Shown here: one piece after another, positions 1 through 64,000 of the stretch
How the letters are laid out: each line of letters opens with the position of its first letter
Position numbering within the stretch: position 1 is the stretch's first letter
Source: Mustelus asterias
Lineage: Eukaryota
Length of the DNA stretch: 64,000 bases
Direction of reading: 5' to 3'
Assembly (NCBI RefSeq): GCF_964213995.1
Contig: NC_135808.1
Coordinates: 32,426,001-32,490,000 of the forward strand
Position numbers and translations under genes: made by a program
The notes under the pieces: generated by a model
What the model saw: only the letters and a program-made list of their open reading frames with translations
Database searches by the model: none
What the model was told of the DNA's origin: nothing

Positions 1-60
1 GGAATCTTCCTGTGCCATCAGTAGCAGGAAGCTGAGCGGTGAGGTTACTAAATTAGATAG

Positions 61-817
61 GGTCAGTGCTGGGGGTCTGAGTTCAGTGTCCCAGGGGTCA
101 GTGCTGGGGGATTGAGTTCAGTGTCCCAGGGGTCAGTGCTGGGAGATGGATTGAGTTCAGTGTCCCAGGGGTCAGTGCTGGGAGATGGATTGAGTTCAGT
201 GTCCCAGGGGTCAGTGCTGGGAGATGGATTGAGTTCAGTGTCCCAGGGGTCAGTGCTGGGAAATGGATTGAGTTCAGTGTCCCAGGGGTCAGTGCTGGGG
301 GACTGAGTTCCGTGTCCCAGGGGTCAGTGCTGGGGGTCTAAGTTCCGTGTCCCAAGGGTCAGTGCTGGGGGACTGAGTTCAGTGTCCCAGGAGTCAGTGC
401 TGGGGGACTGAGTTCAGTGTCCCAGGGGTCAGTGCTGGGAGATGGATTGAGTTCAGTGTCCCGGGGTCAGTGCTGAGGGATTGAGTTCAGTGTCCCAGGG
501 GTCAGTGCTGGGGGATTGAGTTCAGTGTCCCAGGGGTCAGTGCTGGGGGACTGAGTTCAGTGTCCCAGGGGTCAGTGCTGGGGGACTGAGTTCAGTGTCC
601 CAGGGGTCAGTGCTGGGGGATTGAGTTCAGTGTCCCAGGGGTCAGTGCTGGGGGACTGAGTTCAGTGTCCCAGGGGTCAGTGCTGAGGGATCGAGTTCAG
701 TGTCCCAGGGGTCAGTGCTGGGAGATGGATTGAGTTCAGTGTCCCAGGGGTCAGTGCTGGGGGATGGATTGAGTTCAGTGTCCCAGAGGTCAGTGCTGGG
801 AGATGGATTGAGTTCAG
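61..817. repeat. Minisatellite, 31-35 bp unit (GGGGTCAGTGCTGGGGGA[TGGA]TTGAGTTCAGTGTCCCA), ~23 copies, in intron 2 of gene A
   Basis: Visible tandem units; the same unit occurs reverse-complemented at 49680-50745. Confidence 0.95.
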
Positions 818-863
818 TGTAAGGTTGTACATTGACACGCTGTTTCTCTCTGCCTGATCTTAC

Positions 864-1124
864 CGGATGTCTGGTTTGTGATCTTCAGCACTGTATTCAG
901 ATTCTCCTTCACCATGTCTGAGTGCGAGATCACCAGTTCTGTGATATAGTCCCAGAATTCAGAGTCGATATTTTCAGCCATGAACCTCTGTCTGCGAATG
1001 CAGCGACGGATATTACTGTCACAATATCCTGTTTGGATACCATCGACCACTGCAGTGCTTGTAACCGCAGGAAAATCTTCCATCCCAGAGACAACAGTGT
1101 ACATCACCGTGTGTGTGTTAGTGT
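864..1124 (-). CDS. MHC class I-like gene A, alpha1 exon (87 codons, phase 1/1)
   Basis: TTTCTTTTTACAG acceptor and GTAAGA donor; translates DTNTHTVMYTVVSGMEDFPAVTSTAVVDGIQTGYCDSNIRRCIRRQRFMAENIDSEFWD...KITNQTS(G), with class I hallmarks YxDS, RQ, FW and the NQT sequon; 261 nt like the alpha1 exons of B and C. Confidence 0.92.
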
Positions 1125-1197
1125 CTGTAAAAAGAAACAGTTAAAGGGATTGGTTAATAAACACCGGTCTGATCATCAGAACAATCTCGCTGGACTT

Positions 1198-2200
1198 CAC
1201 CATCCCCCCTCCCCAATCACCACCCCCTCCCCAATCAATCACCACCCCCTCCCCAATCAATCACCACCCCCTCCCCAATCACCACCCCCTCCCCAATCAC
1301 CACCCCCTCCCCAATCACCACCCCCCTCCTCCCGATCACCTCCCCCTCCTCCCAATAATCATCCCCTCCTCCCACCCAATCACCACCCTCCCCAATCACC
1401 ACCTCCTCTCCTCGATCACCACCCCCTCCTCCCAATCACCACTCCATCCTCCCAATCACTACCCCCTCCTCGCAATCACCACCCCCTCCTCCCTGATGAC
1501 CATCCCCACTCCCCAGTCACCATCCCCCTTCCCCAATCACCATCCCCCCCTCCCAATCACCATCCCCCCCTCCCAATCACCATCCCCCCCTCCCAATCAC
1601 CATCCCCCCCTCCCAATCACCATCCCCCCCTCCCAATCACCATCCCCCCCTCCCAATCACCATCCCCCCCTCCCAATCACCATCCCCCCCTCCCAATCAC
1701 CATCCCCCCCTCCCAATCACCATCCCCCCCTCCCAATCACCATCCCCCCCTCCCAATCACCATCCCCCCCTCCCAATCACCATCCCCCCCTCCCAATCAC
1801 CATCCCCCCCTCCCAATCACCATCCCCCCCTCCCAATCACCATCCCCCCCTCCCAATCACCATCCCCCCCTCCCAATCACCATCCCCCCCTCCCAATCAC
1901 CATCCCCCCCTCCCAATCACCATCCCCCCCTCCCAATCACCATCCCCCCCTCCCAATCACCATCCCCCCCCTCTCAATCACCATCCCCCCCCTCTCAATC
2001 ACCATCCCCCCCTCCCAATCACCATCCCCCCCTCCCAATCACCATCCCCCCCCTCCCAATCACCATCCCCCCCTCCCAATCACCACTACCTCTTCCCAAT
2101 CACCACCAGAGCCCCCCGAACACCACCCCCTCCTCAATCACCACCCCCTCCCCAATCACCACCCCCTCCCCAATCACCACCCCTACAGAGCCACCCCCCG
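1198..2200. repeat. C-rich minisatellite, 20-bp core unit CATCCCCCCCTCCCAATCAC, in intron 1 of gene A
   Basis: About 21 perfect copies at ~1531-1970 with degenerate flanks; the Pro-rich ORFs here are artefacts. Confidence 0.95.
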
Positions 2201-2816
2201 AACACCACCCCGAATGGGGCAATGGTCCAGGGCTTGGGACAGTAATATGGTCTGGGAGGCTGTGTAAACGGCCGTCAGTGTCCGCGTACTGGCACAGAGG
2301 ACCGGTGACAAGTGCCGGAAGAAGATAAACGATCTTCTTCAGGCAGGAAGGGTCAGTGTCCATCCCATCCTGACATCGGTCCCGTCTGTCACGCCTGCAA
2401 TGCCGAGCCACCCGCCTGACACTCTGCAGCCTCCCAGCACCCGGCCTCCAACCCCATTCCTCCAACCCCTCTGGCACCCCCAGTCACAACCCCAGACTGC
2501 CGAGGCACAGCCCCAATAAACCCCACCCAATCGCCCCCACCCCCTACACCCTGTGTCCTTACAACCATCAGGTTTTCAATCCCTCCTTTATCCCCACAGG
2601 ATAAAGTGGCCCATAACCACCGGGAGCATGCCAAGACTGGAGGTGGGGTCCCCGAGCTGCATCTCCTCACTACCTTTGAGGAGCGCTATGGAGCTAGCAG
2701 GGGGTGAGGAGAGAATGGTCACTGACAGCCAGGTCGGTGTTCACCATGGAAGTGAGAATTTCCAAAACCCTCGTTCAAATGACTCATTCCAGGTAAGTAG
2801 CATGCTGCCCAGAAAC

Positions 2817-4765
2817 CTGTCCCTTTCTACTTGTATTCCAGTGGAATACAAGGAAAGTAGAAAGAAACTTAAGCAAGGAGTAAGGAGGGCTAAAAGGGGT
2901 CACGAAGAAGCATTGGCCAGCAGGATTAAGGAAAATCCCAAGACTTTTTATACATATGTATGGAGCAAGACGGTAGCCAGGGAGAGGGTTGGCCCACTCA
3001 AGGACCAGGGAGGGAATCTATGCGTGGAGCCAGAGGAAATGGATGAGGTATTAAATGAGTACCTTGCATCAGTATTCAACAAAGAGAAGGACTTGGTGGA
3101 TGATGAGTCTGGGAAAAGATGTGTAGTTTGAGTCATGTTGAGATCAAAAAGGAGGGGTTATTGGGGTTCTTGAGAAACATTAAGGTAGACAAGTCCCCAG
3201 GGCCTGATGGGATATACCCCAGAATACTGAGAGAGGCAAGGGAGGAAGTGGCTGGGGCCTTGAGAGAAATCTTTGAATCCTCACTGGCTACAGAGGAGGT
3301 CCAGAGGATTGGAGAATAGCCAATGTTGTTCCTTTGTTTAAGAAGGGTCGCAAGAATAATCCAGGTAATTACAGGCCGGTGAGCCTGACATCAGTGGTAG
3401 GGAAATTATTGGAGAGGATTCTTTGAGACAGGATTTATTCCCACTTGGAAATAAGTGGACTTAGTAGTGAGAGGCAACATGGTTTTGTGAAGGGGAGGTT
3501 GTATCTCACTAACTTGATCGAGTTTTTCAAGGAAGTGACGAAGATGATTGATGAGGGTAGGACAGTGGATGTTGTCTACATGGACTTCAGTAAGGCCTTT
3601 GACAAGGTCCCTCATGGCAGACTGGTACAGAAGGTGAAGTCGCATGGGATCAGAGGTGAGCTGGCAAGGTGGATACAAAATTGGCTCGGTCAAAGAAGAC
3701 AGAAGGTAACAGTGGAAGAGTGTGTTTCTGAATGGAGGGCTGTGACAAGTGGTGTTCCTCAGGGATCAGTGCTGGGATGTTTGCTGTTTGTAATATATAT
3801 AAATGATTTGGAGGAAAATGTAACTGGTTTGATTAGTAAGTTTACGGAAGACACAAAGATTGGTGGTTTTGCGGATTGCGAAGAGGACCATCAGAGGATC
3901 CAGCAGGATATACATAAGTTGGAGACTTGGGCGGAGAGAAGGCAGATGGAGTTTAATCCGGACAAATGTGAGGTAATACATTTTGGAAGGTCTAATACAG
4001 ATAGGAAATATACAGTAAATGGCAGAACCCTTAAGAGTATTGATAGGCAAAGGGATCTGGGTGTACAGGTACACAGGTCACTGAAAGTGGCAATGCAGGT
4101 GGAGAAGGTAGTCAAGAAGGCATATGGCATGCTTGCCATCATCGGCCGTGGCATTGAGTTTAAAAATTGGCAAGTCATGTTGCAGCTTTATAGAACATTA
4201 GTTAGGCCACACTTGGAGTATAGTGTTCAATTCGGGTCGCCACACTACCAGAAGGATGTGGAGGCTTTGGAGAGGGTACAGAAAAGATTTACCAGGATGT
4301 TGCCTGGTATGGAGGGCATTAGCTATGAGGAGAGGTTGGAGAAACTTGGTTTGTTCTCACTGGAGCGACGGAGGTTGAGAGGTGACCTGATAGAAGTCTA
4401 CAAGATTATGAGAGGCATGGACAGAGTGGATAGTCAGAAGCTTTTTCCCAGGGTGGAAGAATCAATTACTAGGGGGCACAGGTTTAAGGTGCGAGGGGCA
4501 AGGTTTAAAGGAGATGTACGAGGGAGATTTTTTTTTACACAGAGAGCAGTGGGTGCCTGGAACCCATTGCCAGGGGAGGTAGTGGAAGCGAATACGGTCG
4601 TGACTTTCAAGGGGCGTCTTGACAAATACATGAAAAGCACGGAAATAGAGGGATATGGTCCCCGGAAGGGTAGGGGGTTTTAGTTCAGTCAGGCAGCCTG
4701 GTCGGTGGAGGCCTGGAGGGCCGAAGGGCCTGTTCCTGTGCTGTAATTTTCTTTGTGCTTTGTTC
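2817..4765 (+). mobile_element. CR1 LINE, 5'-truncated ORF2 (RT)
   Basis: KSPGPDG, QHGF, DFSKAFDKVPH, GVPQGSVLG and RPHLEY motifs; RT motif FADD mutated to FTED; frameshifts. Confidence 0.95.
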
Positions 4766-6039
4766 TATTGCACTGAACCTTGTGTCATCTGTTACAGGAA
4801 ATGATCCAGATGCATCAGACCCTTCAGGATTCGCCACCCCCCCCCCCCCCCCCCCCCCTCCACTCCTCCTAAGATGCACATGGCAGCTCGAAGAAAACCC
4901 TGGGAGGAAGTCCCCGAGGAAATCGCCAAGCTTAGCACTAGTCAATCGACACCAGCTTCCACCACACAATCCACCAGCGCAGATACCGTCACCTCAGTGG
5001 GACAAGTTAGTGGTGAGGCTTCTGGGTCACTATCTGGTGGGCACGACACAGCCGTGGATCTACATCGGGTGAAGGCGGAAACATCGAGGGCTCGGGCACA
5101 CGGAGTTCTTCCGGAGCGAAGGATGCATCTGGCCCCAAGCCAAGTGCTCGGCCTCTGGGATCGATCATCTCGAAACTGCTGGAGATGCATCAACAGAATT
5201 GGGCAATGGTGGAGGGGCTGTCAGCATCACTGCATCAACTGTGAGGCTTTTGGAGGAGTCCAACTGATTTCTGTCACAGGAGGTGGTACCGGCACAGTGT
5301 GGTACCCAGGCTAACACTGCAAGGGTCGCGTCCGCAGTGGGAAGCCTGGGGCAGGGATTGGTTGCCATGGTTGACAGGGTGCAGGCCATCCTGGAGACAC
5401 AGCCATGGCTGCGGGCATCAAACTTAGTCCAGTCTCAGGGGGCATCGCTGAGGGCTTGCAAACCATGGGGCAGACGTTGTTGGGACTCCAGGACTGGCAG
5501 AGCCAGGTGATGCCAAGGCTTCTGGAGATGACTCCAGCTGTCCCACCATCCCATGGAGTGTCCCCGGTACATATGGGCACACTGAGGGAGGAGGAAGACT
5601 TGGAGCCCATGCTGGGGCCTTCCAGCCGGGAGAGACCAGACATCCCGAGACCTTCTGATTCCATCCCCCTCCCTTCCTGACACCGGAGCATCTCACGGGC
5701 AGCAGGGTGAACAGGGTGGCACGGCTACATCAGTGTCATCCACAAGTCAGCCGGGAACCTCCAGGTCTCGGCCCCCCCAGGGGACACCCACCAAGGGGAT
5801 CACAGGCCACGGGGCGTGGAATGCAGTCGGGTGCCTCCCCGTCCAATGTGCATCCTGAGGGGTCACCCAGGTGCAGTCATAGGCCTTGTAAAATTCAGAA
5901 GTTCTCGTGTCATCAGGAGGGCAGAAGTTAAGGTCTGCACCAGTCAGAAAAAGGACACGAGACCCTGTTTAGAATGAGATACACTTGTTATATTGCACAA
6001 TTAAATATCATCCCTTCATATTATTTGCACTGTTAGTTT

Positions 6040-7280
6040 CACCAAGAAATATGATTGCCCCCCCAGCTGTGACTAATCTTTCTGTGATTCCTGCCCCACA
6101 GGGGTGACCCTATCCTGACCGCACGCAAAGAGGCGCAGAACGTCATGCTGTGTGACAGAGGCCCTTCGGCCAGTAGGCACAGACGGCCTGCCCTGGTATC
6201 TCCAGTACTCACCGCACCCTGTGCCAACTGCCCCCCCCCCAACCCCCCCTCCCCCCCGCCCCTTCCCCCACTCCCCCCCGCCCCTCCCTCCCCAACAGGG
6301 CTTTGTTCCCCCCGTTAACCCCACACAGCCCATTGCCTGCACGTTTATGTCCGAGACCCACACTCAGACGTGTGCCCAGGTGCCAGTGTGGATAGAGAGG
6401 GCAGGTAGGATTCAGACTTGTGTGGCACCAGGGCAGCATCACAGTTTGCCGCATAGTGAGCCATCATCACCCTCCTGCCTGGACCAAGGACTCGCTAGCA
6501 TGCCCAGCCCTCTCCCATCACCTTGGTGTGATGCCATTTGGACCCTTGTACCCCACCAGCCATCCCGACAGCCTGAGCTGGTCCTCAAAGAGCCCGGGGA
6601 TGTCCGAACTCCGGAGGATGTAGCTGTTGTGCCCACTCCCTGGGTGTTGTGCACAGATGTGCATGATATTCAGCCTGTGGTCACGGACAATCTGCACATT
6701 CAGGGAGTGGAACCCCTTCCTATTGATGAAGCGCAGTCCCTGATCATGCAGTGTCCGCTGGACAATGTGAGTGCCACCTACAGCCCTCTGCACATGGGGC
6801 AGTCCAGTGATGGTGGCGAAGCCTGCAGTCCGGGCTTCCTGTTGGGCCTGGCCCATGTTGAAGTGGATGTAATTGGCTGGACGCCTGGAAGGACCTGGTG
6901 GTGTAGAGGTTGAGGGCACCGTGACCTTCACTGCCAACGGGAATGGGTGTCCTCCTGTCCCTCGAGTTGCCAGGTCTGAGGACCTGAAACAGGTGCCGCA
7001 CTGTCTCCTTACTTAGACGGAGCCTGCGGCAACATGTGGCTTCCATCATCCCTGTGAAGGATCTGCAAGTCCTGTACGCCCTGAGCCTCCACCTTCCCCT
7101 GCCCCCCCTCCCCTGTGGGAGGATGCGCTGCCATGTCCTGGCCCTGACCGGCAGCCCCCTGCCCTCCTGCTGTGGCTTCTGGCTCTGTTTGGCCTTGAGT
7201 GGCCGGACATCTCCCTCCTCCTCCCTCCTCAGTGGCCGCTGCAATGATGGCCATTTCTATCACTGCCAATCCAAAATCCA
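6040..7280 (-). pseudogene. Harbinger transposase remnant (HARBI1-like)
   Basis: RLRLSKETV, RAVGGTH (normally GAIDGTH), NRKGFHSLNVQIV, PGSGHNS, LVGYKG; catalytic Asp residues mutated and frameshifted. Confidence 0.85.
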
Positions 7281-7944
7281 TATCTACACTGCGCAGGGGG
7301 GGGAGGGGGGGGGGGGGGGGGAGCAAGTTGTATAGTGACAGGGAGATAGAAATATTTAGTCCAGTTATCCACCCCAGGCCCCCCACCCCCTCCCAGTAAC
7401 CAGCATCCCCATGAGGCTGGGCGCTGGCAACTCAACACGGTGCCATGCGTCATCTGAATGGGTTGCCTACCATTGACATCCTGGCCACAGCAGGCAGGGA
7501 GGGCATAGGGTTGGGTTTGCCAGGCTGCCCATTGCGGACCCTTGAGGCATGGGCATGGGTGCTATCACCGCAGTGCCTTCCAGGTACGTGTTGCATTTCA
7601 GACAGTCGGGGTAGGGGCAGCCTCGTGACTATCACGGGATAGGTTCCTATTTCAGTGCAGAGTCCATGCAGTGTGAGGAGCCGTGTTAACACCGGCACAG
7701 CCCCTGTGCTTGGAGCAGCAGCTGACAGAGCTGCTGTCTGTTACTGTTAGTGGGGCCTGGGATACAAGGTCTGGGGTCAGCCACAGAGCCCGTCCAGCAG
7801 ACAGAAAGCAGAACAATCAGGTGGATATTTGTGGGTTGGTGGTGAACATCATGTGGCACCCTTCGGGGGTCTCTGTGTAGCCAGGGGCAACGCGTGCACC
7901 ATGAACCTGCTGCAAGTGGCGGCTCCCAGCACTGGTCCCCCACA

Positions 7945-8290
7945 GGGGAGGTGGTGGTGTAGTGACATTGTCGCTGGACTAATCCAGAGACCCAGGGGAA
8001 TACTCTGGGTACCTGGGTTCAAATCCCACCAAGGCAGATGGTGAAAATTGAATTCAATAGAAGTCTGGAATTAAAAATCTAATGGTGACCACGAAACTAT
8101 TATCTATTGTCGCAAATACCCATCTTGTTCACCAGTGTCCTTTAGGGAAGGAAATCTGCCGTCCTTACCTGGTCTGGCCTACATGTGACTCCAGACCCAC
8201 AGCAATGTGGTCGAGTCTTAAATGCTCTCAGGAATGGGTAATAAATGCTGGCCCAGCCAGTGACACCCACATCCCATGAACGATTAAGAA
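7945..8290 (+). mobile_element. tRNA-derived SINE (second family)
   Basis: A-box-like GGTGGTGTAGTG and B-box GGTTCAAATCC followed by a LINE-like tail. Confidence 0.65.
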
Positions 8291-8699
8291 AGACCCCCAG
8301 CACCCAGGCAAACCCCCCACCCCACCCAGCAACATTGCAGCACCCGAGTATCCCGTGCCCCCTCCCCCTGAACTCCGGGGGCTGCCGCTCAATGGGACTT
8401 ACCTCCTCACTCTCCTTCGCGACTGCTGCGCCAGCCCCAGACTTTTATAAACCATCTGTGATTCACGCTGGAGTGACGTCACGCTGGAGAGGAGGGAAAG
8501 GTACGGGAGGGGGAAAAGGGCCGAGCCAAACTCTAATGATATGGAAACCTATCCAAATGCATGGAAATTGACATCCCGCCGGAAAAAATGGCCCGGGAGA
8601 ATCCCGAATCCCGACGCCAGGCACAAATTCCATTGTTCGGCTCACGTCCTATTTCCCTGCCCCACTACACCAACCAACCAGTGCAGCAGAGTGGAAAGA

Positions 8700-8990
8700 T
8701 CACAGCACCAAGGACCCGGGTTCAATTCCCGGCTTGGGTCACTGTCTGTGTGGAGTTTGCATGTTCTCCCCGTGTCTGCGTGGGTTTCCTCCGGGTGCTC
8801 CGGTTTCCTCCCACAGTCCAAAATCTGCGGGTTAGTGGATGGCCATGGTAAATTGCCCCTTAGTGTCAGGGGTACTAGCTAGGGTTAATGCATGGGGTTA
8901 TGGGGATAAGGCCTGGGTGGGATTGTGATCGGTGCAGACTTGATGGGCCGAATGGCCGCCTTCTGCACTGTCGGGATTCTATGATTCTAC
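8700..8990 (+). mobile_element. tRNA-derived SINE (HE1-like)
   Basis: B box GGTTCAATTCC, core CTGTGTGGAGTTTGCATGTTCTCCCCGTG, TTCTATG tail; about nine copies in the window. Confidence 0.88.
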
Positions 8991-10115
8991 GAGGGGGATG
9001 GACAATCCAGAGCAGGATCTCCACTGTCCTTCACAGAGCTTTTTAATCCCCCTTTATACACACTCACGAGCATACCCTCAGTTTGGAAAAGTCTAGGAAT
9101 CACCAGGCAGGAATATTCCAATTTAAATTTCACTCCCAGCTGTGGCTGCCTGGAAACACTCTCACCTCTGACTCAGAATGTTCTGGATTGAAGCTCCCAT
9201 TCCAGAGACTGGGCTGCACACGCAGTGTATTACTGACAGAGTGCTGCACTGTCAGAGGATCAGTCCTGAGGGAGAACTTTCCTCCCCAGATTAATGTAAT
9301 ATATCCCGGGACAGAGCAGGGAGATCATAAACTGGATCAGTACTGATCCCTGAGACAACATCATTCATGTAGATTGTCTAATCAGAGGAACATTGCTGTT
9401 TGTGGGATCTTGCTGTGCACACAATTAGCTGCTGAGTTTCCTGCACCATAACAGTGAGGACACTAGAAAAAAATATTTCATTGGCTGGAAAGAGCTTTGG
9501 TGCATCCTGAGGTTGTGAAAGGTCAAAGTCTTTCTGTGTCTGCTTTCTCTCTCTCACACCTTTTGTAAAAATACACTGGTAACTTTGGAATCTAACAGCA
9601 CTGCTCCCAAATCAAGGGACGGATTTTAATTTGTTCTCTGTTGCTGATATTTTATCTTTTCCTCTCTGGTGATAATTAGCACAGAGTATTTGGTTCATAA
9701 ATCTCCCCTGTTATCTACAGCTCTGCCTGTCACGCTTTAATGGTTCCGTATCTCCCACAGTCACTCATTTACTGTTAATATATTTCTATAAACTTTTACT
9801 ATTCGCCTTTATATGACCTGAACTTTTTCCCCACGTCCCTTATCGCAATCCTCAATTTAATCTTCCTGTTCCTCTGTTGTTCCCTCTGTTTCTGGATCTT
9901 TCCATTTTAATTGCTCCATGTTTCTCTGATCTGGGTGTTTTGAACATACAAACTTGGAGCAGGAGTAGGCCATTCGGCCCCTCGAGTCTGCTCTGCCATT
10001 CTGTGGCTGATGTGATTGTGGTCTGAACTCTACTTTCCTCTTTATCTCCCCTGTCAGTCATAATGTTATCTAACAGTTATATCTGACAGATACATAACAG
10101 CGTCTGAGCAAATAT

Positions 10116-10796
10116 TGTAAGGAATAATCATTAAGACAACATATATTGGAAGGAATAATTATTCGGACAAGTAGGAGATAATAATTAACATAGAAGAGAT
10201 AATCACTACTTAAGAAGCTCTCATATATCACATATCTTATTCAGCATATACTTGTACCCTTTTAAGTGCACAATACCTTACCAGGTCAGTACACATGGAT
10301 ACTCACATAAATGAACATAAAGGCTAAAAGAAGTCAAGCAAACACACAGAAGCTGAAAGTAATTTCTTAAATAAACGTGAGAAAGTAAAAAGACTTGGAT
10401 GCCCTACAATGGTTGAACAAACAACAACCTTGGCTGATTAGACAATAAACTTCAGATAAGAAGGCAAGATGTAACCACAATGATATCATAGCACATTTAT
10501 TAGTGACCAATCAGAAAGAAGGCAGATAACGTAGGTCTCGTAAACCATGGTGGCTAACGAAAAGTGGCCTTGGGGTCTGCAACAAAAAAACCTTGACTGT
10601 AAGATAAGAATGATGAAATATGAAGCTAAATGTGTATAAAAAGGACTGTGAGAGCACTGGTTTTTTGGATTCATCTGGAAATCCCGGCTTTATTGAAATG
10701 TATTAGCTAATAAAGCCTTGCTGCCTGGAAGATCAAGACTCAGACTCTCTATTCTGATTGATGAACTCTTCTTGCCGTCCACGGGGAACCACGGCA
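10116..10796 (+). mobile_element. Solo LTR (681 bp) in intron 1 of gene A
   Basis: TG...CA ends, 4-bp TSD ATAT (10112-10115 and 10797-10800), TATAAAA ~10635, AATAAA ~10709; empty site present in gene B (~40850-40865) and gene C. Confidence 0.88.
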
Positions 10797-10889
10797 ATAT
10801 CACCCATTTCAAACTCTCACCAAAAGATTCAAATTCACCCCAGAGAGAGAGAGAGAGAGTGAGAATGGAAAAGTGAATTCTGTACTTAC

Positions 10890-10941
10890 CGGGAGAGACC
10901 CAGGAAAAACACAGGGAGATGGAGAAAAGGATCAGCAACAT
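10890..10941 (-). CDS. MHC class I-like gene A, leader exon (MLLILFSISLCFSWVSP, phase 1)
   Basis: ATG at 10941, hydrophobic signal peptide, G|GTAAGT donor; identical to the leaders of B and C. Confidence 0.9.
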
Positions 10942-11140
10942 TCTGGGAATCCACTGTCCCAATTCCAATCAGTGACTGCGAATTAAACACTCTGAGGATG
11001 AAACAACTTTATAAACTGAGGAGAAACATGAAAAAAACAAAAATTTTATCCAGACTCCATTTTCCTGTCTCAGTCGGACTTAGCTCATTTCCTGATTGCA
11101 GAAGCAGAGGATGACTGATTGGTTAGTCTCAGAAAATTAA

Positions 11141-11204
11141 CCAATTAAAGAGATAAACAGCCAGCCTGTCACTAGTTACCAGGAAGATCAAACTCGTTCA
11201 GGTT
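11141..11204 (-). promoter_or_regulatory. SXY promoter module of gene A
   Basis: Sense strand AACCT-16 bp-CCTGGTAAC-TAGTGACA-21 bp-ATTGG; second CCAAT downstream; IRF-like AAAGTGAAAC at 11245-11254. Confidence 0.8.
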
Positions 11205-11384
11205 CAGGCTGAAAAAAATCTAATCTTTACCCAGCACCTTGCACAAAGTGAAACCTCCCCAAGGACAGCTTTATAAAACAAAGATTGACCCAGAGACACA
11301 CACAGCTCAATGCACAAAAACTGTCTCCAAATTCCAGGGTTGAAGGAGTGTTTTAAAGACAGGCTGCAGAGGGGTGTAGGGAGG

Positions 11385-14300
11385 TGTGGTGAACCATCGT
11401 TGGTTCCCACTGGATAGTACTGAGCCAGGGTCTGGCCAGTACTACAAGTATGTACATATGTTGCTGTTGGGTTAGGGATGGGTTGTGCTACTTGTTGCTG
11501 TTGGGGTTAGGTTGGGGTTGTTACACCTTTGTATTGTAGTGTTATGGTACATCCCAGTCGGGCTCCGCCTCCTGGGAGAGGTATAAAGGTCCCTGCTCTG
11601 GCTGGGACCCCTCAGTCTGGGATCGTGTATATAATTGTTGGCTGCTTCGTTACAGCAAATAAAAACCTTTATTTCCTGAGCATCAAGCCTCGTGTGTGAC
11701 AACGCGCATCAATTTTATTTGCTGTTGTTAAACTCTCGTCGAAGAAAAAAAAAAGAGAGTATGGAGCAGATACTGAAGCCGGAACGCCTTACACTAGATC
11801 CACGTGCGGTGGGCGCCTCTAACACCTTCGACCACTGGCTGAAGTGTTTCGAAGACTACCTGGCAGCCTCCGCAGCGGTCACCACAGATGATGACAGACT
11901 CCATGTCCTCCATGCGAGGGTAAGCGACACTGTCTACCTCGCGATCCGTGCGGCCACCGATTACACAAAGGCCCTCGAGCTTCTGAAGAAGCGTTATATC
12001 AAACCGCCCAATGAAATACACGCTCGTTACCTCTTAGCCACTCGACAACGGCAGTCTGGCGAAACGATGGAGGAATATGCGAACGAGCTCCTACAGCTAG
12101 CCAGGGGCTGTAACTGCAAAGCTGTGTCGGCTGAGCAGAGTATAAACTACCTCGCCCGAGATGCGTTTGTGGTGGGAGTCGGATCGTCGTACATTCGACT
12201 TAAACTGCTGGAGAAAGGTAACCTTGACCTTACCCAGGCAATCGAGCGAGCGGAGATGCTGGAGACGGCCTCCAAAAGCCTAGTATTGTATCCTGAAGAC
12301 CACGTGGAGACAACATGGCAGGAGCAGTCGCCAATCCCTCCTCGTCCCTCGGGTTCAAAATGCCGCGTAATGGCGTGCTCACACTCAGGCCAGACGACGG
12401 CAGCAGCTCCGGGTGGCCCGCGGTGTTACTTCGTTGGGGGAGCGAAGCATACTCGGCAACGGTGTCCCGCTAAGTCTGTGTTGTGCTCCGCCTGCGGTAA
12501 GAAGGGGCACTATTCGAAAGTGTGCCGATCTAAATCTAGGAACGGCAGTGCAGCCTGCGATTCCTCAGAGCCCGGGTCTTTGTCGTCGAAATCATCGAGG
12601 GGTTCGTCCACGTGCGAGGCCAGGACGACGCCATTACGGTCGACGGAGTCGGAGGTGTGTGACCACCAGGGGTCGCTGAGTTTGACGCCATCACCCACGT
12701 GCGACCTATGGGAGCGGCCATGTTGGTCGGCACCGACCGCGAACGACTAGCAGGGGTCCTCCTCCTCTATTTCAGCTGCCTGCAGTGGCGCTCATGAGCC
12801 AACGGTGGCGTCGATCATCCTGGACCAGGCCAAGCCTCATAGACTTGACAAATCTATGATGAACATCCAGGTAAATGACCACGTGATTTATTGTCTGTTT
12901 GACAGCGGGAGCACTGAGAGCTTTATCCACCCAGACACTGTGACGTGGTGTGGACTCCGGATTCAACCTGCCAAACAGACAATTTCTATGGCATCGAGGT
13001 CCCGGTCTGTCACCGTGCGAGGGAGTTGCGTGGTAACTTTGACGGTGCAAGGCACAGTTTACGGGCGTTTCAAGCTCCTAGTGTTGCCGTACCTTTGCGC
13101 GCCAATACTTCTCGGACTAAACTTCATGGTCCACTTGAGGAGTGTAACCCTACAGTACGGTGGGCCACTCCCTTCACTGTCAGTGGGAGAACAGCAGCCT
13201 CCAAATTGCCCAACGCACCCCGCTTGTAGCCTCTCGACGCTGAAGATCACCACACCCTCCCTGTTCCAGAATCTTGTGCCAGGCTGCAAGCCCATCGCGA
13301 CTAAAAGTAGGCGTTACAGCGCTGAGGATCGGATCTTCATTAGATCTGAGGTTCAGCGGCTCCTCAAAGAAAGGATCATACAACCCAGCGCTAGTCCGTG
13401 GAGAGCGCAGGTCGTGGTGGTCAAGAGCGGGAACAAACCCCGGATGGTCATTGACTACAGTCAGACCATTAATCGATATACGCAGCTGGATGCGTATCCT
13501 CTCCCGCGCATATCTGATATGGTCAATCAGATCGTGCAGTACCGGGTGTTCTCCACCATAGACCTCAAGTCTGCCTACCACCAACTCCCCATTCGCCCAG
13601 AGGACCGACAATACACGGCTTTTGAGGCGGATGGTCACTTGTATCACTTTCTCAGGGTTCCCTTTGGTGTCGCCAATGGGGTCTCGGTCTTCCAGCGTGC
13701 TATGGACCGAATGGTCGACCAGAACGGGCTGCGGGCTACCTTCCCGTACCTGCATAATGTCACCATCTGCGGCCATGACCAGCAGAACCACGACACGAAT
13801 CTCCTGAACTTCCTACGCACTGCATCTCGCCTGAACTTGACCTACAACAGGGAGAAGTGTGTGTTTCGTACGCGCCGTTTAGCCATCCTAGGATACGTGG
13901 TGGAAAACGGGGTCATTGGCCCTGATCCAGACCGTATGCACCCCCTTTCTGAACTTCCCTTGCCTGCTAGTGCAAAAGCACTGAGAAGATGCTTAGGCTT
14001 CTTCTCTTATTATGCGCAGTGGGTTCCCAATTACGCGGACAAAGCCCGTCCGCTCATTAAGTCCACTACTTTTCCCCTAACGCCAGAGGCCCGATTGGCC
14101 TTTGATAAATTAAAAGCCGACATCGCGAAAGCTACGATGCACGCTGTTGATGAGTCCATCCCCTTTCAGGTGGCGAGCGATGCATCTGATTTCGCCCTGG
14201 CCGCCACACTTAACCAGGCGGGCAGGCCCGTCGCATTTTTTTCCCGCACCCTCCAAGGCCCCGAAATCCAGCATTCAGCGGTGGAAAAGGAGGCCCAGGC

Positions 14301-16127
14301 CATTGTGGAGGCCGTCAGGCACTGGCGCCATTACTTGGCGGGAAAACGGTTCATCCTGATCACGGACCAGCGGTCCGTGGCGTTCATGTTTAATAACACG
14401 CAGAGGGGCAAGATCAAGAATGACAAGATCTTGCGGTGGAGAATTGAACTCTCCACCTATAACTATGACATCATGTATCATCCAGGGAAACTCAATGAGC
14501 CCTCGGATGCCCTCTCACGTTGAACATGCGCCAGTATACAGGAGGACCGTTTGCAGGCTCTCCATAATGACCTATGCCATCCTGGGGTCACTCGGCTCTA
14601 CCACTTTATAAAAGCCCGCAATCTGCCCTACTCGGTGGAGGACGTCAGGTCAGTAACAAGAAGCTGTCGGGTATGCGCGGAATGCAAACCGCACTTTTAC
14701 CCACCTGACCGGGCACATTTAGTCAAGGCCACTCGTCCCTTCGAGAGACTGAGTGTCGATTTTAAGGGCCCCCTTCCCTCAACAGATCGGAATGTGTACT
14801 TCCTCAACATCATTGACGAGTACTCGAGGTTCCCTTTTGTTGTTCCCTGCTCTGATACATCCGCTGCCACGGTTATCAAGGCATTCCGTGATCTCTTTAC
14901 CCTGTTCGGGTACCCCGGCTACATTCACAGCGACAGGGGCTCGTCGTTCATGAGCGATGACTTGAGGCAATTCCTGCTCTCATACGGGATTGCCTCTAGT
15001 AGGACCACGAGCTACAACCCTCGGGGTAACGGACAGGTGGAACGTGAGAATGCTACAGTCTGGAAGGCTGTCTTACTGGCGTTGAAGTCAAAATGCCTTC
15101 CAGTCTCCCGTTGGCAAGAGGTGCTCCCTGATGCGCTCCATTCTATTCGCTCACTCCTGTGTACGGCAACCAATGCTGCTCCCCATGAGAGGATGTTTTC
15201 ATTCCCTCGGAAGTCTTCCTCGGGGACCTCTTTACCGTCTTGGTTGACGTACTCAGGACCCGTCCTCCTGCGGCGACATGTAAGGGCCCTCAAGTCCGTC
15301 CCGTTGGTCGAACAGGTCCATCTCCTCCACGCCAACCCTCAGTATGCCTATGTGGCATACCCTGACGGGCGAGAGGACACGGTCTCGATCCGAGACCTGG
15401 CGCCAGCAGGGGACGTAGCAACCCCTGTCGCTCCCATACCCCCTGTTACAAACCCTTTAACTCTTGTTTCTCCCCCGGACACGGCGCGGGCAGCATCGGG
15501 ACCATTGCTTACTCCCGTGTACAGCTTGCCTGAGTCCAGAGGATGGTCGCCACTTCAGGGCGTGTCGGGACTCCATGGACTACCGTCACCTCAGGGTCAA
15601 CCGGCCTGTGAGTCTGTGGAGGAACAGCTGGACATCACCTTGGGGAGAACGCCACCGCAAGTGCCTACTACGGTGTCACCGCCGGTATTGAGGAGTTCAC
15701 AACGACGGTGCGGTCCCCCTGACCGTCTGAACTTATAGACTGATGACAAATTATTCTGTTTTTGTACCCCGCCGGTCTTTGTTCTCAAAGGAGGGGTGAA
15801 TGTGGTGAACCATCGTTGGTTCCCACTGGATAGTACTGAGCCAGGGTCTGGCCAGTACTACAAGTATGTACATATGTTGCTGTTGGGTTAGGGATGGGTT
15901 GTGCTACTTGTTGCTGTTGGGGTTAGGTTGGGGTTGTTACACCTTTGTATTGTAGTGTTGTAGTACATCCCAGTCGGGCTCCGCCTCCTGGGAGAGGTAT
16001 AAAGGTCCCTGCTCTGGCTGGGACCCCTCAGTCTGGGATCGTGTATATAATTGTTGGCTGCTTCGTTACAGCAAATAAAAGCCTTTATTTCCTGAGCATC
16101 AAGCCTCGTGTATGATAACGCGCATCA
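11385..16127 (+). mobile_element. Full-length Ty3/Gypsy LTR retrotransposon, inactive
   Basis: 327-bp LTRs 11385-11711 and 15801-16127 (TG...CA, ~5 mismatches), 5-bp TSD GGAGG, PPT AAAGGAGGGGTGAA, domain order gag-PR-RT-RH-IN. Confidence 0.97.
11761..15738 (+). pseudogene. Gypsy gag-pol polyprotein, single frame with two in-frame stops
   Basis: Zn knuckle CSACGKKGHYSKVC, protease LFDSGS, RT motif YLHN (catalytic D lost), RNase H DASD, integrase HHCC and DDE; TAG 12748-12750 and TGA 14521-14523. Confidence 0.93.
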
Positions 16128-16319
16128 GGAGGGGATTACAGAGTGAAGGACCGAGGTTACTAAAGGCACAGTCCCCAGGGTGGCAGAGATTCTAATCCCT
16201 AACACTGGAGATGTCTGAATGAGAGGAACACAGAGATCTCACAGAGTTTGTGAAACTGGAGGAGATTACAGAAATAGGAAGGGGCGAGGACATGGAGAGA
16301 TTCAATTTTAAAATCCAGG

Positions 16320-17250
16320 GCAGAGGGAATGCTGCCTTTATTTCAAAGAGAATATAAAAGTAGGGAAAGCTTGCTAAAACTATACAAGGCACCAGTTAGA
16401 CCACATCGGGAAAACTGTGAACAAGTTTAGTCCCCTTATCTAAGGGAAAATATACTAGCATTGGAGGCAGTCCAGAGAAGGTTCAACAGGTTGAACCCGG
16501 GTGTTGAGGGATTTTCTTATGAGGAGAGGTTGAGTAGGTTGGGCCTGGACTCACTGGAGTTTAGAAGAATGAAAGGTGACCTTATTGAGATATATCAGAT
16601 TGTCAGGGGGTTTGGCAGGGTAGATGCTGAAAGGATGTTCCCCCTTGTGGGAGAGTCTAGGACCAGAGGACAGAATCTCAGAATAAGATGTCACCCATTG
16701 AAGACAAAGATGAGGAAGAATTTTTTCTCTCGGTACGTAGTGTCTCTCTGCAATTCTTTACCAGAGAGGGCTGTAGAGGCTGGATCATTCAGTATGTTCA
16801 AGGCTGAGAAAGACAGATTGTTAATCAGTTCGTGAACGAAGGGTTATGGGGATAAGGCAGGAAAGTGGAGCTGAGGTTTATCATATTCGGATCAGTCATG
16901 ATCTCATTGAATGGTGGAGGTGACCCGATGGGCTGAATGGCCTACACCTGATCCTATATCTTCTGGTCTTATGAGTCGCTTGACTGGGAACTTACAGGTC
17001 AGTGAGCACAGGAGTACCTGAGGAACACAGAGCCCAGTGAGAGGGTTCATGGACTGGGTTGTAAGAGCCTGAGGGGTATTGACAGGGTGGATGTGGAGAG
17101 GATGTTTCCTCTTGTGGGGGAATCTAGAACTCGGGGTCAGAGTTTAAAATAAGGGGTCTCCTGTTTAAGACAGAGATGAGGAGAAATGTTTTCTCTCAGA
17201 GAGTCACGAGGCTCTGAAACTCCTCCTCCCAAGGCAATGGAAGCTTTGAA
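16320..17250 (+). mobile_element. Two CR1 3' fragments, shared with the gene B upstream region (42100-43030)
   Basis: EAVQRRF...YEERL...RGDLIE motifs; collinear homologue upstream of gene B. Confidence 0.88.
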
Positions 17251-17253
17251 TAT

Positions 17254-17545
17254 TTGGCACAGTGGTTAGCACTGCTGCCTCACAGCGCCAGGTACCTGGG
17301 TTTGATTCCTGGTTTGGGTCACTGTCTGTGTGGAGTTTGCACGTTCTCCCTGTGTTTGCGTGGGTTTCCTCCTGGTGCTCCAGTTTCCTCCCACAGTCTG
17401 AAAGACATGCTGGTTTGGTGCATTGGCTGTGCTAAATCCTCCCTCAGTGTACCCGAACAGGCACTGGAGTGTGGCGACTAGGGGATTTTCACAATAACTT
17501 CATTGCATTGTTAATGTAAGCCTCCTTGTGACAATAAATAAACTT
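17254..17545 (+). mobile_element. tRNA-derived SINE (HE1-like)
   Basis: TGGCACAGTGGTTAGC A box, B box and conserved core; absent at the homologous site in B (~43030). Confidence 0.88.
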
Positions 17546-17559
17546 CTTACTTTTCCTTG

Positions 17560-17890
17560 GGAGAAGAAATTCTTCCTCAAATCCGTGTTAAGTGATCACC
17601 CCCTTATTCTGCGACTCTGCCCTCTGATCCTTCACTCCCCCACGAGTGGAAACATCCTCCCAACATTTACCCTGTCGAACCCCCGAAGACTCTTATATGT
17701 TTCAATCATATCACCGCTCATTATTCTGAACTCCTGGGAGCACAGACCCAACCTGTTTAATCTTTCCTCATATGGCAGTTCCTCCGTACCCGGCATCATC
17801 CCAGAAAACCTCCTCTGTACTGCCTCCAATGACAATATATTTCCTTAAATAAGGGGACCAAAACTGTACTCAATACTCTAACTGTGGCCT
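17560..17890 (-). mobile_element. CR1 ORF2 fragment
   Basis: LEAVQRRFSGMMPG...GDMIETYK; homologous to 43790-44110. Confidence 0.85.
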
Positions 17891-17984
17891 CATTAATAGC
17901 TTGTATTTTGATGGGGTGGGGGGGCTGCTGAGGGAGGGTGGATGGGAGTGAGGGTGTTTAACTGGCTGCCCGGGGCTGGGATTT

Positions 17985-18125
17985 ACAGGTGCGCACCTCC
18001 AATTCCAGCCCCGCCCCCATGACAGCCGCTCAGACTCGCGCTTCCTCACATTCCAACTCCCAAACGCGGGGCGCCAACTGCCGCTGCGCACGGCAGAACT
18101 ACAACTCCCATCAGGCACCGTGGGC
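17985..18125. promoter_or_regulatory. CpG-rich promoter-like element with ZNF143/Staf-type motif and GC box
   Basis: ACTACAACTCCCATCAGGCACCG at 18098-18120, CCCCGCCCCC at ~18009, TGCGCA motifs; no associated exon identified. Confidence 0.45.
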
Positions 18126-18194
18126 TGGCTCTCCCCCTGATTCCATACTGCCACTCCTCACTGCGCGGGCCTGGGGACACATGGGTAACGTACC

Positions 18195-18295
18195 AACAAC
18201 AGAAAATACTGGAAAATCTCAGCAGGTCTGACAGCATCTGTGGGGAGGGAATAGAGCCAACGTTTCGAGTCTGGATGACCCTTCGTCAGAGCTGT
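18195..18295 (-). mobile_element. Penelope-like element terminal fragment with hammerhead-like core
   Basis: Reverse complement reads CTGACGA-AGGGTC-ATCCA-GACTC-GAAACGTT; homologous to 45070-45165. Confidence 0.7.
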
Positions 18296-18379
18296 GGTTT
18301 CCATGCCAATTGTAAATGTTCCCCCACAGAAAATCCTTAACTCTGATCTGTATCTGTGAGTACTCACCACTCTTTGCAG

Positions 18380-18650
18380 CAGTGTGTGTGTGTATATGAG
18401 CGTGTGCCTGTGCATGCATGTGCTTATTTGTGCACCAGTTTGTGCTCGTGTCTGTGTGTACGTATGTATGTAAGTGTGTTTGTCCCTGTGTATGTTTGTG
18501 TCTGTGTGTTTGCATGTATGTGCGTGTGTGTGTTTCTCTGTATGTGCGTGTGTGTGTTTCTCTGTATGTGCGTGTGTGTGTTTCTCTGTATGTGCGTGCT
18601 TGTATGTGCGCACTGGTATATGTGTGCATGCTTACGTGGGGGTGTATGTG
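18380..18650. repeat. Degenerate (TG)n-rich simple repeat
   Basis: Visible TG/TGTA runs with a 24-bp higher-order unit. Confidence 0.9.
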
Positions 18651-18799
18651 CATCCTCACTCCAGAACCCATTGAATTATAAATTAAAATATAAATGAAAA
18701 ACTTGCAAGATTTCTACAAATCCTGTAAGACTGTTAAATTATTCAACTTCTTTCCACGTTGCTTTTTTTTAGTCTCAACGGGCTGTGAAAATGATTGAC

Positions 18800-19135
18800 T
18801 AGCCCAACATTTATTGCCCATCCCTAGTTGCCCTTCACAGTGCGATTAGGGTGGGAGTTCCAGGGTTTTGTCCCAACGACGGTGAAGGAACAGCTGATAT
18901 ATTTCCAAGTCAGGATGGTGTGTGGCGTGGAGTGGAACCTCCAGGTGGTGTGTGTTCCCAAGTATCTGCTGCCCTTGTCCTTCAAGATGCTAGTGGGTTA
19001 AAAGGTGTTGCCTAAGGAGCCTTGGTGAGTTTGTGCAGTGAATCTTGTAGCTTGTTCACACCCCTGCCACAGTGCATCAGTGGTGGAGGGATTGAATGTT
19101 TGTGAAAGGGGTTGCAATCAAGCAGGCTGCTTTAT
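18800..19135 (-). mobile_element. 3' end of an older CR1/L2-group LINE
   Basis: Appears to belong with the degraded minus-strand LINE at 23090-24290; subfamily not determined. Confidence 0.55.
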
Positions 19136-22100
19136 GTTGCCTGCCTGGTGCTCGGGTCCAAGATGTATCATCTGGGCTGCATAGGAACTTGGAGTGGGAG
19201 GGTAAGAATCCAGTTGTCGTGGTCCATGTAGGTGCCAATGACATAGGCATAACAGGAACAAAGGATGTGCAGAGGGAGTATGAAAAGCTCGGAATCAAAT
19301 TAAAAAGTAGAACCAACAAGGTGGTAATATCTGGATTACTACCTGAACCACACGCAAATTGGCACAGGGGCAATAGGGTTAAGGAGACGAATGCGTGGCT
19401 CAAGGATTGGTGTGGGAGTAATGGGTTCGAATTCATGGGACATTGGCACCAATATTGGGGCAGATGGGACCTGTTCGGATGGGATGGTCTCCGTCTGAAT
19501 CGTGCTGGGACCAGAGTCCTGGCAAATCGTGTAACTAGGGTCGTTGATAGGGATTTAAACTATTAAATGGGGGGGGAAGGGTGCAGGGGTATGGGGAATT
19601 ACAAAATCGGTGGTGAAGAAGAGAGTACAAGTGCAGGTTAATGTTGAGGACATTCAACTAGTTAAAGGAGTAGAGGGCTCGGGAGATGTTAGTAGCGTTT
19701 CAACAAACCAGGTCCAGATAAAGGCTGGCATAAAGACACTGCCTGAATGCATGAAGCATTCGAAACAAAGTAAATGAGTTGATGGCACAAATCCACACAA
19801 ATGAGTATGATCTAGTGTCCGTCACAGAAACGTGGTTGCAGGGTGACCGGGACTGGGAACTGAATATACAGGGGTATCAGACATTTAGGAAGGATAGACA
19901 GGAAGGAAAGGGAGGTGGGGTAGCTCTGTTAATAAAGGATAATATCAGGATGGTAGTGAGAGACGACATAGGCTCGAACGTGGAATCGTTGTGGGTGGAG
20001 ATAAGGAATAGTAGGGGGAAAAAGACACTGGTAGGCGTGGTCTATAGGCCCCCAAATAATAACTTAGAGGTGGGGAGGGCTATAAACAAGCAAATAATGG
20101 ATGTGTGCAAAAACGGAATGGCAATAATGGGGGATTTTAACCTGCATATTGATTGGTCGACTCAAATTGGACGTGGAGGGCTTGAGGAAGAGTTCTTAGA
20201 ATGCTGTCGGGATAGTTTCATTGAACAGTATGTTACAGAACCTACGAGAGAGCAAGTTATCTTAGATCTGGTACTGTGTAATGAGACAGGTAGAATTAAG
20301 GATCTTCTTGTGAGGGATCCTCTTGGGTTGAGTGATCATAATATGGTTGAATTTCTGATACAGATGGAGGGTGAGAAAGTAGGGTCCCAAACCAGTGTCC
20401 TCTGCTTGAACAGAGGGGAGTACGATAGGATGAGGGCGGAATTGGCTAATGTAGACTGGGCGAGCAGACTGGTAGGTAGGACAGCTGAGGAACAGTGGAG
20501 GATTTTTAAGGAGATTTTTTGAAGTACTCAGCAAAAATATATTCCGGTGATAAAGAAGGACTGTCAGGAAAGGGATAACCAGACGTGGATAACAAAGGAA
20601 ATAAAGGAGAGTATTAAAATGAAAACAGATGCCTATAGAGTGGCCAAAAATAGTGGAGAATTAGTGGATTGGGAAAGCTTTAAAAAAACAACAAAGAACG
20701 ACTAAGAAAGCGATTAAGAAAGGAAAGATAGATTATGAAACTAAACCAGCTCAAAATATAAAAAATGATAGTAAAAGTTTTACAAATATATAAAAAGGAA
20801 TAGAGTGGCTGGAGTGAATGTTGGACCCTTGGAGGACGAGAGGGGAGATTTAATCGTGGAAAACGAGGAAATGGCTGAGACTTTAAATAAGTTCTTTGTG
20901 TCGGTCTTCACGGTGGAAGACACAAATAGTTTGCCGAATATTAGAGATCGAGAGTTGGTCGGAGGTGAGGTCCTTAATACAATTACTGTTACAGAAGAGG
21001 TAGTGCTTGGTAGACTAATGGGACTGAAGGTAGACAAGTCCCCGGGCCCGGATGGAATGCATGCCAGGGTACTGAAAGAAATGGCTGAGGTAATAGCAGA
21101 TGCGTTAGTAGTTATTTATCAAAATTCGCTGGACTCTGGGGTAGTGCCGGCTGATTGGAAAACAGCTACTGTTACGCCGTTGTTTAAAAAAGAAAGTAGA
21201 CAAAAGGCGGGTAACTACAGGCCGGTTAGCTTAACGTCCGTAGTTGGGAAGATGCTAGAGTCCATTATTAAAGAGGAAATAGCAGAGCACCTGGATAAGA
21301 ATGGTTCAATCAAGCAGATGCAGCATGGATTCATGAAGGGAAAGTCGTGTTTGACGAATTTACTGGATTTTTATGAAGATGTGACTAGTGCGGTTGACAG
21401 AGGGGAACCGGTGGATGTGGTGTTTTTAGATTTCCAGAAGGCATTCGATAAGGTACCTCACAAAAGGTTGCTGCAGAAGATTGGGGTACACGGAGTTGGG
21501 GGTAAGGTGTTGGCGTGGATTGGGGATTGGCTATCTAACAGGAAGCAGAGTGTTGGAATAAATGGGTGCTTTTCTGGTTGGCAGTTGGTGACCAGTGGCG
21601 TGCCGCAGGGATCGGTGCTGGGGCCTCAACTGTTTACCATTTACATTGATGATCTGGAGGAGGGGACTGAGTGTAGGGTATCAAAGTTTGCTGATGACAC
21701 GAAGATGAGTGGGAAAGCGAATTGCGTGGAGGACGCGGAAAGTCTGCAGAGAGATTTGGATTGGTTGAGTGAGTGGGCGAGGATCTGGCAGATGGAATAT
21801 AACGTTGACAAATGTGAGGTTATCCACTTTGGAAGAAATAATAGTAAATTGGAATATTATTTAAATGGAGAAAAATTACATCATGCTACTGTGCAGAGGG
21901 ACCTGGGGGTCCTTGTGCACGAATCGCAAAAACTCAGTCTGCAGGTGCAGCAGGTGATCAAGGCGGCAAATGGAATGTTGGCCTTTATCGCGAAGGGGAT
22001 GGAGTATAAAAGCAGGGAGGTCTTGCTGCAACTGTACAAGGCACTGGTGAGGCCGCAACTGGAGTACTGTGTGCAGTTTTGGTCCCCTTATTTGCAATAG

Positions 22101-22600
22101 GAGGGAGTGCAGAGAAGGTTCACCAGGTTGATACCGGAGATGAGGGGTGTAGCTTATGAGGAGAGATTGAACAGATTGGGTCTGTACTCGTTGGAGCTTA
22201 GAAGGCTGAGGGGTGATCTTATAGAGACATATAAGATAATGAAGGGGCTGGATAGGGTAGAGGTAGAGAGATTCTTTCCACTTAGAAGGGAAACCAGAAC
22301 TGGAGGGCAGAGCCTCAAAATAAGTGGGGGCCGGTTCAGAACAGAGTTGAGGGGGAACTTCTTCTCTCAGAGGGTAGTGAATCTTTCGAATTCTCAGCCC
22401 ATTGAAGTGGTGGAGGCTTCCTCGTTGAATATGTTTAAATCACGGGTAGATAGATTTCTGATCGATAAGGGAATTAAGGGATATGGGGAGCAGGCGGGTA
22501 AGTGGAACTGATTCGTTTCAGATCAGCCATGATCTTGTTGAATGGCGGGGCAGGCTCGAGGGGCGAGATGGCCTACTCCTGCTCCTATTTCTTATGTTCT
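19135..22600 (+). mobile_element. CR1 LINE with partial ORF1 (SGNH esterase) and disrupted ORF2 (APE + RT)
   Basis: CCLPGARV, HVGANDIG, DGLRLN; VTETW, GGGVALLIK, GDFN, SDH; FADD; stops and frameshifts. Confidence 0.95.
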
Positions 22601-22679
22601 TTATCCTGAGTGGTGTCTATTGAGTTTCTTAAGTGTCTTTGAAGCTGCACTCATCTGGCCAAGTGGAGAGTATTCCATC

Positions 22680-23090
22680 ACAGAGAAACATAGAAAGCAG
22701 AAGCAGGAATAGGCCATTCGGCCCTTCAAGACTGTTCCGCCATTCATAATGATCATGGCTGATCATCAAATTCAATATTCTGATTTCCTTACACCCACCC
22801 CCCCCCACAATCCCGTGATCCATTTAGCCCCAAAAGCTCCATCTAATTTATTCTTGAAGTCAGACAATGTTTTGGCCTCACCTACTTTCTGTGACAGTGA
22901 ATTCCACACATTCACCACTCTCTGGGTGAAGAAATTTCTCCTCACCTCAGTTCTTATCCTCAAACTGTGACCCCTACTTCTGGACTCCCCCATTTGGAAC
23001 ATTCTTTCTGAATCTACCCTCTCTAATCCTGTGAGAATTTATAAGTTTCAATGAGATCCCCTCTCACTCTTTTCAACTCCAATGAACTCC
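22680..23090 (-). mobile_element. CR1 3' fragment
   Basis: GESRSRGHSLRI...RNFFTQRVVNVWNSL. Confidence 0.88.
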
Positions 23091-24290
23091 TGACTTGTGC
23101 CATTAGATGGTGAACATGTTTTGGGGAGTCAGGAAGTGGTTACTCACTGCAGGATCCCTAACCTCTGACCTGCTCTTGGAATCACAGTATTTACACAGCT
23201 AGTCCAGTTTTGTTTCTGGTCAATGGTCGCCCCCAGGATGTTGCTAATGGGGGATTCAGTCATGGTAATGCCATTGAATGTCAAGGGACGATGGTTAGAT
23301 TCTCTCTTGCTGGAGATGGTTGTTACCAAGCACTTGTGTGGCCCAAATATTACTTGCCAGTTTGTCCAAGCCTGGATATTGTCCAGGTCTGGCTGCATTT
23401 GAACATGGACTGCTTCAGTATCTGAGGAGTCATAATGCAGCTGAACATTGTGCAATCATCAGCGAACATCCCCACTTCTGACATTATCATAGAAGGCAGG
23501 TCATTGATGAAGCAGCTGAAGATGGTTGGGACTGGGACACTCCCCTGAGAAACTCCTGCAGTGATGCCCAGAGACTGAGATGATTGACCTTCAACCAGAC
23601 AACCATCTCTTGAACCATCTGCAAACATTCAATCCCTCCACCACTGATGCACAGTGGCAGCTGTGTGAACCAGCGACAAGATTCACTGCACAAACTCACC
23701 AAGGCTCCTTGTGCTAGTTATGATTCCAACCAGTGGAGTATTTTCCCCGATACCCATTGACTCCGGTTTTACGAGGGCTCCTTGGTGCCATACCTGGTCA
23801 AATGTCACCTTGATGTCAAAGGCTATCACACTCACCTCACCTCTGGAACTCAGCTCTTTTGTCCATGTTTGAACCAGGACTGTAATGAGGTCAGGAGCTG
23901 AGTGACCCTGGTGAAACCCAAACTGGGTGTCACTGAGCAGGTTATTGCTGAGTAAGTGCCGCTTGATGGCACTGTTGATGACCCCTTCATCACTTTGCTG
24001 ATGATTGACAATAGACTGATTGGGCTGTAATTGGCTGGGTTAAATTTGTCCTGTTTCTCGTGTACAGCACATACCTGGGCAATTTTATACATTGCCCGTG
24101 TTCCAGCTGTACTGGAACAGCTTGGCTCAGGGAGCAGCAAGTTCTGGAGCACGAGTCTTCAACACTATTGCCGGGATATTGTCCTTCCACACCAACACAC
24201 TCCCTTTATCAGCTTCTCCACACTTCTCATTACTGAGAAGCTGGTGAGCCTTCACCTCCAGCTCACTGGGAAATGTGTTGAAGTTTGATT
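23090..24290 (-). mobile_element. Degraded CR1/L2-group LINE ORF2
   Basis: NYSPISLLS, GVSQGSV, FINDLPS, MFADDCT. Confidence 0.8.
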
Positions 24291-24359
24291 CACTAAAGTT
24301 TGGACACGGCTTCCTCTCCTCTGTCTCTCGCACTGACATCTTCTTTTCTGTTAACAAGT

Positions 24360-27300
24360 CAATCAATACTGATGGAAAACAGTGAAGGGACGCAGAGATG
24401 GCCATAGACACAAGCTTTAGGAATACAGTTACTCCGAGGATTGAAAACAGATGGGTGATGGTGAGAGGGGCTGGGAGGAAGCAGTCCGTGCAGGGATCCC
24501 CGGTGGTCGTTCCCCTTAGCAACAAGTATTCCGCTTTGGATACGGTTGAGGGGGATGACATACCAGTGGGGAGCCGCAGTGAGAGGATCTCCAGCACTGT
24601 GTCCGTCTCTGTGGCTCGGGAGGGAAAGGGGGAGAGCGGGAGGGCGATAGTTATTGGGGACTCGTTAGTTAGAGGGATAGATAGGAGGTTCTGTGGCAGC
24701 AAAAGAGACTCACGGATGGTATGTTGCCTACCGGATGCCAAGGTCCGTGATGTCTCAGACCGTGTTTTCCAGATTCTGAAGGGGGAGGGGAAACAGTCAC
24801 AAGTCGTGGTGCACATTGGTACACATGACATAGGTAAGAGAAGGGACGGGGATTTAAAGCAGGAATTTCTGGAGCTGGGCTGGAAGCTGAGAGCCAAGAC
24901 GAAACATGTGGTCATCTCTGGTACGTTGCCGGTACCACGTGATAGCGAGTTGAGGAACAGGGAGAGAGTGCAGTTAAATATGTGGTTGCAGGGATGGTGT
25001 AGGAGGGAGGGTTTCAGATACGTGGATAATTGGAACACGTTCTGGGGAAGGTGGGACCTGTACAAACAGGACGGGGTGCACCTGAACCAGAGGGGCACCA
25101 ATATCCTCGGAGGGAAATTTGTTACGGCTCTTCAGGGGGGTTTAAACTAATTTGTCAGGGGAGTGGGAAAGGGAGTTGTCGTCCAGAAGTCAGTGAGGGT
25201 GGTGAGGCATTGGGGAAGGTATCAGGGTCAAGGGTGGGTACTGGTAGACAGGAAGGTGGGTTGAAGTGTGTCTACTTCAATGCAAGGAGCATCCGGAACA
25301 AGGTAGATGAACTTGGGGCGTGGATTGGTACTTGGGACTACGATGTTGTGGCCATTACGGAGACGTGGGTAGAACAAGGACAGGAATGGTTGTTGGACGT
25401 TCCGGGGTATAGATGTTTCACTAAGTGTAGGGAAGCTGGTAAAAGAGGTGGAGGAGTGGCATTGTTAATCAAGGATAGTTTAACGGCTGCGGAAAGGCAC
25501 TTCGTGGGGGATCTGCACACTGAGGTAATATGGGCTGAAGTTAGAAATAGGAAAGGAGCGGTCACGTTGCTAGGAGTTTCCTATAGGCCCCCAAATAGTA
25601 ATAGAGATGTGGAGGAAGAAATTGCTAAGCAGATTATGGATATGTGTGGGGGTCACAGGGTAGTTGTCATGGGGGACTTTAACTTTCCAAATATTGATTG
25701 GAACCTTTGTTGGTCAAATAGTTTGGATGGGGCAGTTTTTGTGCAGTGTGTGCGGGAGGGTTTCCTGACACAATATGTGGATGGGCCGACTAGAGGTGAG
25801 GCCACATTGGATTTGGTACTGGGAAATGAACCGGGCCAAATGTTAGATTTGGTTGTGGGAGAGCAATTTGGAGATAGTGACCACAATTCGGTGTCTTTTG
25901 TTATTGCAATGGAGAGGGATAGGGCCGTACGGCAGGGCAAGGTTTACAATTGGGGGAGGGGTAATTATGATGCGATTAGGCAAGAATTAGGGGGCATAAG
26001 TTGGGAACAGAAACTGTCAGAGAAAGGAACTAATGAAAAGTGGAATTTTTTCAAGGAACAAATACTGGATGTCCTTGATAGGTATGTTCCTGTCAGGCAG
26101 GGAGGAAATGGCCGAGTGAGGGAACCATGGTTCACAAAAGAGGTGGAATGTCTTGTGAAAAGGAAGAGGGAAGCTTATGTAGGGATGAGGAAACAAGGTT
26201 CAGATGGCTCGATTAAGGGTTACAAGTTAGCAAGGAATGAGCTGAAAAAGGGGCTAGGAGGGGACATGAGAAGTCCTTGGCGGGTCGGATCAAGGAAAAC
26301 CCCAAAGCTTTTTACTCTTATGTGAGGAATAAAAGAATGACCAGGGTGAGGTTAGGGCCGGTCAAGGACAGTAGTGGGAACTTGTGTATGGAGTCAGTAG
26401 AGATAGGCGAGGTGATGAATGAATACTTTTCTTCAGTGTTCACCAAGGAGAGGGGCCATGTTTTTGAGGAAGAGAAGGTGTTACAGGCTAATAGGCTGGA
26501 GGAAATAGATGTTCGGAGGGAGGATGTCTTGGCAGTTTTGAATAAACTGAAGGTCGATAAGTCCCCTGGGCCTGATGAAATGTATCCTAGGATTCTTTGG
26601 GAGGCAAGGGATGAGATTGCAGAGCCTTTGGCGTTGATCTTTGGGTCCTCGCTGTCCACGGGGATGGTGCCAGAGGACTGGAGAATGGCGAATGTTGTTC
26701 CTCTGTTTAAGAAAGGGAATAGAAATGACCCTGGTAATTATAGACCGGTTAGTCTTACTTCGGTGGTTGGTAAATTGATGGAAAGGGTCCTTAGGGATGG
26801 GATTTACGGCCATTTAGAAAGATGCGGATTAATCCGAGATAGTCAGCACGGATTCGTGAAGGGCAAGTCGTGCCTCACAAATTTGATAGAATTTTTTGAG
26901 GAGGTAACTAAGTGTGTTGATGAAGGTAGGGCAGTTGATGTCATATACATGGATTTTAGTAAGGCGTTTGATAAGGTCCCCCATGGTCGGCTTATGATGA
27001 AAGTGAGGAGGTGTGGGATAGAGGGAAAGTTGGCCGATTGGATAGGCAACTGGCTGTCTGACCGAAGACAGAGGGTGGTGGTCGATGGAAAATTTTCGGA
27101 TTGGAGGCAGGTTGCTAGCGGTGTGCCGCAGGGATCAGTGCTTGGTCCTCTGCTCTTTGTGATTTTTATTAATGACTTAGAGGAGGGGGCTGAAGGGTGG
27201 ATCAGTAAATTTGCTGATGACACCAAGATTGGTGGAGTAGTGGATGAGGTGGAGGGCTGTTGTAGGCTGCAAAGAGACATAGATAGGATGCAAAGCTGGG

Positions 27301-28118
27301 CTGAAAAATGGCAAATGGAGTTTAACCCTGATAAATGTGAGGTGATTCATTTTGGTAGGACAAATTTAAATGTGGATTACAGGGTCAAAGGTAGGGTTCT
27401 GAAGACTGTGGAGGAACAGAGAGATCTTGGGGTCCATATCCACAGATCTCTAAAGGTTGCCACTCAAGTGGATAGAGCTGTGAAGAAGGCCTGGAGTGTG
27501 TTAGCTTTTATTAACAGGGGGTTGGAGTTTAAGAGCCGTGGGGTTATGCTGCAACTGTACAGGACCTTGGTGAGACCACATTTGGAATATTGTGTGCAGT
27601 TCTGGTCACCTCACTATAGGAAGGATGTGGAAGCGCTGGAAGGAGTGCAGAGGAGATTTACCAGAATGCTGCCTGGTTTGGAGGGTAGGTCATATGAGGA
27701 AAGGTTGAGGGAGCTAGGGCTATTCTCTCTGGAGCGGAGGAGGCTGAGGGGAGACTTGATAGAGGTGTATAAAATGATGAAGGGGATAGATAGAGTGAAC
27801 GTTCAAAGACTATTTCCTCGGGTGGATGGAGCTATTACAAGGGGGCATAACTATAGGGTTCGTGGTGGGAGATACAGGACGGATATCAGAGGTAGGTTCT
27901 TTACGCAGAGAGTGGTTGGGGTGTGGAATGGACTGCCTGCAGTGATAGTGGAGTCAGACACTTTAGAAACATTTAAGCGGTTATTGGATAGGCACATGGA
28001 GCACACCAGGATGATAGGGAGTGGGATAGCTTGATCTTGGTTTCAGATAAAGCTCGGCACAACATCGTGGGCCGAAGGGCCTGTTCTGTGCTGTACTGTT
28101 CTATGTTCTATGTTCTAT
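24360..28118 (+). mobile_element. Near full-length CR1 LINE (ORF1 esterase 24398-25150; ORF2 to 28034 with one frameshift near 26270)
   Basis: VIGDSLVRG, HIGTHDIG, DGVHLN; APE and RT motifs intact; (TTCTATG)n tail. Confidence 0.96.
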
Positions 28119-28351
28119 GACATTTGGTCTGAACTCAGCCAGTTCACATTGGATTGAACCTCAACAACTGCCCATTCCAATCGTCACAAGCTGCTGAGTG
28201 ATTGAATTCAACCTTTCCTGTGAAATCAGTGAAGAAGAATTCAGGCAAGTCAAACACTGACAATTATTTATTGATTACAAATCACAGTTATCAGGATCAC
28301 AGTGAAACACTGATTAAAGACTTTTCTCCATCAATTTATTATAGCTTAAAG

Positions 28352-28970
28352 TTTATTTATTAGGGTCACAAGGAGGCTTACAGTAACGCTGCAATGAAGT
28401 TACTGTGAAAATCCCCCAGTCGCCACACTCCAGCACCTGTTCCTTTACACCGAGGGAGAATTTAGCATGGCCAATGCACCTAACCAGCACGTCTTTCGGA
28501 CTGTGGGAGGAAACCGGAGCACCTGGAGTCATCGAGTCAGAGAGGTTCACAGCATGGAAACAGGCCCTTCAGCCCAACTTGTCCACGCACCCAGTTTTTA
28601 CCATTAAGCTAGTTTAGCCCACCGCCCTTTATCCCAATCTTACCCTTGTAACTGTCCAAATGCTTTTTAAAAGACAAAATTGTACCTGCCTCTGCTACTT
28701 CTGGCAGCTGGTTCCAGCCACTCACCACCCTCTGTGTGAAAACATTGCTTCTCTCAACCCTTTTGTATCTTTCACCTCTCACCTTAAACTTTTGCCCTCT
28801 AGTTTTAGACTCCCTTACTTTTACGAAAAGGTGTTGACTATCTACCTTATCTATGCCCCTCATTATTTTGTAGACCTCGATAAGATCACCCCGAAGCCTC
28901 CTACGCTCCAGTGAAAAAAGTCCTAGTCTATCTCGCCTCTCCTTGTCACTCAAACCATCAAATCCCAGTA
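28352..28970 (-). mobile_element. SINE fragment (28352-28525) and adjacent CR1 3' fragment (28525-28970)
   Basis: SINE core reverse-complemented; LGLFSLERRRLRGDLIEVYK. Confidence 0.85.
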
Positions 28971-29781
28971 AGTCCTATGGTCACACAGTAGTTAGCATTG
29001 GTGCCTCACAGCGCCAGGCAAAAGTACATTTTTGAACACATCAAACATCTGTATAAGAGCAAAATGGACTGTTGTCTATCAATATAAAATCTGACATTCT
29101 GCAGTGTCTCATTACACTCAGAATTACAATTTGTATGAACAATATAAATTTCTTAGCAATCGTTCACACTGGGAGATTTGACATGTTTTTCAGCCACTCT
29201 CTGTAGCTATGATGGGAGGGTCTTAGTCAGAGGTCTTTCCCCATGGAGTGTCTCCAGTAGCTGCCCCAAGCTGTGTTGTATCCCTCACCAGTATTCCTGG
29301 ATCTTGCAATGCGACAATCTGAAACCCTCAGTCATGGAGAACCCTTTGCCCTGGAAGAGCTGAGAGTTTCAGGCTGATTTTCACTGAGTTGATGGTCCTC
29401 CAGCAGGAGACGGTGTTTATCTCAGTGTGTGCTCCTGGGAACAGCCTGTACAGCGCAGAGTCCCTGTATAAAGGAGCTGTCGGGATGAACACTCTGTGAC
29501 TGTGTGGGAATTCAGCAGATCAACTTTCACTTTCCTTCATCTCTCACAACTTATAAAGTGAAGTGGAAAACTGCCCAGCACCAGAAAGGTGTTTCCAACA
29601 TCCTGATTGTCTTCTCCATTACCGGACGTATCACAGAGTCTTTTATACTGAGTCCAAAAAGTCTTGATCAAAATCCGCGAACATTTAAAGATATTTAAAA
29701 CTCTGAGCAATCAGAAAGTGAGAAAAGTGCACAAAATGTGAATGTATTTCATTCCCAACAATCTGTCCCTCAGTCACTGAC

Positions 29782-29814
29782 TGGGAGCTGTTGTGTACGT
29801 CCCACTTGGTGAAT
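29782..29814 (-). CDS. Gene B cytoplasmic exon (33 nt, DSPSGTYTTAP); reads through to TGA 29774-29776 if the GTCAGT donor is unused
   Basis: TTTATTTTACTTCTGCAG acceptor, phase 1, Tyr motif resembling the class I cytoplasmic GxYxxA. Confidence 0.65.
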
Positions 29815-29994
29815 CTGCAGAAGTAAAATAAATGTCAGTTAGAAGGGGGAATAATCCATTCTCAGAGAGTGAGAACACAACAAGTGTGAGGGAATGGAGA
29901 TTGTGTGAGAAATACTCATTCTCACACTCCCCTCCATCCTTACACTTTATGGAGATCCTGTAGATCTCTTCCATTCCATCCATATTCAGTAGGC

Positions 29995-30700
29995 AGAGGG
30001 ATCTAGGTGTATGTGTGCATAGATCCCTGAAAGTTGGGAATCAAGTAGATAAGGTTGTTAAGAAGGCATATGGTGTCTTGGCGTTTATTGGTAGGGGGAT
30101 TGAATTTAGGAGTCGTAGCGTTATGTTGCAACTGTACACAACTCTGGTGCGGCCGCACTTGGAGTACTGTGTGCAGTTCTGGTCCCCACATTACAGGAAG
30201 GATGTGGAGGCTTTGGAGAGGGTGCAGAGGAGGTTTACCAGGATGTTGCCTGGTATGGAGGGGAGATCCTATGAGGAGAGGCTGAGGGATTTGGGATTGT
30301 TTTCGCTGGAAAGGCGGCGGCTAAGAGGGGATCTTATTGAAACATATAAGATGATTAGAGGTTTAGATAGGGTGGATAGTGATAGCCTTTTTCCTCTGAT
30401 GGAGAAATCCAGCACGAGGGGGCATGGCTTTAAATTGAGGGGGGGTAGTTATAGAACCGATGTCAGGGGTAGGTTCTTTACCCAGAGGGTGGTGAGGGAT
30501 TGGAATGCCCTGCCAGCATCAGTAGTAAATGCGCCTAGTTTGGGGGCGTTTAAGAGATCCGTAGATAGGTACATGGACGAAAAGAAATTGGTTTAGGTTG
30601 GAGGGTCACAGTTTTTTTTTTAACTGGTCGGTGCAACATCGTGGGCCGAAGGGCCTGTTCTGCGCTGTAATGTTCTATGTTCTATGTTCTATGTTCTATG
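29995..30700 (+). mobile_element. CR1 3' fragment in the gene B TM-cytoplasmic intron
   Basis: Intact C-terminal ORF2 motifs and (TTCTATG)n tail. Confidence 0.93.
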
Positions 30701-30922
30701 ATGTGAGTGTGTGCGGTGGCTTTAATGATCAATATTACACCTGGTCTGGGCTGATCACACAAAGGAAGATCAGACAGGCAACAAGATGTGTTTATACGTG
30801 TGTATCTGTGTGTGGGAATTAAATCCGTTCATTCAACACAGTGTCCTGTACTCCCAGTACTGGAGATTCCCCACACTCACTCTGTCCCCTCTGTTCTACA
30901 TTCCCCTCTCTCTGATTCTTAC

Positions 30923-31033
30923 CTCTCCGTTGTCTTTTCCAGATGATTATTCCGAATATAACAGCCAGTGCTGGGATCACTGATCCGATTATAATTCCAA
31001 GATGGGAGCGTCCCCAACTGTTTTCCGGGATTT
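30923..31033 (-). CDS. Gene B connecting peptide/transmembrane exon (EIPENSWGRSHLGIIIGSVIPALAVIFGIIIWKRQRR)
   Basis: TGTGTTTCAG acceptor, GTAAGA donor, 111 nt, ~21-residue hydrophobic stretch followed by a basic stop-transfer sequence. Confidence 0.88.
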
Positions 31034-31776
31034 CTGAAACACAATTGAATAATATGAGGATTGTCTCTGTTCCCAGATCCATTCCCAGTTCTCTGTTCAT
31101 TGGGGACAATTGGAACTGAAGCTGCCCATTGGGAATTGATGGGATTGGCTGAAATGCTGGTTTTACCCTCGCCTCCATTTCACTCTCCAGTGAAGTGACG
31201 AAAGATTCCCATTGATGGTGGTGTCAAAGCCGTGTTATCCCAATCCCATAGGATACCTTCCTGGCCAGTTCAGTTCTAATTCTCCCCAATGTCTGTGTGT
31301 CCTGTCCTTGTTCAATCCCCAGGGTTACATTGTACGGCCCAGGAGGCAGCATCACTGATGTTTTCACATCAAACTTCAAAGGGATGAGGAATAAACTGAT
31401 CGCTGGAAACTGGGCTGAGCTGAGAATGAGGAAATCCACAGATAAACAGAGCAAATGCTTCAAAAGAAGCACTTGGTCCAATCCAGCAGCAGGACTTTGT
31501 CCTAAACAACTGCACTGACCCCACCATGGTCAACACATGGAATAAGTGAGAGAATCCAACTCAAAGAAAAGACTTCACAAAATGTCCAGAGATTGAGTTC
31601 CAGACACTGAGACAAGTATCAGCTGGTCAAAGAGAGACAGGATGGATTGTGAAGGGAATCTCATGTCTGCCTCATCTCAGTGAGTGTGATGAGGAGCACA
31701 ATAACATGGTGGAGAAGGGAGTGTCTATGGACCTGCAGGGAACACGCACACACAGTACAGTTCGACAGTTCCTTAC

Positions 31777-32415
31777 CCGACTGATGGAGCTTGGGCTCTG
31801 CCAGGCTGCTGTGTTCAATTCGACAGGAGTATTGATCCTCATCCCCAGCATTTATTTCAATCTCTTTCTGGATCTGATGGGTCCCATCGTGGTTCGGTCG
31901 AACCCCCGAGGATAGTGTCTCAGACATTACCTCTCCATTCCTTAGCCAGTTCACCTCGATGTCTACAGGATAAAAGCCAGTAACCAGGCAGGAGAGAGTG
32001 AGCGACTTGTACTGACTATTGGGTTCACTATTGGGCGGCATGGTAGCACAGTGCTTAGCACTGCTGCTTCACAGCTCCAGGGTCCTGGGTTCGATTCCCG
32101 GCTCGGGTCACTGTCTGTGTGGAGTTTGCACATTCTCCTCGTGTCTGCGTGGGTTTCCTCCGGGTGCTCCGGTTTCCTCCCACAGCCCAAAGATGTGCGG
32201 GTTAGGTTGATTGGCCAGGTTAAGAAAAAAATTGCCCCTTAGAGTCCTGGGATGTGTAGGTTAGAGGGATTAGCGGGTAAATATGTGGGGGTAGGGCCTG
32301 GGTGGGATTGTGGTCGGTGCGGACTCGATGGGCCGAATGGCCTCCTTCTGCACTGTAGGGTTTCTATGACTTCTATGACTTCTATGACTTCTGGAGATGA
32401 AGACTTCAGGCTGAA
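31777..32415 (-). CDS. Gene B alpha3 (Ig C1) exon, 279 nt plus 360-nt SINE insertion
   Basis: LSCLVTGFYP, VNW, PNHDGTHQ, YSCRIEHSSL; 275/279 nt identical to gene C alpha3 once 32030-32389 is removed. Confidence 0.95.
32030..32389 (+). mobile_element. tRNA-derived SINE inserted antisense into the gene B alpha3 exon
   Basis: Full SINE from GGGCGGCA to the (TTCTATGAC)n tail; gene C shows the empty site. Confidence 0.95.
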
Positions 32416-32532
32416 CTGTCATGGGAAAGGGTGAAAACACAAACAATAAACCCACACTGAATGGAATGGGAGAACAGTTTGATAGATCAGTGAAGTTAGA
32501 TCAGAACATGGGCTCAAAACTGAATTCAACAC

Positions 32533-32808
32533 CTTTCCTTTTAAGACATTCCTTTCCAAAGTGTAAACGTAGTTTTAAACGTTCAATCAATTCTACTTCC
32601 AACTGCCATTTCCAAAACTTGTTCCAGGATTCGTCCGAATCCCATTTCTCCATGGTTTTCACTGCCATGTGATTGGATGCGACCCATCTCATTCTGTCTG
32701 GCTCTAAACTAATATAGTCCTTTCCATCAAATCCAAACCGCATCGACCTCTTAATGGAGCCGTCTTCAGTGGCCTCAACAGACCGAATCAATTGAAGAAC
32801 GTGAATTC
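32533..32808 (-). CDS. Gene B alpha2 exon (92 codons)
   Basis: CTGACAG acceptor, GTGTTG donor; GIHVLQ...FGFDGKDYISL...W...TMEKW; no Cys101 or Cys164. Confidence 0.93.
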
Positions 32809-32939
32809 CTGTCAGTAACAAATTAATCAATAATTATTTTAAAATTTTGGCAGGAGAGTCCAAATGGATTTTAGTATCAAACAGAAATGGGGATTTGTCA
32901 CTGTGCGATCAGAAGGGAAAGGGATTTAGTATCAGATAG

Positions 32940-33240
32940 ATAGAACTATTAAATCCCTGCAGTATAGAAGAAGGCCATTTGGCCATCGAATCTTCACCGA
33001 CTGTGTGAATGGAAAGACCATTTTACCCAGGCCCACCCCAGAAATATCCCTGTAACCTCACACATTTACCATAGCTAATCCACCTAACCTGCACATCTTT
33101 GGACAGTGGGAGGAAACTGGAGCACCCAGAGGAAACCCACACAGACACGGGGAGAAAGTGCAAACTCCACACAGACAGTTATCCAAGGCCAGAATTGAAC
33201 CCAGGTCGCTGGCACAGTGAGGCAGCAGTGCTAACCAGCT
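32940..33240 (-). mobile_element. tRNA-derived SINE
   Basis: Reverse-complemented SINE core and B box. Confidence 0.85.
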
Positions 33241-33479
33241 TTTTGGCCTCTTCTCGGCTCGCCACGCTCGTCAACTGGTGCAACGGGCTGTAAGATCGAG
33301 CCTGAAGTGTAAATTGACATTGTTATTTATTCATTAGTAAGTGTGTAGAAGACAATGTGCCAAAGAAGCAAATCCGTGTGTTCCCCAACCGGAAACCATG
33401 GATGAACAGGGATATCCACTGCTTGCTGAAGTCCAGGTCTGAGATGTTCAAGTCAGGCGACCCTGACTGATACAAGAAA

Positions 33480-33970
33480 TGATGTGGAGATGCCGGCGTT
33501 GGACTGGGGTAAACACAGTAAGAAGTTTAACAACACCAGGTTAAAGTCCAACAGGTTTATTTGGTAGCTAAAGCCACACAAGCTTTCGGAGCTCCAAACC
33601 CCTTCTTCAGGTGAGTGGGAATTCTGTTCACAAACAGAGCATATAAAGACACAGACTCAATTTACATGAATAATGGTTGGAATGCGAATACTTACAGCGA
33701 ATCAAGTCTTTAAGAAACAAAACAATGTGAGTGGAGAGAGCATCAAGACAGGCTAAAAAGATGTGTATTGTCTCCAGACAAGACAGCCAGTGAAACTCTG
33801 CAGGTCCACGCAACTGTGGGAGTTACAAATAGTGTGACATGAACCCAATATCCCGGTTGAGCCCGTCCTCGTGTGTGCGGAACTTGGCTATCAGTTTCTG
33901 CTCAGCGACTCTGCGCCGTCGTGTGTCGCGAAGGCCGCCTTGGAGAACGCTTACCCGAATATCAGAGGCC
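33480..33970 (-). mobile_element. Penelope-like element 3' fragment (GIY-YIG C-terminus and terminal repeat)
   Basis: Reverse translation ...RRRVAEQKLIAKFRTHEDGLNRDIGFMSHYL*; hammerhead-like CTGAAGA...CGAAA at 33580-33610. Confidence 0.8.
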
Positions 33971-33989
33971 AAATGTCCGGTCACGGGTT

Positions 33990-35590
33990 GGGCAAGTGTT
34001 GGGCAAGCTCATGGGGCTAAAGGTAGACAAGTCTCCTGGCCCTGATGGAATGCATCCCAGGGAACTAAAAGAGATGGCGGGGGAAATAGCAAATGCTAGT
34101 GGTAATTTACCAAAATTCGCTGGATTCTGGGGTGGTTCCCGCAGATTGGAAAACAGCAAATGTGACGCCGCTGTTTAAAAAAGGAGGTAGACAAAAGGTG
34201 AGTAACAATAGGCTGGTTCGCTTAACTTCTGTTGCAGGGAAAATGCTTGAATCTATCATCAAGGAAGAAATAGTGAACTTCTGGATATAAATTGTCCCAT
34301 TGGTAAGACGCAATGAAAGGCAGGTCATGTTTGACTAATTTGGTGGAATTCTTTGAGAACATTACATGTGCAGTGGACAATGGGGAACCTGTGGATGTGG
34401 TGTATCTGGATTTCCAGAAGGCATTTGACAAGGTGCCGCACCAAAGGCTGCTGCATAAGATAAAGGTGCACGGTGTTACGGGTCTTATGGTCTTAATGTA
34501 TTAGCATGGATAGAGGATTGGTTAACGAACAGAAAGCAAAGAGAGGGGGTAAATGGGTGTTTTTCTGGCGATCAGTGACTAGTGGTGCGCCTCAGGGATC
34601 AGTGTTGGGACTGCAATTGTTTACGATTTACATAGATGATTTAGAGTTGGGGACCAAGTGCAGTGTGTCAAAATTCGCAGATGACACAAAGATGAGTGGC
34701 AGAGCAAAGTGTGCAGATGATACTGAAAGTCTGCAAAGATAGATAGTCTAAATGAGTGGTCAAGGGTCTGGGCAAGAGTACAATGTTGGTAAATGTGAGA
34801 TCATCTATTTTGGTAGGAACAACAGCAAAATGGACTATTATTTAAATGGTAAAAAATTGCAGCATGCTGCTGTGCAGAGGGACCTGGGTGTCCTTGTGCA
34901 GGAATCTCAAGGAGTTGGTTTGCAGGTGCAGCAGGTAATTAAGAAGGCAAATGGAAATTTGTCCTTCATTGCTCGAGGGATGGTGTTGAAAAACAGCGAG
35001 GTTATGTTGCAGCTATATAAGGTGCTGGTAAGGCCACACCTGGAGTACTGTGTACAGTTCTGGTCTCCTTACTTGAGAAGGGATATAGTGGCACTCGAGG
35101 GGATGCAGAGGAGATTCACGAGGTTGATTCTGGAGTTGAGAGGGTTGGCTTATGAGAAGAGACTGAGTAGACTGGGGCTATACTCATTGAAATTCAGAAG
35201 AATGAGGGGAGATCTTATCGAAACATATGAGATTATGAAGGGAATATATAAGATAGAAGCAGGGAAGTTGTTTCCACTGGCGGGTGAAACTAGAACGAGG
35301 GAGCATGGCCTCAAAATAAGGGGGAGCAGATTTAGGACTGAGTTGAGGAGGAACTTCTTCACACAAAGGGTTGTGAGTCTGTGGAATTCCCTGCCCAGTG
35401 AAGCAGTTGAGGCTACCTCATTGAATGTTTTTAAGGCAAGGATAGATAAATTTTTGAACAGTAAAGGAATTAAGGGTTATGGTGAGTCCACGTGGAGCTG
35501 AGTCCATGAAAAGATCAGCCATGATCTTATTGAATGGCGGAGCAGGCTCGAGGGGCCAGGTGGTCTACTCCTGCACCTAGTTCTTATGTT
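33990..35590 (+). mobile_element. CR1 LINE ORF2, truncated and frameshifted
   Basis: KSPGPDG, DFQKAFDKVPH, FADD, RPHLEYC. Confidence 0.93.
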
Positions 35591-37140
35591 CATTTCGAGC
35601 TAGAGGTCAACAAGAGCATGCCCTCCACCCTGGAAGCCTCGGTGTCTGGGTCATCATTACAGATGTCAGAGCAGCCTTCTCGGGCCAGAAAGCGACTGGC
35701 CCGGATGGGGCGCCCGGACGAGCACTCGGATCCTGTGCGGATCAGCTGGTGGGGGTGTTTGAAGACATCTTCAACCTCTCTTTACAACAATCTGAGGTCC
35801 CTATTTGTTTCAAGAAGATGACCATCATCCTGGTACCAAAGAAAAGCAAAGCAGCGTGTCTTAATGATTATCGTCTGGTGGCTCTCACATCCATCATTAT
35901 GAAGTGCTCAGATAGGTTAATCATGGCACGAATCAATTCCAGCCTCCTGGATTGCCAGGGTCCACTACAGTTCGCCTACCGCCACAATAGGTCCACAGCA
36001 GACGCCATTTCCCTGGCCCTGCTCTCAACCCTGGAACACCTAGATAACAAAGACACCTATGTCAGACTCCTTTTTATTGACTACAGCTCAGCCTTCAACA
36101 CCATTATTCTTCCGAAACTCATCTCCAAACTCCGTGGCCTGGGCCACAGCTCCTCCCTCTGCGACTGGATCCTGAACTTCCCAACCCACAGACCACAATC
36201 AGTAACGATAGGCAACAACACCTCCTCCATGATCATCCTCTACATCGGTGCCCCACAAGGCCGTGTTCTCAGCACCCTACTATACTCCTTATACACCTAT
36301 GACTGTTTGGCCAAATTCCCCTCCAACTCGATTGTCAAGTTTGCTGATGACACCACTGTAGTGGGTCAGGTCTCAAACAATGAAGAGACAGACTACAGGA
36401 ATGAGATAGAGAATCTGGTGAACTGATGTGATGATAATGATCTCTCTCTCAATGTCAACAAAATGAAGGAGATTGTCATTAACTTCAGGAAGTGTAGTGG
36501 AGAACATACCCTGGTCTACATCAACGGGGAGGAAGTAGAAATGGTCGAAAGCTTCAGATCACCAACAACCTGTCCTGGTCCCCCCATGCCGACATTATAG
36601 TTAAGAAAGCCCACCAACGCCTCTATTTTTTCAGAAGACTAAGGAAATTTGGCATGTCAGCTACGACTCTCACCAACCTTTACAGAGGCACCATAGAAAG
36701 CATTCATTCTGGTTGTATCACAGCTTGGTATGGCTCCTGCTCTGCCCAAGACCGCAAGGAACTACAAAATGTTCTGAATATAGCCCAATCCGTCATGCAA
36801 ACCAGCCTCCCATCCATTGACACTGTCTACACTTCCCGCTGCCTCGGCAAAGCAGCCAGCATAATCAAGGACCCCACGCACTCCAGACAAACTCTCTTCC
36901 ACCTTCTTCTGTCGGGAAAAAGATACAAAAGTCTGAGGTCATGTACCAATCGACTCAGGAACAGCTTCTTCCCTATTGCCACCAGACATTTGAATGGACC
37001 TACCTCGAACTAAGTTGATCTTTCTCTACACCCTAGTTATGACTGTAACATTACATTCTGCACTCTCTCCTTTCCTTCTCTATGAATGGTGTGCTTTGTC
37101 TGTATAACACGCAAGAAACCATATTTTTCACTGTATATTA
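35590..37140 (+). mobile_element. Rex1/Babar-type LINE RT fragment (upstream piece at ~33340-33480)
   Basis: [48 protein letters not shown]. Confidence 0.85.
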
Positions 37141-37483
37141 AGGTGATGGATATGTCAAAGTAAATAGGCAGAATTCGTATCTATTTCGGATATTGTTCTT
37201 TAACATTGACAAAATGGATACCAGCTAATAGATCACCATTTATACTCAGAAACATCCATGCACCAAATGTGCATCACTCACAGTAGGATTAGTCATTCCC
37301 TCATCTACCCCATATCACTCGTTCCCATTTTGGAAATAGGAATAAGCTTAATTGCCTTATTCATTAGCAAAGAAATTTGGGGGAAGGTTAGTTAGGATAT
37401 GACCGAGTATGGATATCTTGTGGAAGTTAGGTTACAACAATTGTGAAAATTAAAGTTCCATAATTGTAAAAAAAAATCTGTTA

Positions 37484-37980
37484 TGTAATGGGAAATGATT
37501 ATTAGCCAAACACGGCCTTCAGTCAGGCCTTCAGTGAGGCCAACACTGACGTACGCAGGATAAGCGAGTATATCTAAAACCTTGTCCCATTAACACTGCA
37601 TTCCAGGTCAGGACAGCAGGATGACAACAAAGAACAAGTTACCATGACGATTACCAAATAGCAAGAGATGGCGACATATTATGCCCATGAAGGATTGGTT
37701 TTCTATTGGATAAGAAAGGGCAAAAGGGCTATGCTGTGATTGGTGGATATGTATGTCAATGAAAGATGTGAAAAATCTCTTGTTCCTGATTGGCTGTAAT
37801 TGACTATAACTGCTGAGCTGCTTCGCTGTAACCTCAGAACCGCTCCGGACATCCAGTGTTGGCCGTAGAGAGTTCTCCTTGTGCACAAGGAATTAAAGAC
37901 CTTGCATTGGATGCATGGTGTCCAGTGCTGTTTGTGTTCAGAGTCGACTGAGTGCCTTTAGATTGCTGAGAACTCGAACA
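37484..37980 (+). mobile_element. Probable solo LTR (~497 bp) in gene B intron 2
   Basis: TG...CA ends, imperfect 4-bp TSD GTTA/GTTT, several ATTGG boxes, TATAA and ATTAAA. Confidence 0.6.
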
Positions 37981-38130
37981 GTTTTTATCTATTAAGGGGA
38001 TATTCTTAAAGCTCAGCCCAACGAGTCAGATTTGGACATGATTAAAGCCCTGTTCTAATGATAATTATTACAGGAATGCAGCTCTATCTAGTCTGGGAAA
38101 AAAACTTTTAAATATCTAATTTTCTCTGTT

Positions 38131-38461
38131 GGCGGCACAGTAGCACAGTGGTTAGCACTGCTGCTTCACAGCTCCAGGGACCTGGGTTCGATTCCCGGCT
38201 TGGGTCACTGTCTGTGTGGAGTTTGCGCATTCTCCTCGTGTCTGCGAGGGTTTCCTCCGGGTGCTCCAGTTTCCTCCCACAGTCCAAAGATGTGCAGGTT
38301 AGGTTGATTGGCCATGCTAAAAATTGCCCCTTAGTGTCCTGGGATGCATAGATTAGAGGGATTAGCGGGTAAAATATATGGGGGTAGGGCCTGGGTGGGA
38401 TTGTGGTCGGTGCAGACTCGATGGGCCGAATGGCCTCTTTCTGTACTGTAGGGTTTCTATG
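38131..38461 (+). mobile_element. tRNA-derived SINE
   Basis: Same family as 32033-32389 and 59874-60225. Confidence 0.92.
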
Positions 38462-39734
38462 AATAACTATCTCTTCTATGAAATATTTAAAATCCTTTTA
38501 TGACAGTATAAACGCAATTAAAAGTATTCAGGAATAATGTTATGACCTATTATCAATCCACATTATCAGCTCACAGCTTACAGAAAATAGGAACATTTTT
38601 AACAACTAAATAAAATGAATTATAAGGGCTAATGAAAAGGGTGGTGTTGGTGTTTAATCAAGGAGGAGGCACCTACATTTGCTAAAAATGATGCAATCTG
38701 TCCCAGAAAGGTATAACGTACAGATTTCTCTCAAATAGATTAATAGTATTGTAATTTCAATGTATTTTCAACCCTCCAAAGTTTCTCCTTTTGCCAAGGG
38801 AGCTAGATATCTTAAAGCAGATAGCTTAAAGTAGAAGATCCTGCCGCTGTCAATGGATCCGTCCCATTGGCTGCACCCCACTCTGCTGGGAAACCTACAG
38901 TGGGCACCATCGGGGGGACCAGATCCCACTGGTGTAAACAGCCAAAAAGTTCTGGCCTATGTTTTTAATATTTTATAGTCATTAATGTTGTGATGCACAT
39001 ATCCATTGTAAATAAGTTAGAAAAAGAATATGTCTCTTGTAACTTTTCTGTAAGCAGAACACTCCTCTGTTGTATCTTCTGAAAGTGAGAAGATTCATAT
39101 TTTTGAGTGCAGACCCTGCACCCTTATCATATCTGGTTAATTATAAAGGGCCCAATAAATTACTTAACAGGCTCCCTGGAAGGTGGTAATCTTTCTTGAT
39201 GGGTCCTTACTGGGGCCCATTTTTCACTTCATTAATATCTGTGGATTGCTCTCCTCACATTCTCCATCCATGAGTGACTGTCTCTGTCCTTGATAATCTC
39301 CACTCCCTTATCTCAGGGAGAGGTTTCTGACATTGTCCTTTCACACTGAGTCCTGGATTCACATTGTCTATTGTGTAATAGTGGAGAAGGCCAATCTCAG
39401 CCCCATATATATCAATATACATTGAGACACAGCAAGAAAACAGCAATGAGCCAACAAGCTGCCCTTTCCTGGATCATCTCAACCCTCTCACCATATTCTC
39501 AACTTCTTCATTCATAACCCCATCTTCCCACCTTCATCAATGTCAACACAACTTTGTACAGATCTCAATCAGAATAGGGAGAAGGAACAGAATCACTCTC
39601 CGTGTCTCCCTGATTCATGGTCCCACACACTGTACACCCCAGGGACACAGTCTGCAGTATAACTGTGGCTGGGTACCTGTCTGACACACATTAAACAGGA
39701 CAGTCAGTGGGAGATTGGACATCAGTGATCTTAC

Positions 39735-39995
39735 CGGATGTCTGGTTTGTGTTCTTCAGGATCGTATTCAGATTCTTCATTGCAATGTCGGATCGTGCGT
39801 TCCCAATATCTGTGAGCATATTCCAGAATTCCTCCTTGAAATGTTCTTCCATGAACTTTTGCCTGGGGATCATCTGACGGATATCACTGTCATAATAATC
39901 TATTTCCACTCCATTGATCATTGCAACACCACTAACAACAGGAAAGTCTTTAATACCAGAGATTGCTGTGTATATCACAGTAAATGAGCTGGTAT
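39735..39995 (-). CDS. Gene B alpha1 exon (87 codons)
   Basis: TTTCTTTTACAG acceptor, GTAAGA donor; DTSSFTVIYTAISGIKDFP...YYDSDIRQMIPRQKF...FWN...NQTS(G). Confidence 0.94.
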
Positions 39996-40536
39996 CTGTA
40001 AAAGAAACAATTAAATTCACAGGTTAATAGACCTTTCCACACATTCCCAGCTGATCACAGTGAGAGCCATCCACACTGTGACAAACTCTAATAATCCTCC
40101 ACTTTATCCCAATGTCAGAATCCTCTCTAATATTAGAAACAGGGGGATGGACAATCCAGAGCAGGATCTCCACTGTCCTTCACAGAGCTTTTTAATCATC
40201 CCTTTATACACGCTCACATGGATGTTGGTGGTCTGAGATAACCCGGAATATTCAATCAAGAGAGAATCACAGCTGATCCTGGGGTGGGTGAAACACGGAT
40301 TATCCTTCTCCTCTCCATAGCGTTTCGAAGACTTTAGACCAGGAGTGATGAAGCTGTTTTGCTTCTCCCAATCAATACGAAAATTAAAATTGTCCATTTG
40401 AAGCATTTTCCATTTGCTCCAAGCTTCTCTGCTCTGGGTGTTTGTACATCCTGCTGTCAGGAGAGCTGAACACCAATCCCATCAGAGTCTTCCACACTGT
40501 GCTGACTTCAATGGTGTCAAATATCAGGTTGGCTGT

Positions 40537-40832
40537 TGACGCGCGATAAATCACACGGGAGGCTGGATGTACCCGGGAAATAAAGGCTTTTATTGCCAAC
40601 AATAACGGAGCTACTATATACAATATACAATCCCAGACTAAAGGGTCACCAGGCAGAGCAGTGACCTTTATACCTCTCCCAGAAGGCGGAGCCAACTGGC
40701 GTGTACCATAGGACTATATTAACAGGTAGAACAGCCCAACCCTAACCCCAACAGTAACATATCTACAGACTCATAGTACTGGCCAGACCATGGCTCAGCA
40801 CTCCTGGTGGTAACCAACAATGGTTCAGCACA
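40537..40832 (-). mobile_element. Solo LTR (296 bp) related to the Gypsy LTRs at 11385 and 15801, in gene B intron 1
   Basis: Reverse complement aligns to the Gypsy LTR (GAGAGGTATAAAGGTC, AATAAAAGCCTTTATTTCC); 5-bp TSD GCTGT; empty site in gene C near 45645. Confidence 0.92.
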
Positions 40833-40942
40833 GCTGTATAACAGCGTCTGAGCAAACATCACCCATTTCAAACTCTCACCAAAAGATTCAAATTCACCCC
40901 AGAGAGAGAGAGTGAGAATGGAAGAGTGAATTCTGTACTTAC

Positions 40943-40994
40943 CGGGAGAGACCCAGGAAAAACACAGGGAGATGGAGAAAAGGATCAGCAACAT
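40943..40994 (-). CDS. Gene B leader exon
   Basis: ATG 40994, MLLILFSISLCFSWVSP, G|GTAAGT. Confidence 0.92.
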
Positions 40995-41193
40995 TCTGGG
41001 AATCCACTGTCCCAATTCCAATCAGTGACTGGGAATTAAACACTCTGAGGAGGAAACAACTTTATAAACTGAGGGGAAACTTGAAAAAAACAAAAATTTT
41101 ATCCAGACTCCATTTTCCTGTCTCAGTCGAACTTTGCTCATTTCCTTATTGCAGAAGCAGAGGATGACTGAATGGTTAGTCTCAGAAAATTAA

Positions 41194-41257
41194 CCAATTT
41201 AAGAGATAAACAGTTAACCTGTCACTCGTTACCAGGAAGATCAAACTCAGACAGGTT
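41194..41257 (-). promoter_or_regulatory. SXY promoter module of gene B
   Basis: AACCT-16 bp-CCTGGTAAC-GAGTGACA-21 bp-ATTGG; IRF-like AAAGTGAAAC at 41302-41311. Confidence 0.8.
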
Positions 41258-42099
41258 CCGATTCAGGCTGAAAAATCTAATCTTTCTCCAGCGCCTTTCA
41301 CAAAGTGAAACCTCCCCAAGGGCAGCTTTATAAAACAAAGATTGACCCAGAGACACACACAGCTCAGTGCACAAAAACTGCTCAAAGTTCTAAAGTGTTT
41401 TAGAGAGAGGCTGCAGAGGGGTGTAGGGAGGGGATTACAGAGTGAAGGACCGAGGTTACTAAAGGCACAGTCCCCAGTGGGGCGATTCTAATCCCTGATA
41501 CTGGAGATTTCCGAATGAGAGGAACACAGAGATCTCACAGAGTTTGTGAAACTGGAGGAGATTACAGAAATAGGAAGGGGCGAGGACATGGAGAGATTTC
41601 AATTTTAAAATTCTCAAGATCCACTGCAGCAACTCACCAAGGTTGCTGTTCCATTGAGTGTTCGAGATATAGATTCTTTGGGGCTTGTCTATCTCCCAAC
41701 GTAACCTGCATGAGACTGAAGTTTGTTCAAACATTCCTCTGTATTTACAGCTTCAATATGTGTCTGAGGATCTCTGTATGAGGCTAAAACTCTTCCCCGC
41801 TCCAGAGCCACAGCAATGTGGTTGGCTTTTAACTGTCCTTGGGCAATAAATGCTGGCCAGCCAGCGGTGCCCAGGTCCCACGAATGAATAAAGAAAACAG
41901 ATTAAAGATGTGCAGGTTAGGTGGATTTGCCATGCTATATTGCTCCTTAGTGTCCCAAGACGTGCAGGTTAGGGGGATTAGTGGGGTTAGGGGATAGGGC
42001 AGCGTCTGGGCCTGAGTAAGATGCTCTGTTGGTACATACTCAATGGGCCAAATGGTCTCCTACTGCACTGATAGGGATTCTATCATGCTATGAAAATCC

Positions 42100-43170
42100 A
42101 GGGCAGAGAGAATGCTAGCCTTTATTTCAAAGGGAATGGAATATAAAAATAGGGAAAGCTTGCTAAAACTATACAAGGCACGAGTTAGACCACTCCTGGA
42201 ATACTGAGAACAGTTTTGGTCCCCTTATCTAAGGAAAGATATACTGGCCTTGGAGGCAGTCCAGAGAAGGTTCACTCGGTTGAACCCGGGTGTTGAGGGA
42301 TTTTCTTATGAGGAGAGGTTGAGTAGGTTAGGCCTGTACTCATTGGAGTTTAGAAGAATGAGAGGCGACCTTTTTGAGACATATTTGACAGAGTAGATCT
42401 GAGAGGTTGTTTCCCCTTGTGGGACAGTCTAGGACCAGAGGGCAGAATCTCAGAGTAAGATGTCACCCATTTAAGACAGAGATGAGGAGGAATTTCTTCT
42501 CTCAGTGTGTAGTGTCTCTCTGCAATTCTTTACCAGAGAGGGCTGTAGAGACTGGATCATTCAGTATGTTCAAGGCTGAGAAAGACAGATTGTTAATGAG
42601 TTAGTGAACGAAGGGTTATGGGGGTAAGGTGGATAAGTGGAGCTGAGGATTATCACATCAGGATCAGTCATGATCTCATTGAATGGTGGAGCTGACTTGA
42701 TGGGCTGAATGGCCTACATCTGCTCCTATATCTTCTGGTCTTATGAGTCGTTTGACTGGGAACTTACAGGTCAGTGAGCACAGGGGTACCTGAGGAACAC
42801 CGAGCCCAGTGAGAGGGTTCATGGACTGGGTTGTAAGAGCCTGAGGGGTATTGACAGGGTGGATGTGGAGAGGATGTTTCCTCTTGTCGGCGAATCTAGA
42901 ACTCGGGGTCAGAGTTTAAAATAAGGGGTCTCCTGTTTAAGACAGAGATGAGGAGAAATGTTTTCTCTCAGAGAGTCACGAGGCTCCGGATCTCTCTTCC
43001 TCCAAAGGCAGTGGAAGCTTTGAATATTTTTAAGGCAGAGTTAGATAGATTCTTGATCAACAAGCGGGTGAAAGGTTATCGGGGAACAGGCAAGAATGTG
43101 GGGTTGAAGTTACAATCACACCAGCCATGATCTTATTGAATAGGGGAACAGGCTCGAGGGGCCGAGTGGC
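42100..43170 (+). mobile_element. CR1 3' fragments (paralogous to 16320-17250)
   Basis: Collinear, highly similar sequence. Confidence 0.88.
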
Positions 43171-43539
43171 CTAATCCCTTTGCTGGTATGTGGTATAACT
43201 CCAGTCTGAGCACAGCCAGTTTAACAGTTCCCGGGGGGACTGGATCAGTGTCAATGTGTTCACTGTGAGGGGAGAGTCCAGGATCCCGGTGTCTCCTCTC
43301 TTTACACTGGAGCAGCTGGACGAGGCCTCTTCAATCTCACTGTAATGATGGCATTGAATCGACTGAAAGGGGAATCTCCAACCTGTTGGGCGCTCCTGCC
43401 AGTTCCATGGTGGAGCCATGATGGAACTAAGGTCACATCAGACACTTAACTGGCCATCGTCGAACTGGAATTCTCCCCCCCACCCACCTCGCCCCGGGAG
43501 GTGTCGGGAGTGGTGACAGCTGCTCACAATGTATTCATC

Positions 43540-44400
43540 ATAAGACCATAAGAAATAGGAACAGGAGGAGGCCATTCAGCTCTTCGAGCCTGTTCGGCAA
43601 TTTAATAAGATCATGGATGGTCTAACACTCATTGAGTCCAATTTCCTCTCTTCTCTCCGTAATCCTTAATTTCCAAACTGATTAAAAACCTATCAATCTC
43701 AGACTTGAATATGTTGAAGGACTCGACCTCCACAGCTTCCTGGTGTAAAGAATTCCAAAGATTCACCACTCTTTGACGGATTAAATTCTTCCCCAAATCC
43801 GTGTTAAGTGATCACCCCCTTATTCTGCGACTCTGTCCTCTGATCCTACACTCTCCCATGAGTGGAAACATCCTCCCAACATTTACCCTGTCGAACCCCC
43901 GAAGACTCTTATATGTTTCAATCATGTCACCGCTCATTCCTCTGAACTCCAAGGAGTACAGACCCAACCTGTTTAATCTTCCCTCATATGGCAGTCCCTC
44001 TGTACCCGGCATCATCCCAGTAAACCTCCTCTGTACTGCCTCCAATGACAATATATTTCCTTAAATAATGGACCAAATCTGTACACAGTATCATAACTGT
44101 GGCCTCACTGGTACCTTGTACAGTTGCAGCAACACCCCTTCACTTTTATACTCCAGCCTCCTTGAAATAACAGCGAGCATTCCATTTACCATCCCTATTA
44201 CCCTCTGTACCTGTATTGATGGCTTTCGGGTTTCATGAACAAGGCCCCCCCCGAGTCCCTTTGTGCTGCAGCTTTCTGCAGTCTTTCCATTTAAATAATA
44301 ATCTGCCTTCTCATTCCTTCATTCAAAATGAACAAGCTCACATTTTTCCACATTGAATTCCATTTGCCAATTTGCTGCCCATTCACTAACCTGTCAATAT
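43540..44400 (-). mobile_element. CR1 3' fragment
   Basis: LEAVQRRFTGMMPG...; CR1 3' tail. Confidence 0.85.
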
Positions 44401-44559
44401 ATTTGAACCATAGAATGTCCACAGTGCAGAAGGAGGCCATTCAGCCCATTTGAGACTGCACCAACAACAATTCTATGCCATTTTATATGTCCACTGATCG
44501 GCAGGGGAGTATGCAAGGGGGGCTTATCTGCGGGGGCGGGAGAGAGGGGGCAGAGATAG

Positions 44560-45170
44560 GCACAGGGAGTCCAATACAAACTGAAAGAACAGCATCTAAT
44601 CTTTGAATTTAAGCATCTAATTAGGAATTGTACAGCGTTCTGGACTGAACATTGAGTTCAACAACTTCAGAGCATGAATTCTTCCTTCCACCTTCGCCCC
44701 ATTTCCATTTATTTTATTTCTTTTTCTTGTTCATCCATTTTTATTACTTTATATTATTATCGTCATTTTTATTTTTAATTCCTTCCATTGTTTCATTTCT
44801 CCACTTCTAAAATCTCACTTTCCATTTTGTTTCCCCCTCCCCCCACCCCATGAGGACCCTCTGCCACATGCCTCAGGTTGTTTGACATTCTGTACCTCTG
44901 TTCTACTGTTTACACATTATGATCTCTTAATGGACGCTATTCGCTCCATTCCTGGCCTTTATCACCACCATTTGCATTCCCTTTGTCTTTTTGCCTTTTC
45001 CATCCCTATCCATTATAGCCCCCTCCACCCCACCCTTACAGTATGAATCTCGTCCTATTTTCTTTGCCTTCAGCTCTGACGAAGAGTCATCCAGACTCGA
45101 AACATTGGCTCTTTTCTCTCTCCACAGATCTGTCAGACCTGCTGAGATTTTCCAGCATTTTCTGTTGTGT
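44560..45170 (+). mobile_element. Penelope-like element 3' fragment abutting the gene C promoter
   Basis: KLKEQHLIF...GLNIEFNNFRA* (GIY-YIG C-terminus); hammerhead-like core at 45076-45102. Confidence 0.75.
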
Positions 45171-45178
45171 TGAATAAC

Positions 45179-45240
45179 AACCTGTCTGAGTTTAATCTGC
45201 CTGGTAACTGCTGACATTACATTCTTTATCCTGTTATTGG
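45179..45240 (+). promoter_or_regulatory. SXY promoter module of gene C
   Basis: AACCT(45179)-16 bp-CCTGGTAAC(45200)-TGCTGACA-19 bp-ATTGG(45236); second CCAAT at 45259. Confidence 0.8.
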
Positions 45241-45488
45241 CTATTTTTCTGAGGCTAACCAATCAGAGCTTGTCCAGGAAGTTTAAGTTCAGGAAATGAT
45301 CAAACTGGAAATAAACAACAATAAAAGAGGGAAATGCGATGACTGGTCTGAACTGTTTCTGTCCTTCTGAATCTACTTGGACTTCTTGTTTATTGTGTGT
45401 TTTCCAATCACAATAAACAGTGTTAGATTCCTCCTCAGAGTGTTTAATTCGCAGTCACTGATTGGAATTGGGACAGTGGATTCCCAGA

Positions 45489-45540
45489 ATGTTGCTGATC
45501 CTTTTCTCCATCTCCCTGTGTTTTTCCTGGGTCTCTCCCG
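45489..45540 (+). CDS. MHC class I-like gene C leader exon
   Basis: ATG 45489, MLLILFSISLCFSWVSP, G|GTAAGT. Confidence 0.92.
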
Positions 45541-45812
45541 GTAAGTACAGAATTCACTCTTCCATTCTCACTCTCTCTCTCTGGGGTGAATTTGAATCTT
45601 TTGGTGAGAGTTTGAAATGGGTGATGTTTGCTCAGACGCTGTTATACAGCCAGCCTGATATTTGACACCATTGAAGTCAGCACAGTGTGGAAGACTCTGA
45701 TGGGATTGGTGTTCAGCTCTCCTGACAGCAGGATGTACAAACACCCAGAGCAGAGAAGCTTGGAGCAAATGGAAAATGCTTCAAATGGACAATTTTAATT
45801 TTCACTTCGATT

Positions 45813-46080
45813 GGCGGCACGGTGGCACAGTGGTTAGCACTGCTGCCTCACAGCGCCAGGGACCCGGGTTTGATTCCTGGCTTGGGTCACTGTGTGGAGT
45901 TTGCACGTTCTTGTGTCTGTGTGGGTTTCCTCTGGGTGCTCCAGTTTCTTCCCACAGTCTGAAAGACATGCTGTTTAGGTGCATTGACCTGAACAGGTGC
46001 CAGAGTGTAGCGACTACGGGAATTTCACAGTAACTTCATTGTAGTGTTAATGTAAGCCTTACATGTGACTAATACATTTT
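45813..46080 (+). mobile_element. tRNA-derived SINE in gene C intron 1
   Basis: A and B boxes plus core; absent at the homologous site in B (~40375). Confidence 0.9.
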
Positions 46081-46788
46081 TTATTAATTTTAAAAATTGG
46101 GAGAAGCAAAACAGTTTCATCACCCCTGGTCTAAAGTCTTCGAAACACTGCGGAGAGGAGAAGGATAATCCATGTTTCACCCACCCCGGGATCAGCTGTG
46201 ATGCCCTCATGGTTGAATAGGTCAGGTTATCTTTGAATAGGTCAGGTTATCTCAGACCACCAACATCCTAGTGAGTATGAGTAAAGCTCTGTGAAGGACA
46301 GTGGAGATCCTGCTCTGGATTATCCATCCCCCTGTTTGATGGTGAGACTGTTCGTATCGTGACTGTCTCCCCCTCCCCCCTCCCCCCCCCCTCCCCCCCC
46401 CCCCCCCCCCCCCCCACCCCCCCATCCCATGGTGCGGGGTTCTGCTCACAACCAACAGTGAAACTAAAACTGGATCACGAGACACTCTTCCCTTCCAGTG
46501 ATTTAAGGCTGCTGCAATTTAAAAACAGATTACTGAAAAGATGATAAACAGCAGACCAGTCCGGAGTGACTCTGATTCCGTGTTTACTCCCTGCTCTGAG
46601 ACTCTGCAGCACCTAATTCTCACCCAGTTTAATGTGATTCTGTTTCTAATATCAGACAGGATTCTGACATTGGGATAAAGTGGGGGATTATTGGAGTTTG
46701 TCACTGTGTGGATGGCTCTCACTGTGACCCCAGGGGGTAGTGTGTGGAAATGTCTATTAACCTGCCACTGTAATTGGTTATTTTCCAG

Positions 46789-47049
46789 CTACTGATTCAA
46801 TAATTGCAGTATACACCGCGGTCTCCGGAATGACAGATTTCCCCGAGGTGACTAAAGTTGCGACGGTCAATGGAATTCAGGTGAATTATCACGACAGTAA
46901 CATTCGACAGACCATCCCCAGACAGCAGTTCCTGATGGAATCTTTCAAACAGGCCTATTGGGATGATCTGTCTAGTATTGGAAACAGACATTCGACCGTC
47001 ACAAAGGATTATCTGTTTACAGTCATGAAGAGCATGAACCAGACATCAG
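46789..47049 (+). CDS. Gene C alpha1 exon (87 codons)
   Basis: TTATTTTCCAG acceptor, GTAAGA donor; ATDSIIAVYTAVSGMTDFPEV...YHDSNIRQTIPRQQF...YWD...NQTS(G). Confidence 0.94.
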
Positions 47050-47054
47050 GTAAG

Positions 47055-49495
47055 AAACATAGAAAATAGGTGCAGGAGTAGGCCATTCGGCCCTTCAAGC
47101 CTGCACCACCATTCAATATGATCATGGCTGATATGCACTTTCAGTATCCCACTCCCACTTTCTCTCCATAGCCTTTGATCCCTTTAGCCACAAGGGCCCC
47201 GTCCAGCTCCCTCTTGAACATATTGAACAAACTGCCCCTAACAGCTTTCTGTGGTAAAGAATTCCACAGGTTCACAACTCTGAGTGAAGAAGTTCATCCT
47301 CATCTCAGTTCTGAATGGCTTATCCCTTATTCTTCGACGATGACCACTAGTTCTGGACTTCCCCAACATTGGGAACATTCTTCCCGCATCTAGCCTGTCC
47401 AGTCCCATCAGGATTTTATATGTTTCTATGAGATCCCATTTCACTCTTCTAAATTCCAGTGAGTACAAGCCCAGCTGATCCCATCTCTCTTTATATGTCA
47501 GTCCTCCCATTCCAGGAATCAGTCTGGTGAACCTTCGCTGGACTCCCTCAATAGCAAGACTGTTCTTCCTCAGACTAGGAGACCACAGCTGCACATAATA
47601 CACAAGATGTGGTCTCACCAAGGCTCTGTATAACTGCAGCAAGACATCCCTACTCAAACCCTCTTGCTATGAAGGGCAGCATGCCATTAGCTTTCCTCAC
47701 CTCCTGCTATACCTGCATGCCAACCTTCAGCGACTGTTCCACCATGACACCCAGGCCAGGTTGCACTTCACCTTTTCCTAAACTGCCACCATTCAGATGG
47801 CAATAATCTTCCTTCCTGTTTTTGCCTCCAAAGTGGATAACCTCACATTGATCCACATTATGTTGTACTTGCCCATTCAGCCAGCCTGTCCAAGTCACCT
47901 TGCAGCCTTTTAGCATCATCCTCACAGCACACACTGCCACCCAGCTTAGTGTCGTCTGCAAATTTGGAGATTTTGCATTCAATTTCTTTGTCCAAAGCAT
48001 TAATGTACATTGTGAATAGCTGGGGTCCCAGCACTGGACCCTGCGATACCCCTGCCAATCTGAAATGGACTCGTTTATTCCCACTCTCAGCTTCCTGTCT
48101 ACTAACCAGTTCTCTATCCACATCAATATTACCCCCAATACCATGAGCTTTAATTTTCCTCACTAATCTCTTGTATGGGACCTTGTCAAAAGCTTTTTGA
48201 AAGTCCAGATACACAACATCCACTGATTCTCCCTTGTCCACTCTACTGGTCACATCCTCAATGAATTCCAGAAGATTTGTGAAGCACAATTTCCCTTTAG
48301 TGAATCCATGCTGACTTGGACCAATCCTGTCACTGCTTTCCATCTTTAATAATTGAGTCCAGCATTTTCTCCACCACCGATGTCAGGCTAATCAGTCTAT
48401 AACTCCCCGTTTTCTCTCTCCCTTTTTTAAAAAGTGGGGTTACATTAGCTGCCCTCCAGTCCCTTGGAACTCTTTAAGAGTCTATAGAATGCTGGAAAAT
48501 GATCAGCAATGCGTCCACTATTTTTGTGATCACTTCCTTAAGTACTCTGGGATCTAGAGCATCAGGCCCTGGGGACTTATCGGCTTTTGATCCCAGCAAT
48601 TTCCCCAATACAATTTCCTGCCTAATAAGGATCTCCTTCAGTTCCTCCTTCATGCGAGACCCTCTGTTCCCTAGTATTTCTGGAAGGTTACTTGTGTCCT
48701 CCTTAGTGAAGACAGATCCAAAGTATTTGGTCAGCTGGTCTGCCATCTCTTTGTTGTCCATTATGAATTCATATGATCCTAACTGTAAGGGACCTACATT
48801 TGTCTTCACCAGTCTTTTTCTCTTCACATATCTATGGAAGGTTTGCAGTCAGTTTTTATGTTTTCTGCAAGCCTACTCTGGTATTTTATTTTCCCCTTCT
48901 GAATTAAACCCTTTGTCCTCCTCTGCTGGATTTTAAATTTCTCCCAGTTCTCGGGTTTGCTGCTTTTTCTGGCCAATTTATCTGCCTTCTCTTTGGCTTT
49001 AACACTATCCCTGATTTCCCTTGTTAGCCATGGTTGAGCCACCTTCCCCATTTTACTCTTACGCTAGACGGGGATGTACAGTTGTTGAAGTTCATCCATG
49101 AGTTCTTTATATGTCTGCCATTGCCTGTCTACTGTCAACCCCTTAAGTATTCTTTGCCAGCTTATCCTAGCCAATGCACGTCTCGTACCATCAAAATGAG
49201 CTTTTCTCAAGTTCAGGACCCCAGTCTCAGAGTTAAATATGTCACTCTCCATCTTAATGAAGAATTCTACAATCTTCCTCAAAGGATCTCACACCACAAG
49301 CTAAGTAATCCTCTCTCATTACACACAATACTCAGTTTAGGATGGCCTGCCCTCTAGTTAGTCCTCGACATATTGGTCGAGAAAACCAATCCTTATACAT
49401 TCCAATAAATCCTCCTCCATTGCATGGCTTCCAGTTTGGTGAGCCCAATGAATATGCAGATTGAAGTCACCCCTAATAACTGCTGTACCTTTATT
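47055..49495 (-). mobile_element. Degraded CR1 LINE starting just after the gene C alpha1 donor
   Basis: GDFN, PWLT, KSPGPD, DFQKAFDKVP and FADD on the minus strand. Confidence 0.92.
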
Positions 49496-49679
49496 GAACG
49501 CATCCACCATGCAGAATGTTCCAGTGACTGGGTTGCAGAGAGATCTCCAGTCACAGTTATCCTGCACACAGTGATGCTGCAGCAGGGAATATCTCGTGTG
49601 GGGAATCATGAATAAGAACCAGATAGAGAACTGCTTTGATCGAGGATGGACAGAGTGGACTTATACCTGTGGAGACGGC

Positions 49680-50745
49680 ACACTCAGTCCACTCTAGCAC
49701 TGAACCCTGGGATACTGAACACAGTCCATCCCAGCACTGAACCCAGGGATCTGGACTCAGTTCCCCAACACAGATCCCTGGGACACTGAACTCCATCCCC
49801 CAGCACTGACCCCCTGGGACACTGAACTCCATCCCCCAGCACTGACCCCTGGTACACTGAACTCCATCCCCCAGCACTGACCCCCTGGGACACTGAACTC
49901 AGTCCCCCAGCACTGACCCCTGGGACACTGAACTCAGTCCCCCAGCACAGACCCCTGGGACACTGAACTCCATCCCCCAGCACTGACCCCCTGGGACACT
50001 GAACTCAGTCCCCCAGCACTGACCCCTGGGACACTGAACTCAGTCCCCCAGCACAGACCCCTGGGACACTGAACTCCATCCCCCAGCACTGCCCCCTGGG
50101 ACACTGAACTCAGACCATCTCCCAGCACTGACCCCCTGGGAAACTGAACTCAGTCCCCCAGCACTGACCCCTGGGACACTGAACTCAGTCCCCCAGCACT
50201 GACCCCTGGGACACTGAACTCAGTCCATCTCCCAGCACTGACCCCCTGGGAAACTGAACTCAGTCCCCCAGCACTGACCCCTGGGACACTGAACTCAGTC
50301 CCCCAGCACTGACCCCTGGGACACTGAACTCAGACCCCCATCACTGACCCCCTGGGACACTGAACTCCATCCCCCAGCACTGCCCCCTGGGACACTGAAC
50401 TCAGTCCCCCAGCACTGACCCCTGGGACACTGAACTCCATCCCCCAGCACTGACCCCTGGGACACTGAACTCAGTCCCCCAGCACTGACCCCTGGGACAC
50501 TGAACTCCATCCCCCAGCACTGACCCCTGGTACACTGAACTCAGTCCCCCAGCACTGACCCCTGGGACACTGAACTCAGACCCCCAGCACTGACCCCTGG
50601 GACACTGAACTCAGTCCCCCAGCACTGACCCCCTGGGACACTGAACTCCATCCCCCAGCTCTGACCCCTGGGACACTGAACTCCGTCACCCAGCACTGAC
50701 CCCTGGGACACTGAACTCAGACCCCCAGCACTGACACCTGGGACA
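49680..50745. repeat. Minisatellite, 31-36 bp unit (CTGGGACACTGAACTCAGTCCCCCAGCACTGACCC), ~30 copies, gene C intron 2
   Basis: Reverse complement of the 61-817 array. Confidence 0.95.
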
Positions 50746-51114
50746 CATAATCACTCATTTCTATCTGATACTAGATCCCTTTCCCTCTGGTAACATTGTG
50801 ACACTAATCCCCATTTCTGATACTAGATCCCCGATCCCCTCTGATCACACTGGGACTCTAATCCCCATTTCTATCTGATGGTAGATCACTGATCCCCTCT
50901 GATCACACTGCGACTCTAATCCCCATTTCTATCTGATACTAGATCACTGATCCCCTCTGATCACACTGCGACTCTAATCCCCATTTCTATCTGATACTAG
51001 ATCACTGATCCCCGCTGATCACACTGCGACTCTAATCCCCATTTCTATCTGATACTAGATCACTGATCCCCGCTGATCACACTGCGACTCTAATCCCCAT
51101 TTCAAAGAGCTTCG

Positions 51115-54100
51115 AGCAAAGAACAAAGAAAATTACAGCACAGGAACAGGCCCTTCGGCCCTCCAAGCCTGCACCGACCATGCTGCCTGACTTAACTAAA
51201 ACCTCTTACTCTTCCGGGGACCATTCCCATCTATTCATGTATTTGTCAAGACGCCCCTTAAAAGTCACTACCGTATCCGCTTCCACTACCTCCCCCAGCA
51301 ACGGGTTCCAGGCACCCACCCCCCTCTGTGTAAAAAATGTGCCTCGTACATCTCCTTCACACCTTGCCGCTCACACCTTAAATCTATGCCCCCGAGTAAT
51401 TGACCCTTCCACCCTGGGAAAAAGCTTCTGACTATCCACTCTGTCCATGCCTCTCATAATCTTGTAGACTTCTATCAGGTCGCCCCTCAATCTCCGTCGT
51501 TCCAGTGAGAACAAACCAAGTTTCTACAACGTCTCTTCATAGCTAATGCCCTCCATACCAGGCAACGTCCTGGTAAATCTTTTCTGTATCCTCTCCAAAG
51601 CCTCTACATCCTTCTGGTAGTGTGGCGACCAGAATTGAACACTATATTCCAACTGCGGCCTAACTAAGGTTCTATAAAGCTGCAACATATCTTGCCGATT
51701 TTTAAACTCAATACCCCGGCCGATGAAGGCAAGCATGCTGTATACCTTCTTGACTACCTTCTCCAACTGCATTGCCACTTTCGGTGACCTGTGTACCTGT
51801 ACACCCAGATCCCTTTGCCTATCAATACTCTTGAGGGTTCTGCCATTTACTGTATATTTCCTATCTGTATTAGACCTTCCAAAATGTATTACCTCACATT
51901 TGTCCGGATTAAACTCCACCTGCCTTCTCTCCGCCCAAGTCTCCAACTGATCTATATCCTGCTGTATCCTCTGATGGTCCTCATCGCTATCTGCAAATCC
52001 ACCAACCTTTGTGTCGTCCGCAAACTTACTAATCAAACCAGTTACATTTTCCTCCAAATCATTTATATACATTACAAACAGCAAAGGTCCCAGCACTGAT
52101 CCCTGAGGAACGCCACTTGTCACATTCCTCCATTCAGAAATGCACCCTTTCACTGCTACCCTCTGTCTTCTTTGACCGAGCCAATTTTGTATCCACCTTG
52201 CCAGCTCACCTCTGATCCCATGCGACTTCACCTTCTGCACCAGTCTGTCATGAGGGACCTTGTCAAAGGCCTTACTGAAGTCCATGTAGACAACATCCAC
52301 TGTCCTACCCTCATCAATCATCTTCATCACTTCCTCGAAAAACTCGATCAAGTTCGTGAGACACGACCTCCCCTTCACAAAACCATGTTGCCTCTCACTA
52401 ATACGTCCAGTTATTTCTAAGTGGGAATAAATCCTCTCCAATAATCTCCCTACCACTGATGTAAGACTCACCAGCCTGTACTTACCTGGATTATTCTTGC
52501 CACCCTTCTTAAACAAAGGAACAACATTGGCTATTCTCCAATCCTCTGGGACCTCCCCTGTAGCCAGTGAAGATACAAAGATTTCTCTCAAGGCCCCAGC
52601 AATTTCCTCCTTTGCTTCCCTCAGTATTCTGGGGTATATCCCATCAGGCCCTGGAGACTTGTCTACCTTAATATTTCTCAAGAACCCCAATGCCTCCTCC
52701 TTTTTGATCTCAACATGACTCAAACTATCCACACACCCTTTCCCAGACTCATCATCCACCAAGTCCTTCTCTTTGGTGAATACTGACGCAAAGTACTCAT
52801 TTAATACCTCGCCCATTTCCTCTGGCTCCACGCATAGATTCCCTCCCCTGTCCTTGAGTGGGCCAACCTTCTCCCTGGCTACCCTCTTGCTCTTTATATA
52901 TGTATGAAAAGCCTTGGGATTTTCCTTAATCCTGCTGGCAAATGCTTTTCCGTGACCCCTTTTAGCCCTCCTTACTCCTTGCTAAAGTTTCTTTCTACTT
53001 TCCTTGTCTTCCACACTTGCTTCGTGTGTTCCCAGCCTCCTTGCTTTGACAAATGCTTCCTTTTTCTCTGTGACTCGGCTCACAATATTTCTCATTATCC
53101 AAGATTCCCAAAACTTGCCAGACCTATCCTTCGTCCTTTCAGGAATGTGCCGGTCCTGAATCCCTATCTACGTACACTTGAAAGCCTCCCACATGCCAGA
53201 TGTTGATTTGCCCTCAAACATCTGCCCCCAATCTACATTCTTCAGTTCCTGCCTAATATTGTTGCAATTAGCCTTCCCCCAATTTAGCACCTTCACTTGA
53301 GGACTACACTTATCTTTATCCATCAGTACCTTAAAGCTTACTGAATTGTGGTCACTGCTCCCGAACTGCTCCCCGACTGAAACATCAACCACCTGACCGG
53401 GCTCATTCCCCAATACCAGGTCCAGTATGGCCCCTTCCCTAGTTGGACTATCTACATACTGTTTCAAGAAGCCCTCCTGGATGCTCCTTACAAACTCTGC
53501 CCCATCCACGCACTGAGCACCAAGTGAGTCCCAGTCAATATAGGGGAAGTTAAAATCTCCCATCACAACAACCCTGTTACTTTTACACCTTGCCAAAATC
53601 TGCCTACATATCTGTTCCTCTATCTCCCGCTGGGCAGCCTATAGTAAACCCCCAACATTGTGACTACACCCTTCCTATTCCTGAGCTCTACCCATATTGC
53701 CTCACTGTATGAGCCCTCTGAGTGTCCTCCCGCAATACAGCTGTGATATTCTCCTTAACCAGTAGTGCAACTCCCCCACCCCTTTTACCTCCCCCTCTAT
53801 CCCGCCTGAAATATCTATATCCTGGAATGTTAAGCTGCCAATCCTGTCCTTCCCTTAACCAAGTCTCTGTAATGGCAACAACATCATAGTTCCTCGTACT
53901 AATCCAAGCTCTAAGTTCATCTGCCTTACCTGTTACACTTCACGCATTGAAACAAATGCACTTCAGTCCACCAGACCCTCTTTGATTAGCAACTCCATCG
54001 TGCCTGCTGCTTCTCTGAGTCTTACTGGCCCTACTCTCTGGTTCCCCTTCAGTTAATTCACCTTTGCTTTGGTTCCCACCCCCCCTGCCAAACTAGTTTA

Positions 54101-54470
54101 AATCCTCCCGTGTGACACCAGCAAACCTTCCAGCTAGAATATTTATGCCCTTCCAGTTTAGATGCAACCTGTCCTTCTTGTACAGGTCCCACCTGCCCTG
54201 GAAGAGACCCCAATGGTCCAGATATCTGAAACCCTCCCTCCTACACCAGCTGTTTAGCCACGTGTTAAGCTGCACTATCTTCCTATTCCTCGCCTCACTA
54301 GCACGTGGCACTGGGAGTAATCCTGAGATTACAATCCTAGAGGTCCTGCTTTTTAACTTTCTACCTAACTCCCAAAACTGCTGCTGCAGGACCTCCTCAC
54401 TCTTCCTGCCTATATCATTAGTACCAATATGTACCACAACCTCTGGCTGTTCACCCTCTCCTTTCAGAAT
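51115..54470 (-). mobile_element. CR1 LINE with partial ORF1 and disrupted ORF2
   Basis: HIGTNDIG, GDFN, SDH, FADD; same subfamily as 2817-4765. Confidence 0.95.
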
Positions 54471-54747
54471 GCTTTCTGATACTAGATCCCCAATCCTCTC
54501 TAATCACACTGCGACTCAAATCCCCATCTCAATCTGATACTGGATCCCTGATCCCCTCTGATCACACTGTGACTCAGATCCCCATTTCTACCTGATACTA
54601 GATATCCGATCCCCTCTGATCACACTGTGACTCTAATCCCCATTTCAATCTGATACTAGATCTCCGATCCTCTCTGATCACACTGACTCTAATCCCCATT
54701 TCTATCTGATACCAGATCCCTGATCCCCTCTGATCACACTGTGACTG

Positions 54748-56569
54748 AGGCAAAGGAAAATCCAAAGTGCTCCTGCAAATACATAAAGGGCAAAAGGGTA
54801 ACAAGTAGGGCCTCTTAAGGGTCAACAAGGTCATCTATGTGCGTATCCACAAGAGATGGATTATTGAGATCCTAAATGAATATTTCTCATCAGTATTTAC
54901 TGTTGAGAAAAGCATGGATGTTATGGAACTTGGGGAAATAAATAGTGATGTCTTGAGGAGTGTACATATTACACAGAAGGAGGTGTTGGAAGTCTTAAAG
55001 CGCATCAAGGTAGATAAATCCCCGGGACTTGATGAAGTGTATCCCAGGACATTGTGGGAGGCTAGGGAGGAAATTGTGGGTCCCCTAGCAGAGATTTTTG
55101 AATTATCGATAGCCACAGGTGAGGTGCCTGAAGATTGGAGGGTGGCAAATGTTGTGCCTTTGTTTAAAAAGGGCTGCAGGGAAAAGCCTGGGAATTACAG
55201 GCTAGTGAACCTCACATTTATGGTGGGGAGGTTGCTGGAAGGTATTTTGAGAGACAGGATTTACAGACATTTAGAGACGCAAGGACTGATTAGAGACAGT
55301 CAGCATGGCTTTGTGAGTGGAAAATCATGTCTCACAAATTTGATTGAGTTTTTTGAAGGGGTAACCAAGAAGGTAGATGAGGGCAGGGCAGTTGATGTTG
55401 TCTACATGGACTTTAGAAAGGCCTTTGACAAGGTACCGCATGGTAAGGTTAAATCTCACAGGACCCAGGTGAGGTAGCTAAATGGATCCAAAATTGGCTT
55501 GACGACAGCAGCCAGAGGGTAGTTGTAGAGGATTGTTTTTCAAACTGGAGGCCTGTGACCAGCGGTGTGCCTCAGGGATCAGTGCTGGGTCCACTGTTAT
55601 TTGTCATTTATATTAATGATTTGGATGAGAATATAGGAGGCATGGTTAGTAAGTTTGCAGATGACACCAAGATTGGTGGCATAGTGGACAGCGAAGAAGG
55701 TCATCTCAGATTGCAACGGGATCTTGATCAATTGGACCAGTGGGCTGACAAATGGCAGATGGAGTTTAATTTAGACAAATGCGAGGTGATGCATTTTGGG
55801 AGATTGAACCAGGGCAGGACTTACTCAATTAATTGTAGGGCGTTGGGGGAGAGTTACAGAGCAAAGAGATCTAGGGGTACAGGTTCATAGCTCCTTGAAA
55901 GTGAAGTCACAAGTGGACAGAGTGGTGAAGGCGGCATTCGGCACGCTTGGTTTTATTGGTCAGAACATTGAATACAGGAGTTGGGACATCTTGTTGAAGT
56001 TGTACAAGATATTGGTAAGGCCGCACTTGGAACACTGTGTACAGTTCTGGTCACCCGATTATAGAAAATATATTATTAAACTAGAAAGAGTGCAGAAAAG
56101 ATTTACTAGGATGCTACCGGGACTTGATGGTTTGAGTTATAAGGAGAAGCTTGACAGACTGGGACTTTTTTCTCTGGAGCGTAGAAGGCTGAGGGGTGAA
56201 CTTATAGATGTCTATAAAATAATGAGGGGCATAGACAAGGTGATAGTCAATATCATTTCCCAGAGGTAGGGGAGTCTAAAACTAGAGGGCATAGGTTTAA
56301 GGTGAGAGGGGAGAGATACAAAAGGGTTCAGAGGGGCAATTGTTTCACACCGAGGGTGATGAGTGGCTGGAACCAGCTGCCAGAGGTAGTAGTGGAGGTG
56401 GGTACATTTTTCTAACCTTTTAAAAAGCATTTAGACAGTTACATGGGTAAGATGGGTATAGAGGGATATGGGCCAAATGCGGGCAATTGGGACTAGTTTA
56501 CGGCTTTAAAAAAAGGGCGGCAGGGACAAGTTGGGCCGAAGGGTCTGTTTCCATGCTGGAAACCTCTAC
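54748..56569 (+). mobile_element. CR1 LINE ORF2, 5'-truncated
   Basis: RT motifs with frameshifts. Confidence 0.93.
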
Positions 56570-57687
56570 GACTCTAATCTCCATTTCAATCTGATACTAG
56601 ATCCCCGATCCCCTCTGATGACACCATGACTCTAATCCCCATATCTATCTGAGACCAGATCCCTTTATCCTCTGATCATACTGTGACTCTAACCCCCATT
56701 TCTATCTGATACTAGATCCCTGATCCCCTCTGATCACACAGTGACTATAATCCCATTTATATCTGATACTAGATCCCTGATCTGCTCTGATCACACTGCG
56801 ACTCTAATCCCCATTTCTATCTGATACGAGATCCCTTTCCCCTCGAATCACACTGTGACTTGAATCCCCATTTCTATTTTACACCAGATGCCCCATGAAC
56901 ACACTGTGACTCTAATCCCCATTTATATCTAATACCAGATCCCTGTTCCCCTCTGATCACACTGTGACTCTATTCCCCATCTCAATCTGATACTAGATCC
57001 CTGATCCCCTCTGATCACACTGCGACTCAAATCCCCATTTCTATCTGATACTATATCTCTGATGCCCTCTGATCACACTGTGACTCTAATCCCCATTTCA
57101 ACCTGATACTAGATCCCTGATCCCCTCTGATTACACTGCGACTCAAATGTCCATTTCTGATACTAGATCTCCAAATTACTCTGATCACAGTGACTCTAAT
57201 CCCCATTTCTATACTAAATCACTGATCCCCTCTAATTACATTGCGACTCTAATCCCCATTTATATCTGATACTAGATCCCTGATCCCCTCTGATCACACT
57301 GTGACTCTCACCCCCATTTCTGTCTGATACTAGATCTCTGATCCCCTCTGATCATACTGTGACTTAAATCCCCATTCTATTTGATACCAGATCCCTGATC
57401 CCCTCTGATCACACTGTGACTCTAATCCCCATTTCTACCTGATTCTAGATCCCCATCCCCTCAGATCATATTGCGACTCAAATCCCCATTTCTGATACAA
57501 GATCCCTGATCCCCCCTGATCACACTGTGACTCTAATCCCCATTTCTGATACTAGATCCCTGATCCCCTCTGATCACACTGTGACTCTAATCCCCATTTC
57601 TATCTGATACTAGATCCCTTTTCGCTCTGATCTGATTGTTAGTGATTTTCCATTAATGATAGATCATTAATTATCAATCTCTGACAG

Positions 57688-57963
57688 GAATTCACACTTT
57701 CCAGTTGATTATGATTGTTGAGGTCACTGAAGACGGCTCCATTAAGAGATCGATGCGGTTTGGATTTGATGGAAAGGACTATATTAGTTTAGAGCCAGAC
57801 AGAATGAGATGGGTCGCAACCAATCACTTCGCAGTGAAGACTAAAGAGAAATGGGATCTGAATGAATCCTGGAACAAGCACTGGAAAAGGACTTTGGAAG
57901 TACATTGTGTGCAGTATTTGAAAAGATATTTACAAGCTGGAAAGGAACATTTTGAACGGAAAG
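57688..57963 (+). CDS. Gene C alpha2 exon (92 codons)
   Basis: CTCTGACAG acceptor, GTATCT donor; GIHTFQLIMIVE...FGFDGKDYISL...TKEKW...LEVHCVQYLKRYLQAGKE. Confidence 0.94.
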
Positions 57964-58329
57964 GTATCTCATTGAGTCTCATTTTTGATCTGACTTTAGT
58001 GATGTATGTCTGAATTACTGAGACATCCCCAGCCTGAGCCCAGTCCCAAATGTACCTAAATGTAGTGTGATCACAGAGGTTGGGGAATCTGGGGTTGTCA
58101 CACCATGAGTGAGATATCACTGCACATGGAAATGGCTGCTTGTGACAGAGGAAATTGTATGTATCTGTTTGTTGCCCACAGCAATGTTCAGACATTGGGG
58201 AGAGGGACCTTTGGGACTGAGCTGGGTCTGTGCTCAGTGAATACTCTCATCATTCTTCACAATGGGAAAGGACAATGTGAGCGTAGATATCAGGACAGAG
58301 CACTGTGGAATATTAGAGAGAGGACGTCT

Positions 58330-59860
58330 TGGTACGTTTAGCAGCCTTTAAAGTGGATAAACCCGCAGACCCAGCTGAGATTTGTCGCAGGCTGTTGAAG
58401 GGGGAATGGTGCAGATATCAGGGGCACTGCCACTAATTTTCAAATCCTCTCTGGACAGAGGTGAGGTGCCAGAGGACTGGAGGAAAACTAACATTGTCCC
58501 ATTATCAAAAAAAAAGGGAGATAGGGATAGACCAGGAAATTTCAGTCAGCCTAACCTCGGTGGTGGAGAAGTTACTGGAAAGAATTGTGGGGGATAGAAT
58601 ATATCTGCACTTGAATAGACACAGAATGATCAGCGAGAGTCAGCATGGACTTGTTAAGGGAAGGTTGTGTTTGACAAATTTAATCAGCTTTTCTGAGGAG
58701 GTAACCAGGAGTCTTGATGAGGGCAATACGTTTGTTGTGGTCTATATGGTCTTTATCGAGGCTTTTGATAAGATCCCTCATGACAGATAGATCAAGAAAG
58801 TAAGGGCCCATGGATTCCAACGCAGAGTGGCGCATTGGATCCAAACATTGGATCCAACATTGACTGAGATGCAGGAAGCAGAAGGTGAGGGATGTTTCTG
58901 TGACTGGAAGTCCGTTTCCAGTGGAGTCCCACAGGGCTGCGGGTGGGGCACTTGCTATTTCTGGCATACATGAATGACTTGGTCTTAAATATAGTGGGTT
59001 TGAACAAGAAGTTTGTGAATGACAGGAAAATCGTTAGGATGGTAAATAGCAAATAGGAGGATAGATGTAGACTGCAGGAGGGTAGCAATAGACTGGTCAG
59101 GTGGACAGAACAGCGGCAAATGGAATTCAACCTGGGAAAGTGTGAGATGGGGAGGGTTAACAAGGAAAAGGCATACCATGAATGGTAAGGTCCTGGAAAG
59201 TACTGAGGATCAGAGAGACCTTGGAATGCAGATCCACAAATCCCCGAAGGTAGCAGGACAGATAGATCTGGTGGTTAAGAAGGCAAATGGGATACTTGCC
59301 TTTATTGGCTGAGACACAGAATACAAGAGTAGAGAGGTCATGCTGGACCTTTAGAAAACACTGTTAGGCCACAACCAGAAAAGTGTGTGTAGCTCTGGCC
59401 ACCATATTATAGGAAGGGTTTGATTACACTGGGGAGGGTGCAGAGATGCTGCCTGGGCTGGAGGGTCTCCGCTATGAGGAAAGATTGGATAGGCTGGGAC
59501 TGTTTTCCTTGGAGCAGTGAAGAGGGGACCTGATAGAAGTGTTTAGGATGATGAGGGACATAGGGTGGAAAGGGATGACTTTTTCCATCAGTGGAGGGGT
59601 CAATAACCAGGGACATAGAAGTAGAAGTCTAAGAGGGGAGTTGAGGAGAAACCTTTTCACTCAGAGGTTGTGGGAGTGTGGAACTCACTGCCTACAGTCA
59701 GATATTCACCAAACATTTCAGAAGTATTTAGATATTCACTTGCTCTGCCGTAACCTCCAGGGCTATTGGACAAGTGCTGGAAAATGGAATTAGTGCAGTC
59801 AGATCTTTGTGGACCCACATGAACATGATGGGCTGAATGGCCCCTCTGTGCTGTAAAAGT
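58330..59860 (+). mobile_element. Old degraded CR1 ORF2
   Basis: VPEDWR, SQHG, AFDKIPH remnants. Confidence 0.8.
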
Positions 59861-59873
59861 CTATGGATCTAAT

Positions 59874-60225
59874 GGGCGGCACGGTAGCACAGTGGTTAGC
59901 ACTGCTGCTTCACAGCTCCAGGGTCCCGGGTTCGATTCCCGGCTCGGGTCACTGTCTGTGTGGAGTTTGCACATTCTCCTTGTGTCTGTGTGGGTTTCCT
60001 CCGGGTGCTCCGGTTTCCTCCCACAGTCCAAAGATGTGCGGGTTAGGTTGATTGGCCAGGTTAAAAAATTGCCCCTTAGAGTCAAGGGATGTGTAGGTTA
60101 GAGGGATTAGTGGGTAAAATATGTGGGGGTAGGGCCAGGGTGGGATTGTGGTCGGTGCAGACTCGATGGGCCGAATGGCCTCCTTCTGCACTGTAGGGTT
60201 TCTATGATTCTATTTCTATGATTCT
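59874..60225 (+). mobile_element. tRNA-derived SINE
   Basis: Nearly identical to the SINE in gene B alpha3. Confidence 0.93.
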
Positions 60226-60476
60226 ATAACTGCTTTAGGGCAGGTTTAAAGAGGCAGCACAAGGTTTAGAGAAAGTCCCTGCCCCCAGCAGTGTAGTTGA
60301 ATGTAACAGCAGATTCTGGTGGTGAAGGGACTGTGTCTCTGAGCTTTTTAGATAATTTATTGACTTTCTTGAGCTGTTTCTAAAACTAATTCAGAGAGCA
60401 GGGGGATCTTCAATTTGTAGTCATGACCATCTCCCTGTTAGCTCCACGAGATCCCTGTCTAGATTCCCAATTGGGT

Positions 60477-62450
60477 GCTGAGACCCCCTTCACACAGCCA
60501 ATTGGCACAGTTCCTGCAGAGACCCCCTTCACACTGCCAATTGGCACAGTTCCTGCAGAGACCCCCTTCACACTGCCAATTGGCACAGTTCCTGCAGAGA
60601 CCCCCTTCACACAGCCAATTGGCACAGTTCCTGCAGAGACCCCACTTCACACAGCCAATTGGCACAGTTCCTGCAGAGACCCCCTTCACACTGCCAATTG
60701 GCACAGTTCCTGCACAGACCCCCTTCACACTGCCAATTGGCACAGTTCCTGCACAGACCCCCTTCACACTGCCAACTGGCACAGTTCCTGCAGAGACCCC
60801 CTTCGCACTGCCAATTGGCACAGTTCCTGCACAGACCCCCTTCACACTGCCAACTGGCACAGTTCCTGCAGAGACCCCCTTCGCACTGCCAATTGGCACA
60901 GTTCCTGCAGAGACCCCCTTCACACTGCCAATTGGCACAGTTCCTGCACAGACCCCCTTCACACTGCCAATTGGCACAGTTCCTGCACAGACCCCCTTCA
61001 CACTGCCAACTGGCACAGTTCCTGCAGAGACCCCCTTCGCACTGCCAATTGGCACAGTTCCTGCAGAGACCCCCTTCACACTGCCAATTGGCACAGTTCC
61101 TGCAGAGACCCCCTTCACACTGCCAATTGGCACAGTTCCTGCAGAGACCCTTCACACTGCCAACTGGCACAGTTCCTGCAGAGACCCCCTTCGCACTGCC
61201 AATTGGCACAGTTCCTGCAAAGACCCCCTTCACACTGCCAATTGGCACAGTTCCTGCACAGACCCCCTTCACACTGCCAATTGGCACAGTTCCTGAAGAG
61301 ACCCTTCACACTGCCAATTGGCACAGTTCCTGAAGAGACCCTTCACACTGCCAATTGGCACAGTTCCTGCACAGACCCCCTTCGCACTGCCAATTGGCAC
61401 AGTTCCTGCAGAGACCCCCTTTCACACTGCCAATTGGCACAGTTCCTGCACAGACCCCCTTCACACTGCCAACTGGCACAGTTCCTGCAGAGACCCCCTT
61501 CGCACTGCCAATTGGCACAGTTCCTGCACAGACCCCCTTCACACTGCCAATTGGCACAGTTCCTGAAGAGACCCTTCACACTGCCAATTGGCACAGTTCC
61601 TGCACAGACCCCCTTCGCACTGCCAATTGGCACAGTTCCTGCAGAGACCCCCTTTCACACTGCCAATTGGCACAGTTCCTGCACAGACCCCCTTCACACT
61701 GCCAACTGGCACAGTTCCTGCAGAGACCCCCTTCGCACTGCCAATTGGCACAGTTCCTGCACAGACCCCCTTCACACTGCCAATTGGCACAGTTCCTGAA
61801 GAGACCCTTCACACTGCCAATTGGCACAGTTCCTGCAGAGACCCTTCACATTGTCAATTGGCACAGCTCCTGCAGAGACGCTTTACACTGCCAATTGGCG
61901 CAGTTCCTGCAGAGACCCCCTTCACACTGCCAACTGGCGCAGTTCCTGCAGAGACCCCCTTCACACTGCCAATTGGCGCAGTTCCTGCAGAGACCATTTT
62001 CACACTGCCAATTGGCGCAGTTCCTGCAGAGACCATTTTCACACTGCCAATTGGCACAGTTCCTGCAGAGACCCCCTTCACACTGCCAACTGGCGCAGTT
62101 CCTGCAGAGACCCCCTTCACACTGCCAATTGGCGCAGTTCCTGCAGAGACCATTTTCACACTGCCAATTGGCACAGTTCCTGCAGAGACCCCTTTCACAC
62201 TGAGAATTAGCATGATTCCTGCAGAGACCCCATTCACACGGCCAATTGGCACAGTTCCTACAGAGACCCTTCACACTGCCAATTGGCACAGTTCCTGCGG
62301 AGACCCCATTCACACGGCCAATTGGCACAGTTCCTACAGAGACCCTTCACACTGCCAATTGGCACAGTTCCTGCAGAGACCCTTCACACTGCCAATTGGC
62401 ACAGTTCCTACAGAGACCCCATTCACACTGCCAATTGGCACAGTTCCTGC
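60477..62450. repeat. 39-bp minisatellite (CTGCAGAGACCCCCTTCACACTGCCAATTGGCACAGTTC), ~50 copies, gene C intron 3
   Basis: Visible tandem units; 13-residue periodic ORFs on both strands. Confidence 0.96.
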
Positions 62451-62626
62451 GAGGCAGACACAAACTGGCGGTCTTGATGATTGAATGGTGGATCTGAAGT
62501 AGCATGCGAACTGAGCGGACCTCTCTGTTTCTGCCCTGCCTGCCTCCAAATACAGCTCATTGAACCGTTCTCCCATTCCATTCAGTGTGGGTTTATTGTT
62601 TGTGTTTTCACCCTTTCCCATTACAG

Positions 62627-62905
62627 TTCAGCCTGACGTCTTCATCTCCAGAAGTGAACCCAATAGTCAGTACAAGTCGCTCACTCTCTCCTGCCTGGTT
62701 ACTGGCTTTTATCCTGCAGACATCGAGGTGACCTGGCTAAGGAATGGAGAGGTAATGTCTGAGACACTATCCTCGGGGGTTCGACCGAACCACGATGGGA
62801 CCCATCAGATCCAGAAAGAGATTGAAATAAATGCTGGGGATGAGGATCAATACTCCTGTCAAATTGAACACAGCAGCCTGGCAGAGCCCAAGCTCCATCA
62901 GTCGG
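62627..62905 (+). CDS. Gene C alpha3 (Ig C1) exon (93 codons)
   Basis: CCCTTTCCCATTACAG acceptor, GTAAGG donor; C-x-TGFYP, W, PNHDGT, YSC-x-IEHSSL. Confidence 0.96.
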
Positions 62906-62938
62906 GTAAGGAACTGTACTGGATTCGTCTTCGCTGCT

Positions 62939-63860
62939 ATAAGACCACAAGGTGTAGTCGCAGCATAGGCCATTTGGCCCATTGAGTCTGCTGTGCTATT
63001 CAATGATATCATGACTGATCTGATATGGAAATCCTCAACTCCATTTTTCCACCTGATCCCCATAACCCTAGATTCCCTTACTGATTAAAAATCTAACTGT
63101 CTCAACCTCTCCTCATTAGAAAATATCTCCATTCCTGGGATTAACCAAGTGAAGCTTCTCTGAACTGCCTTCAATGCCTCCATAACGGGATGAAAACTGC
63201 CCACAATATTCCAGGTATAATCTAACAGAATGAGGTTCAAAGAATCCCTACAGTGCAGAAGGCGGCCATTTGCTCCATCGAGTCTGCACCGACCACAATC
63301 CCACCAGGCCCTATTCGCGTAACCCCACATACTTAACCTGCTAATCCCCTGACACTCGGGTCAATTTAGCCAATCCACATAACCTGCACATCTTTGGGCT
63401 GTGGGAGGAAACCTGAGCACCCAGAGGAAACCCACGCAGACACGGGGAGAATGTGTAAACTCCAAATAGACAGTGACCCGAGACCGGAATTGAACCCAGC
63501 TCCCTGGCGCTGTGAGGCAGCAGCATGAACCACTTTGCCACCGTGCCACTAACGAGAGCCTAGTGTAGTTTTAGCAAGACTTCCGTATTTTTAATATTCC
63601 ATTTCCTTTGAAATAGAGACCAACATTCCATTTGCTTACCCTATTACTTGCTGAACTTCTTTACTAGCTTTTTGTGATTTATGTACGAGGACCCCTAAAT
63701 TCCTCTGTGCTGCAGATTTCTGCAGTCTTTCTCTATTTAAATAATATTCAGCTCTTTTATTCTTCTTACCAAAGTGCATAACTTCACATTTTCCTGCATT
63801 ATTTTCTGTCTGCCAATTTTTTTCACATTCACCGAACTAGTCCATATCCCTCTGTACACT
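62939..63860 (-). mobile_element. CR1 fragment with nested SINE (63240-63548)
   Basis: ALKAVQRSFTWLIPGME; reverse-complemented SINE. Confidence 0.85.
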
Positions 63861-63864
63861 CTTT

Positions 63865-64000
63865 GGGCCCGATTTCACCATCATGTTGCACCCGTTTTCA
63901 GGCACGAAAACTTGGTAAAGTCGGGCATGAGGCGAGTCATGTGATCCGCGCCCGTCTCCGCGCCAGTTTCCCCTTTACCAAGACCCGAAAATGCATTTGC
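63865..64000. mobile_element. Possible terminus of a Harbinger-type non-autonomous element
   Basis: Starts GGGCCCCGATTTCACCA with an internal inverted copy TGGTAAAGTCGGGC; truncated by the window edge. Confidence 0.4.

Follow-up and report, generated by a model that had tools for sequence, protein, structure and literature searches.

The window (the whole 64,000-nt stretch of DNA analysed here) carries three MHC class I genes, referred to as A, B and C. We consider it highly probable that these belong to a shark-only group of many nonclassical class I paralogs, most likely UEA, in which old, gene-specific grooves are combined with a leader and an alpha3 exon whose uniformity is likely due to gene conversion; gene B is interrupted by a SINE and is probably disabled, and atypical ligand display is predicted. 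The locus would then show how the family is maintained, with old grooves set in an otherwise uniform framework and, now and then, an alpha2 swap or a SINE knock-out. The genes themselves were already annotated, and concerted evolution of alpha3 is already known from mammals and newts.

Exon anatomy of the three genes

The exons of A, B and C are identical to those of RefSeq Mustelus asterias models, and all confirmed exons are in phase 1 with GT/AG ends, in the gene order A(−), B(−), C(+), as the initial annotation had described. Eleven of the 12 exons that it listed are as it gave them. The leader exons have 52-nt coding parts at 10890–10941 (minus strand, gene A; MLLILFSISLCFSWVSP), 40943–40994 (minus, gene B) and 45489–45540 (plus, gene C). 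The 261-nt alpha1 exons lie at 864–1124 (minus, gene A; identical to XP_078073788.1, P0018), 39735–39995 (minus, gene B; identical to XP_078073798.1, P0002) and 46789–47049 (plus, gene C; identical to the first half of XP_078073786.1, P0001), and the 276-nt alpha2 exons at 32533–32808 (minus, gene B) and 57688–57963 (plus, gene C). Gene B further has a 111-nt exon for the connecting peptide and transmembrane segment (30923–31033, minus) and a short cytoplasmic exon (29773–29814, minus; (D)SPSGTYTTAPSQ-stop), which starts at 29814 and has its stop codon at 29773–29775. The exception concerns alpha3, where two exons of 279 nt had been proposed: that of gene C (62627–62905, plus) is intact at this length, whereas that of gene B spans 639 nt (31777–32415, minus) and contains a 360-nt SINE. 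The interruption and mosaicism of gene B and the homogenisation of leader and alpha3, all discussed below, had been missed in that earlier reading.

Gene B is the only gene with a complete exon set inside the window, its alpha3 being interrupted; the remainder of gene A lies to the left and that of gene C to the right. Neither orphan class I exons nor a second cytoplasmic exon of the SDLPVPEPS type were found within the window. The Pfam MHC_I family matched all five groove exons, the alpha2 matches lying above the curated cut-off and those of alpha1 (E-values 1e-5 to 7e-3) falling short of it, and C1-set was matched by alpha3. The genes thus show the anatomy of a class I heavy chain, with leader, alpha1, alpha2, C1-set alpha3, transmembrane and cytoplasmic exons and the class I fold. 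It should be noted that RefSeq models here can mislead, since gene B is modelled as intact and the models for gene C are fused products of 556–648 aa.

Family placement

In the alpha1 tree A, B and C fall inside an 80-row shark-only clade (100/99), apart from UAA, UDA, UGA and dogfish UCA, and the alpha2 and alpha3 trees are concordant with this placement, the alpha3 tree being a quick one with weak inner support and all three being built without UBA and UFA rows. Separate trees for the three domains had been proposed as the check on the nonclassical assignment, with nesting in classical UAA as the adverse outcome; no sequence nests there in any of them. The proposal of a multigene lineage also holds, as there are at least 13 distinct alpha1 types in Mustelus asterias and 74 family genes in 13 shark species. 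Named matches above 50% identity come from sharks only (13 species), the best named rays reaching 36–37% and the best chimaera 29%; this range was obtained by a word-index search, in which absence outside sharks is moderate evidence. In white shark the cluster may be 3.2 Mb away from class II.

UEA occurs in sharks and is not known from rays or chimaeras; it is distantly related to UCA, from which it was split, and it has lost anchors and has a relatively hydrophobic groove. This shark MHC-Ib lineage was reportedly treated by Almeida et al. in 2021. The name UEA, previously offered as a best guess, is the most likely one for the present family by exclusion, by the shark-only range and by a link to UCA (loss of Cys101, Val7 and attachment in the alpha2 tree, to be read with long-branch caution), the labelled rows in the trees being those of UAA, UDA, UGA and UCA. 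Set against UEA as described second-hand in PMC10751288 and PMC12562908, the family is likewise nonclassical and multicopy, with clustered genes in either orientation, limited to sharks among named matches and UCA-related; its partly lost anchors and a groove more hydrophobic than classical ones may be a further resemblance. It differs in that C-terminal anchors are kept in most rows and that gene B is SINE-broken and mosaic.

It is improbable, in our view, that the family is instead the UCA of galeomorphs and of sharks in general, or that it represents a lineage not yet named. The closest labelled row in the PMC10751288 supplement, where the label UEA has no match, is tagged UCA ('Gcirratum_UCA_NODE_26056', nurse shark); it agrees with gene C alpha3 at 77/93 residues by eye and has alpha1 orthologs inside the 80-row clade. 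Dogfish UCA (Squalus acanthias, UniProt Q8HWI9, P0135) shares Val at 7 and 101 and similar alpha2 beta-strands with the family, also lacks both alpha2 cysteines, and in the alpha2 tree branches from within the family, its branch being very long. Against this, its identity to A, B and C ranges from 14 to 42% by domain (alpha1 14–21%, alpha2 32–37%, alpha3 42%), its leader is another one, it keeps one of nine anchors compared with four to six in A, B and C, and it stands outside their clade for alpha1 and alpha3. UCA is not known outside dogfish, and UEA is the lineage that was split off from it. In two papers UBA and UEA alone are named as expanded shark families, and PMC10751288 describes UEA as multicopy. 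What makes an unnamed lineage unlikely is the large size of the family in 13 shark species, together with the fact that the nurse shark query of the group that named UEA belongs to it. Far less credible still is the idea that A, B and C represent classical UAA, or UBA genes derived from UAA: they do retain Tyr123, Thr143, Lys146, Trp147, the Asn86 glycan site, a cytoplasmic YxxA-like motif and an SXY-like promoter, but their identity to houndshark UAA is 23–26% in alpha1 and 36–38% in alpha3, they lie outside the UAA clade in all three trees, and both the alpha2 disulfide and the full set of nine anchors are missing. The UBA rows of the same supplement are unlike A, B and C by eye, their alpha3 having a short first loop as in UAA.

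Three further shark lineages can be set apart from the family, for which UEA remains the preferred name. Shark UDA (P0123 of nurse shark, which matches the UDA row in the PMC10751288 supplement) shares the leader alone: the peptide is the same, including species-specific variants, and in four of five sharks the family leader equals the UDA leader of the same species. In other respects UDA differs, being single copy, forming its own clade, keeping the alpha2 disulfide and 7–8 anchors, having a charged groove and a long cytoplasmic tail, and showing 21–31% alpha1 identity to the family; PMC10751288 places it in the same genomic cluster. We did not find a shared UDA/family leader reported in the shark class I literature, judged mostly by listings. 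Shark UGA (PDB 9CH4) and UFA, described as CD1-like lipid binders in PMC12562908, are single or low copy and form separate clades. UGA has the same overall fold, but it keeps the alpha2 disulfide, has an alpha1 identity of 22–24% and lies outside the family clade in the alpha1, alpha2 and alpha3 trees; a sawfish UFA-like protein, left out of the trees, is 25–38% identical to the family.

Homogenised leader and alpha3 exons

The leaders of A, B and C show 0/51 nt differences, and alpha3 of B (outside its insert) and C differ at 4/279 nt, all four non-synonymous. The alpha1 exons of the same genes have pairwise dS values of 0.61, 1.50 and 1.29, with dN below dS in all three pairs and no replacement excess at this depth; alpha2 of B and C has a dS of 0.31. 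The homogenised tracts have sharp bounds and non-coding flanks that are 97–99.5% alike. Around the gene B leader the tract covers 40833–41055 (minus), identical at 222/223 nt to gene C 45428–45650, and the alpha3 similarity of B and C reaches about 65 nt upstream and 12 nt downstream of the exon. Compared within species, the 74 genes have a median identity of 51% in alpha1 and 95% in alpha3; the closest sequence belongs to the same species in 19/74 cases for alpha1 and in 57/74 for alpha3. Judged by these comparisons alpha1 is ancient, with orthologs in whale and zebra shark. As near-zero divergence of leader and alpha3 is found beside deep divergence of alpha1, the homogenisation points to gene conversion.

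Strong purifying selection, or recent duplication of whole genes, is a very unlikely source of the same pattern. Alpha3 binds beta2-microglobulin and is generally constrained, and several close paralogs of gene A at 87–91% in alpha1 show that recent duplication does happen; however, selection at the protein level leaves synonymous changes in place, and there are no synonymous differences in alpha3 and no differences at all in the leaders of gene pairs whose alpha1 dS is 1.3–1.5. Nor would such selection account for sharply bounded tracts with nearly identical non-coding flanks, and whole-gene duplication cannot yield alpha1 trees that cross species together with alpha3 trees that follow them. 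Under gene conversion, short tracts exchanged between neighbours would overwrite the promoter-leader region and alpha3, so that all paralogs would keep one export signal, one SXY-type switch and one face for beta2-microglobulin and co-receptor, while each alpha1 lineage would persist across shark orders and occasional overwriting of alpha2 would give a hybrid groove, as in gene B. We also entertain, as something of a long shot, that the UDA/UEA cluster is a cassette system, in which one promoter-leader module is actively kept identical in lineages that diverged hundreds of millions of years ago because of a function of the leader itself, for example as a common self-peptide that signals class Ib expression, much as class I leaders are read by HLA-E and Qa-1, and in which ancient sublineages exchange whole alpha2 exons to give hybrid grooves like that of B.

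Class I alpha3 concerted evolution has been described in mammals (PMC1397804) and newts (PMC12863176). There, as in the present family, the groove domains form deep lineages and alpha3 groups by species via gene conversion; unlike there, the leader exon and its flanks are homogenised here too, apparently between lineages as far apart as UDA and this family. In practice orthology should be assigned by alpha1 only, and the paralogs cannot be told apart by short reads or by probes for alpha3 or the leader. A and B have about 1.5 kb of upstream DNA in common at 90–95%, a likeness that unequal crossing-over or segmental duplication would explain no less well than short conversion. A 99-nt match between the upstream region of A and a flank of C was set aside as a probable repeat.

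Mosaic structure and SINE interruption of gene B

In alpha1, gene B has whale and zebra shark genes as its sister group (100/98). Its alpha2 is sister to P0060 (100/89), a paralog of another alpha1 sublineage, with which it is identical at 86/92 residues and which it follows at 23/26 informative sites. On this sequence evidence gene B is a mosaic with an alpha2 from another sublineage.

The SINE (32027–32386, plus strand, antisense to the gene; tRNA-like A and B boxes, TTCTATGAC tail) begins 29 nt into alpha3, dividing the exon into a 29-nt 5' piece (32387–32415, minus) and a 250-nt 3' piece (31777–32026, minus), and is 94% identical to a copy at 59869–60220. Reading through it meets four in-frame stops, the first at 32272, and the four placements that would excise the insert exactly have the ends AG..AT, GT..TA, TC..AG and CA..GT. 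None of these is canonical, and a new, exactly spliced intron was therefore rejected. The in-frame stops and the want of a canonical splice that removes the insert exactly suggest that gene B is probably disabled or truncated. Transcripts bearing the SINE would end prematurely and likely decay, although skipping of alpha3 or use of a cryptic acceptor at 31962 would preserve the reading frame, with a shortened membrane protein as the product.

That gene B is nonetheless functional, the SINE being polymorphic on this haplotype or spliced out and the usual allele encoding a full-length protein with a hybrid groove, is less probable than its loss but has to be taken seriously. The remaining exons, splice sites and promoter boxes are all intact, the SINE is young, and the RefSeq model XP_078073798.1 (P0002) combines an intact alpha3 with gene B's own transmembrane exon. 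A SINE-free allele may also exist, since in run X19 a contig with the 3' end of B-type alpha2 (32495–32615) overlaps a SINE-free alpha3 contig by 30 nt and, among the contigs listed, none bridges the junction of SINE and exon. On the other hand, the depth of that alpha3 contig (137, compared with 10–28 for single-copy pieces) indicates collapse of paralogs, no exact excision is canonical, and the argument is about other alleles, the sequence in the window itself being interrupted.

Groove and predicted ligands

With the groove positions and HLA numbering that we take to apply, six of the nine peptide-terminus anchors are retained in A, four in B and six in C. Tyr123, Thr143, Lys146 and Trp147 are kept in all three genes and Tyr7, Arg84 and Trp167 are lost; among 77 family rows Tyr7 occurs in none, Trp147 in all and Lys146 in 70. 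Cys101 is found in 0/90 rows and Cys164 in 8/90, gene C having Cys164 without Cys101 and gene B neither, while alpha1 of gene A has two additional cysteines at mature positions 35 and 42. Mean groove hydropathy at the positions so assigned is +0.44 in A, +0.08 in B and +0.11 in C, with a family median of +0.20 compared with −0.18 to −0.51 in classical molecules. A model of gene A (mean pLDDT 87.5; TM 0.86–0.93, by target length, to class I structures) predicts that the usual class I fold is adopted in the absence of the alpha2 disulfide. The fold search gives no ranking of ligand classes, since class I structures of all kinds have similar scores in it; the best alpha1 sequence match among solved structures is 9CH4 (E 1.4e-13).

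The products are predicted to be surface proteins paired with beta2-microglobulin. Because of the four residues kept and the three lost, peptides or lipopeptides held by the C-terminus, with the N-terminus modified or overhanging, seem the likeliest ligands, if at rather less than an even chance; lipids are distinctly less probable, and the absence of any ligand slightly less probable again. Putative ligands might be read by innate-like T or NK receptors; we know of no ligand or receptor of UEA. Two leads come from this locus: a groove without the disulfide in which C-terminal anchors alone are kept, and a leader in common with UDA.

Promoters and expression

SXY-like modules with spacings of 16 and 20–22 nt precede all three leaders, the box letters being taken as S/X/Y-like. 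In gene A (11141–11254, minus) an ISRE-like site is followed by an S-like box, 16 nt, an X-like box, 22 nt and ATTGG; gene B (41194–41311, minus) has an ISRE-like site and an S-16-X-22-Y-like module, and gene C (45179–45240, plus) an S-16-X-20-Y-like module, with no ISRE-like site in the promoter stretch tested. The pattern was written after the sequence had been viewed, so that shuffle statistics are not a fair test of it. The spacing matches that given in PMC4374748. A contig of run X1 joins the end of an A-type alpha1 (29/30 nt) exactly to the alpha2 acceptor, which suggests that the family is expressed, the run being from an organism other than Mustelus asterias, RNA by guess and seen as contigs only. 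It has no cover over the 3' end of gene B alpha2 (32532–32603), a hole that, in another organism, proves nothing.

Transposon surroundings

The genes had been called buried in transposon DNA, and 58% of the window does match other parts of it (a figure that counts tandem arrays and MHC exons), and coding pieces of LINE, Gypsy-type and Harbinger-type elements are present; Rfam found nothing in the window. A Gypsy-type LTR retrotransposon (11385–16127, plus; LTRs 98.5% alike, 5-nt target duplication, pol broken by stops) has inserted 444 nt ahead of the ATG of gene A. Intron 1 of gene B holds a solo LTR (40537–40832, minus) with a 5-nt target duplication, at a site that is empty in gene C.

Gene content and RefSeq models

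Exons were sought with a scan for open phase-1 exons, by tblastn with those exons and by tblastn with 139 stored relatives. The window holds three leaders, three alpha1, two alpha2, two alpha3 loci, one TM and one cytoplasmic exon, and neither the scan nor either tblastn search found further class I exons in it. The exon boundaries and GT/AG ends of genes A, B and C were verified, as was the boundary of the gene B TM exon (30923–31033, minus strand). The arrangement A(−), B(−), C(+) given by the initial annotation is correct, B and C lying head to head with 4.5 kb between them; its exon list holds for leaders, alpha1, alpha2, TM, cytoplasmic exon and splice ends but not for B alpha3, which spans 639 nt rather than 279.

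The exons of A and B are identical to the Mustelus asterias RefSeq proteins XP_078073788.1 and XP_078073798.1 respectively, and those of C to the first half of the fused models XP_078073785–7. These three (stored as P0001, P0017 and P0020) run from gene C, via its TM exon, into the alpha1 of the following gene and predict double class I proteins of 556–648 aa; this is probably annotation read-through, which the common phase 1 of all exons allows. A protein search with gene A gave 125 matches; among the 120 listed, named matches above 50% identity were all sharks (13 species) and rays reached 36–37%, and a search of 50% representatives (rows without names) gave the same picture. A, B and C are real genes of a known nonclassical shark family, already annotated; what the analysis adds is a mosaic paralog broken by a SINE, a measurement of homogenisation exon by exon, and the leader common to UDA.

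Lineage of the family

For the trees, 123 rows were hand-labelled from 274 stored proteins and split into domains. In the alpha1 tree (101 rows, after removal of partial, duplicate and three poor rows) A, B and C fall within an 80-row clade (100/99), with houndshark UAA, UDA, UGA and dogfish UCA outside. Within it, A falls with genes of Mustelus and catshark, and B with those of whale shark and zebra shark (100/98); C sits at the end of a long branch, together with genes of white shark, basking shark and catshark (95/88). The alpha2 tree (108 rows) again separates the family, although UCA joins within the family by a very long branch whose placement is unsure. In the alpha3 tree, built by the quick method only (105 rows), sequences cluster according to species or family, and inner nodes are weakly supported. 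The proposed reading as a nonclassical multigene lineage stands, and nesting of these alpha1 sequences in houndshark UAA was not seen.

Reference lineage names came from a by-eye match to a labelled alignment in the PMC10751288 supplement and, for 9CH4, from its PDB title; the stored rows include no UBA protein, and for a UFA-like protein of sawfish the comparison was by BLAST alone. The supplement carries no UEA label; the nurse shark row that it labels UCA agrees with C alpha3 at 77/93 residues (by eye), the alpha1 orthologs of that row falling inside the 80-row clade. According to PMC10751288 and PMC12562908, the expanded shark families are UBA and UEA, and UEA maps with UDA beside class II. 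By exclusion, UEA is the very probable identity of the family.

Exon-level homogenisation

Divergence differs by exon. Alpha1 pairs among A, B and C differ at 80–107 of 258 nt (dS 0.61–1.50, dN 0.35–0.47) and B and C alpha2 at 52 of 273 (dS 0.31); the three leaders show 0/51 differences, and B and C alpha3 four in 279, all non-synonymous, within similarity running from about 65 nt before the exon to 12 nt past its end. Around the leader, B and C are alike at 222/223 nt from −61, then at 97% past a B-only solo LTR and then at 80%, and A and B are 91% identical over 595 nt and 90–95% farther upstream, where a Gypsy-type element breaks the match in A. For the 74 genes whose alpha1 was distinct and whose domains were complete, median identities within/between species were 51/49% (alpha1), 70/67% (alpha2) and 95/86% (alpha3). 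B alpha2 matches P0060, a paralog of a different alpha1 sublineage, at 86/92 residues, against 62–65/92 to orthologs of B's alpha1, and 23 of 26 informative sites go with P0060; B alpha1 matches it at only 44/87. These comparisons indicate concerted evolution with exon exchange; for alpha3, such a pattern is already described in newts (PMC12863176) and mammals (PMC1397804).

Among protein models, the UDA leader is the commonest family leader, local variants included, in four of the five species with both sequences: Mustelus, Chiloscyllium punctatum (Arg14), Hemiscyllium (Leu6, Arg14) and Pristiophorus (Leu6, Thr8). In Heterodontus the two are one residue apart. Four further UDA models have no leader; that of sawfish UDA is related but diverged and that of chimaera UDA different. 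As only protein models were compared, annotation may have borrowed the UDA leader from a neighbouring exon.

The SINE in gene B and expression

The 639-nt span of B alpha3 is due to a 360-nt element inserted after exon nucleotide 29. This element, with tRNA-like boxes and a tail of TTCTATGAC, runs antisense to the gene, and a copy at 59869–60220 shares 94% identity with it; we take it to be a shark HE1/V-SINE. Read-through encounters four stop codons, starting at 32272, and none of the four placements that excise the element exactly has canonical splice ends. The frame would be kept by skipping alpha3 or by using a cryptic acceptor (31962), in the latter case with loss of the first alpha3 cysteine. 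As XP_078073798.1 has an intact alpha3 and B's own TM exon, either a non-canonical intron jumps the SINE or the model reflects a SINE-free copy. In sequencing run X19 the contig with B-type alpha2 lies next to one that lacks the SINE, a faint hint of a SINE-free B allele. The intron 3′ of B alpha3 (31655–31777) and the read-through tail of model P0003, an A-like paralog, are nearly identical; C, unlike these two, departs 12 nt past the exon, a further mosaic patch.

Four of 22 runs were compared, over 32340–33040. One contig of X1 (another organism, RNA by guess) joins an alpha1 end (29/30 nt match to gene A) to the alpha2 acceptor and a second runs from alpha2 into SINE-free alpha3, with a length that fits intron loss; because of these two joins, the family is spliced as predicted, the junctions not being attributable to A, B or C of Mustelus asterias. 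SINE-free alpha3 also occurs in X19 and X21, as paralogs would give.

Groove and predicted fold

By HLA numbering, six of nine peptide-terminus anchors are kept in A, four in B and six in C. All three keep Tyr123, Thr143, Lys146 and Trp147 and lose Tyr7, Arg84 and Trp167; Tyr7 is missing in 77/77 family rows and Cys101 in 90/90, and Cys164 is present in 8/90. Mean groove hydropathy at 34 positions is +0.44 (A), +0.08 (B) and +0.11 (C), with a family median of +0.20, against −0.18 to −0.51 in five classical-type rows and −0.6 to −0.95 in UDA. We infer that the ligands might be peptides or lipopeptides held by the C-terminus. Both alpha2 exons (B and C) show His93, Gln96, Asp119, Gly120 and Asp122, which we take to be beta2m contacts. 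Gene A was modelled with AlphaFold from a 94-row alignment; the model has a mean pLDDT of 87.5 and a normal platform, and it matched class I structures with TM 0.86–0.93 by target length, a search that gave no ranking of ligand types. Gene A alpha1 (864–1124) has two additional cysteines, seven residues apart on strands three and four, possibly a new disulfide; both occur in 4/77 family rows and the second alone in 32.

Putative promoters and transposons

An X-like box lies 242–289 nt 5′ of each leader, with an S-like word 16 nt before it and ATTGG 20–22 nt after; in A and B an ISRE-like site is present as well. The same S/X/Y spacings are given for NLRC5 targets in PMC4374748. The search pattern was post hoc, and the boxes are putative promoter elements. 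In all three genes a second CTGATTGG (CCAAT-type) site directly precedes the ATG and falls within the homogenised tract (10942–10968, 40995–41021 and 45462–45488).

A full-length Gypsy-type LTR retrotransposon (11385–16127; LTRs 98.5% alike, 5-nt target duplication, a gag-like ORF and pol pieces broken by stops) lies 444 nt upstream of gene A and leaves the SXY-like module intact. The solo LTR in gene B intron 1 (40537–40832) is of a family related to its LTRs (70%); gene C has the empty site, and B–C identity is 99.5% on one side of the LTR and 97% on the other, as though conversion tracts ended at this point. A LINE at 24386–28031 encodes an ORF1 with a GDSL esterase domain, an endonuclease and a reverse transcriptase, and the tail of RefSeq model P0021 enters LINE-related sequence (24193–24450). 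A Harbinger-type DDE_Tnp_4 fragment (6521–7012) lies within the 9.8-kb first intron of gene A. Minisatellites with 35-, 58- and 39-nt units occupy 60–820, 49682–50746, 50748–51103, 54475–54746, 56569–57619 and 60476–62450; a 35-nt array lies 3′ of alpha1 in both A and C, and the 58-nt unit before alpha2 is present once in B and in about 19 copies in C.

Follow-up and report, generated by a model that had tools for sequence, protein, structure and literature searches.

In the mouse, MHC promoters are described as platforms on which RFX binds the X1 box, CREB/ATF binds the X2 box and NF-Y binds the Y box, with the S box selecting the co-activator (PMC4374748, PMC7281430). Both the S box and the 16-bp spacing between S and X matter for this selection, and the X boxes are interchangeable for NLRC5 (PMC4374748); NLRC5 occupies several nonclassical mouse genes as well (PMC4374748, Ludigs et al. 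2015). We counted the mouse registers by hand from the reporter primers published in PMC4374748, which gives AACCT-N16-X1-N3-TGACG-N20-ATTGG for H2-K and GACCT-N16-X1-N3-TGATG-N19-ATTGG for H2-Eb. The class I layout is drawn as ISRE, SXY, CCAAT and TATA (legend in PMC7281430; PMC1971071 for salmon UBA).

Beyond the mouse, the W/S, X2 and Y boxes have already been reported in teleost class I promoters (PMC7573153, PMC1971071), and a review describes the SXY module as highly conserved across vertebrates. Opossum modules of classes I and II have been published, and the class II ones lie at most 273 bp from the coding start. For sharks, a search by title or abstract start found no paper on SXY or MHC promoters among the best matches listed. 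The word "promoter" is absent from the main text of PMC10751288 and PMC12562908; the main text of PMC8713811 does not mention promoters, and PMC7866136 does not mention fish.

Here we describe a cartilaginous-fish locus, using "the window" for the whole 64-kb stretch of Mustelus asterias DNA that was analysed. Our preferred reading, which we hold to be likely, is that an SXY module in the mouse register sits upstream of three paralogous nonclassical class I genes (A, B and C), where it would assemble an RFX, CREB/ATF and NF-Y complex that recruits an NLR co-activator, probably NLRC5.

Three SXY modules in the mouse register

A sequence-only reading had placed one module upstream of each gene, and all three are present where it put them, with the boxes and spacings that it gave:

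11200..11204, 11175..11183 and 11167..11171, minus strand: S box (AACCT), X1 box (CCTGGTAAC) and X2 box (TGACA) of gene A, by box-letter match
11141..11145, minus strand: Y box (inverted CCAAT) of gene A, by box-letter match
41194..41257, minus strand: module of gene B, with S at 41253-41257, X1 at 41228-41236, X2 at 41220-41224 and Y at 41194-41198
45179..45240, plus strand: module of gene C, with S at 45179-45183, X1 at 45200-45208, X2 at 45212-45216 and Y at 45236-45240

The shared formula for A/B/C is AACCT-N16-CCTGGTAAC-N3-TGACA-N21/21/19-ATTGG: the S-X1 spacer is 16 bp and the X1-X2 spacer 3 bp in every case, and the X2-Y spacer is 21, 21 and 19 bp in A, B and C. The modules lie upstream of their genes in sense orientation; in A, B and C the S box precedes the ATG by 263, 263 and 310 bp. 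Exact copies of CCTGGTAAC occur just three times in the 64-kb window, all inside these modules. X1 alone is not enriched in the window: 24 matches have at most one mismatch, with 16.6 expected.

We scored the window with the box letters and spacings of mouse H2-K and H2-Eb only (maximum score 24). A, B and C each scored 21/24 and were the top three among ~128,000 window positions, and a score of 21 was reached anywhere in just 1 of 60 random Markov sequences of 64 kb. A chance origin of the modules is very unlikely, even if they are taken as one event, because the best-scoring sites fall at the above distances before MHC start codons and in sense orientation. The next-best site, at 47424 within LINE-like sequence, scored 20/24. 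We rejected it as a further module, since this score is at chance level and occurs in 10 of the 60 random sequences. A search of JGI metagenome contigs gave 0 hits to the full module, which says little about a shark.

Box by box, the shark S core AACCTG equals the H2-K core and is one base off the H2-Eb core. The shark X1 scores 8/9 in the mouse-only scorer, where a match to either mouse X1 counts; in register and by hand, it matches H2-Eb at 6/9 positions and H2-K at 5/9. It also fits the RFX half-site RGYAAC. X2 (TGACA) stands at the exact position, 3 bp after X1, and matches TGACG at 4/5 positions and TGATG at 3/5. By the same counting, the X2-Y spacers of 21, 21 and 19 bp compare with 20 bp in H2-K and 19 bp in H2-Eb.

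The earlier description of these promoters was incomplete, as it overlooked three elements, namely a second CCAAT, a TATA-like site and, in A and B but not in C, an ISRE-like site:

11245..11254, minus strand: ISRE-like site GTTTCACTTT of gene A, which starts 50 bp before S and looks like the one with which the H2-K primer begins
41302..41311, minus strand: ISRE-like site of gene B, which starts 54 bp before S
11118..11122, minus strand: second CCAAT of gene A, in sense orientation, 18 bp after Y
41171..41175, minus strand: second CCAAT position of gene B, which reads CCATT here and CCAAT in contigs of runs X1 and X8
45259..45263, plus strand: second CCAAT of gene C, in sense orientation, 18 bp after Y
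11008..11013, minus strand: TATA-like site (TATAAA) of gene A, called from sequence only

The TATA-like position lies ~70 bp before the ATG and reads TATAAA in A and B and AATAAA in C. The second CCAAT (AACCAATCAG) fits the NF-Y consensus better than the Y box does. We found no ISRE-like site upstream of C, where a high-copy repeat sits, and a kB pattern (enhancer A) had no match in any of the three proximal promoters. By motif content, the combination of ISRE-like site, SXY module, second CCAAT and TATA-like site is a class I-type layout.

The genes behind the modules

We worked out the gene structures from six-frame translation and tblastn:

10890..10941, minus strand: leader exon of gene A, coding part (17 aa, phase 1 donor)
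861..1124, minus strand: alpha1 exon of gene A, 91% identical to P0026; the remaining gene lies off the window
40943..40994, minus strand: leader exon of gene B, coding part
39732..39995, minus strand: alpha1 exon of gene B, 100% identical to P0044
32533..32811, minus strand: alpha2 exon of gene B
31777..32413 (ends approximate), minus strand: alpha3 exon of gene B, split by a 360-bp SINE-like repeat
30920..31036, minus strand: transmembrane exon of gene B
45489-45540, plus strand: leader exon of gene C
46786..47052, plus strand: alpha1 exon of gene C, 100% identical to P0001 residues 17-105
57688..57963, plus strand: alpha2 exon of gene C, 100% identical to a Mustelus asterias protein
62628..62906 (ends approximate), plus strand: alpha3 exon of gene C, 98.9% identical to B at the DNA level

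Genes B and C are arranged head to head, and C spans 45489 to ~62906. P0044, the public model for gene B, has MHC_I and C1-set domains and shows an unbroken alpha3 despite the insertion in B. The SINE-like repeat (32028-32387) carries four in-frame stop codons. Gene B is probably either in decay or a copy that skips alpha3; its boxes are intact although the alpha3 exon is disrupted. The alpha3 sequences of B and C (31765-32029 and 62653-62917) are 98.9% identical as DNA and their alpha1 domains just ~48% identical as protein, a constant stalk with a variable groove. The "double" proteins of 611, 694 and 845 aa (P0001-P0003) are probably fused models of neighbouring genes and not real tandem molecules.

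The genes had been called probable shark nonclassical genes, and we agree: the class I exons match shark proteins, those of B and C proteins of Mustelus asterias (84 of the 85 protein hits are named shark proteins, one is unnamed and none is from a ray), and classical anchor residues are replaced in B and C. Classical MHC class Ia molecules have a set of peptide-anchoring residues and an alpha2 disulfide (C101). A comparison by eye with the supplementary alignment of PMC10751288 shows that Y7, R84, Y159 and C101 are replaced in B and C, for which reason we consider the two nonclassical; T143, K146 and W147 are kept. In that supplement, the closest sequence by eye is the nurse shark query "Gcirratum_UCA_NODE_26056", and both proteins are far from UAA, UBA and UDA. 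Together with 24 further shark rows, B, C and an A-like protein form a group that is separated from UDA at 100/100. To our knowledge, UEA is a multigene family of sharks and not of rays. It is described as multicopy and as lying beside UDA (PMC10751288, PMC12562908), and we infer that A, B and C belong to this shark class Ib family; the parts of the PMC10751288 supplement that we consulted contain no sequence labelled UEA. A white shark relative, LOC121291255, is listed there as MHC-Ib, with a model that runs into a UDA-like gene. On the white shark map, this relative is at 80.1 Mb, B2M is at 78.3 Mb and class II genes are at 75.9-76.5 Mb.

Two repeats lie close to the modules:

11385..16127, plus strand: LTR retroelement with protease, RT, RNase H and integrase, ~180 bp upstream of the S box of gene A
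~45046-45166, no strand assigned: very high-copy repeat that ends ~12 bp before the S box of gene C

We judge the LTR element to be young. Its TG...CA LTRs are 98.5% identical, it is flanked by a 5-bp target duplication, and B has no insertion at the corresponding site. The ORFs of the element are separated by stops near 12748 and 14521. Solo LTR-like sequence in intron 1 of gene B (40536-40835) is 70% identical to the LTRs of this element. The repeat upstream of C had no match in an Rfam scan. It contains a string like a hammerhead core (CTGACGA, a 5-bp stem and GAAA, 45076-45102), which we take to be of the kind found in Penelope-type repeats. Among tandem repeats, a 35-bp minisatellite is common to intron 2 of A (60-820) and of C (49682-50746), and the introns of gene C also hold a family of 58-bp arrays (50748-51103, 54475-54746 and 56570-57619) and a 39-bp array (60476-62450). 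The paralogues and their promoters thus likely differ, as C has no ISRE-like site, A has the LTR element and B has the alpha3 insertion.

Box conservation and the leader block

Within the window, the boxes are identical at 24/24 positions in every pair of modules. The spacers are identical at 22/40 positions for A-C (Fisher p = 3e-5), 27/41 for B-C (p = 6e-4) and 32/40 for A-B (p = 0.017). Over 595 bp, promoters A and B share 91% identity, so that together they count as a single data point; the three modules are real, but the "three promoters" of the sequence-only reading come down to two types, A/B and C. The claim that the surroundings of the C module had diverged is borne out by the spacers as a whole (22/40 and 27/41) but not by the S-X spacer (14/16 against B) or by the 18 bp after Y (15/18 against B). 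What had been taken for divergence of the 5' flank of C is in fact the insertion of the very high-copy repeat at ~45046-45166.

Contigs from other organisms qualify the constancy of the boxes, which had been presented as invariant. The B-type module, in 14 contigs from 4 runs, varies at 5/24 box positions and 11/40 spacer positions (p = 0.39), so the boxes stand out from the spacers among the window paralogues but not across all of these contigs. When the positions that are unique to one divergent contig are dropped, 1/24 box and 9/40 spacer positions vary, a borderline contrast (p = 0.049); a 3-bp S-box deletion in another contig is left out of both box counts. In run X3, the divergent contig has broken X2 and Y boxes and two others have an S box that is changed or partly deleted, so that S, X2 or Y is changed in 3/5 contigs of this run. 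Of the 14 B-type contigs, 7 span the X1 box, and none of these 7 has a listed change in it. In C-type contigs, all 6 of the in-module differences among those listed sit in the X2-Y spacer (the listing is complete for the run X1 contig only). Runs X1, X3 and X8 each contain separate C-type and A/B-type contigs, which implies that the two types split before those organisms did. Judged from these comparisons, the main lines conserve the module, and some copies of it are decaying.

A third promoter type (run X1 record 2 and run X8 record 13) has the same X1 and X2 and, in a hand reading of loose ends, an X2-Y spacer of only ~16 bp.

Downstream of the modules, part of each gene has been homogenised:

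45428..45650, plus strand: homogenised block of gene C (5' UTR, leader exon and first part of intron 1), which B 40833-41055 matches at 99.6% identity

The first 201 bp of the C block are 95.7% identical to A 10796-11002. The block starts just past the TATA-like position, so that the SXY module is not part of it. Because the module lies outside the stretch of 99.6% identity between B and C, recent conversion does not explain the identity of the boxes. A GAS-like sequence (TTCCCAGAA) overlaps the start codon in A, B and C, where it comprises the last 8 bases before the ATG and its A (45481-45489, for example); this position falls inside the homogenised block.

The 17-residue leader of UEA-like genes is also found in shark UDA proteins (the P0086-P0093 set). 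We compared leaders in 6 species that have both kinds, using hand-picked complete UEA-like leaders (1-10 per species). In 5 of the 6, the UDA leader equals the majority UEA-like leader of the same species (two of the five share one variant); in the sixth, it is one residue off, in a tie with Mustelus. Yet the alpha1-alpha2 identity of UDA and UEA-like proteins is ~23-33%, with one value of 11% that is likely from an exon-skipping isoform. Ray UDA leaders are related but diverged. The shared leader could arise from gene models that borrow exon 1 of a neighbour, but the same leader is present in a nurse shark nr record (P0087) and in a protein from a short contig (P0090), which runs counter to exon borrowing. 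Within a species, then, UEA-like genes and the distant UDA lineage appear to have had their leader exons homogenised. Among the best matches listed, we found no published report of a shared shark leader by title or abstract start.

A broader and tentative idea, which we think improbable on balance but worth stating, is that genes of the UDA/UEA cluster are modular: each would keep its own old SXY promoter, with or without an interferon site, and would share one continually homogenised cassette of 5' UTR and leader that even overwrites the leader of UDA. If so, very different class Ib molecules would be placed under one enhanceosome and one signal peptide, and they might share a leader-derived self signal, as in the ligands of HLA-E.

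Co-activators and comparison with known systems

The module is most likely functional. By analogy with the mouse, RFX would bind X1, a bZIP dimer (CREB/ATF) would bind X2, and NF-Y would bind both Y and the second CCAAT, with the S box as the co-activator selector; the platform would then recruit an NLR co-activator, probably NLRC5. In A and B, the ISRE-like site may add an IRF input, and since C is without this site, the paralogues would differ in interferon inducibility. NLRC5 is our best guess because the S core equals that of H2-K and the layout is class I-like. The assignment is weak because X1 is nearer to that of the class II gene H2-Eb (6/9) than to that of H2-K (5/9).

This X1 comparison, made by hand, points to a rival that we regard as rather unlikely and that differs from our preferred reading in the co-activator alone: the module may be of the CIITA type (class II-like) or a dual-use ancestral element, with expression in antigen-presenting cells. 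According to a review, zebrafish NLRC5 activated class II genes (PMC12436146), so fish may not share the division of labour seen in mammals. The shark modules nevertheless share the S core of H2-K and have a TGAC-type X2, their ISRE-like, CCAAT and TATA-like sites are class I-like, and the X boxes of the mouse were interchangeable for NLRC5 (PMC4374748).

We give somewhat less credence to a second rival, in which the module derives from an SXY element but now serves as a basal NF-Y/RFX/IRF promoter, with neither NLRC5 nor CIITA. It would suit the presence of an ISRE-like site in A and B, as well as the better NF-Y match at the second CCAAT than at Y, and the third promoter type, with its seemingly shorter X2-Y spacer, points the same way. 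In salmon cells, moreover, IRF1 and STAT1, and not the enhanceosome, are argued to be the main drivers of induction by IFN-gamma, and in the SHK-1 line MHC genes were induced although no RFX5 transcripts could be detected (PMC7573153). Because of these data, a reading without the enhanceosome stays in play. Against it, both promoter types retain the S box at a distance of exactly 16 bp from X.

Least probable, and in our view very unlikely, is that the shared motifs now have no function and were passively carried along by duplication and gene conversion: the 91% identity of A and B, the conversion in exon 1 (99.6%) and alpha3 (98.9%), the intact boxes of a damaged gene B and the broken boxes in run X3 contigs would fit, but the module lies outside the converted block, identity is 24/24 in the boxes against 55-66% in the interleaved spacers, and passive copying cannot account for the match to the mouse register.

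Returning to our preferred reading, of an enhanceosome that probably recruits NLRC5, the shark module is an extension of a known mechanism and not a new one. That the module originated in the jawed-vertebrate ancestor is a reasonable inference, largely anticipated by the teleost data, and the result is for this reason more a confirmation than a surprise. It does show the MHC promoter switch base for base in a cartilaginous fish, in keeping with that ancestor having had it. That an expanded nonclassical family has kept the module suggests co-regulation with antigen presentation, and the A/B-type promoters, which have the ISRE-like site, and the C-type promoter, which lacks it, form a small panel for the age of the division of labour between NLRC5 and CIITA.

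The shark genes resemble mouse H2-K (PMC4374748) in the AACCTG S core, the 16-bp S-X1 and 3-bp X1-X2 spacers, the TGAC-type X2, the ATTGG ~20 bp beyond X2 and, in A and B, an ISRE-like site upstream. They differ in X1 (a match at only 5/9 positions), in having TGACA at X2, in that no kB site was found in the shark promoters, and in the distance from the ISRE-like site to S, which is 40-44 bp in A and B and ~6 bp in H2-K. With the CIITA-dependent class II gene H2-Eb, they share the register, X1 at 6/9 positions and, in gene C, the 19-bp X2-Y spacer; H2-Eb has GACCT at S and TGATG at X2, and the shark genes are class I. Like the shark UEA lineage, the window genes are multicopy, and the hits to them are all from sharks where named. 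The salmonid UBA promoters (PMC1971071, PMC7573153) likewise have an ISRE, W/S, site alpha/X2 and enhancer B/Y, but UBA genes are classical teleost genes and shark A, B and C are nonclassical. Finally, many nonclassical genes are described as having no S-X-Y module (PMC11695323), whereas shark A, B and C have retained it.

What the first reader, a model, noticed from the sequence alone, without database searches (positions are those of the whole stretch)
32533..32808. Alpha2 domains lack the canonical Cys101-Cys164 disulfide
Aligned without gaps to HLA numbering (G91 start), position 101 is Val in both B and C (QLIRSVE, QLIMIVE versus classical QxMxGC). Position 164 is Leu in B and an unpaired Cys in C; B has another lone Cys near 178. 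This bond is nearly invariant in class I and pins the alpha2 helix to the sheet. Inference: a more flexible or reshaped groove, with free thiols that could support dimers or covalent partners.
Basis: partly seen in the sequence, partly recalled or inferred. Interest (0 to 1): 0.75.

Follow-up and report, generated by a model that had tools for sequence, protein, structure and literature searches.

The report
Shark MHC family lacking alpha2 disulfide
These shark immune genes really do lack a disulfide bond that nearly all MHC class I proteins keep, but their whole many-copy family lacks it across sharks, and that family is likely the already described UEA lineage, so this is an old family trait rather than a new discovery.

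Summary
Observation confirmed. Genes B (32533-32808, minus) and C (57688-57963, plus) have Val101; position 164 is Leu in B and Cys in C. No alternative exon restores a pair. The trait is family-wide: 0 of 68 distinct alpha2 domains from 13 shark species have Cys101 and 5 keep Cys164, while 184 of 194 outside class I domains have both. Dogfish UCA and a nurse-shark family member in a 2023 published alignment lack both. The family is most likely UEA; I could not read its 2021 paper. Gly100 and Trp167 were lost with the cysteines, and Trp152/Trp156 are near-invariant. This points to a groove held by hydrophobic packing that no longer clamps peptide N-termini (inferred). Free-thiol dimers are unsupported: Cys164 is a relic and Cys178 is sporadic (4 of 68). 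The scan's notes show no earlier record of this trait.

The parts
32533..32808 (-). Gene B alpha2 exon: Ser100, Val101, Leu164, Arg167, Trp152, Trp156, lone Cys178
   Evidence: identical to the alpha2 of RefSeq model P0003 (XP_078073798.1)
40943..40994 (-). Gene B leader exon
39735..39995 (-). Gene B alpha1 exon (Val7, Phe59, Asn84; no Cys)
31777..32415 (-). Gene B alpha3 exon, split by a SINE; both Ig cysteines lie in the downstream part
32027..32386 (+). 360-bp tRNA-derived SINE inserted antisense into gene B alpha3; read-through has stops in all three frames
   Evidence: 91-94% identical to copies at 38122-38481 and 59869-60225
30923..31033 (-). Gene B transmembrane exon
29774..29814 (-). 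Gene B cytoplasmic exon with stop
45489..45540 (+). Gene C leader exon (head-to-head with B)
46789..47049 (+). Gene C alpha1 exon (Ala7, Tyr59, Ser84; no Cys)
57688..57963 (+). Gene C alpha2 exon: Ile100, Val101, unpaired Cys164, Tyr167
62627..62905 (+). Gene C alpha3 exon, intact
864..1124 (-). Gene A alpha1 exon (leader at 10890-10941); its alpha2 is outside the window and has Val101/Phe164 in model P0125

Best explanation
Genes B and C belong to a many-copy shark non-classical MHC class I family, likely UEA, in which Cys101 is absent from every member examined, and the alpha2 helix is likely held on the sheet by hydrophobic packing instead of a disulfide. Shown: Val101 opposite a mostly hydrophobic residue 164; Gly100 and Trp167 lost in all members; Trp152 and Trp156 near-invariant; beta2-microglobulin contact residues kept. 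Inferred: the heavy chain still pairs with beta2-microglobulin; without the Gly100 kink and the bond, the helix end drops and the Tyr7/Tyr159/Trp167 wall that clamps a peptide N-terminus is gone; the tryptophan-lined groove binds a hydrophobic non-peptide ligand. Cys164 in C is a buried relic and Cys178 in B a sporadic Tyr-to-Cys change. Gene B itself is probably disabled by the SINE in alpha3.
For: Family counts over 68 distinct alpha2 domains (69 rows): Cys101 0, Gly100 0, Trp167 0, Cys164 5, Tyr159 15, Trp152 67, Trp156 68, hydrophobic 164 in 53; Val101 in 65 of 69. Outside control: 184 of 194 have both cysteines. Gln96, Asp122, Pro235, Gln242 and both alpha3 cysteines are in 69 of 69 (their roles are recalled). 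AlphaFold on the alignment gives a class I fold with pLDDT 92 and 94 in the blocks holding 101 and 164; best match shark UAA 6lup, target TM 0.86. B vs C dN/dS is below 1 in alpha1 (0.37/1.25) and alpha2 (0.20/0.31). PMC8236899 section 13 links Gly100, the raised bond and the groove-blocking Trp167, and notes that alpha1 lost the equivalent pair in all class I. UEA fit: shark-only hits in 13 species; nearest named relative by alpha2 is UCA (35% vs 23-25% for UDA and UAA-like); a UDA-like model has an adjacent accession, matching the UDA+UEA cluster of PMC10751288.
Against: No sequence labelled UEA was available: the 2023 supplement has 0 'UEA' hits and labels the matching nurse-shark sequence 'UCA'. 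The C-terminal anchors are largely kept (Thr143 50 of 69, Lys146 62, Trp147 69, Tyr/Phe123 65), which fits peptide binding at one end. Position 164 is Ser, Gly, Asp, His, Thr or a gap in 15 of 68, so the packing is not strict. AlphaFold confidence says nothing on stability and no coordinates were available for packing or burial. The UCA+family split has SH-aLRT 93 in a quick tree with UCA on a long branch. No ligand or expression data.
Confidence: 0.65

Rival explanations
1. Same family and same loss, but the molecule still binds peptides by their C-terminus, with an open or lipid-accommodating N-terminal end (overhanging or N-acylated peptides).
For: Thr143, Lys146, Trp147 and Tyr/Phe123 are mostly kept while Tyr7, Tyr159 and Trp167 are lost. 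PMC8236899 says Trp167 is what blocks this end. Chicken YF1 chains are the top solved-structure sequence hits for C's alpha2, and one YF1 entry holds N-palmitoylated glycine; this is weak.
Against: Arg84 is kept in only 13 of 69 and not in A, B or C. Trp152 and Trp156, with Trp97 in 52 of 69, would crowd the groove.
Confidence: 0.2
2. Unpaired cysteines are functional and form covalent dimers or partner bonds.
For: C has a lone Cys164 and B a lone Cys178. An alpha1 Cys near HLA 45 is present in 27 of 69 family rows. PMC4364491 discusses dimer roles for extra alpha1 cysteines in teleost lineages.
Against: Cys164 is in 5 of 68 and Cys178 in 4 of 68. Tyr is the family residue at 178 (63 of 69), one base change away. 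B shares Cys178 with a paralogue whose alpha2 is 93% identical, so it was probably copied with the exon. B and C lack the Cys near 45.
Confidence: 0.07
3. The cysteine losses are decay in pseudogenes.
For: Gene B has a SINE in alpha3.
Against: Gene C is intact in the exons inside the window; the loss is shared by 68 distinct domains in 13 species with many invariant residues; dN/dS is below 1.
Confidence: 0.03
4. The family is not UEA but an unnamed shark lineage allied to UCA.
For: The only literature label I saw on a family member is 'UCA'.
Against: It is only 21/32/45% identical to dogfish UCA in alpha1/2/3. It is shark-wide, multicopy and apparently beside UDA, as UEA is described. It is not UAA, UBA, UDA, UFA or UGA, whose query sequences all keep both cysteines.
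Confidence: 0.08

Closest known systems
Shark MHC class Ib lineage UEA (Almeida et al. 2021, J Immunol 207:824; not held, abstract recalled; described in passages of PMC10751288 and PMC12562908)
   Same: Multicopy, found only in sharks here, apparently beside a UDA-like gene, classical anchors partly lost, aromatic groove
   Different: No named UEA sequence could be compared. Whether that paper comments on the missing disulfide is unknown to me.
Spiny dogfish UCA (P0121, AAN78091.1 / Q8HWI9; AF515705 in the PMC10751288 supplement)
   Same: Val101, no Cys164, non-Gly 100, Trp97, Trp152, Trp156
   Different: Only 21/32/45% identity to B in alpha1/2/3; also lost Trp147 and Thr143; no close relative found
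Nurse shark sequence labelled Gcirratum_UCA_NODE_26056 (PMC10751288 Supplemental File 10)
   Same: By eye the same family in all three domains; Val101 and Leu164 as in gene B
   Different: Its alpha1 resembles paralogue P0019 more than B; its label conflicts with the UEA name in the paper's text
Classical shark UAA (P0114/P0115; PDB 6lup) and UDA, UBA, UFA, UGA
   Same: Class I fold, exon layout, alpha3 disulfide, beta2-microglobulin contact residues
   Different: All keep Cys101 and Cys164; UAA and UDA also keep Gly100, Tyr159, Trp167 and Tyr171

Membership tests
MHC class I heavy chain | alpha1-alpha2 platform, C1-set alpha3, transmembrane segment, one exon per domain | tested here: met
   PF00129 and PF07654 above cut-off; exon map; fold match to 6lup
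MHC class I heavy chain | Cys101-Cys164 disulfide | tested here: not met
   0 of 68 family domains have Cys101
Classical class Ia (UAA) | Peptide-terminus anchors Y7, Y59, R84, Y123, T143, K146, W147, Y159, Y171 (list recalled) | tested here: not met
   B keeps Y123, T143, K146, W147 only; C also keeps Y59 and Y171
UEA | Expanded multigene family | tested here: met
   three genes in 64 kb; 68 distinct alpha2 domains in 13 species
UEA | Present in sharks, not in rays or chimaeras (recalled from the abstract) | tested here: met
   all named family hits are sharks; the two ray hits are 35% identical and keep both cysteines (120 of 124 hits listed; word-seeded search, so absence is not proven)
UEA | Related to dogfish UCA (recalled) | tested here: met
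   shared Val101, Trp152, Trp156; alpha2 identity 35% vs 23-25%; split support SH-aLRT 93, long branch
UEA | In the class Ib cluster with UDA, apart from the UBA cluster | tested here: inconclusive
   no genome held; adjacent accessions XP_078073773 (UDA-like) and XP_078073780-98; unchecked notes place class II 2.0 Mb and UBA 7.9-9.8 Mb away
UEA | Clusters with deposited, named UEA sequences and one of three sublineages (recalled) | not testable with these tools
   paper not held; no UEA-labelled sequence found
UBA, UDA, UFA, UGA | Sequence membership; reference queries keep both alpha2 cysteines | tested here: not met
   supplement alignment read by eye; UDA-like rows form a separate clade

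The most novel reading that the evidence does not exclude
The UEA/UCA ancestor discarded a whole structural module (Gly100 kink, Cys101-Cys164, Trp167) and fixed Trp152/Trp156, giving a class I groove with an alpha1-like, disulfide-free alpha2 half that has been stable since early shark evolution. No solved structure of such a molecule was found, and this reading may not be in print.
Probability: 0.3. Interest if true: 0.45.

Novelty: already known. Interest (0 to 1): 0.22.

Why it matters
In classical class I the alpha2 disulfide is needed for efficient folding and peptide loading (recalled). A large, old family that works without it is a natural test of what the bond is for and a sensible structural target. 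The trait is not particular to this window, and sequences showing it are already public (UCA record AAN78091.1; 2023 supplement alignment). The value here is a clean count and a testable structural reading, not a discovery.

Tried and rejected
Alternative exon or register restoring the pair: none. Substitute disulfide in B or C: each has one cysteine in alpha1+alpha2. Whole-genome search: no genome held. Almeida 2021 (UEA) and Almeida 2020 (UDA): not held, so their text, figures and supplements may already state the loss. Ten paper searches and the passages read gave no statement on this disulfide in UEA or UCA; subscription papers are not searched. Expression: no RNA holder listed. Contigs laid on 32200-33000 could not tell whether B has a SINE-free allele: one contig stops matching at the SINE edge but carries two other letters, so it is probably a paralogue; joints across the whole insertion were not examined. 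Single-sequence fold of C's isolated alpha2: pLDDT 48.5, uninformative. Careful tree did not finish; the quick tree was used. UCA homologue search found no close relative. No complex with beta2-microglobulin was modelled. Rows left out of alignment A1: read-through models with two genes (P0001, P0002, P0124, P0127), partial models and most extra isoforms; gene C was therefore scored separately from P0001. In one search, one of 9 'Cys164' rows (P0077) is an artefact of a truncated alpha2.

Full report
Observation. The coordinates mark a 276-bp alpha2 exon of an MHC class I gene (gene B, minus strand) with canonical splice ends; gene C has its counterpart at 57688-57963 on the plus strand. Both align without gaps to the top solved class I chains shown. 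Position 101 is Val in both, 164 is Leu in B and Cys in C, and B has Cys178. Neither gene has another cysteine in alpha1 or alpha2, and no other alpha2-like exon lies in the window. As a control, 162 proteins outside the family gave 208 alpha2 domains; 14 did not cover both positions, 184 of the other 194 have both cysteines, 10 have one, none has neither.

Context. The window holds three class I genes: A (leader and alpha1 only), B (all exons) and C (leader to alpha3), with B and C head to head. RefSeq models labelled Mustelus asterias match them exactly in the exons compared: P0003 for B, the first half of read-through model P0001 for C, P0125 for A. Gene B's alpha3 exon is split by a 360-bp antisense SINE (32027-32386) with stops in all three frames. 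Of 37 in-frame GT/GC-AG combinations none reproduces the continuous alpha3 of P0003, and the alpha2 donor has no in-frame alternative acceptor inside the exon. I infer that B is disabled in this haplotype. The rest of B is clean (3 differences in 249 bases from C's alpha3), so the insertion is probably recent. Contigs could not show whether a SINE-free allele exists.

The loss is a family trait. Two searches returned a large family at about 55-80% identity from 13 named shark species, including Heptranchias and Pristiophorus as well as galeomorph sharks, so it predates that split (taxonomy recalled). None of 79 alpha2 hits has Cys101. In the curated alignment (69 family rows, 68 distinct alpha2 domains): Cys101 0, Cys164 5, Gly100 0, Trp167 0, Tyr159 15, Trp152 67, Trp156 68, Cys178 4. 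The 12 UAA-like, UDA-like and ray rows all have Gly100, Cys101, Cys164 and Trp167. The single other exception is dogfish UCA, with Val101, Val164, Trp152 and Trp156. The quick tree separates family plus UCA from the rest with SH-aLRT 93, with UCA on a long branch, so a single ancestral loss is likely but not proven.

Mechanism. Shown: Val101 in 65 of 69 rows and a hydrophobic residue at 164 in 53 of 68 domains; Gln96, Asp122, Pro235, Gln242 and the alpha3 cysteines in 69 of 69; a confident class I model around both positions whose best solved match is shark UAA; dN below dS between B and C. From PMC8236899 (passages and section 13 read): the class I bond sits high because Gly100 breaks the strand, this turns Trp167 up to block the groove end, and alpha1 lost the equivalent pair in all class I. 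The family lost exactly these residues together, plus Tyr7 and mostly Tyr159. I infer hydrophobic packing in place of the bond, a lowered helix end, no clamp for a peptide N-terminus, and a tryptophan-lined groove (97, 147, 152, 156) for a hydrophobic non-peptide ligand, on a heavy chain that still pairs with beta2-microglobulin. Against this, Thr143, Lys146, Trp147 and Tyr/Phe123 are mostly kept, which leaves C-anchored peptides open, and 15 of 68 domains have a small, polar or missing residue at 164. Packing, burial, stability and ligand were not measured.

Free thiols. Cys164 is a minority relic at a position that faces the sheet in class I (established structure). Cys178 replaces the family's Tyr (63 of 69) by one base change. 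B's alpha2 is 93% identical to paralogue P0004, which also has Cys178, while their alpha1 domains are 51% identical, so B looks like a mosaic that acquired the exon with the cysteine. Nothing here suggests selected thiols in B or C.

Comparison with what is known. PMC10751288 (passages) places multicopy UEA with single-copy UDA in one class Ib cluster and UBA in another; PMC12562908 (passages) names UBA and UEA as the two expanded shark families. Supplemental File 10 of PMC10751288 (parts 97 and 98 of 98 read) aligns a nurse-shark sequence of this family, labelled UCA, with Val101 and Leu164, and dogfish UCA with Val101 and Val164, beside UAA, UBA, UDA, UFA and UGA queries that keep both cysteines; I compared these by eye. 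A ray query labelled UHA there also shows no alpha2 cysteines. The word UEA does not occur in that supplement. A UDA-like model has an accession adjacent to the family's models. By elimination, distribution and UCA kinship the family is most likely UEA (about 0.9), but I had no named UEA sequence. The defining paper (Almeida et al. 2021) is not held; what I say of its abstract is recalled. PMC4364491, PMC9586880 and PMC11958417 (passages) say nothing on this point. Ten searches found no statement on the missing bond, which is weak because subscription papers are not covered. The scan's notes hold nothing near this window, by words or by sequence; notes on the same genome describe the separate UBA cluster.

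Verdict. Real, lineage-wide, and visible in public sequences and a published alignment. What remains of interest is the coordinated loss of the Gly100-disulfide-Trp167 module in a family with no solved structure among the matches seen. Interest 0.22.

Noticed in passing
window 32027-32386: A 360-bp antisense SINE splits gene B's alpha3 exon; RefSeq model XP_078073798.1 reads through it although no GT/GC-AG splice gives that sequence.
   Followed up: partly
window 864-1124 (gene A alpha1): Two cysteines near HLA positions 36 and 45, on neighbouring strands, could form a new alpha1 hairpin disulfide; seen in 3 of 69 family rows, all M. asterias. The cysteine near 45 alone is in 27 of 69.
   Followed up: partly
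window 40833-41055, 45428-45650, 10796-11002: Leader-exon blocks of A, B and C are 96-99.6% identical and alpha3 of B and C 98.9%, while alpha1 is 48% identical in protein: exon-wise homogenisation.
   Followed up: partly
P0106, P0111, P0112 vs window leader exons: UDA-like proteins, including nurse shark QGX07421.1, carry the same 17-residue leader as this family despite about 30% identity in the groove, suggesting leader sharing between lineages in the cluster.
   Followed up: no
window 32533-32808 vs P0004: Gene B is a probable mosaic: alpha2 is 93% identical to P0004 and 79-85% to its apparent orthologues in other sharks, while alpha1 is 51% identical to P0004.
   Followed up: partly
window 11385-16127: Gypsy-like LTR retroelement with LTRs 98.5% identical and stop-interrupted gag-pol frames, upstream of gene A; a 70% LTR-like match lies at 40536-40835 in gene B's first intron.
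   Followed up: no
window 60476-62450, 56566-57632, 49682-51103: Long minisatellites in gene C's introns; C's alpha2-alpha3 intron is about 4.7 kb against 117 bp in B.
   Followed up: no
P0001, P0002, P0124, P0127: Annotated models that fuse two family genes through the transmembrane exon; probably read-through or annotation artefacts.
   Followed up: no
P0163, P0164, P0169, P0172, P0174, P0215, P0247, P0289: Ten class I alpha2 domains outside the family have lost one cysteine (9 lack Cys164, 1 lacks Cys101), so single losses occur sporadically elsewhere.
   Followed up: no

What the first reader, a model, noticed from the sequence alone, without database searches (positions are those of the whole stretch)
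39735..47049. Mosaic genes: ancient alpha1 exons on recently homogenised leader and alpha3 backbones
B versus C by manual count: leader 52/52 nt, alpha3 275/279 nt, alpha2 67/92 aa, alpha1 only 42/87 aa (A versus B also 42/87). In the first 48 alpha1 codons, 14 of 26 conserved residues use different synonymous codons, versus 6 of 67 in alpha2. The intron just upstream of alpha1 is still roughly 85-90% identical. So alpha1 exons are old lineages in young frames. This resembles alpha1 shuffling in teleost classical class I, but here among nonclassical paralogues: a possible combinatorial groove-diversification system.
Basis: partly seen in the sequence, partly recalled or inferred. Interest (0 to 1): 0.8.

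Follow-up and report, generated by a model that had tools for sequence, protein, structure and literature searches.

The report
Mosaic shark nonclassical MHC class I genes
Neighbouring nonclassical MHC class I genes of a shark keep very old, very different groove-forming exons, while short stretches around the signal peptide and the membrane-proximal domain are kept nearly identical by copying between genes, a pattern already known from other vertebrate MHC families.

Summary

**The genes.** Genes B (minus strand) and C (plus strand) lie head to head. They belong to a large shark-only nonclassical class I family. Database models 100% identical to their exons are labelled Mustelus asterias.

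**B versus C is a patchwork**:
- 5'UTR, leader and 5' intron 1: 372/374 nt.
- 3' intron 1: 323/363.
- Alpha1: 167/261, dS 1.1-1.5.
- Alpha2: a 102/105 core between parts at about 70%.
- 3' intron 3, alpha3 and the start of intron 4: 348/354, dS about 0.

The 5' tract ends at a SINE. The alpha3 tract starts at a 4.5 kb insertion.

**Family-wide pattern.** In 74 alpha1-alpha2-alpha3 units from 13 shark species, alpha3 follows taxonomy and alpha1 and alpha2 follow trans-species lineages.

**Verdict.** This is segmental concerted evolution by short-tract gene conversion, plus occasional domain exchange. Gene B carries the alpha2 of one lineage and the alpha1 of another. A dedicated combinatorial system is not supported, because alpha1 and alpha2 mostly travel together.

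The pattern is a new member of a kind known from teleost class I. The scan noted it before in the overlapping window (s1-891559) and 9.4 Mb away (s1-893725, s1-893810). Reads and further paralogue DNA could not be obtained.

The parts
864..1124 (-). Gene A alpha1 exon. Alpha2 and later exons lie off the window.
   Evidence: Splice sites and open frame. Pfam MHC_I E 2.9e-4. 91% aa to a Mustelus asterias model, P0196.
10890..10941 (-). Gene A leader exon (52 nt, phase 1)
   Evidence: Exact match of the 52-nt leader. The flanks are 96/97 identical to B and C.
39735..39995 (-). Gene B alpha1 exon
   Evidence: 100% identical to model P0170. Sister to a Stegostoma alpha1, SH-aLRT 96.
40943..40994 (-). 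Gene B leader exon
40379..41053 (-). B side of the 5' near-identical tract (5'UTR, leader, 5' intron 1). It is interrupted by a 296-bp solo LTR at 40537-40832.
   Evidence: MAFFT alignment, 372/374 with the LTR left out. LTR identified.
32533..32808 (-). Gene B alpha2 exon. The near-identical core is at 32672-32776.
   Evidence: 93% aa to the alpha2 of Mustelus model P0156, whose alpha1 is only 50% like B's.
31777..32415 (-). Gene B alpha3 exon in two pieces (32387-32415 and 31777-32026), split by a 360-bp antisense tRNA-type SINE (32027-32386)
   Evidence: Reading through the SINE meets a stop.
30921..31037 (-). Gene B transmembrane exon (approximate limits)
   Evidence: tblastn with P0170, 97% identity
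45430..45803 (+). C side of the 5' near-identical tract: 59 nt of 5'UTR, the leader (45489-45540) and 263 nt of intron 1
   Evidence: 372/374 against B. The promoter just upstream is 141/210.
45815..46073 (+). SINE insertion in C intron 1. It marks the 3' end of the near-identical tract.
   Evidence: Local BLAST before the reads call. Identity falls from 99.5% to about 89% across it.
46789..47049 (+). Gene C alpha1 exon
   Evidence: 100% identical to the first unit of fused model P0152. The next best alpha1 is only 57%.
57688..57963 (+). Gene C alpha2 exon. The near-identical core is at 57720-57824.
62563..62917 (+). C side of the alpha3 tract: last 64 nt of intron 3, the alpha3 exon (62627-62905) and 12 nt of intron 4
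   Evidence: 348/354 against B. It is flanked by 30/44 (5' intron 3) and 20/66 (intron 4).
58008..62562 (+). 4.5 kb present in C's intron 3 and absent from B's 117-nt intron. It holds transposable elements and a 39-bp x 51 minisatellite (60476-62450). Its end is the 5' limit of the alpha3 tract.
49682..50746 (+). 35-bp x 30 minisatellite in C intron 2. The same unit lies 44 nt downstream of A's alpha1 (60-820).

Best explanation
The window holds three members (A, B, C) of a large multigene family of nonclassical MHC class I genes found across sharks. It is probably the lineage named UEA; that name is recalled and inferred, not tested.

The genes evolve as mosaics. The exons that build the ligand groove belong to old lineages that predate the splits between shark orders. 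This holds for all of alpha1, and for the first strand and the helix of alpha2. They are not overwritten.

Short stretches elsewhere are repeatedly copied between paralogues of one genome by interlocus gene conversion, so they track the species and not the gene lineage. These stretches are the 5'UTR, leader and start of intron 1, a core of alpha2, and the end of intron 3 with alpha3.

Between B and C the tracts are 105 to about 375 nt long. Two of their limits coincide with insertions, as expected if copying stops where homology stops. Because B and C are inverted, unequal crossing-over cannot give this pattern.

Now and then a whole domain exon is exchanged. Gene B has the alpha2 of a conserved lineage and the alpha1 of another.

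Shown: the patchwork, the synonymous-site contrast, the tree conflict and the tract limits.

Inferred: conversion as the process. Also inferred is selection as the reason. On that reading alpha3 and the leader serve shared partners such as beta2-microglobulin, and alpha1 and alpha2 define distinct ligands.
For: **Identity of the genes.** Pfam MHC_I and C1-set match on the exons.

**B versus C by segment**:
- Promoter 141/210.
- 5' tract 372/374.
- 3' intron 1 323/363.
- Alpha1 167/261.
- Alpha2 21/30, then 102/105, then 98/138.
- 5' intron 3 30/44.
- Alpha3 tract 348/354.
- Intron 4 beyond it 20/66.

**Synonymous divergence.** dS is 1.09-1.51 in alpha1, 0.05 in the alpha2 core, 0.5-0.58 in the alpha2 flanks and about 0 in alpha3.

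**Promoter mosaic.** B's promoter is like A's (91% over 595 nt), yet from -59 onward B equals C.

**Family level: 74 units from 13 species.**
- Nearest neighbour in the same species: 19/74 for alpha1, 25/74 for alpha2, 54/74 for alpha3.
- Species-label changes on ML trees: 46, 46 and 21. The minimum is 12 and shuffles give about 54.
- The alpha3 tree mirrors taxonomy.
- Alpha3 identity is 91.6% within a species for pairs with alpha1 under 60% (n=199). It is 83.0% between orders for pairs with alpha1 at or above 70% (n=57). Mann-Whitney p 7e-23.
- Mantel r: alpha1-alpha2 0.36 (p 0.001), alpha1-alpha3 0.05 (p 0.20).

**AU tests.**
- Alpha1 rejects Mustelus monophyly (delta lnL 296, p 1e-42). Alpha3 does not (p 0.44).
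- Alpha3 rejects the major alpha1 clade (delta lnL 146, p 2e-45).

**Gene B as a recombinant.**
- Its alpha2 is 93% like P0156 while its alpha1 is 50% like P0156.
- Grouping B with that lineage is favoured by alpha2 (p 0.69).
- The same grouping is rejected by alpha1 (p 0.001).
Against: - Nucleotide-level evidence rests on one gene pair, plus A for the 5' end.
- C's alpha1 has no close relative. The best is 57% and its end branch is 0.57. Its age therefore rests on dS alone, and it may also evolve fast.
- With the alpha2 core left out, alpha1 is only marginally more diverged at synonymous sites than alpha2. The bootstrap 95% interval of the difference is -0.014 to 0.457.
- The leader is conserved between species as protein (87.7%), and the first 200 nt of the 5' tract are near-identical in A as well. 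Constraint may therefore add to conversion there.
- The solo LTR inside B's tract was neither copied to C nor removed. This needs two tracts or a very young insertion.
- Family units come from automatic gene models. Some are fused or skip exons. Chimeric models could create false alpha1/alpha2 exchanges, but not the species pattern of alpha3.
- The trees are 'quick' searches on about 90 columns, and many forks are unresolved.
Confidence: 0.8

Rival explanations
1. B and C are a recent inverted duplicate. Alpha1 diverged fast afterwards through positive selection, relaxed constraint or a locally raised mutation rate, so nothing in it is ancient.
For: C's alpha1 sits on a long end branch (0.57), and its best relative is 57% identical. 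The intron right before alpha1 is still 89% identical. B may be a pseudogene.
Against: - Synonymous sites are near saturation: fourfold sites differ at 14/20, and dS is 1.1-1.5 with dN/dS about 0.3.
- The promoter (67%), the alpha2 flanks (dS 0.5-0.6) and 5' intron 3 (68%) are also old.
- B's alpha1 groups with a Stegostoma gene and A's alpha1 falls in another major clade shared by several orders.
- Alpha1 rejects a Mustelus clade.
Confidence: 0.05
2. No copying between genes is needed. The leader and alpha3 are alike only because purifying selection holds them.
For: Alpha3 and the leader are conserved as protein across all sharks sampled: alpha3 is 83% identical between orders and the leader 87.7% between species. 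All 4 alpha3 differences between B and C are replacements.
Against: - Identity runs on into introns: 263 nt of intron 1 inside the 372/374 tract, and 62/64 of intron 3.
- dS of alpha3 is 0.
- Alpha3 carries species-specific and order-specific states shared by genes of different alpha1 lineages.
Confidence: 0.05
3. Hybrid genes arise by unequal crossing-over in the long introns during birth and death of tandem copies, not by short-tract conversion.
For: The family is a large cluster with fused and partial models. Introns 2 and 3 are long and full of repeats. Gene B's alpha1/alpha2 switch lies in a 6.9 kb intron.
Against: B and C are head to head, so a crossover between them would invert DNA and not make hybrids. 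The tracts are short (105-375 nt) and have diverged sequence on both sides.
Confidence: 0.08
4. The near-identical tracts are an assembly or polishing artefact between similar paralogues.
For: No independent reads could be laid. The best DNA holders may be the source sample itself.
Against: The tracts carry a few real differences (2, 3 and 6) and sit in unique flanks with different insertions. The same domain pattern is seen in annotated models from 13 species.
Confidence: 0.02

Closest known systems
Teleost U-lineage class I: ancient alpha1 domain lineages shuffled by recombination, with alpha3 homogenised per species (Grimholt et al. 2015, PMC4364491; passages read)
   Same: Alpha1 lineages are shared between distant species. 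Alpha2 shows this less strongly. Alpha3 clusters by species. Recombination occurs between the domain exons.
   Different: In teleosts the lineages segregate largely as alleles of classical, peptide-binding loci. Here they are fixed paralogues of a nonclassical family, and alpha1 and alpha2 mostly stay together. The short conversion tracts seen here, including one inside alpha2, are not described in the passages I read.
Shark nonclassical class I lineage UEA (Almeida et al. 2021, J Immunol 207:824). The paper is not held. I know it from citing passages in PMC10751288 and PMC12562908 and from recall of its abstract.
   Same: Multicopy, confined to sharks, MHC-linked and far from classical UAA. 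Here identity to Triakis UAA is 33-35%. Peptide-end-binding residues are partly lost (my reading, with recalled numbering).
   Different: I could not see whether that paper already reports domain-wise trees or alpha3 homogenisation. No database name says UEA, so the assignment is an inference.
Concerted evolution of alpha3 and downstream exons among mammalian class I paralogues and Xenopus XNC/uba genes (recalled; PMC12562908 passages mention only the expanded Xenopus family)
   Same: The membrane-proximal domain is kept alike among many paralogues of one species, while alpha1 and alpha2 differ.
   Different: The shark alpha1 and alpha2 lineages are far older: they are shared between orders, and two are shared between superorders. 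I did not test the mammalian or frog cases here.

Membership tests
MHC class I heavy chain | Alpha1 and alpha2 domains of the MHC_I fold followed by a C1-set Ig domain, one exon each, after a leader exon | tested here: met
   Pfam PF00129 matches the alpha1 and alpha2 exons and PF07654 matches the alpha3 exons. Exon order and phase-1 junctions are seen. The best solved relatives are class I and MR1 chains, E about 1e-48.
Classical (peptide-presenting) class I | Invariant residues that hold the peptide ends, and the alpha2 disulfide | tested here: not met
   Read from the translations with HLA numbering recalled. The position of Tyr7 is Val or Ala. Tyr84 is Asn, Ser or Ile. The first alpha2 Cys is absent in B and C, and the second is kept only in C. 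Thr143, Lys146 and Trp147 are kept. No alignment to a numbered structure was made.
Shark UEA lineage | Large multigene family present in sharks, distinct from UAA and UBA, and MHC-linked | tested here: inconclusive
   About 100 models at or above 50% identity come from 13 shark species of both superorders. The next hits, at or below 39%, are other class I lineages. Linkage, the absence from rays, and the name itself were not tested. The defining paper is not held.
Segmental concerted evolution (interlocus gene conversion) | Paralogues of one genome more alike than orthologues in part of the gene, with diverged flanks on both sides and silent and intron sites included | tested here: met
   Tracts of 372/374, 102/105 and 348/354 lie between flanks of 64-70% identity, with dS about 0-0.05 inside them. 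Alpha3 identity is 91.6% within species and 83.0% between orders.
Teleost-type alpha1 lineage shuffling | Trans-species alpha1 lineages recombined onto different alpha2/alpha3 backgrounds | tested here: met
   Trans-species alpha1 clades are seen. Gene B is an alpha1/alpha2 recombinant. However, only 4 of 2701 pairs show a clear exchange, and alpha2 does not reject the major alpha1 clade.
Teleost-type alpha1 lineage shuffling | The lineages segregate as alleles of one locus | not testable with these tools
Here the lineages are separate loci in one assembly.

The most novel reading that the evidence does not exclude
The groove exons behave as cassettes. C-rich intronic minisatellites sit right beside them. 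In gene A, alpha1 has one 73 nt upstream and one 44 nt downstream. In gene C, an array ends 69 nt before alpha2 and another ends 113 nt before the alpha3 tract. On this reading the minisatellites act as recombination hotspots. They would let whole alpha1 or alpha2 exons move between dozens of paralogues while the chassis is kept uniform. That would be a germline, evolutionary-time way of making new alpha1 x alpha2 groove combinations in a nonclassical family.
Probability: 0.12. Interest if true: 0.7.

Novelty: new member of a known kind. Interest (0 to 1): 0.45.

Why it matters
The pattern shows that the division of labour seen in bony-fish and tetrapod class I families already operates in a shark-only nonclassical family whose ligands are unknown. 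In that division the groove exons persist as old lineages and the membrane-proximal chassis is homogenised.

In practice, whole-gene trees of these genes mislead. Orthology must be called on alpha1 and alpha2, and species history is written in alpha3.

The short tracts with mapped limits, and gene B as a proven alpha1/alpha2 recombinant, give concrete material for measuring conversion tract length and its barriers in a slowly evolving genome.

Tried and rejected
**Steps that led nowhere**
- An exon-level search of the 90%-clustered protein collection with C's alpha1 found nothing. The length window shuts out full-length proteins, so this blank says nothing.
- Three attempts to open the two Almeida papers failed because they are not held. 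I therefore cannot say whether the shark pattern is already in print. My paper searches found no text on concerted evolution or gene conversion in shark UEA. Supplements were not opened.

**Readings considered and dropped**
- A shift in composition as the cause of alpha1 codon differences: GC3 is 0.48 against 0.52.
- Sub-exon tracts inside alpha1: identity is even at 0.5-0.7, and only the last 45 nt of A versus B reach 0.91.
- Further class I exons in the window: none beyond A, B and C.

**Rows dropped**
Of 95 alpha1-bearing units, 21 lacked alpha2 or alpha3 in their model and were left out, leaving 74. Hits at or below 39% identity and the unnamed proteins were not used.

**Joined exons**
Exons were searched one by one, and full-length comparisons used database proteins as returned.

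Full report
**What is there.** The window is repeat-rich vertebrate DNA. It holds exons of three MHC class I-like genes and no others.
- Gene A (minus strand) has its leader at 10890-10941 and alpha1 at 864-1124. The rest of A lies off the window.
- Gene B (minus strand) has its leader at 40943-40994, alpha1 at 39735-39995, alpha2 at 32533-32808 and a transmembrane exon near 30921-31037. Its alpha3 is in two pieces, 32387-32415 and 31777-32026, split by a 360-bp antisense SINE.
- Gene C (plus strand) has its leader at 45489-45540, alpha1 at 46789-47049, alpha2 at 57688-57963 and alpha3 at 62627-62905.
- B and C are head to head, 4.5 kb apart.

Database proteins 100% identical to B's exons (P0170) and to C's exons (first unit of the fused model P0152) are NCBI models labelled Mustelus asterias.

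All counts hold.
- Leader: 52/52, and A is identical too.
- Alpha3: 275/279 once the SINE is left out.
- Alpha2: 66/91 whole codons.
- Alpha1: 42/86.
- First 48 alpha1 codons: 14 of 26 conserved residues use other codons. In alpha2 the figure is 6 of 66.
- 3' part of intron 1: 323/363 = 89%.
- Fourfold sites differ at 14/20 in alpha1 and 1/17 in alpha2 (Fisher 1.2e-4).
- Four estimators give dS 1.09-1.51 for alpha1, 0.11-0.31 for alpha2 and 0-0.007 for alpha3.
- GC3 is similar in the two alpha1 exons.

**The patchwork in detail (B versus C, 5' to 3').**

| Segment | Identity | Note |
|---|---|---|
| Promoter | 141/210 (67%) | |
| 5'UTR, leader, 263 nt of intron 1 | 372/374 | near-identical tract |
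| Rest of intron 1 | 323/363 | |
| Alpha1 | 167/261 | |
| Alpha2 codons 1-10 | 21/30 | |
| Alpha2 codons 11-45 | 102/105 | dS 0.05 |
| Alpha2 codons 46-91 | 98/138 | dS 0.58 |
| First 44 nt of intron 3 | 30/44 | |
| Last 64 nt of intron 3, alpha3, 12 nt of intron 4 | 348/354 | near-identical tract |
| Intron 4 beyond that | 20/66 | unalignable |

Sources. Neighbouring segments differ with Fisher p between 8e-6 and 5e-13.

- The 5' tract ends where C carries a SINE.
- The alpha3 tract begins where C's intron 3 has 4.5 kb that B's 117-nt intron lacks.
- Beyond its 3' limit at 62917 the sequences are unalignable, and a transposable-element match begins about 20 nt further on.
- Inside the 5' tract B carries a 296-bp solo LTR, related to the Gypsy element upstream of gene A.
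- B's promoter is like A's (91% over 595 nt), but from 59 nt before the start codon B equals C. A differs from both at only a few positions over the first 200 nt.

**A caution on 'alpha1 older than alpha2'.** The low alpha2 average comes largely from the 105-nt core. Without it, pS is 0.40 in alpha2 against 0.62 in alpha1. The bootstrap 95% interval of the difference is -0.014 to 0.457, and 3.2% of resamples are at or below 0.

**The family.**
- A profile of the three alpha1 exons found 351 proteins at E up to 0.001 among 1.84 billion representatives.
- The ten best shark hits are NCBI models from Scyliorhinus, Carcharodon, Chiloscyllium, Hemiscyllium, Heterodontus and Cetorhinus.
- A search with one natural full-length member (P0013) gave 124 proteins at E up to 1e-20.
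- About 100 of them, at or above 50% identity, come from 13 shark species of both superorders. Classical Triakis UAA is at 33-35%.
- I cut alpha1, alpha2 and alpha3 out of these models by BLASTP against the window's single-exon translations. This gave 95, 90 and 97 segments, and 74 units had all three.

**Domain-wise results.**
- Mean identity within and between species: alpha1 51.3 and 49.5%, alpha2 68.3 and 66.0%, alpha3 91.7 and 84.5%.
- Nearest neighbour from the same species: 19/74, 25/74 and 54/74.
- Species-label changes on ML trees: 46, 46 and 21. The least possible is 12, and 200 shuffles give about 54 with a minimum of 47-48.
- The alpha3 tree mirrors taxonomy. It groups the two squalomorphs, then Heterodontus, Rhincodon with Stegostoma, the two lamniforms, Mustelus with Scyliorhinus, and the hemiscylliids.
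- The alpha1 tree has two major clades (SH-aLRT 98). A's alpha1 is in one; B's and C's are in the other. B's is sister to a Stegostoma gene (96).
- Two alpha1 lineages include both superorders.
- C's alpha1 is an orphan on a long branch.

**Tests of conflict.**
- Alpha1 rejects a clade of the 11 Mustelus units (delta lnL 296, p-AU 1e-42). Alpha3 does not reject it (p 0.44).
- Alpha3 rejects the 33-unit major alpha1 clade (delta lnL 146, p 2e-45). Alpha2 does not (p 0.165).
- Alpha3 identity is 91.6% for same-species pairs with alpha1 under 60% (n=199). It is 83.0% for between-order pairs with alpha1 at or above 70% (n=57). Alpha2 identity follows alpha1 instead, at 76.0 against 64.8% between orders.
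- Mantel r: 0.36 for alpha1-alpha2 (p 0.001), and 0.05 and 0.04 for alpha3 against either (p 0.20).

**Gene B as a recombinant.**
- B's alpha2 is 93% identical to that of Mustelus P0156. P0156 belongs to a lineage conserved from Heterodontus to Mustelus.
- B's alpha1 is only 50% identical to P0156's.
- Holding B with that lineage is favoured by alpha2 (p 0.69) and rejected by alpha1 (delta lnL 58, p 0.001).
- Both exons lie in the window behind one leader, so this is not a chimeric gene model.
- Over all 2701 pairs only 4 show such a clear switch.

**Reading.** The best account is segmental concerted evolution. Short conversion tracts homogenise the leader region, an alpha2 core and alpha3 among paralogues. 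The groove exons persist as old lineages, and a domain exon is exchanged now and then.
- Inverted orientation rules out unequal crossing-over for B and C.
- Selection as the cause of what is spared is an inference. On that reading the shared partners of alpha3 and the leader favour uniformity, and distinct ligands favour keeping alpha1 and alpha2 apart.
- The same logic is stated for teleost U genes in passages of PMC4364491.
- The family is probably UEA, the multicopy, shark-only, ancient Ib lineage named in passages of PMC10751288 and PMC12562908. The defining paper was not available, so I cannot tell whether it already reports this pattern.

**What could not be done.**
I worked beside that stretch afterwards and masked it in scripts.
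- No listed holder of the stretch is on record as RNA, so expression of A, B and C is unknown.
- B's alpha3 is broken by the SINE. The NCBI model reads through it as if it were an intron, although none of the four equivalent in-frame cuts gives GT-AG.

**Verdict.** The phenomenon is a new example of a known mode of MHC evolution. The scan had noted it in the overlapping window and in a second cluster of the same genome.

Noticed in passing
window 60-820, 1197-2183, 49682-51103, 54475-54746, 56570-57619, 60476-62450: C-rich intronic minisatellites (units of 20, 35, 58 and 39 bp, up to 51 copies) lie within 44-113 nt of the alpha1 or alpha2 exons or the homogenised alpha3 tract in genes A and C. 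A and C share the 35-bp unit downstream of alpha1. Gene B has single units only.
   Followed up: partly
window 57720-57824 and 32672-32776: A 105-nt core of the alpha2 exon (codons 11-45) is 102/105 identical between B and C, with dS 0.05. The rest of the exon is about 70% identical. This is a sub-exon tract, or a constraint on silent sites.
   Followed up: partly
window 40537-40832: Solo LTR with a 5-bp target duplication inside B's near-identical 5' tract. It is 78-83% like the LTRs (11382-11699, 15801-16107) of the Gypsy element upstream of gene A.
   Followed up: partly
window 32027-32386: The SINE splitting B's alpha3 exon is treated as an intron by NCBI model P0170. No in-frame GT-AG pair exists at the four equivalent cut positions, and read-through meets a stop.
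   Followed up: partly
beyond window end (from fused model P0152): The gene after C has an alpha1 88% identical to A's. The order is therefore A(-) B(-) | C(+) D(+), with the outer pair alike in alpha1 and the inner pair unlike. This may be an old inverted duplication in which one inner alpha1 was replaced.
   Followed up: no
window 11141-11384, 41168-41431, 45171-45429: The promoters of A and B are 91% alike, while C's is 67% like B's and has extra insertions. The 59 nt before the start codon are shared by all three.
   Followed up: partly
window 32533-32808 and 57688-57963: Whole-exon dN/dS of alpha2 (B versus C) is 0.65 by NG86, and above 1 by ML (1.03) and LWL85 (1.8). This is because dS is pulled down by the core tract. 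It is not by itself evidence of positive selection.
   Followed up: partly
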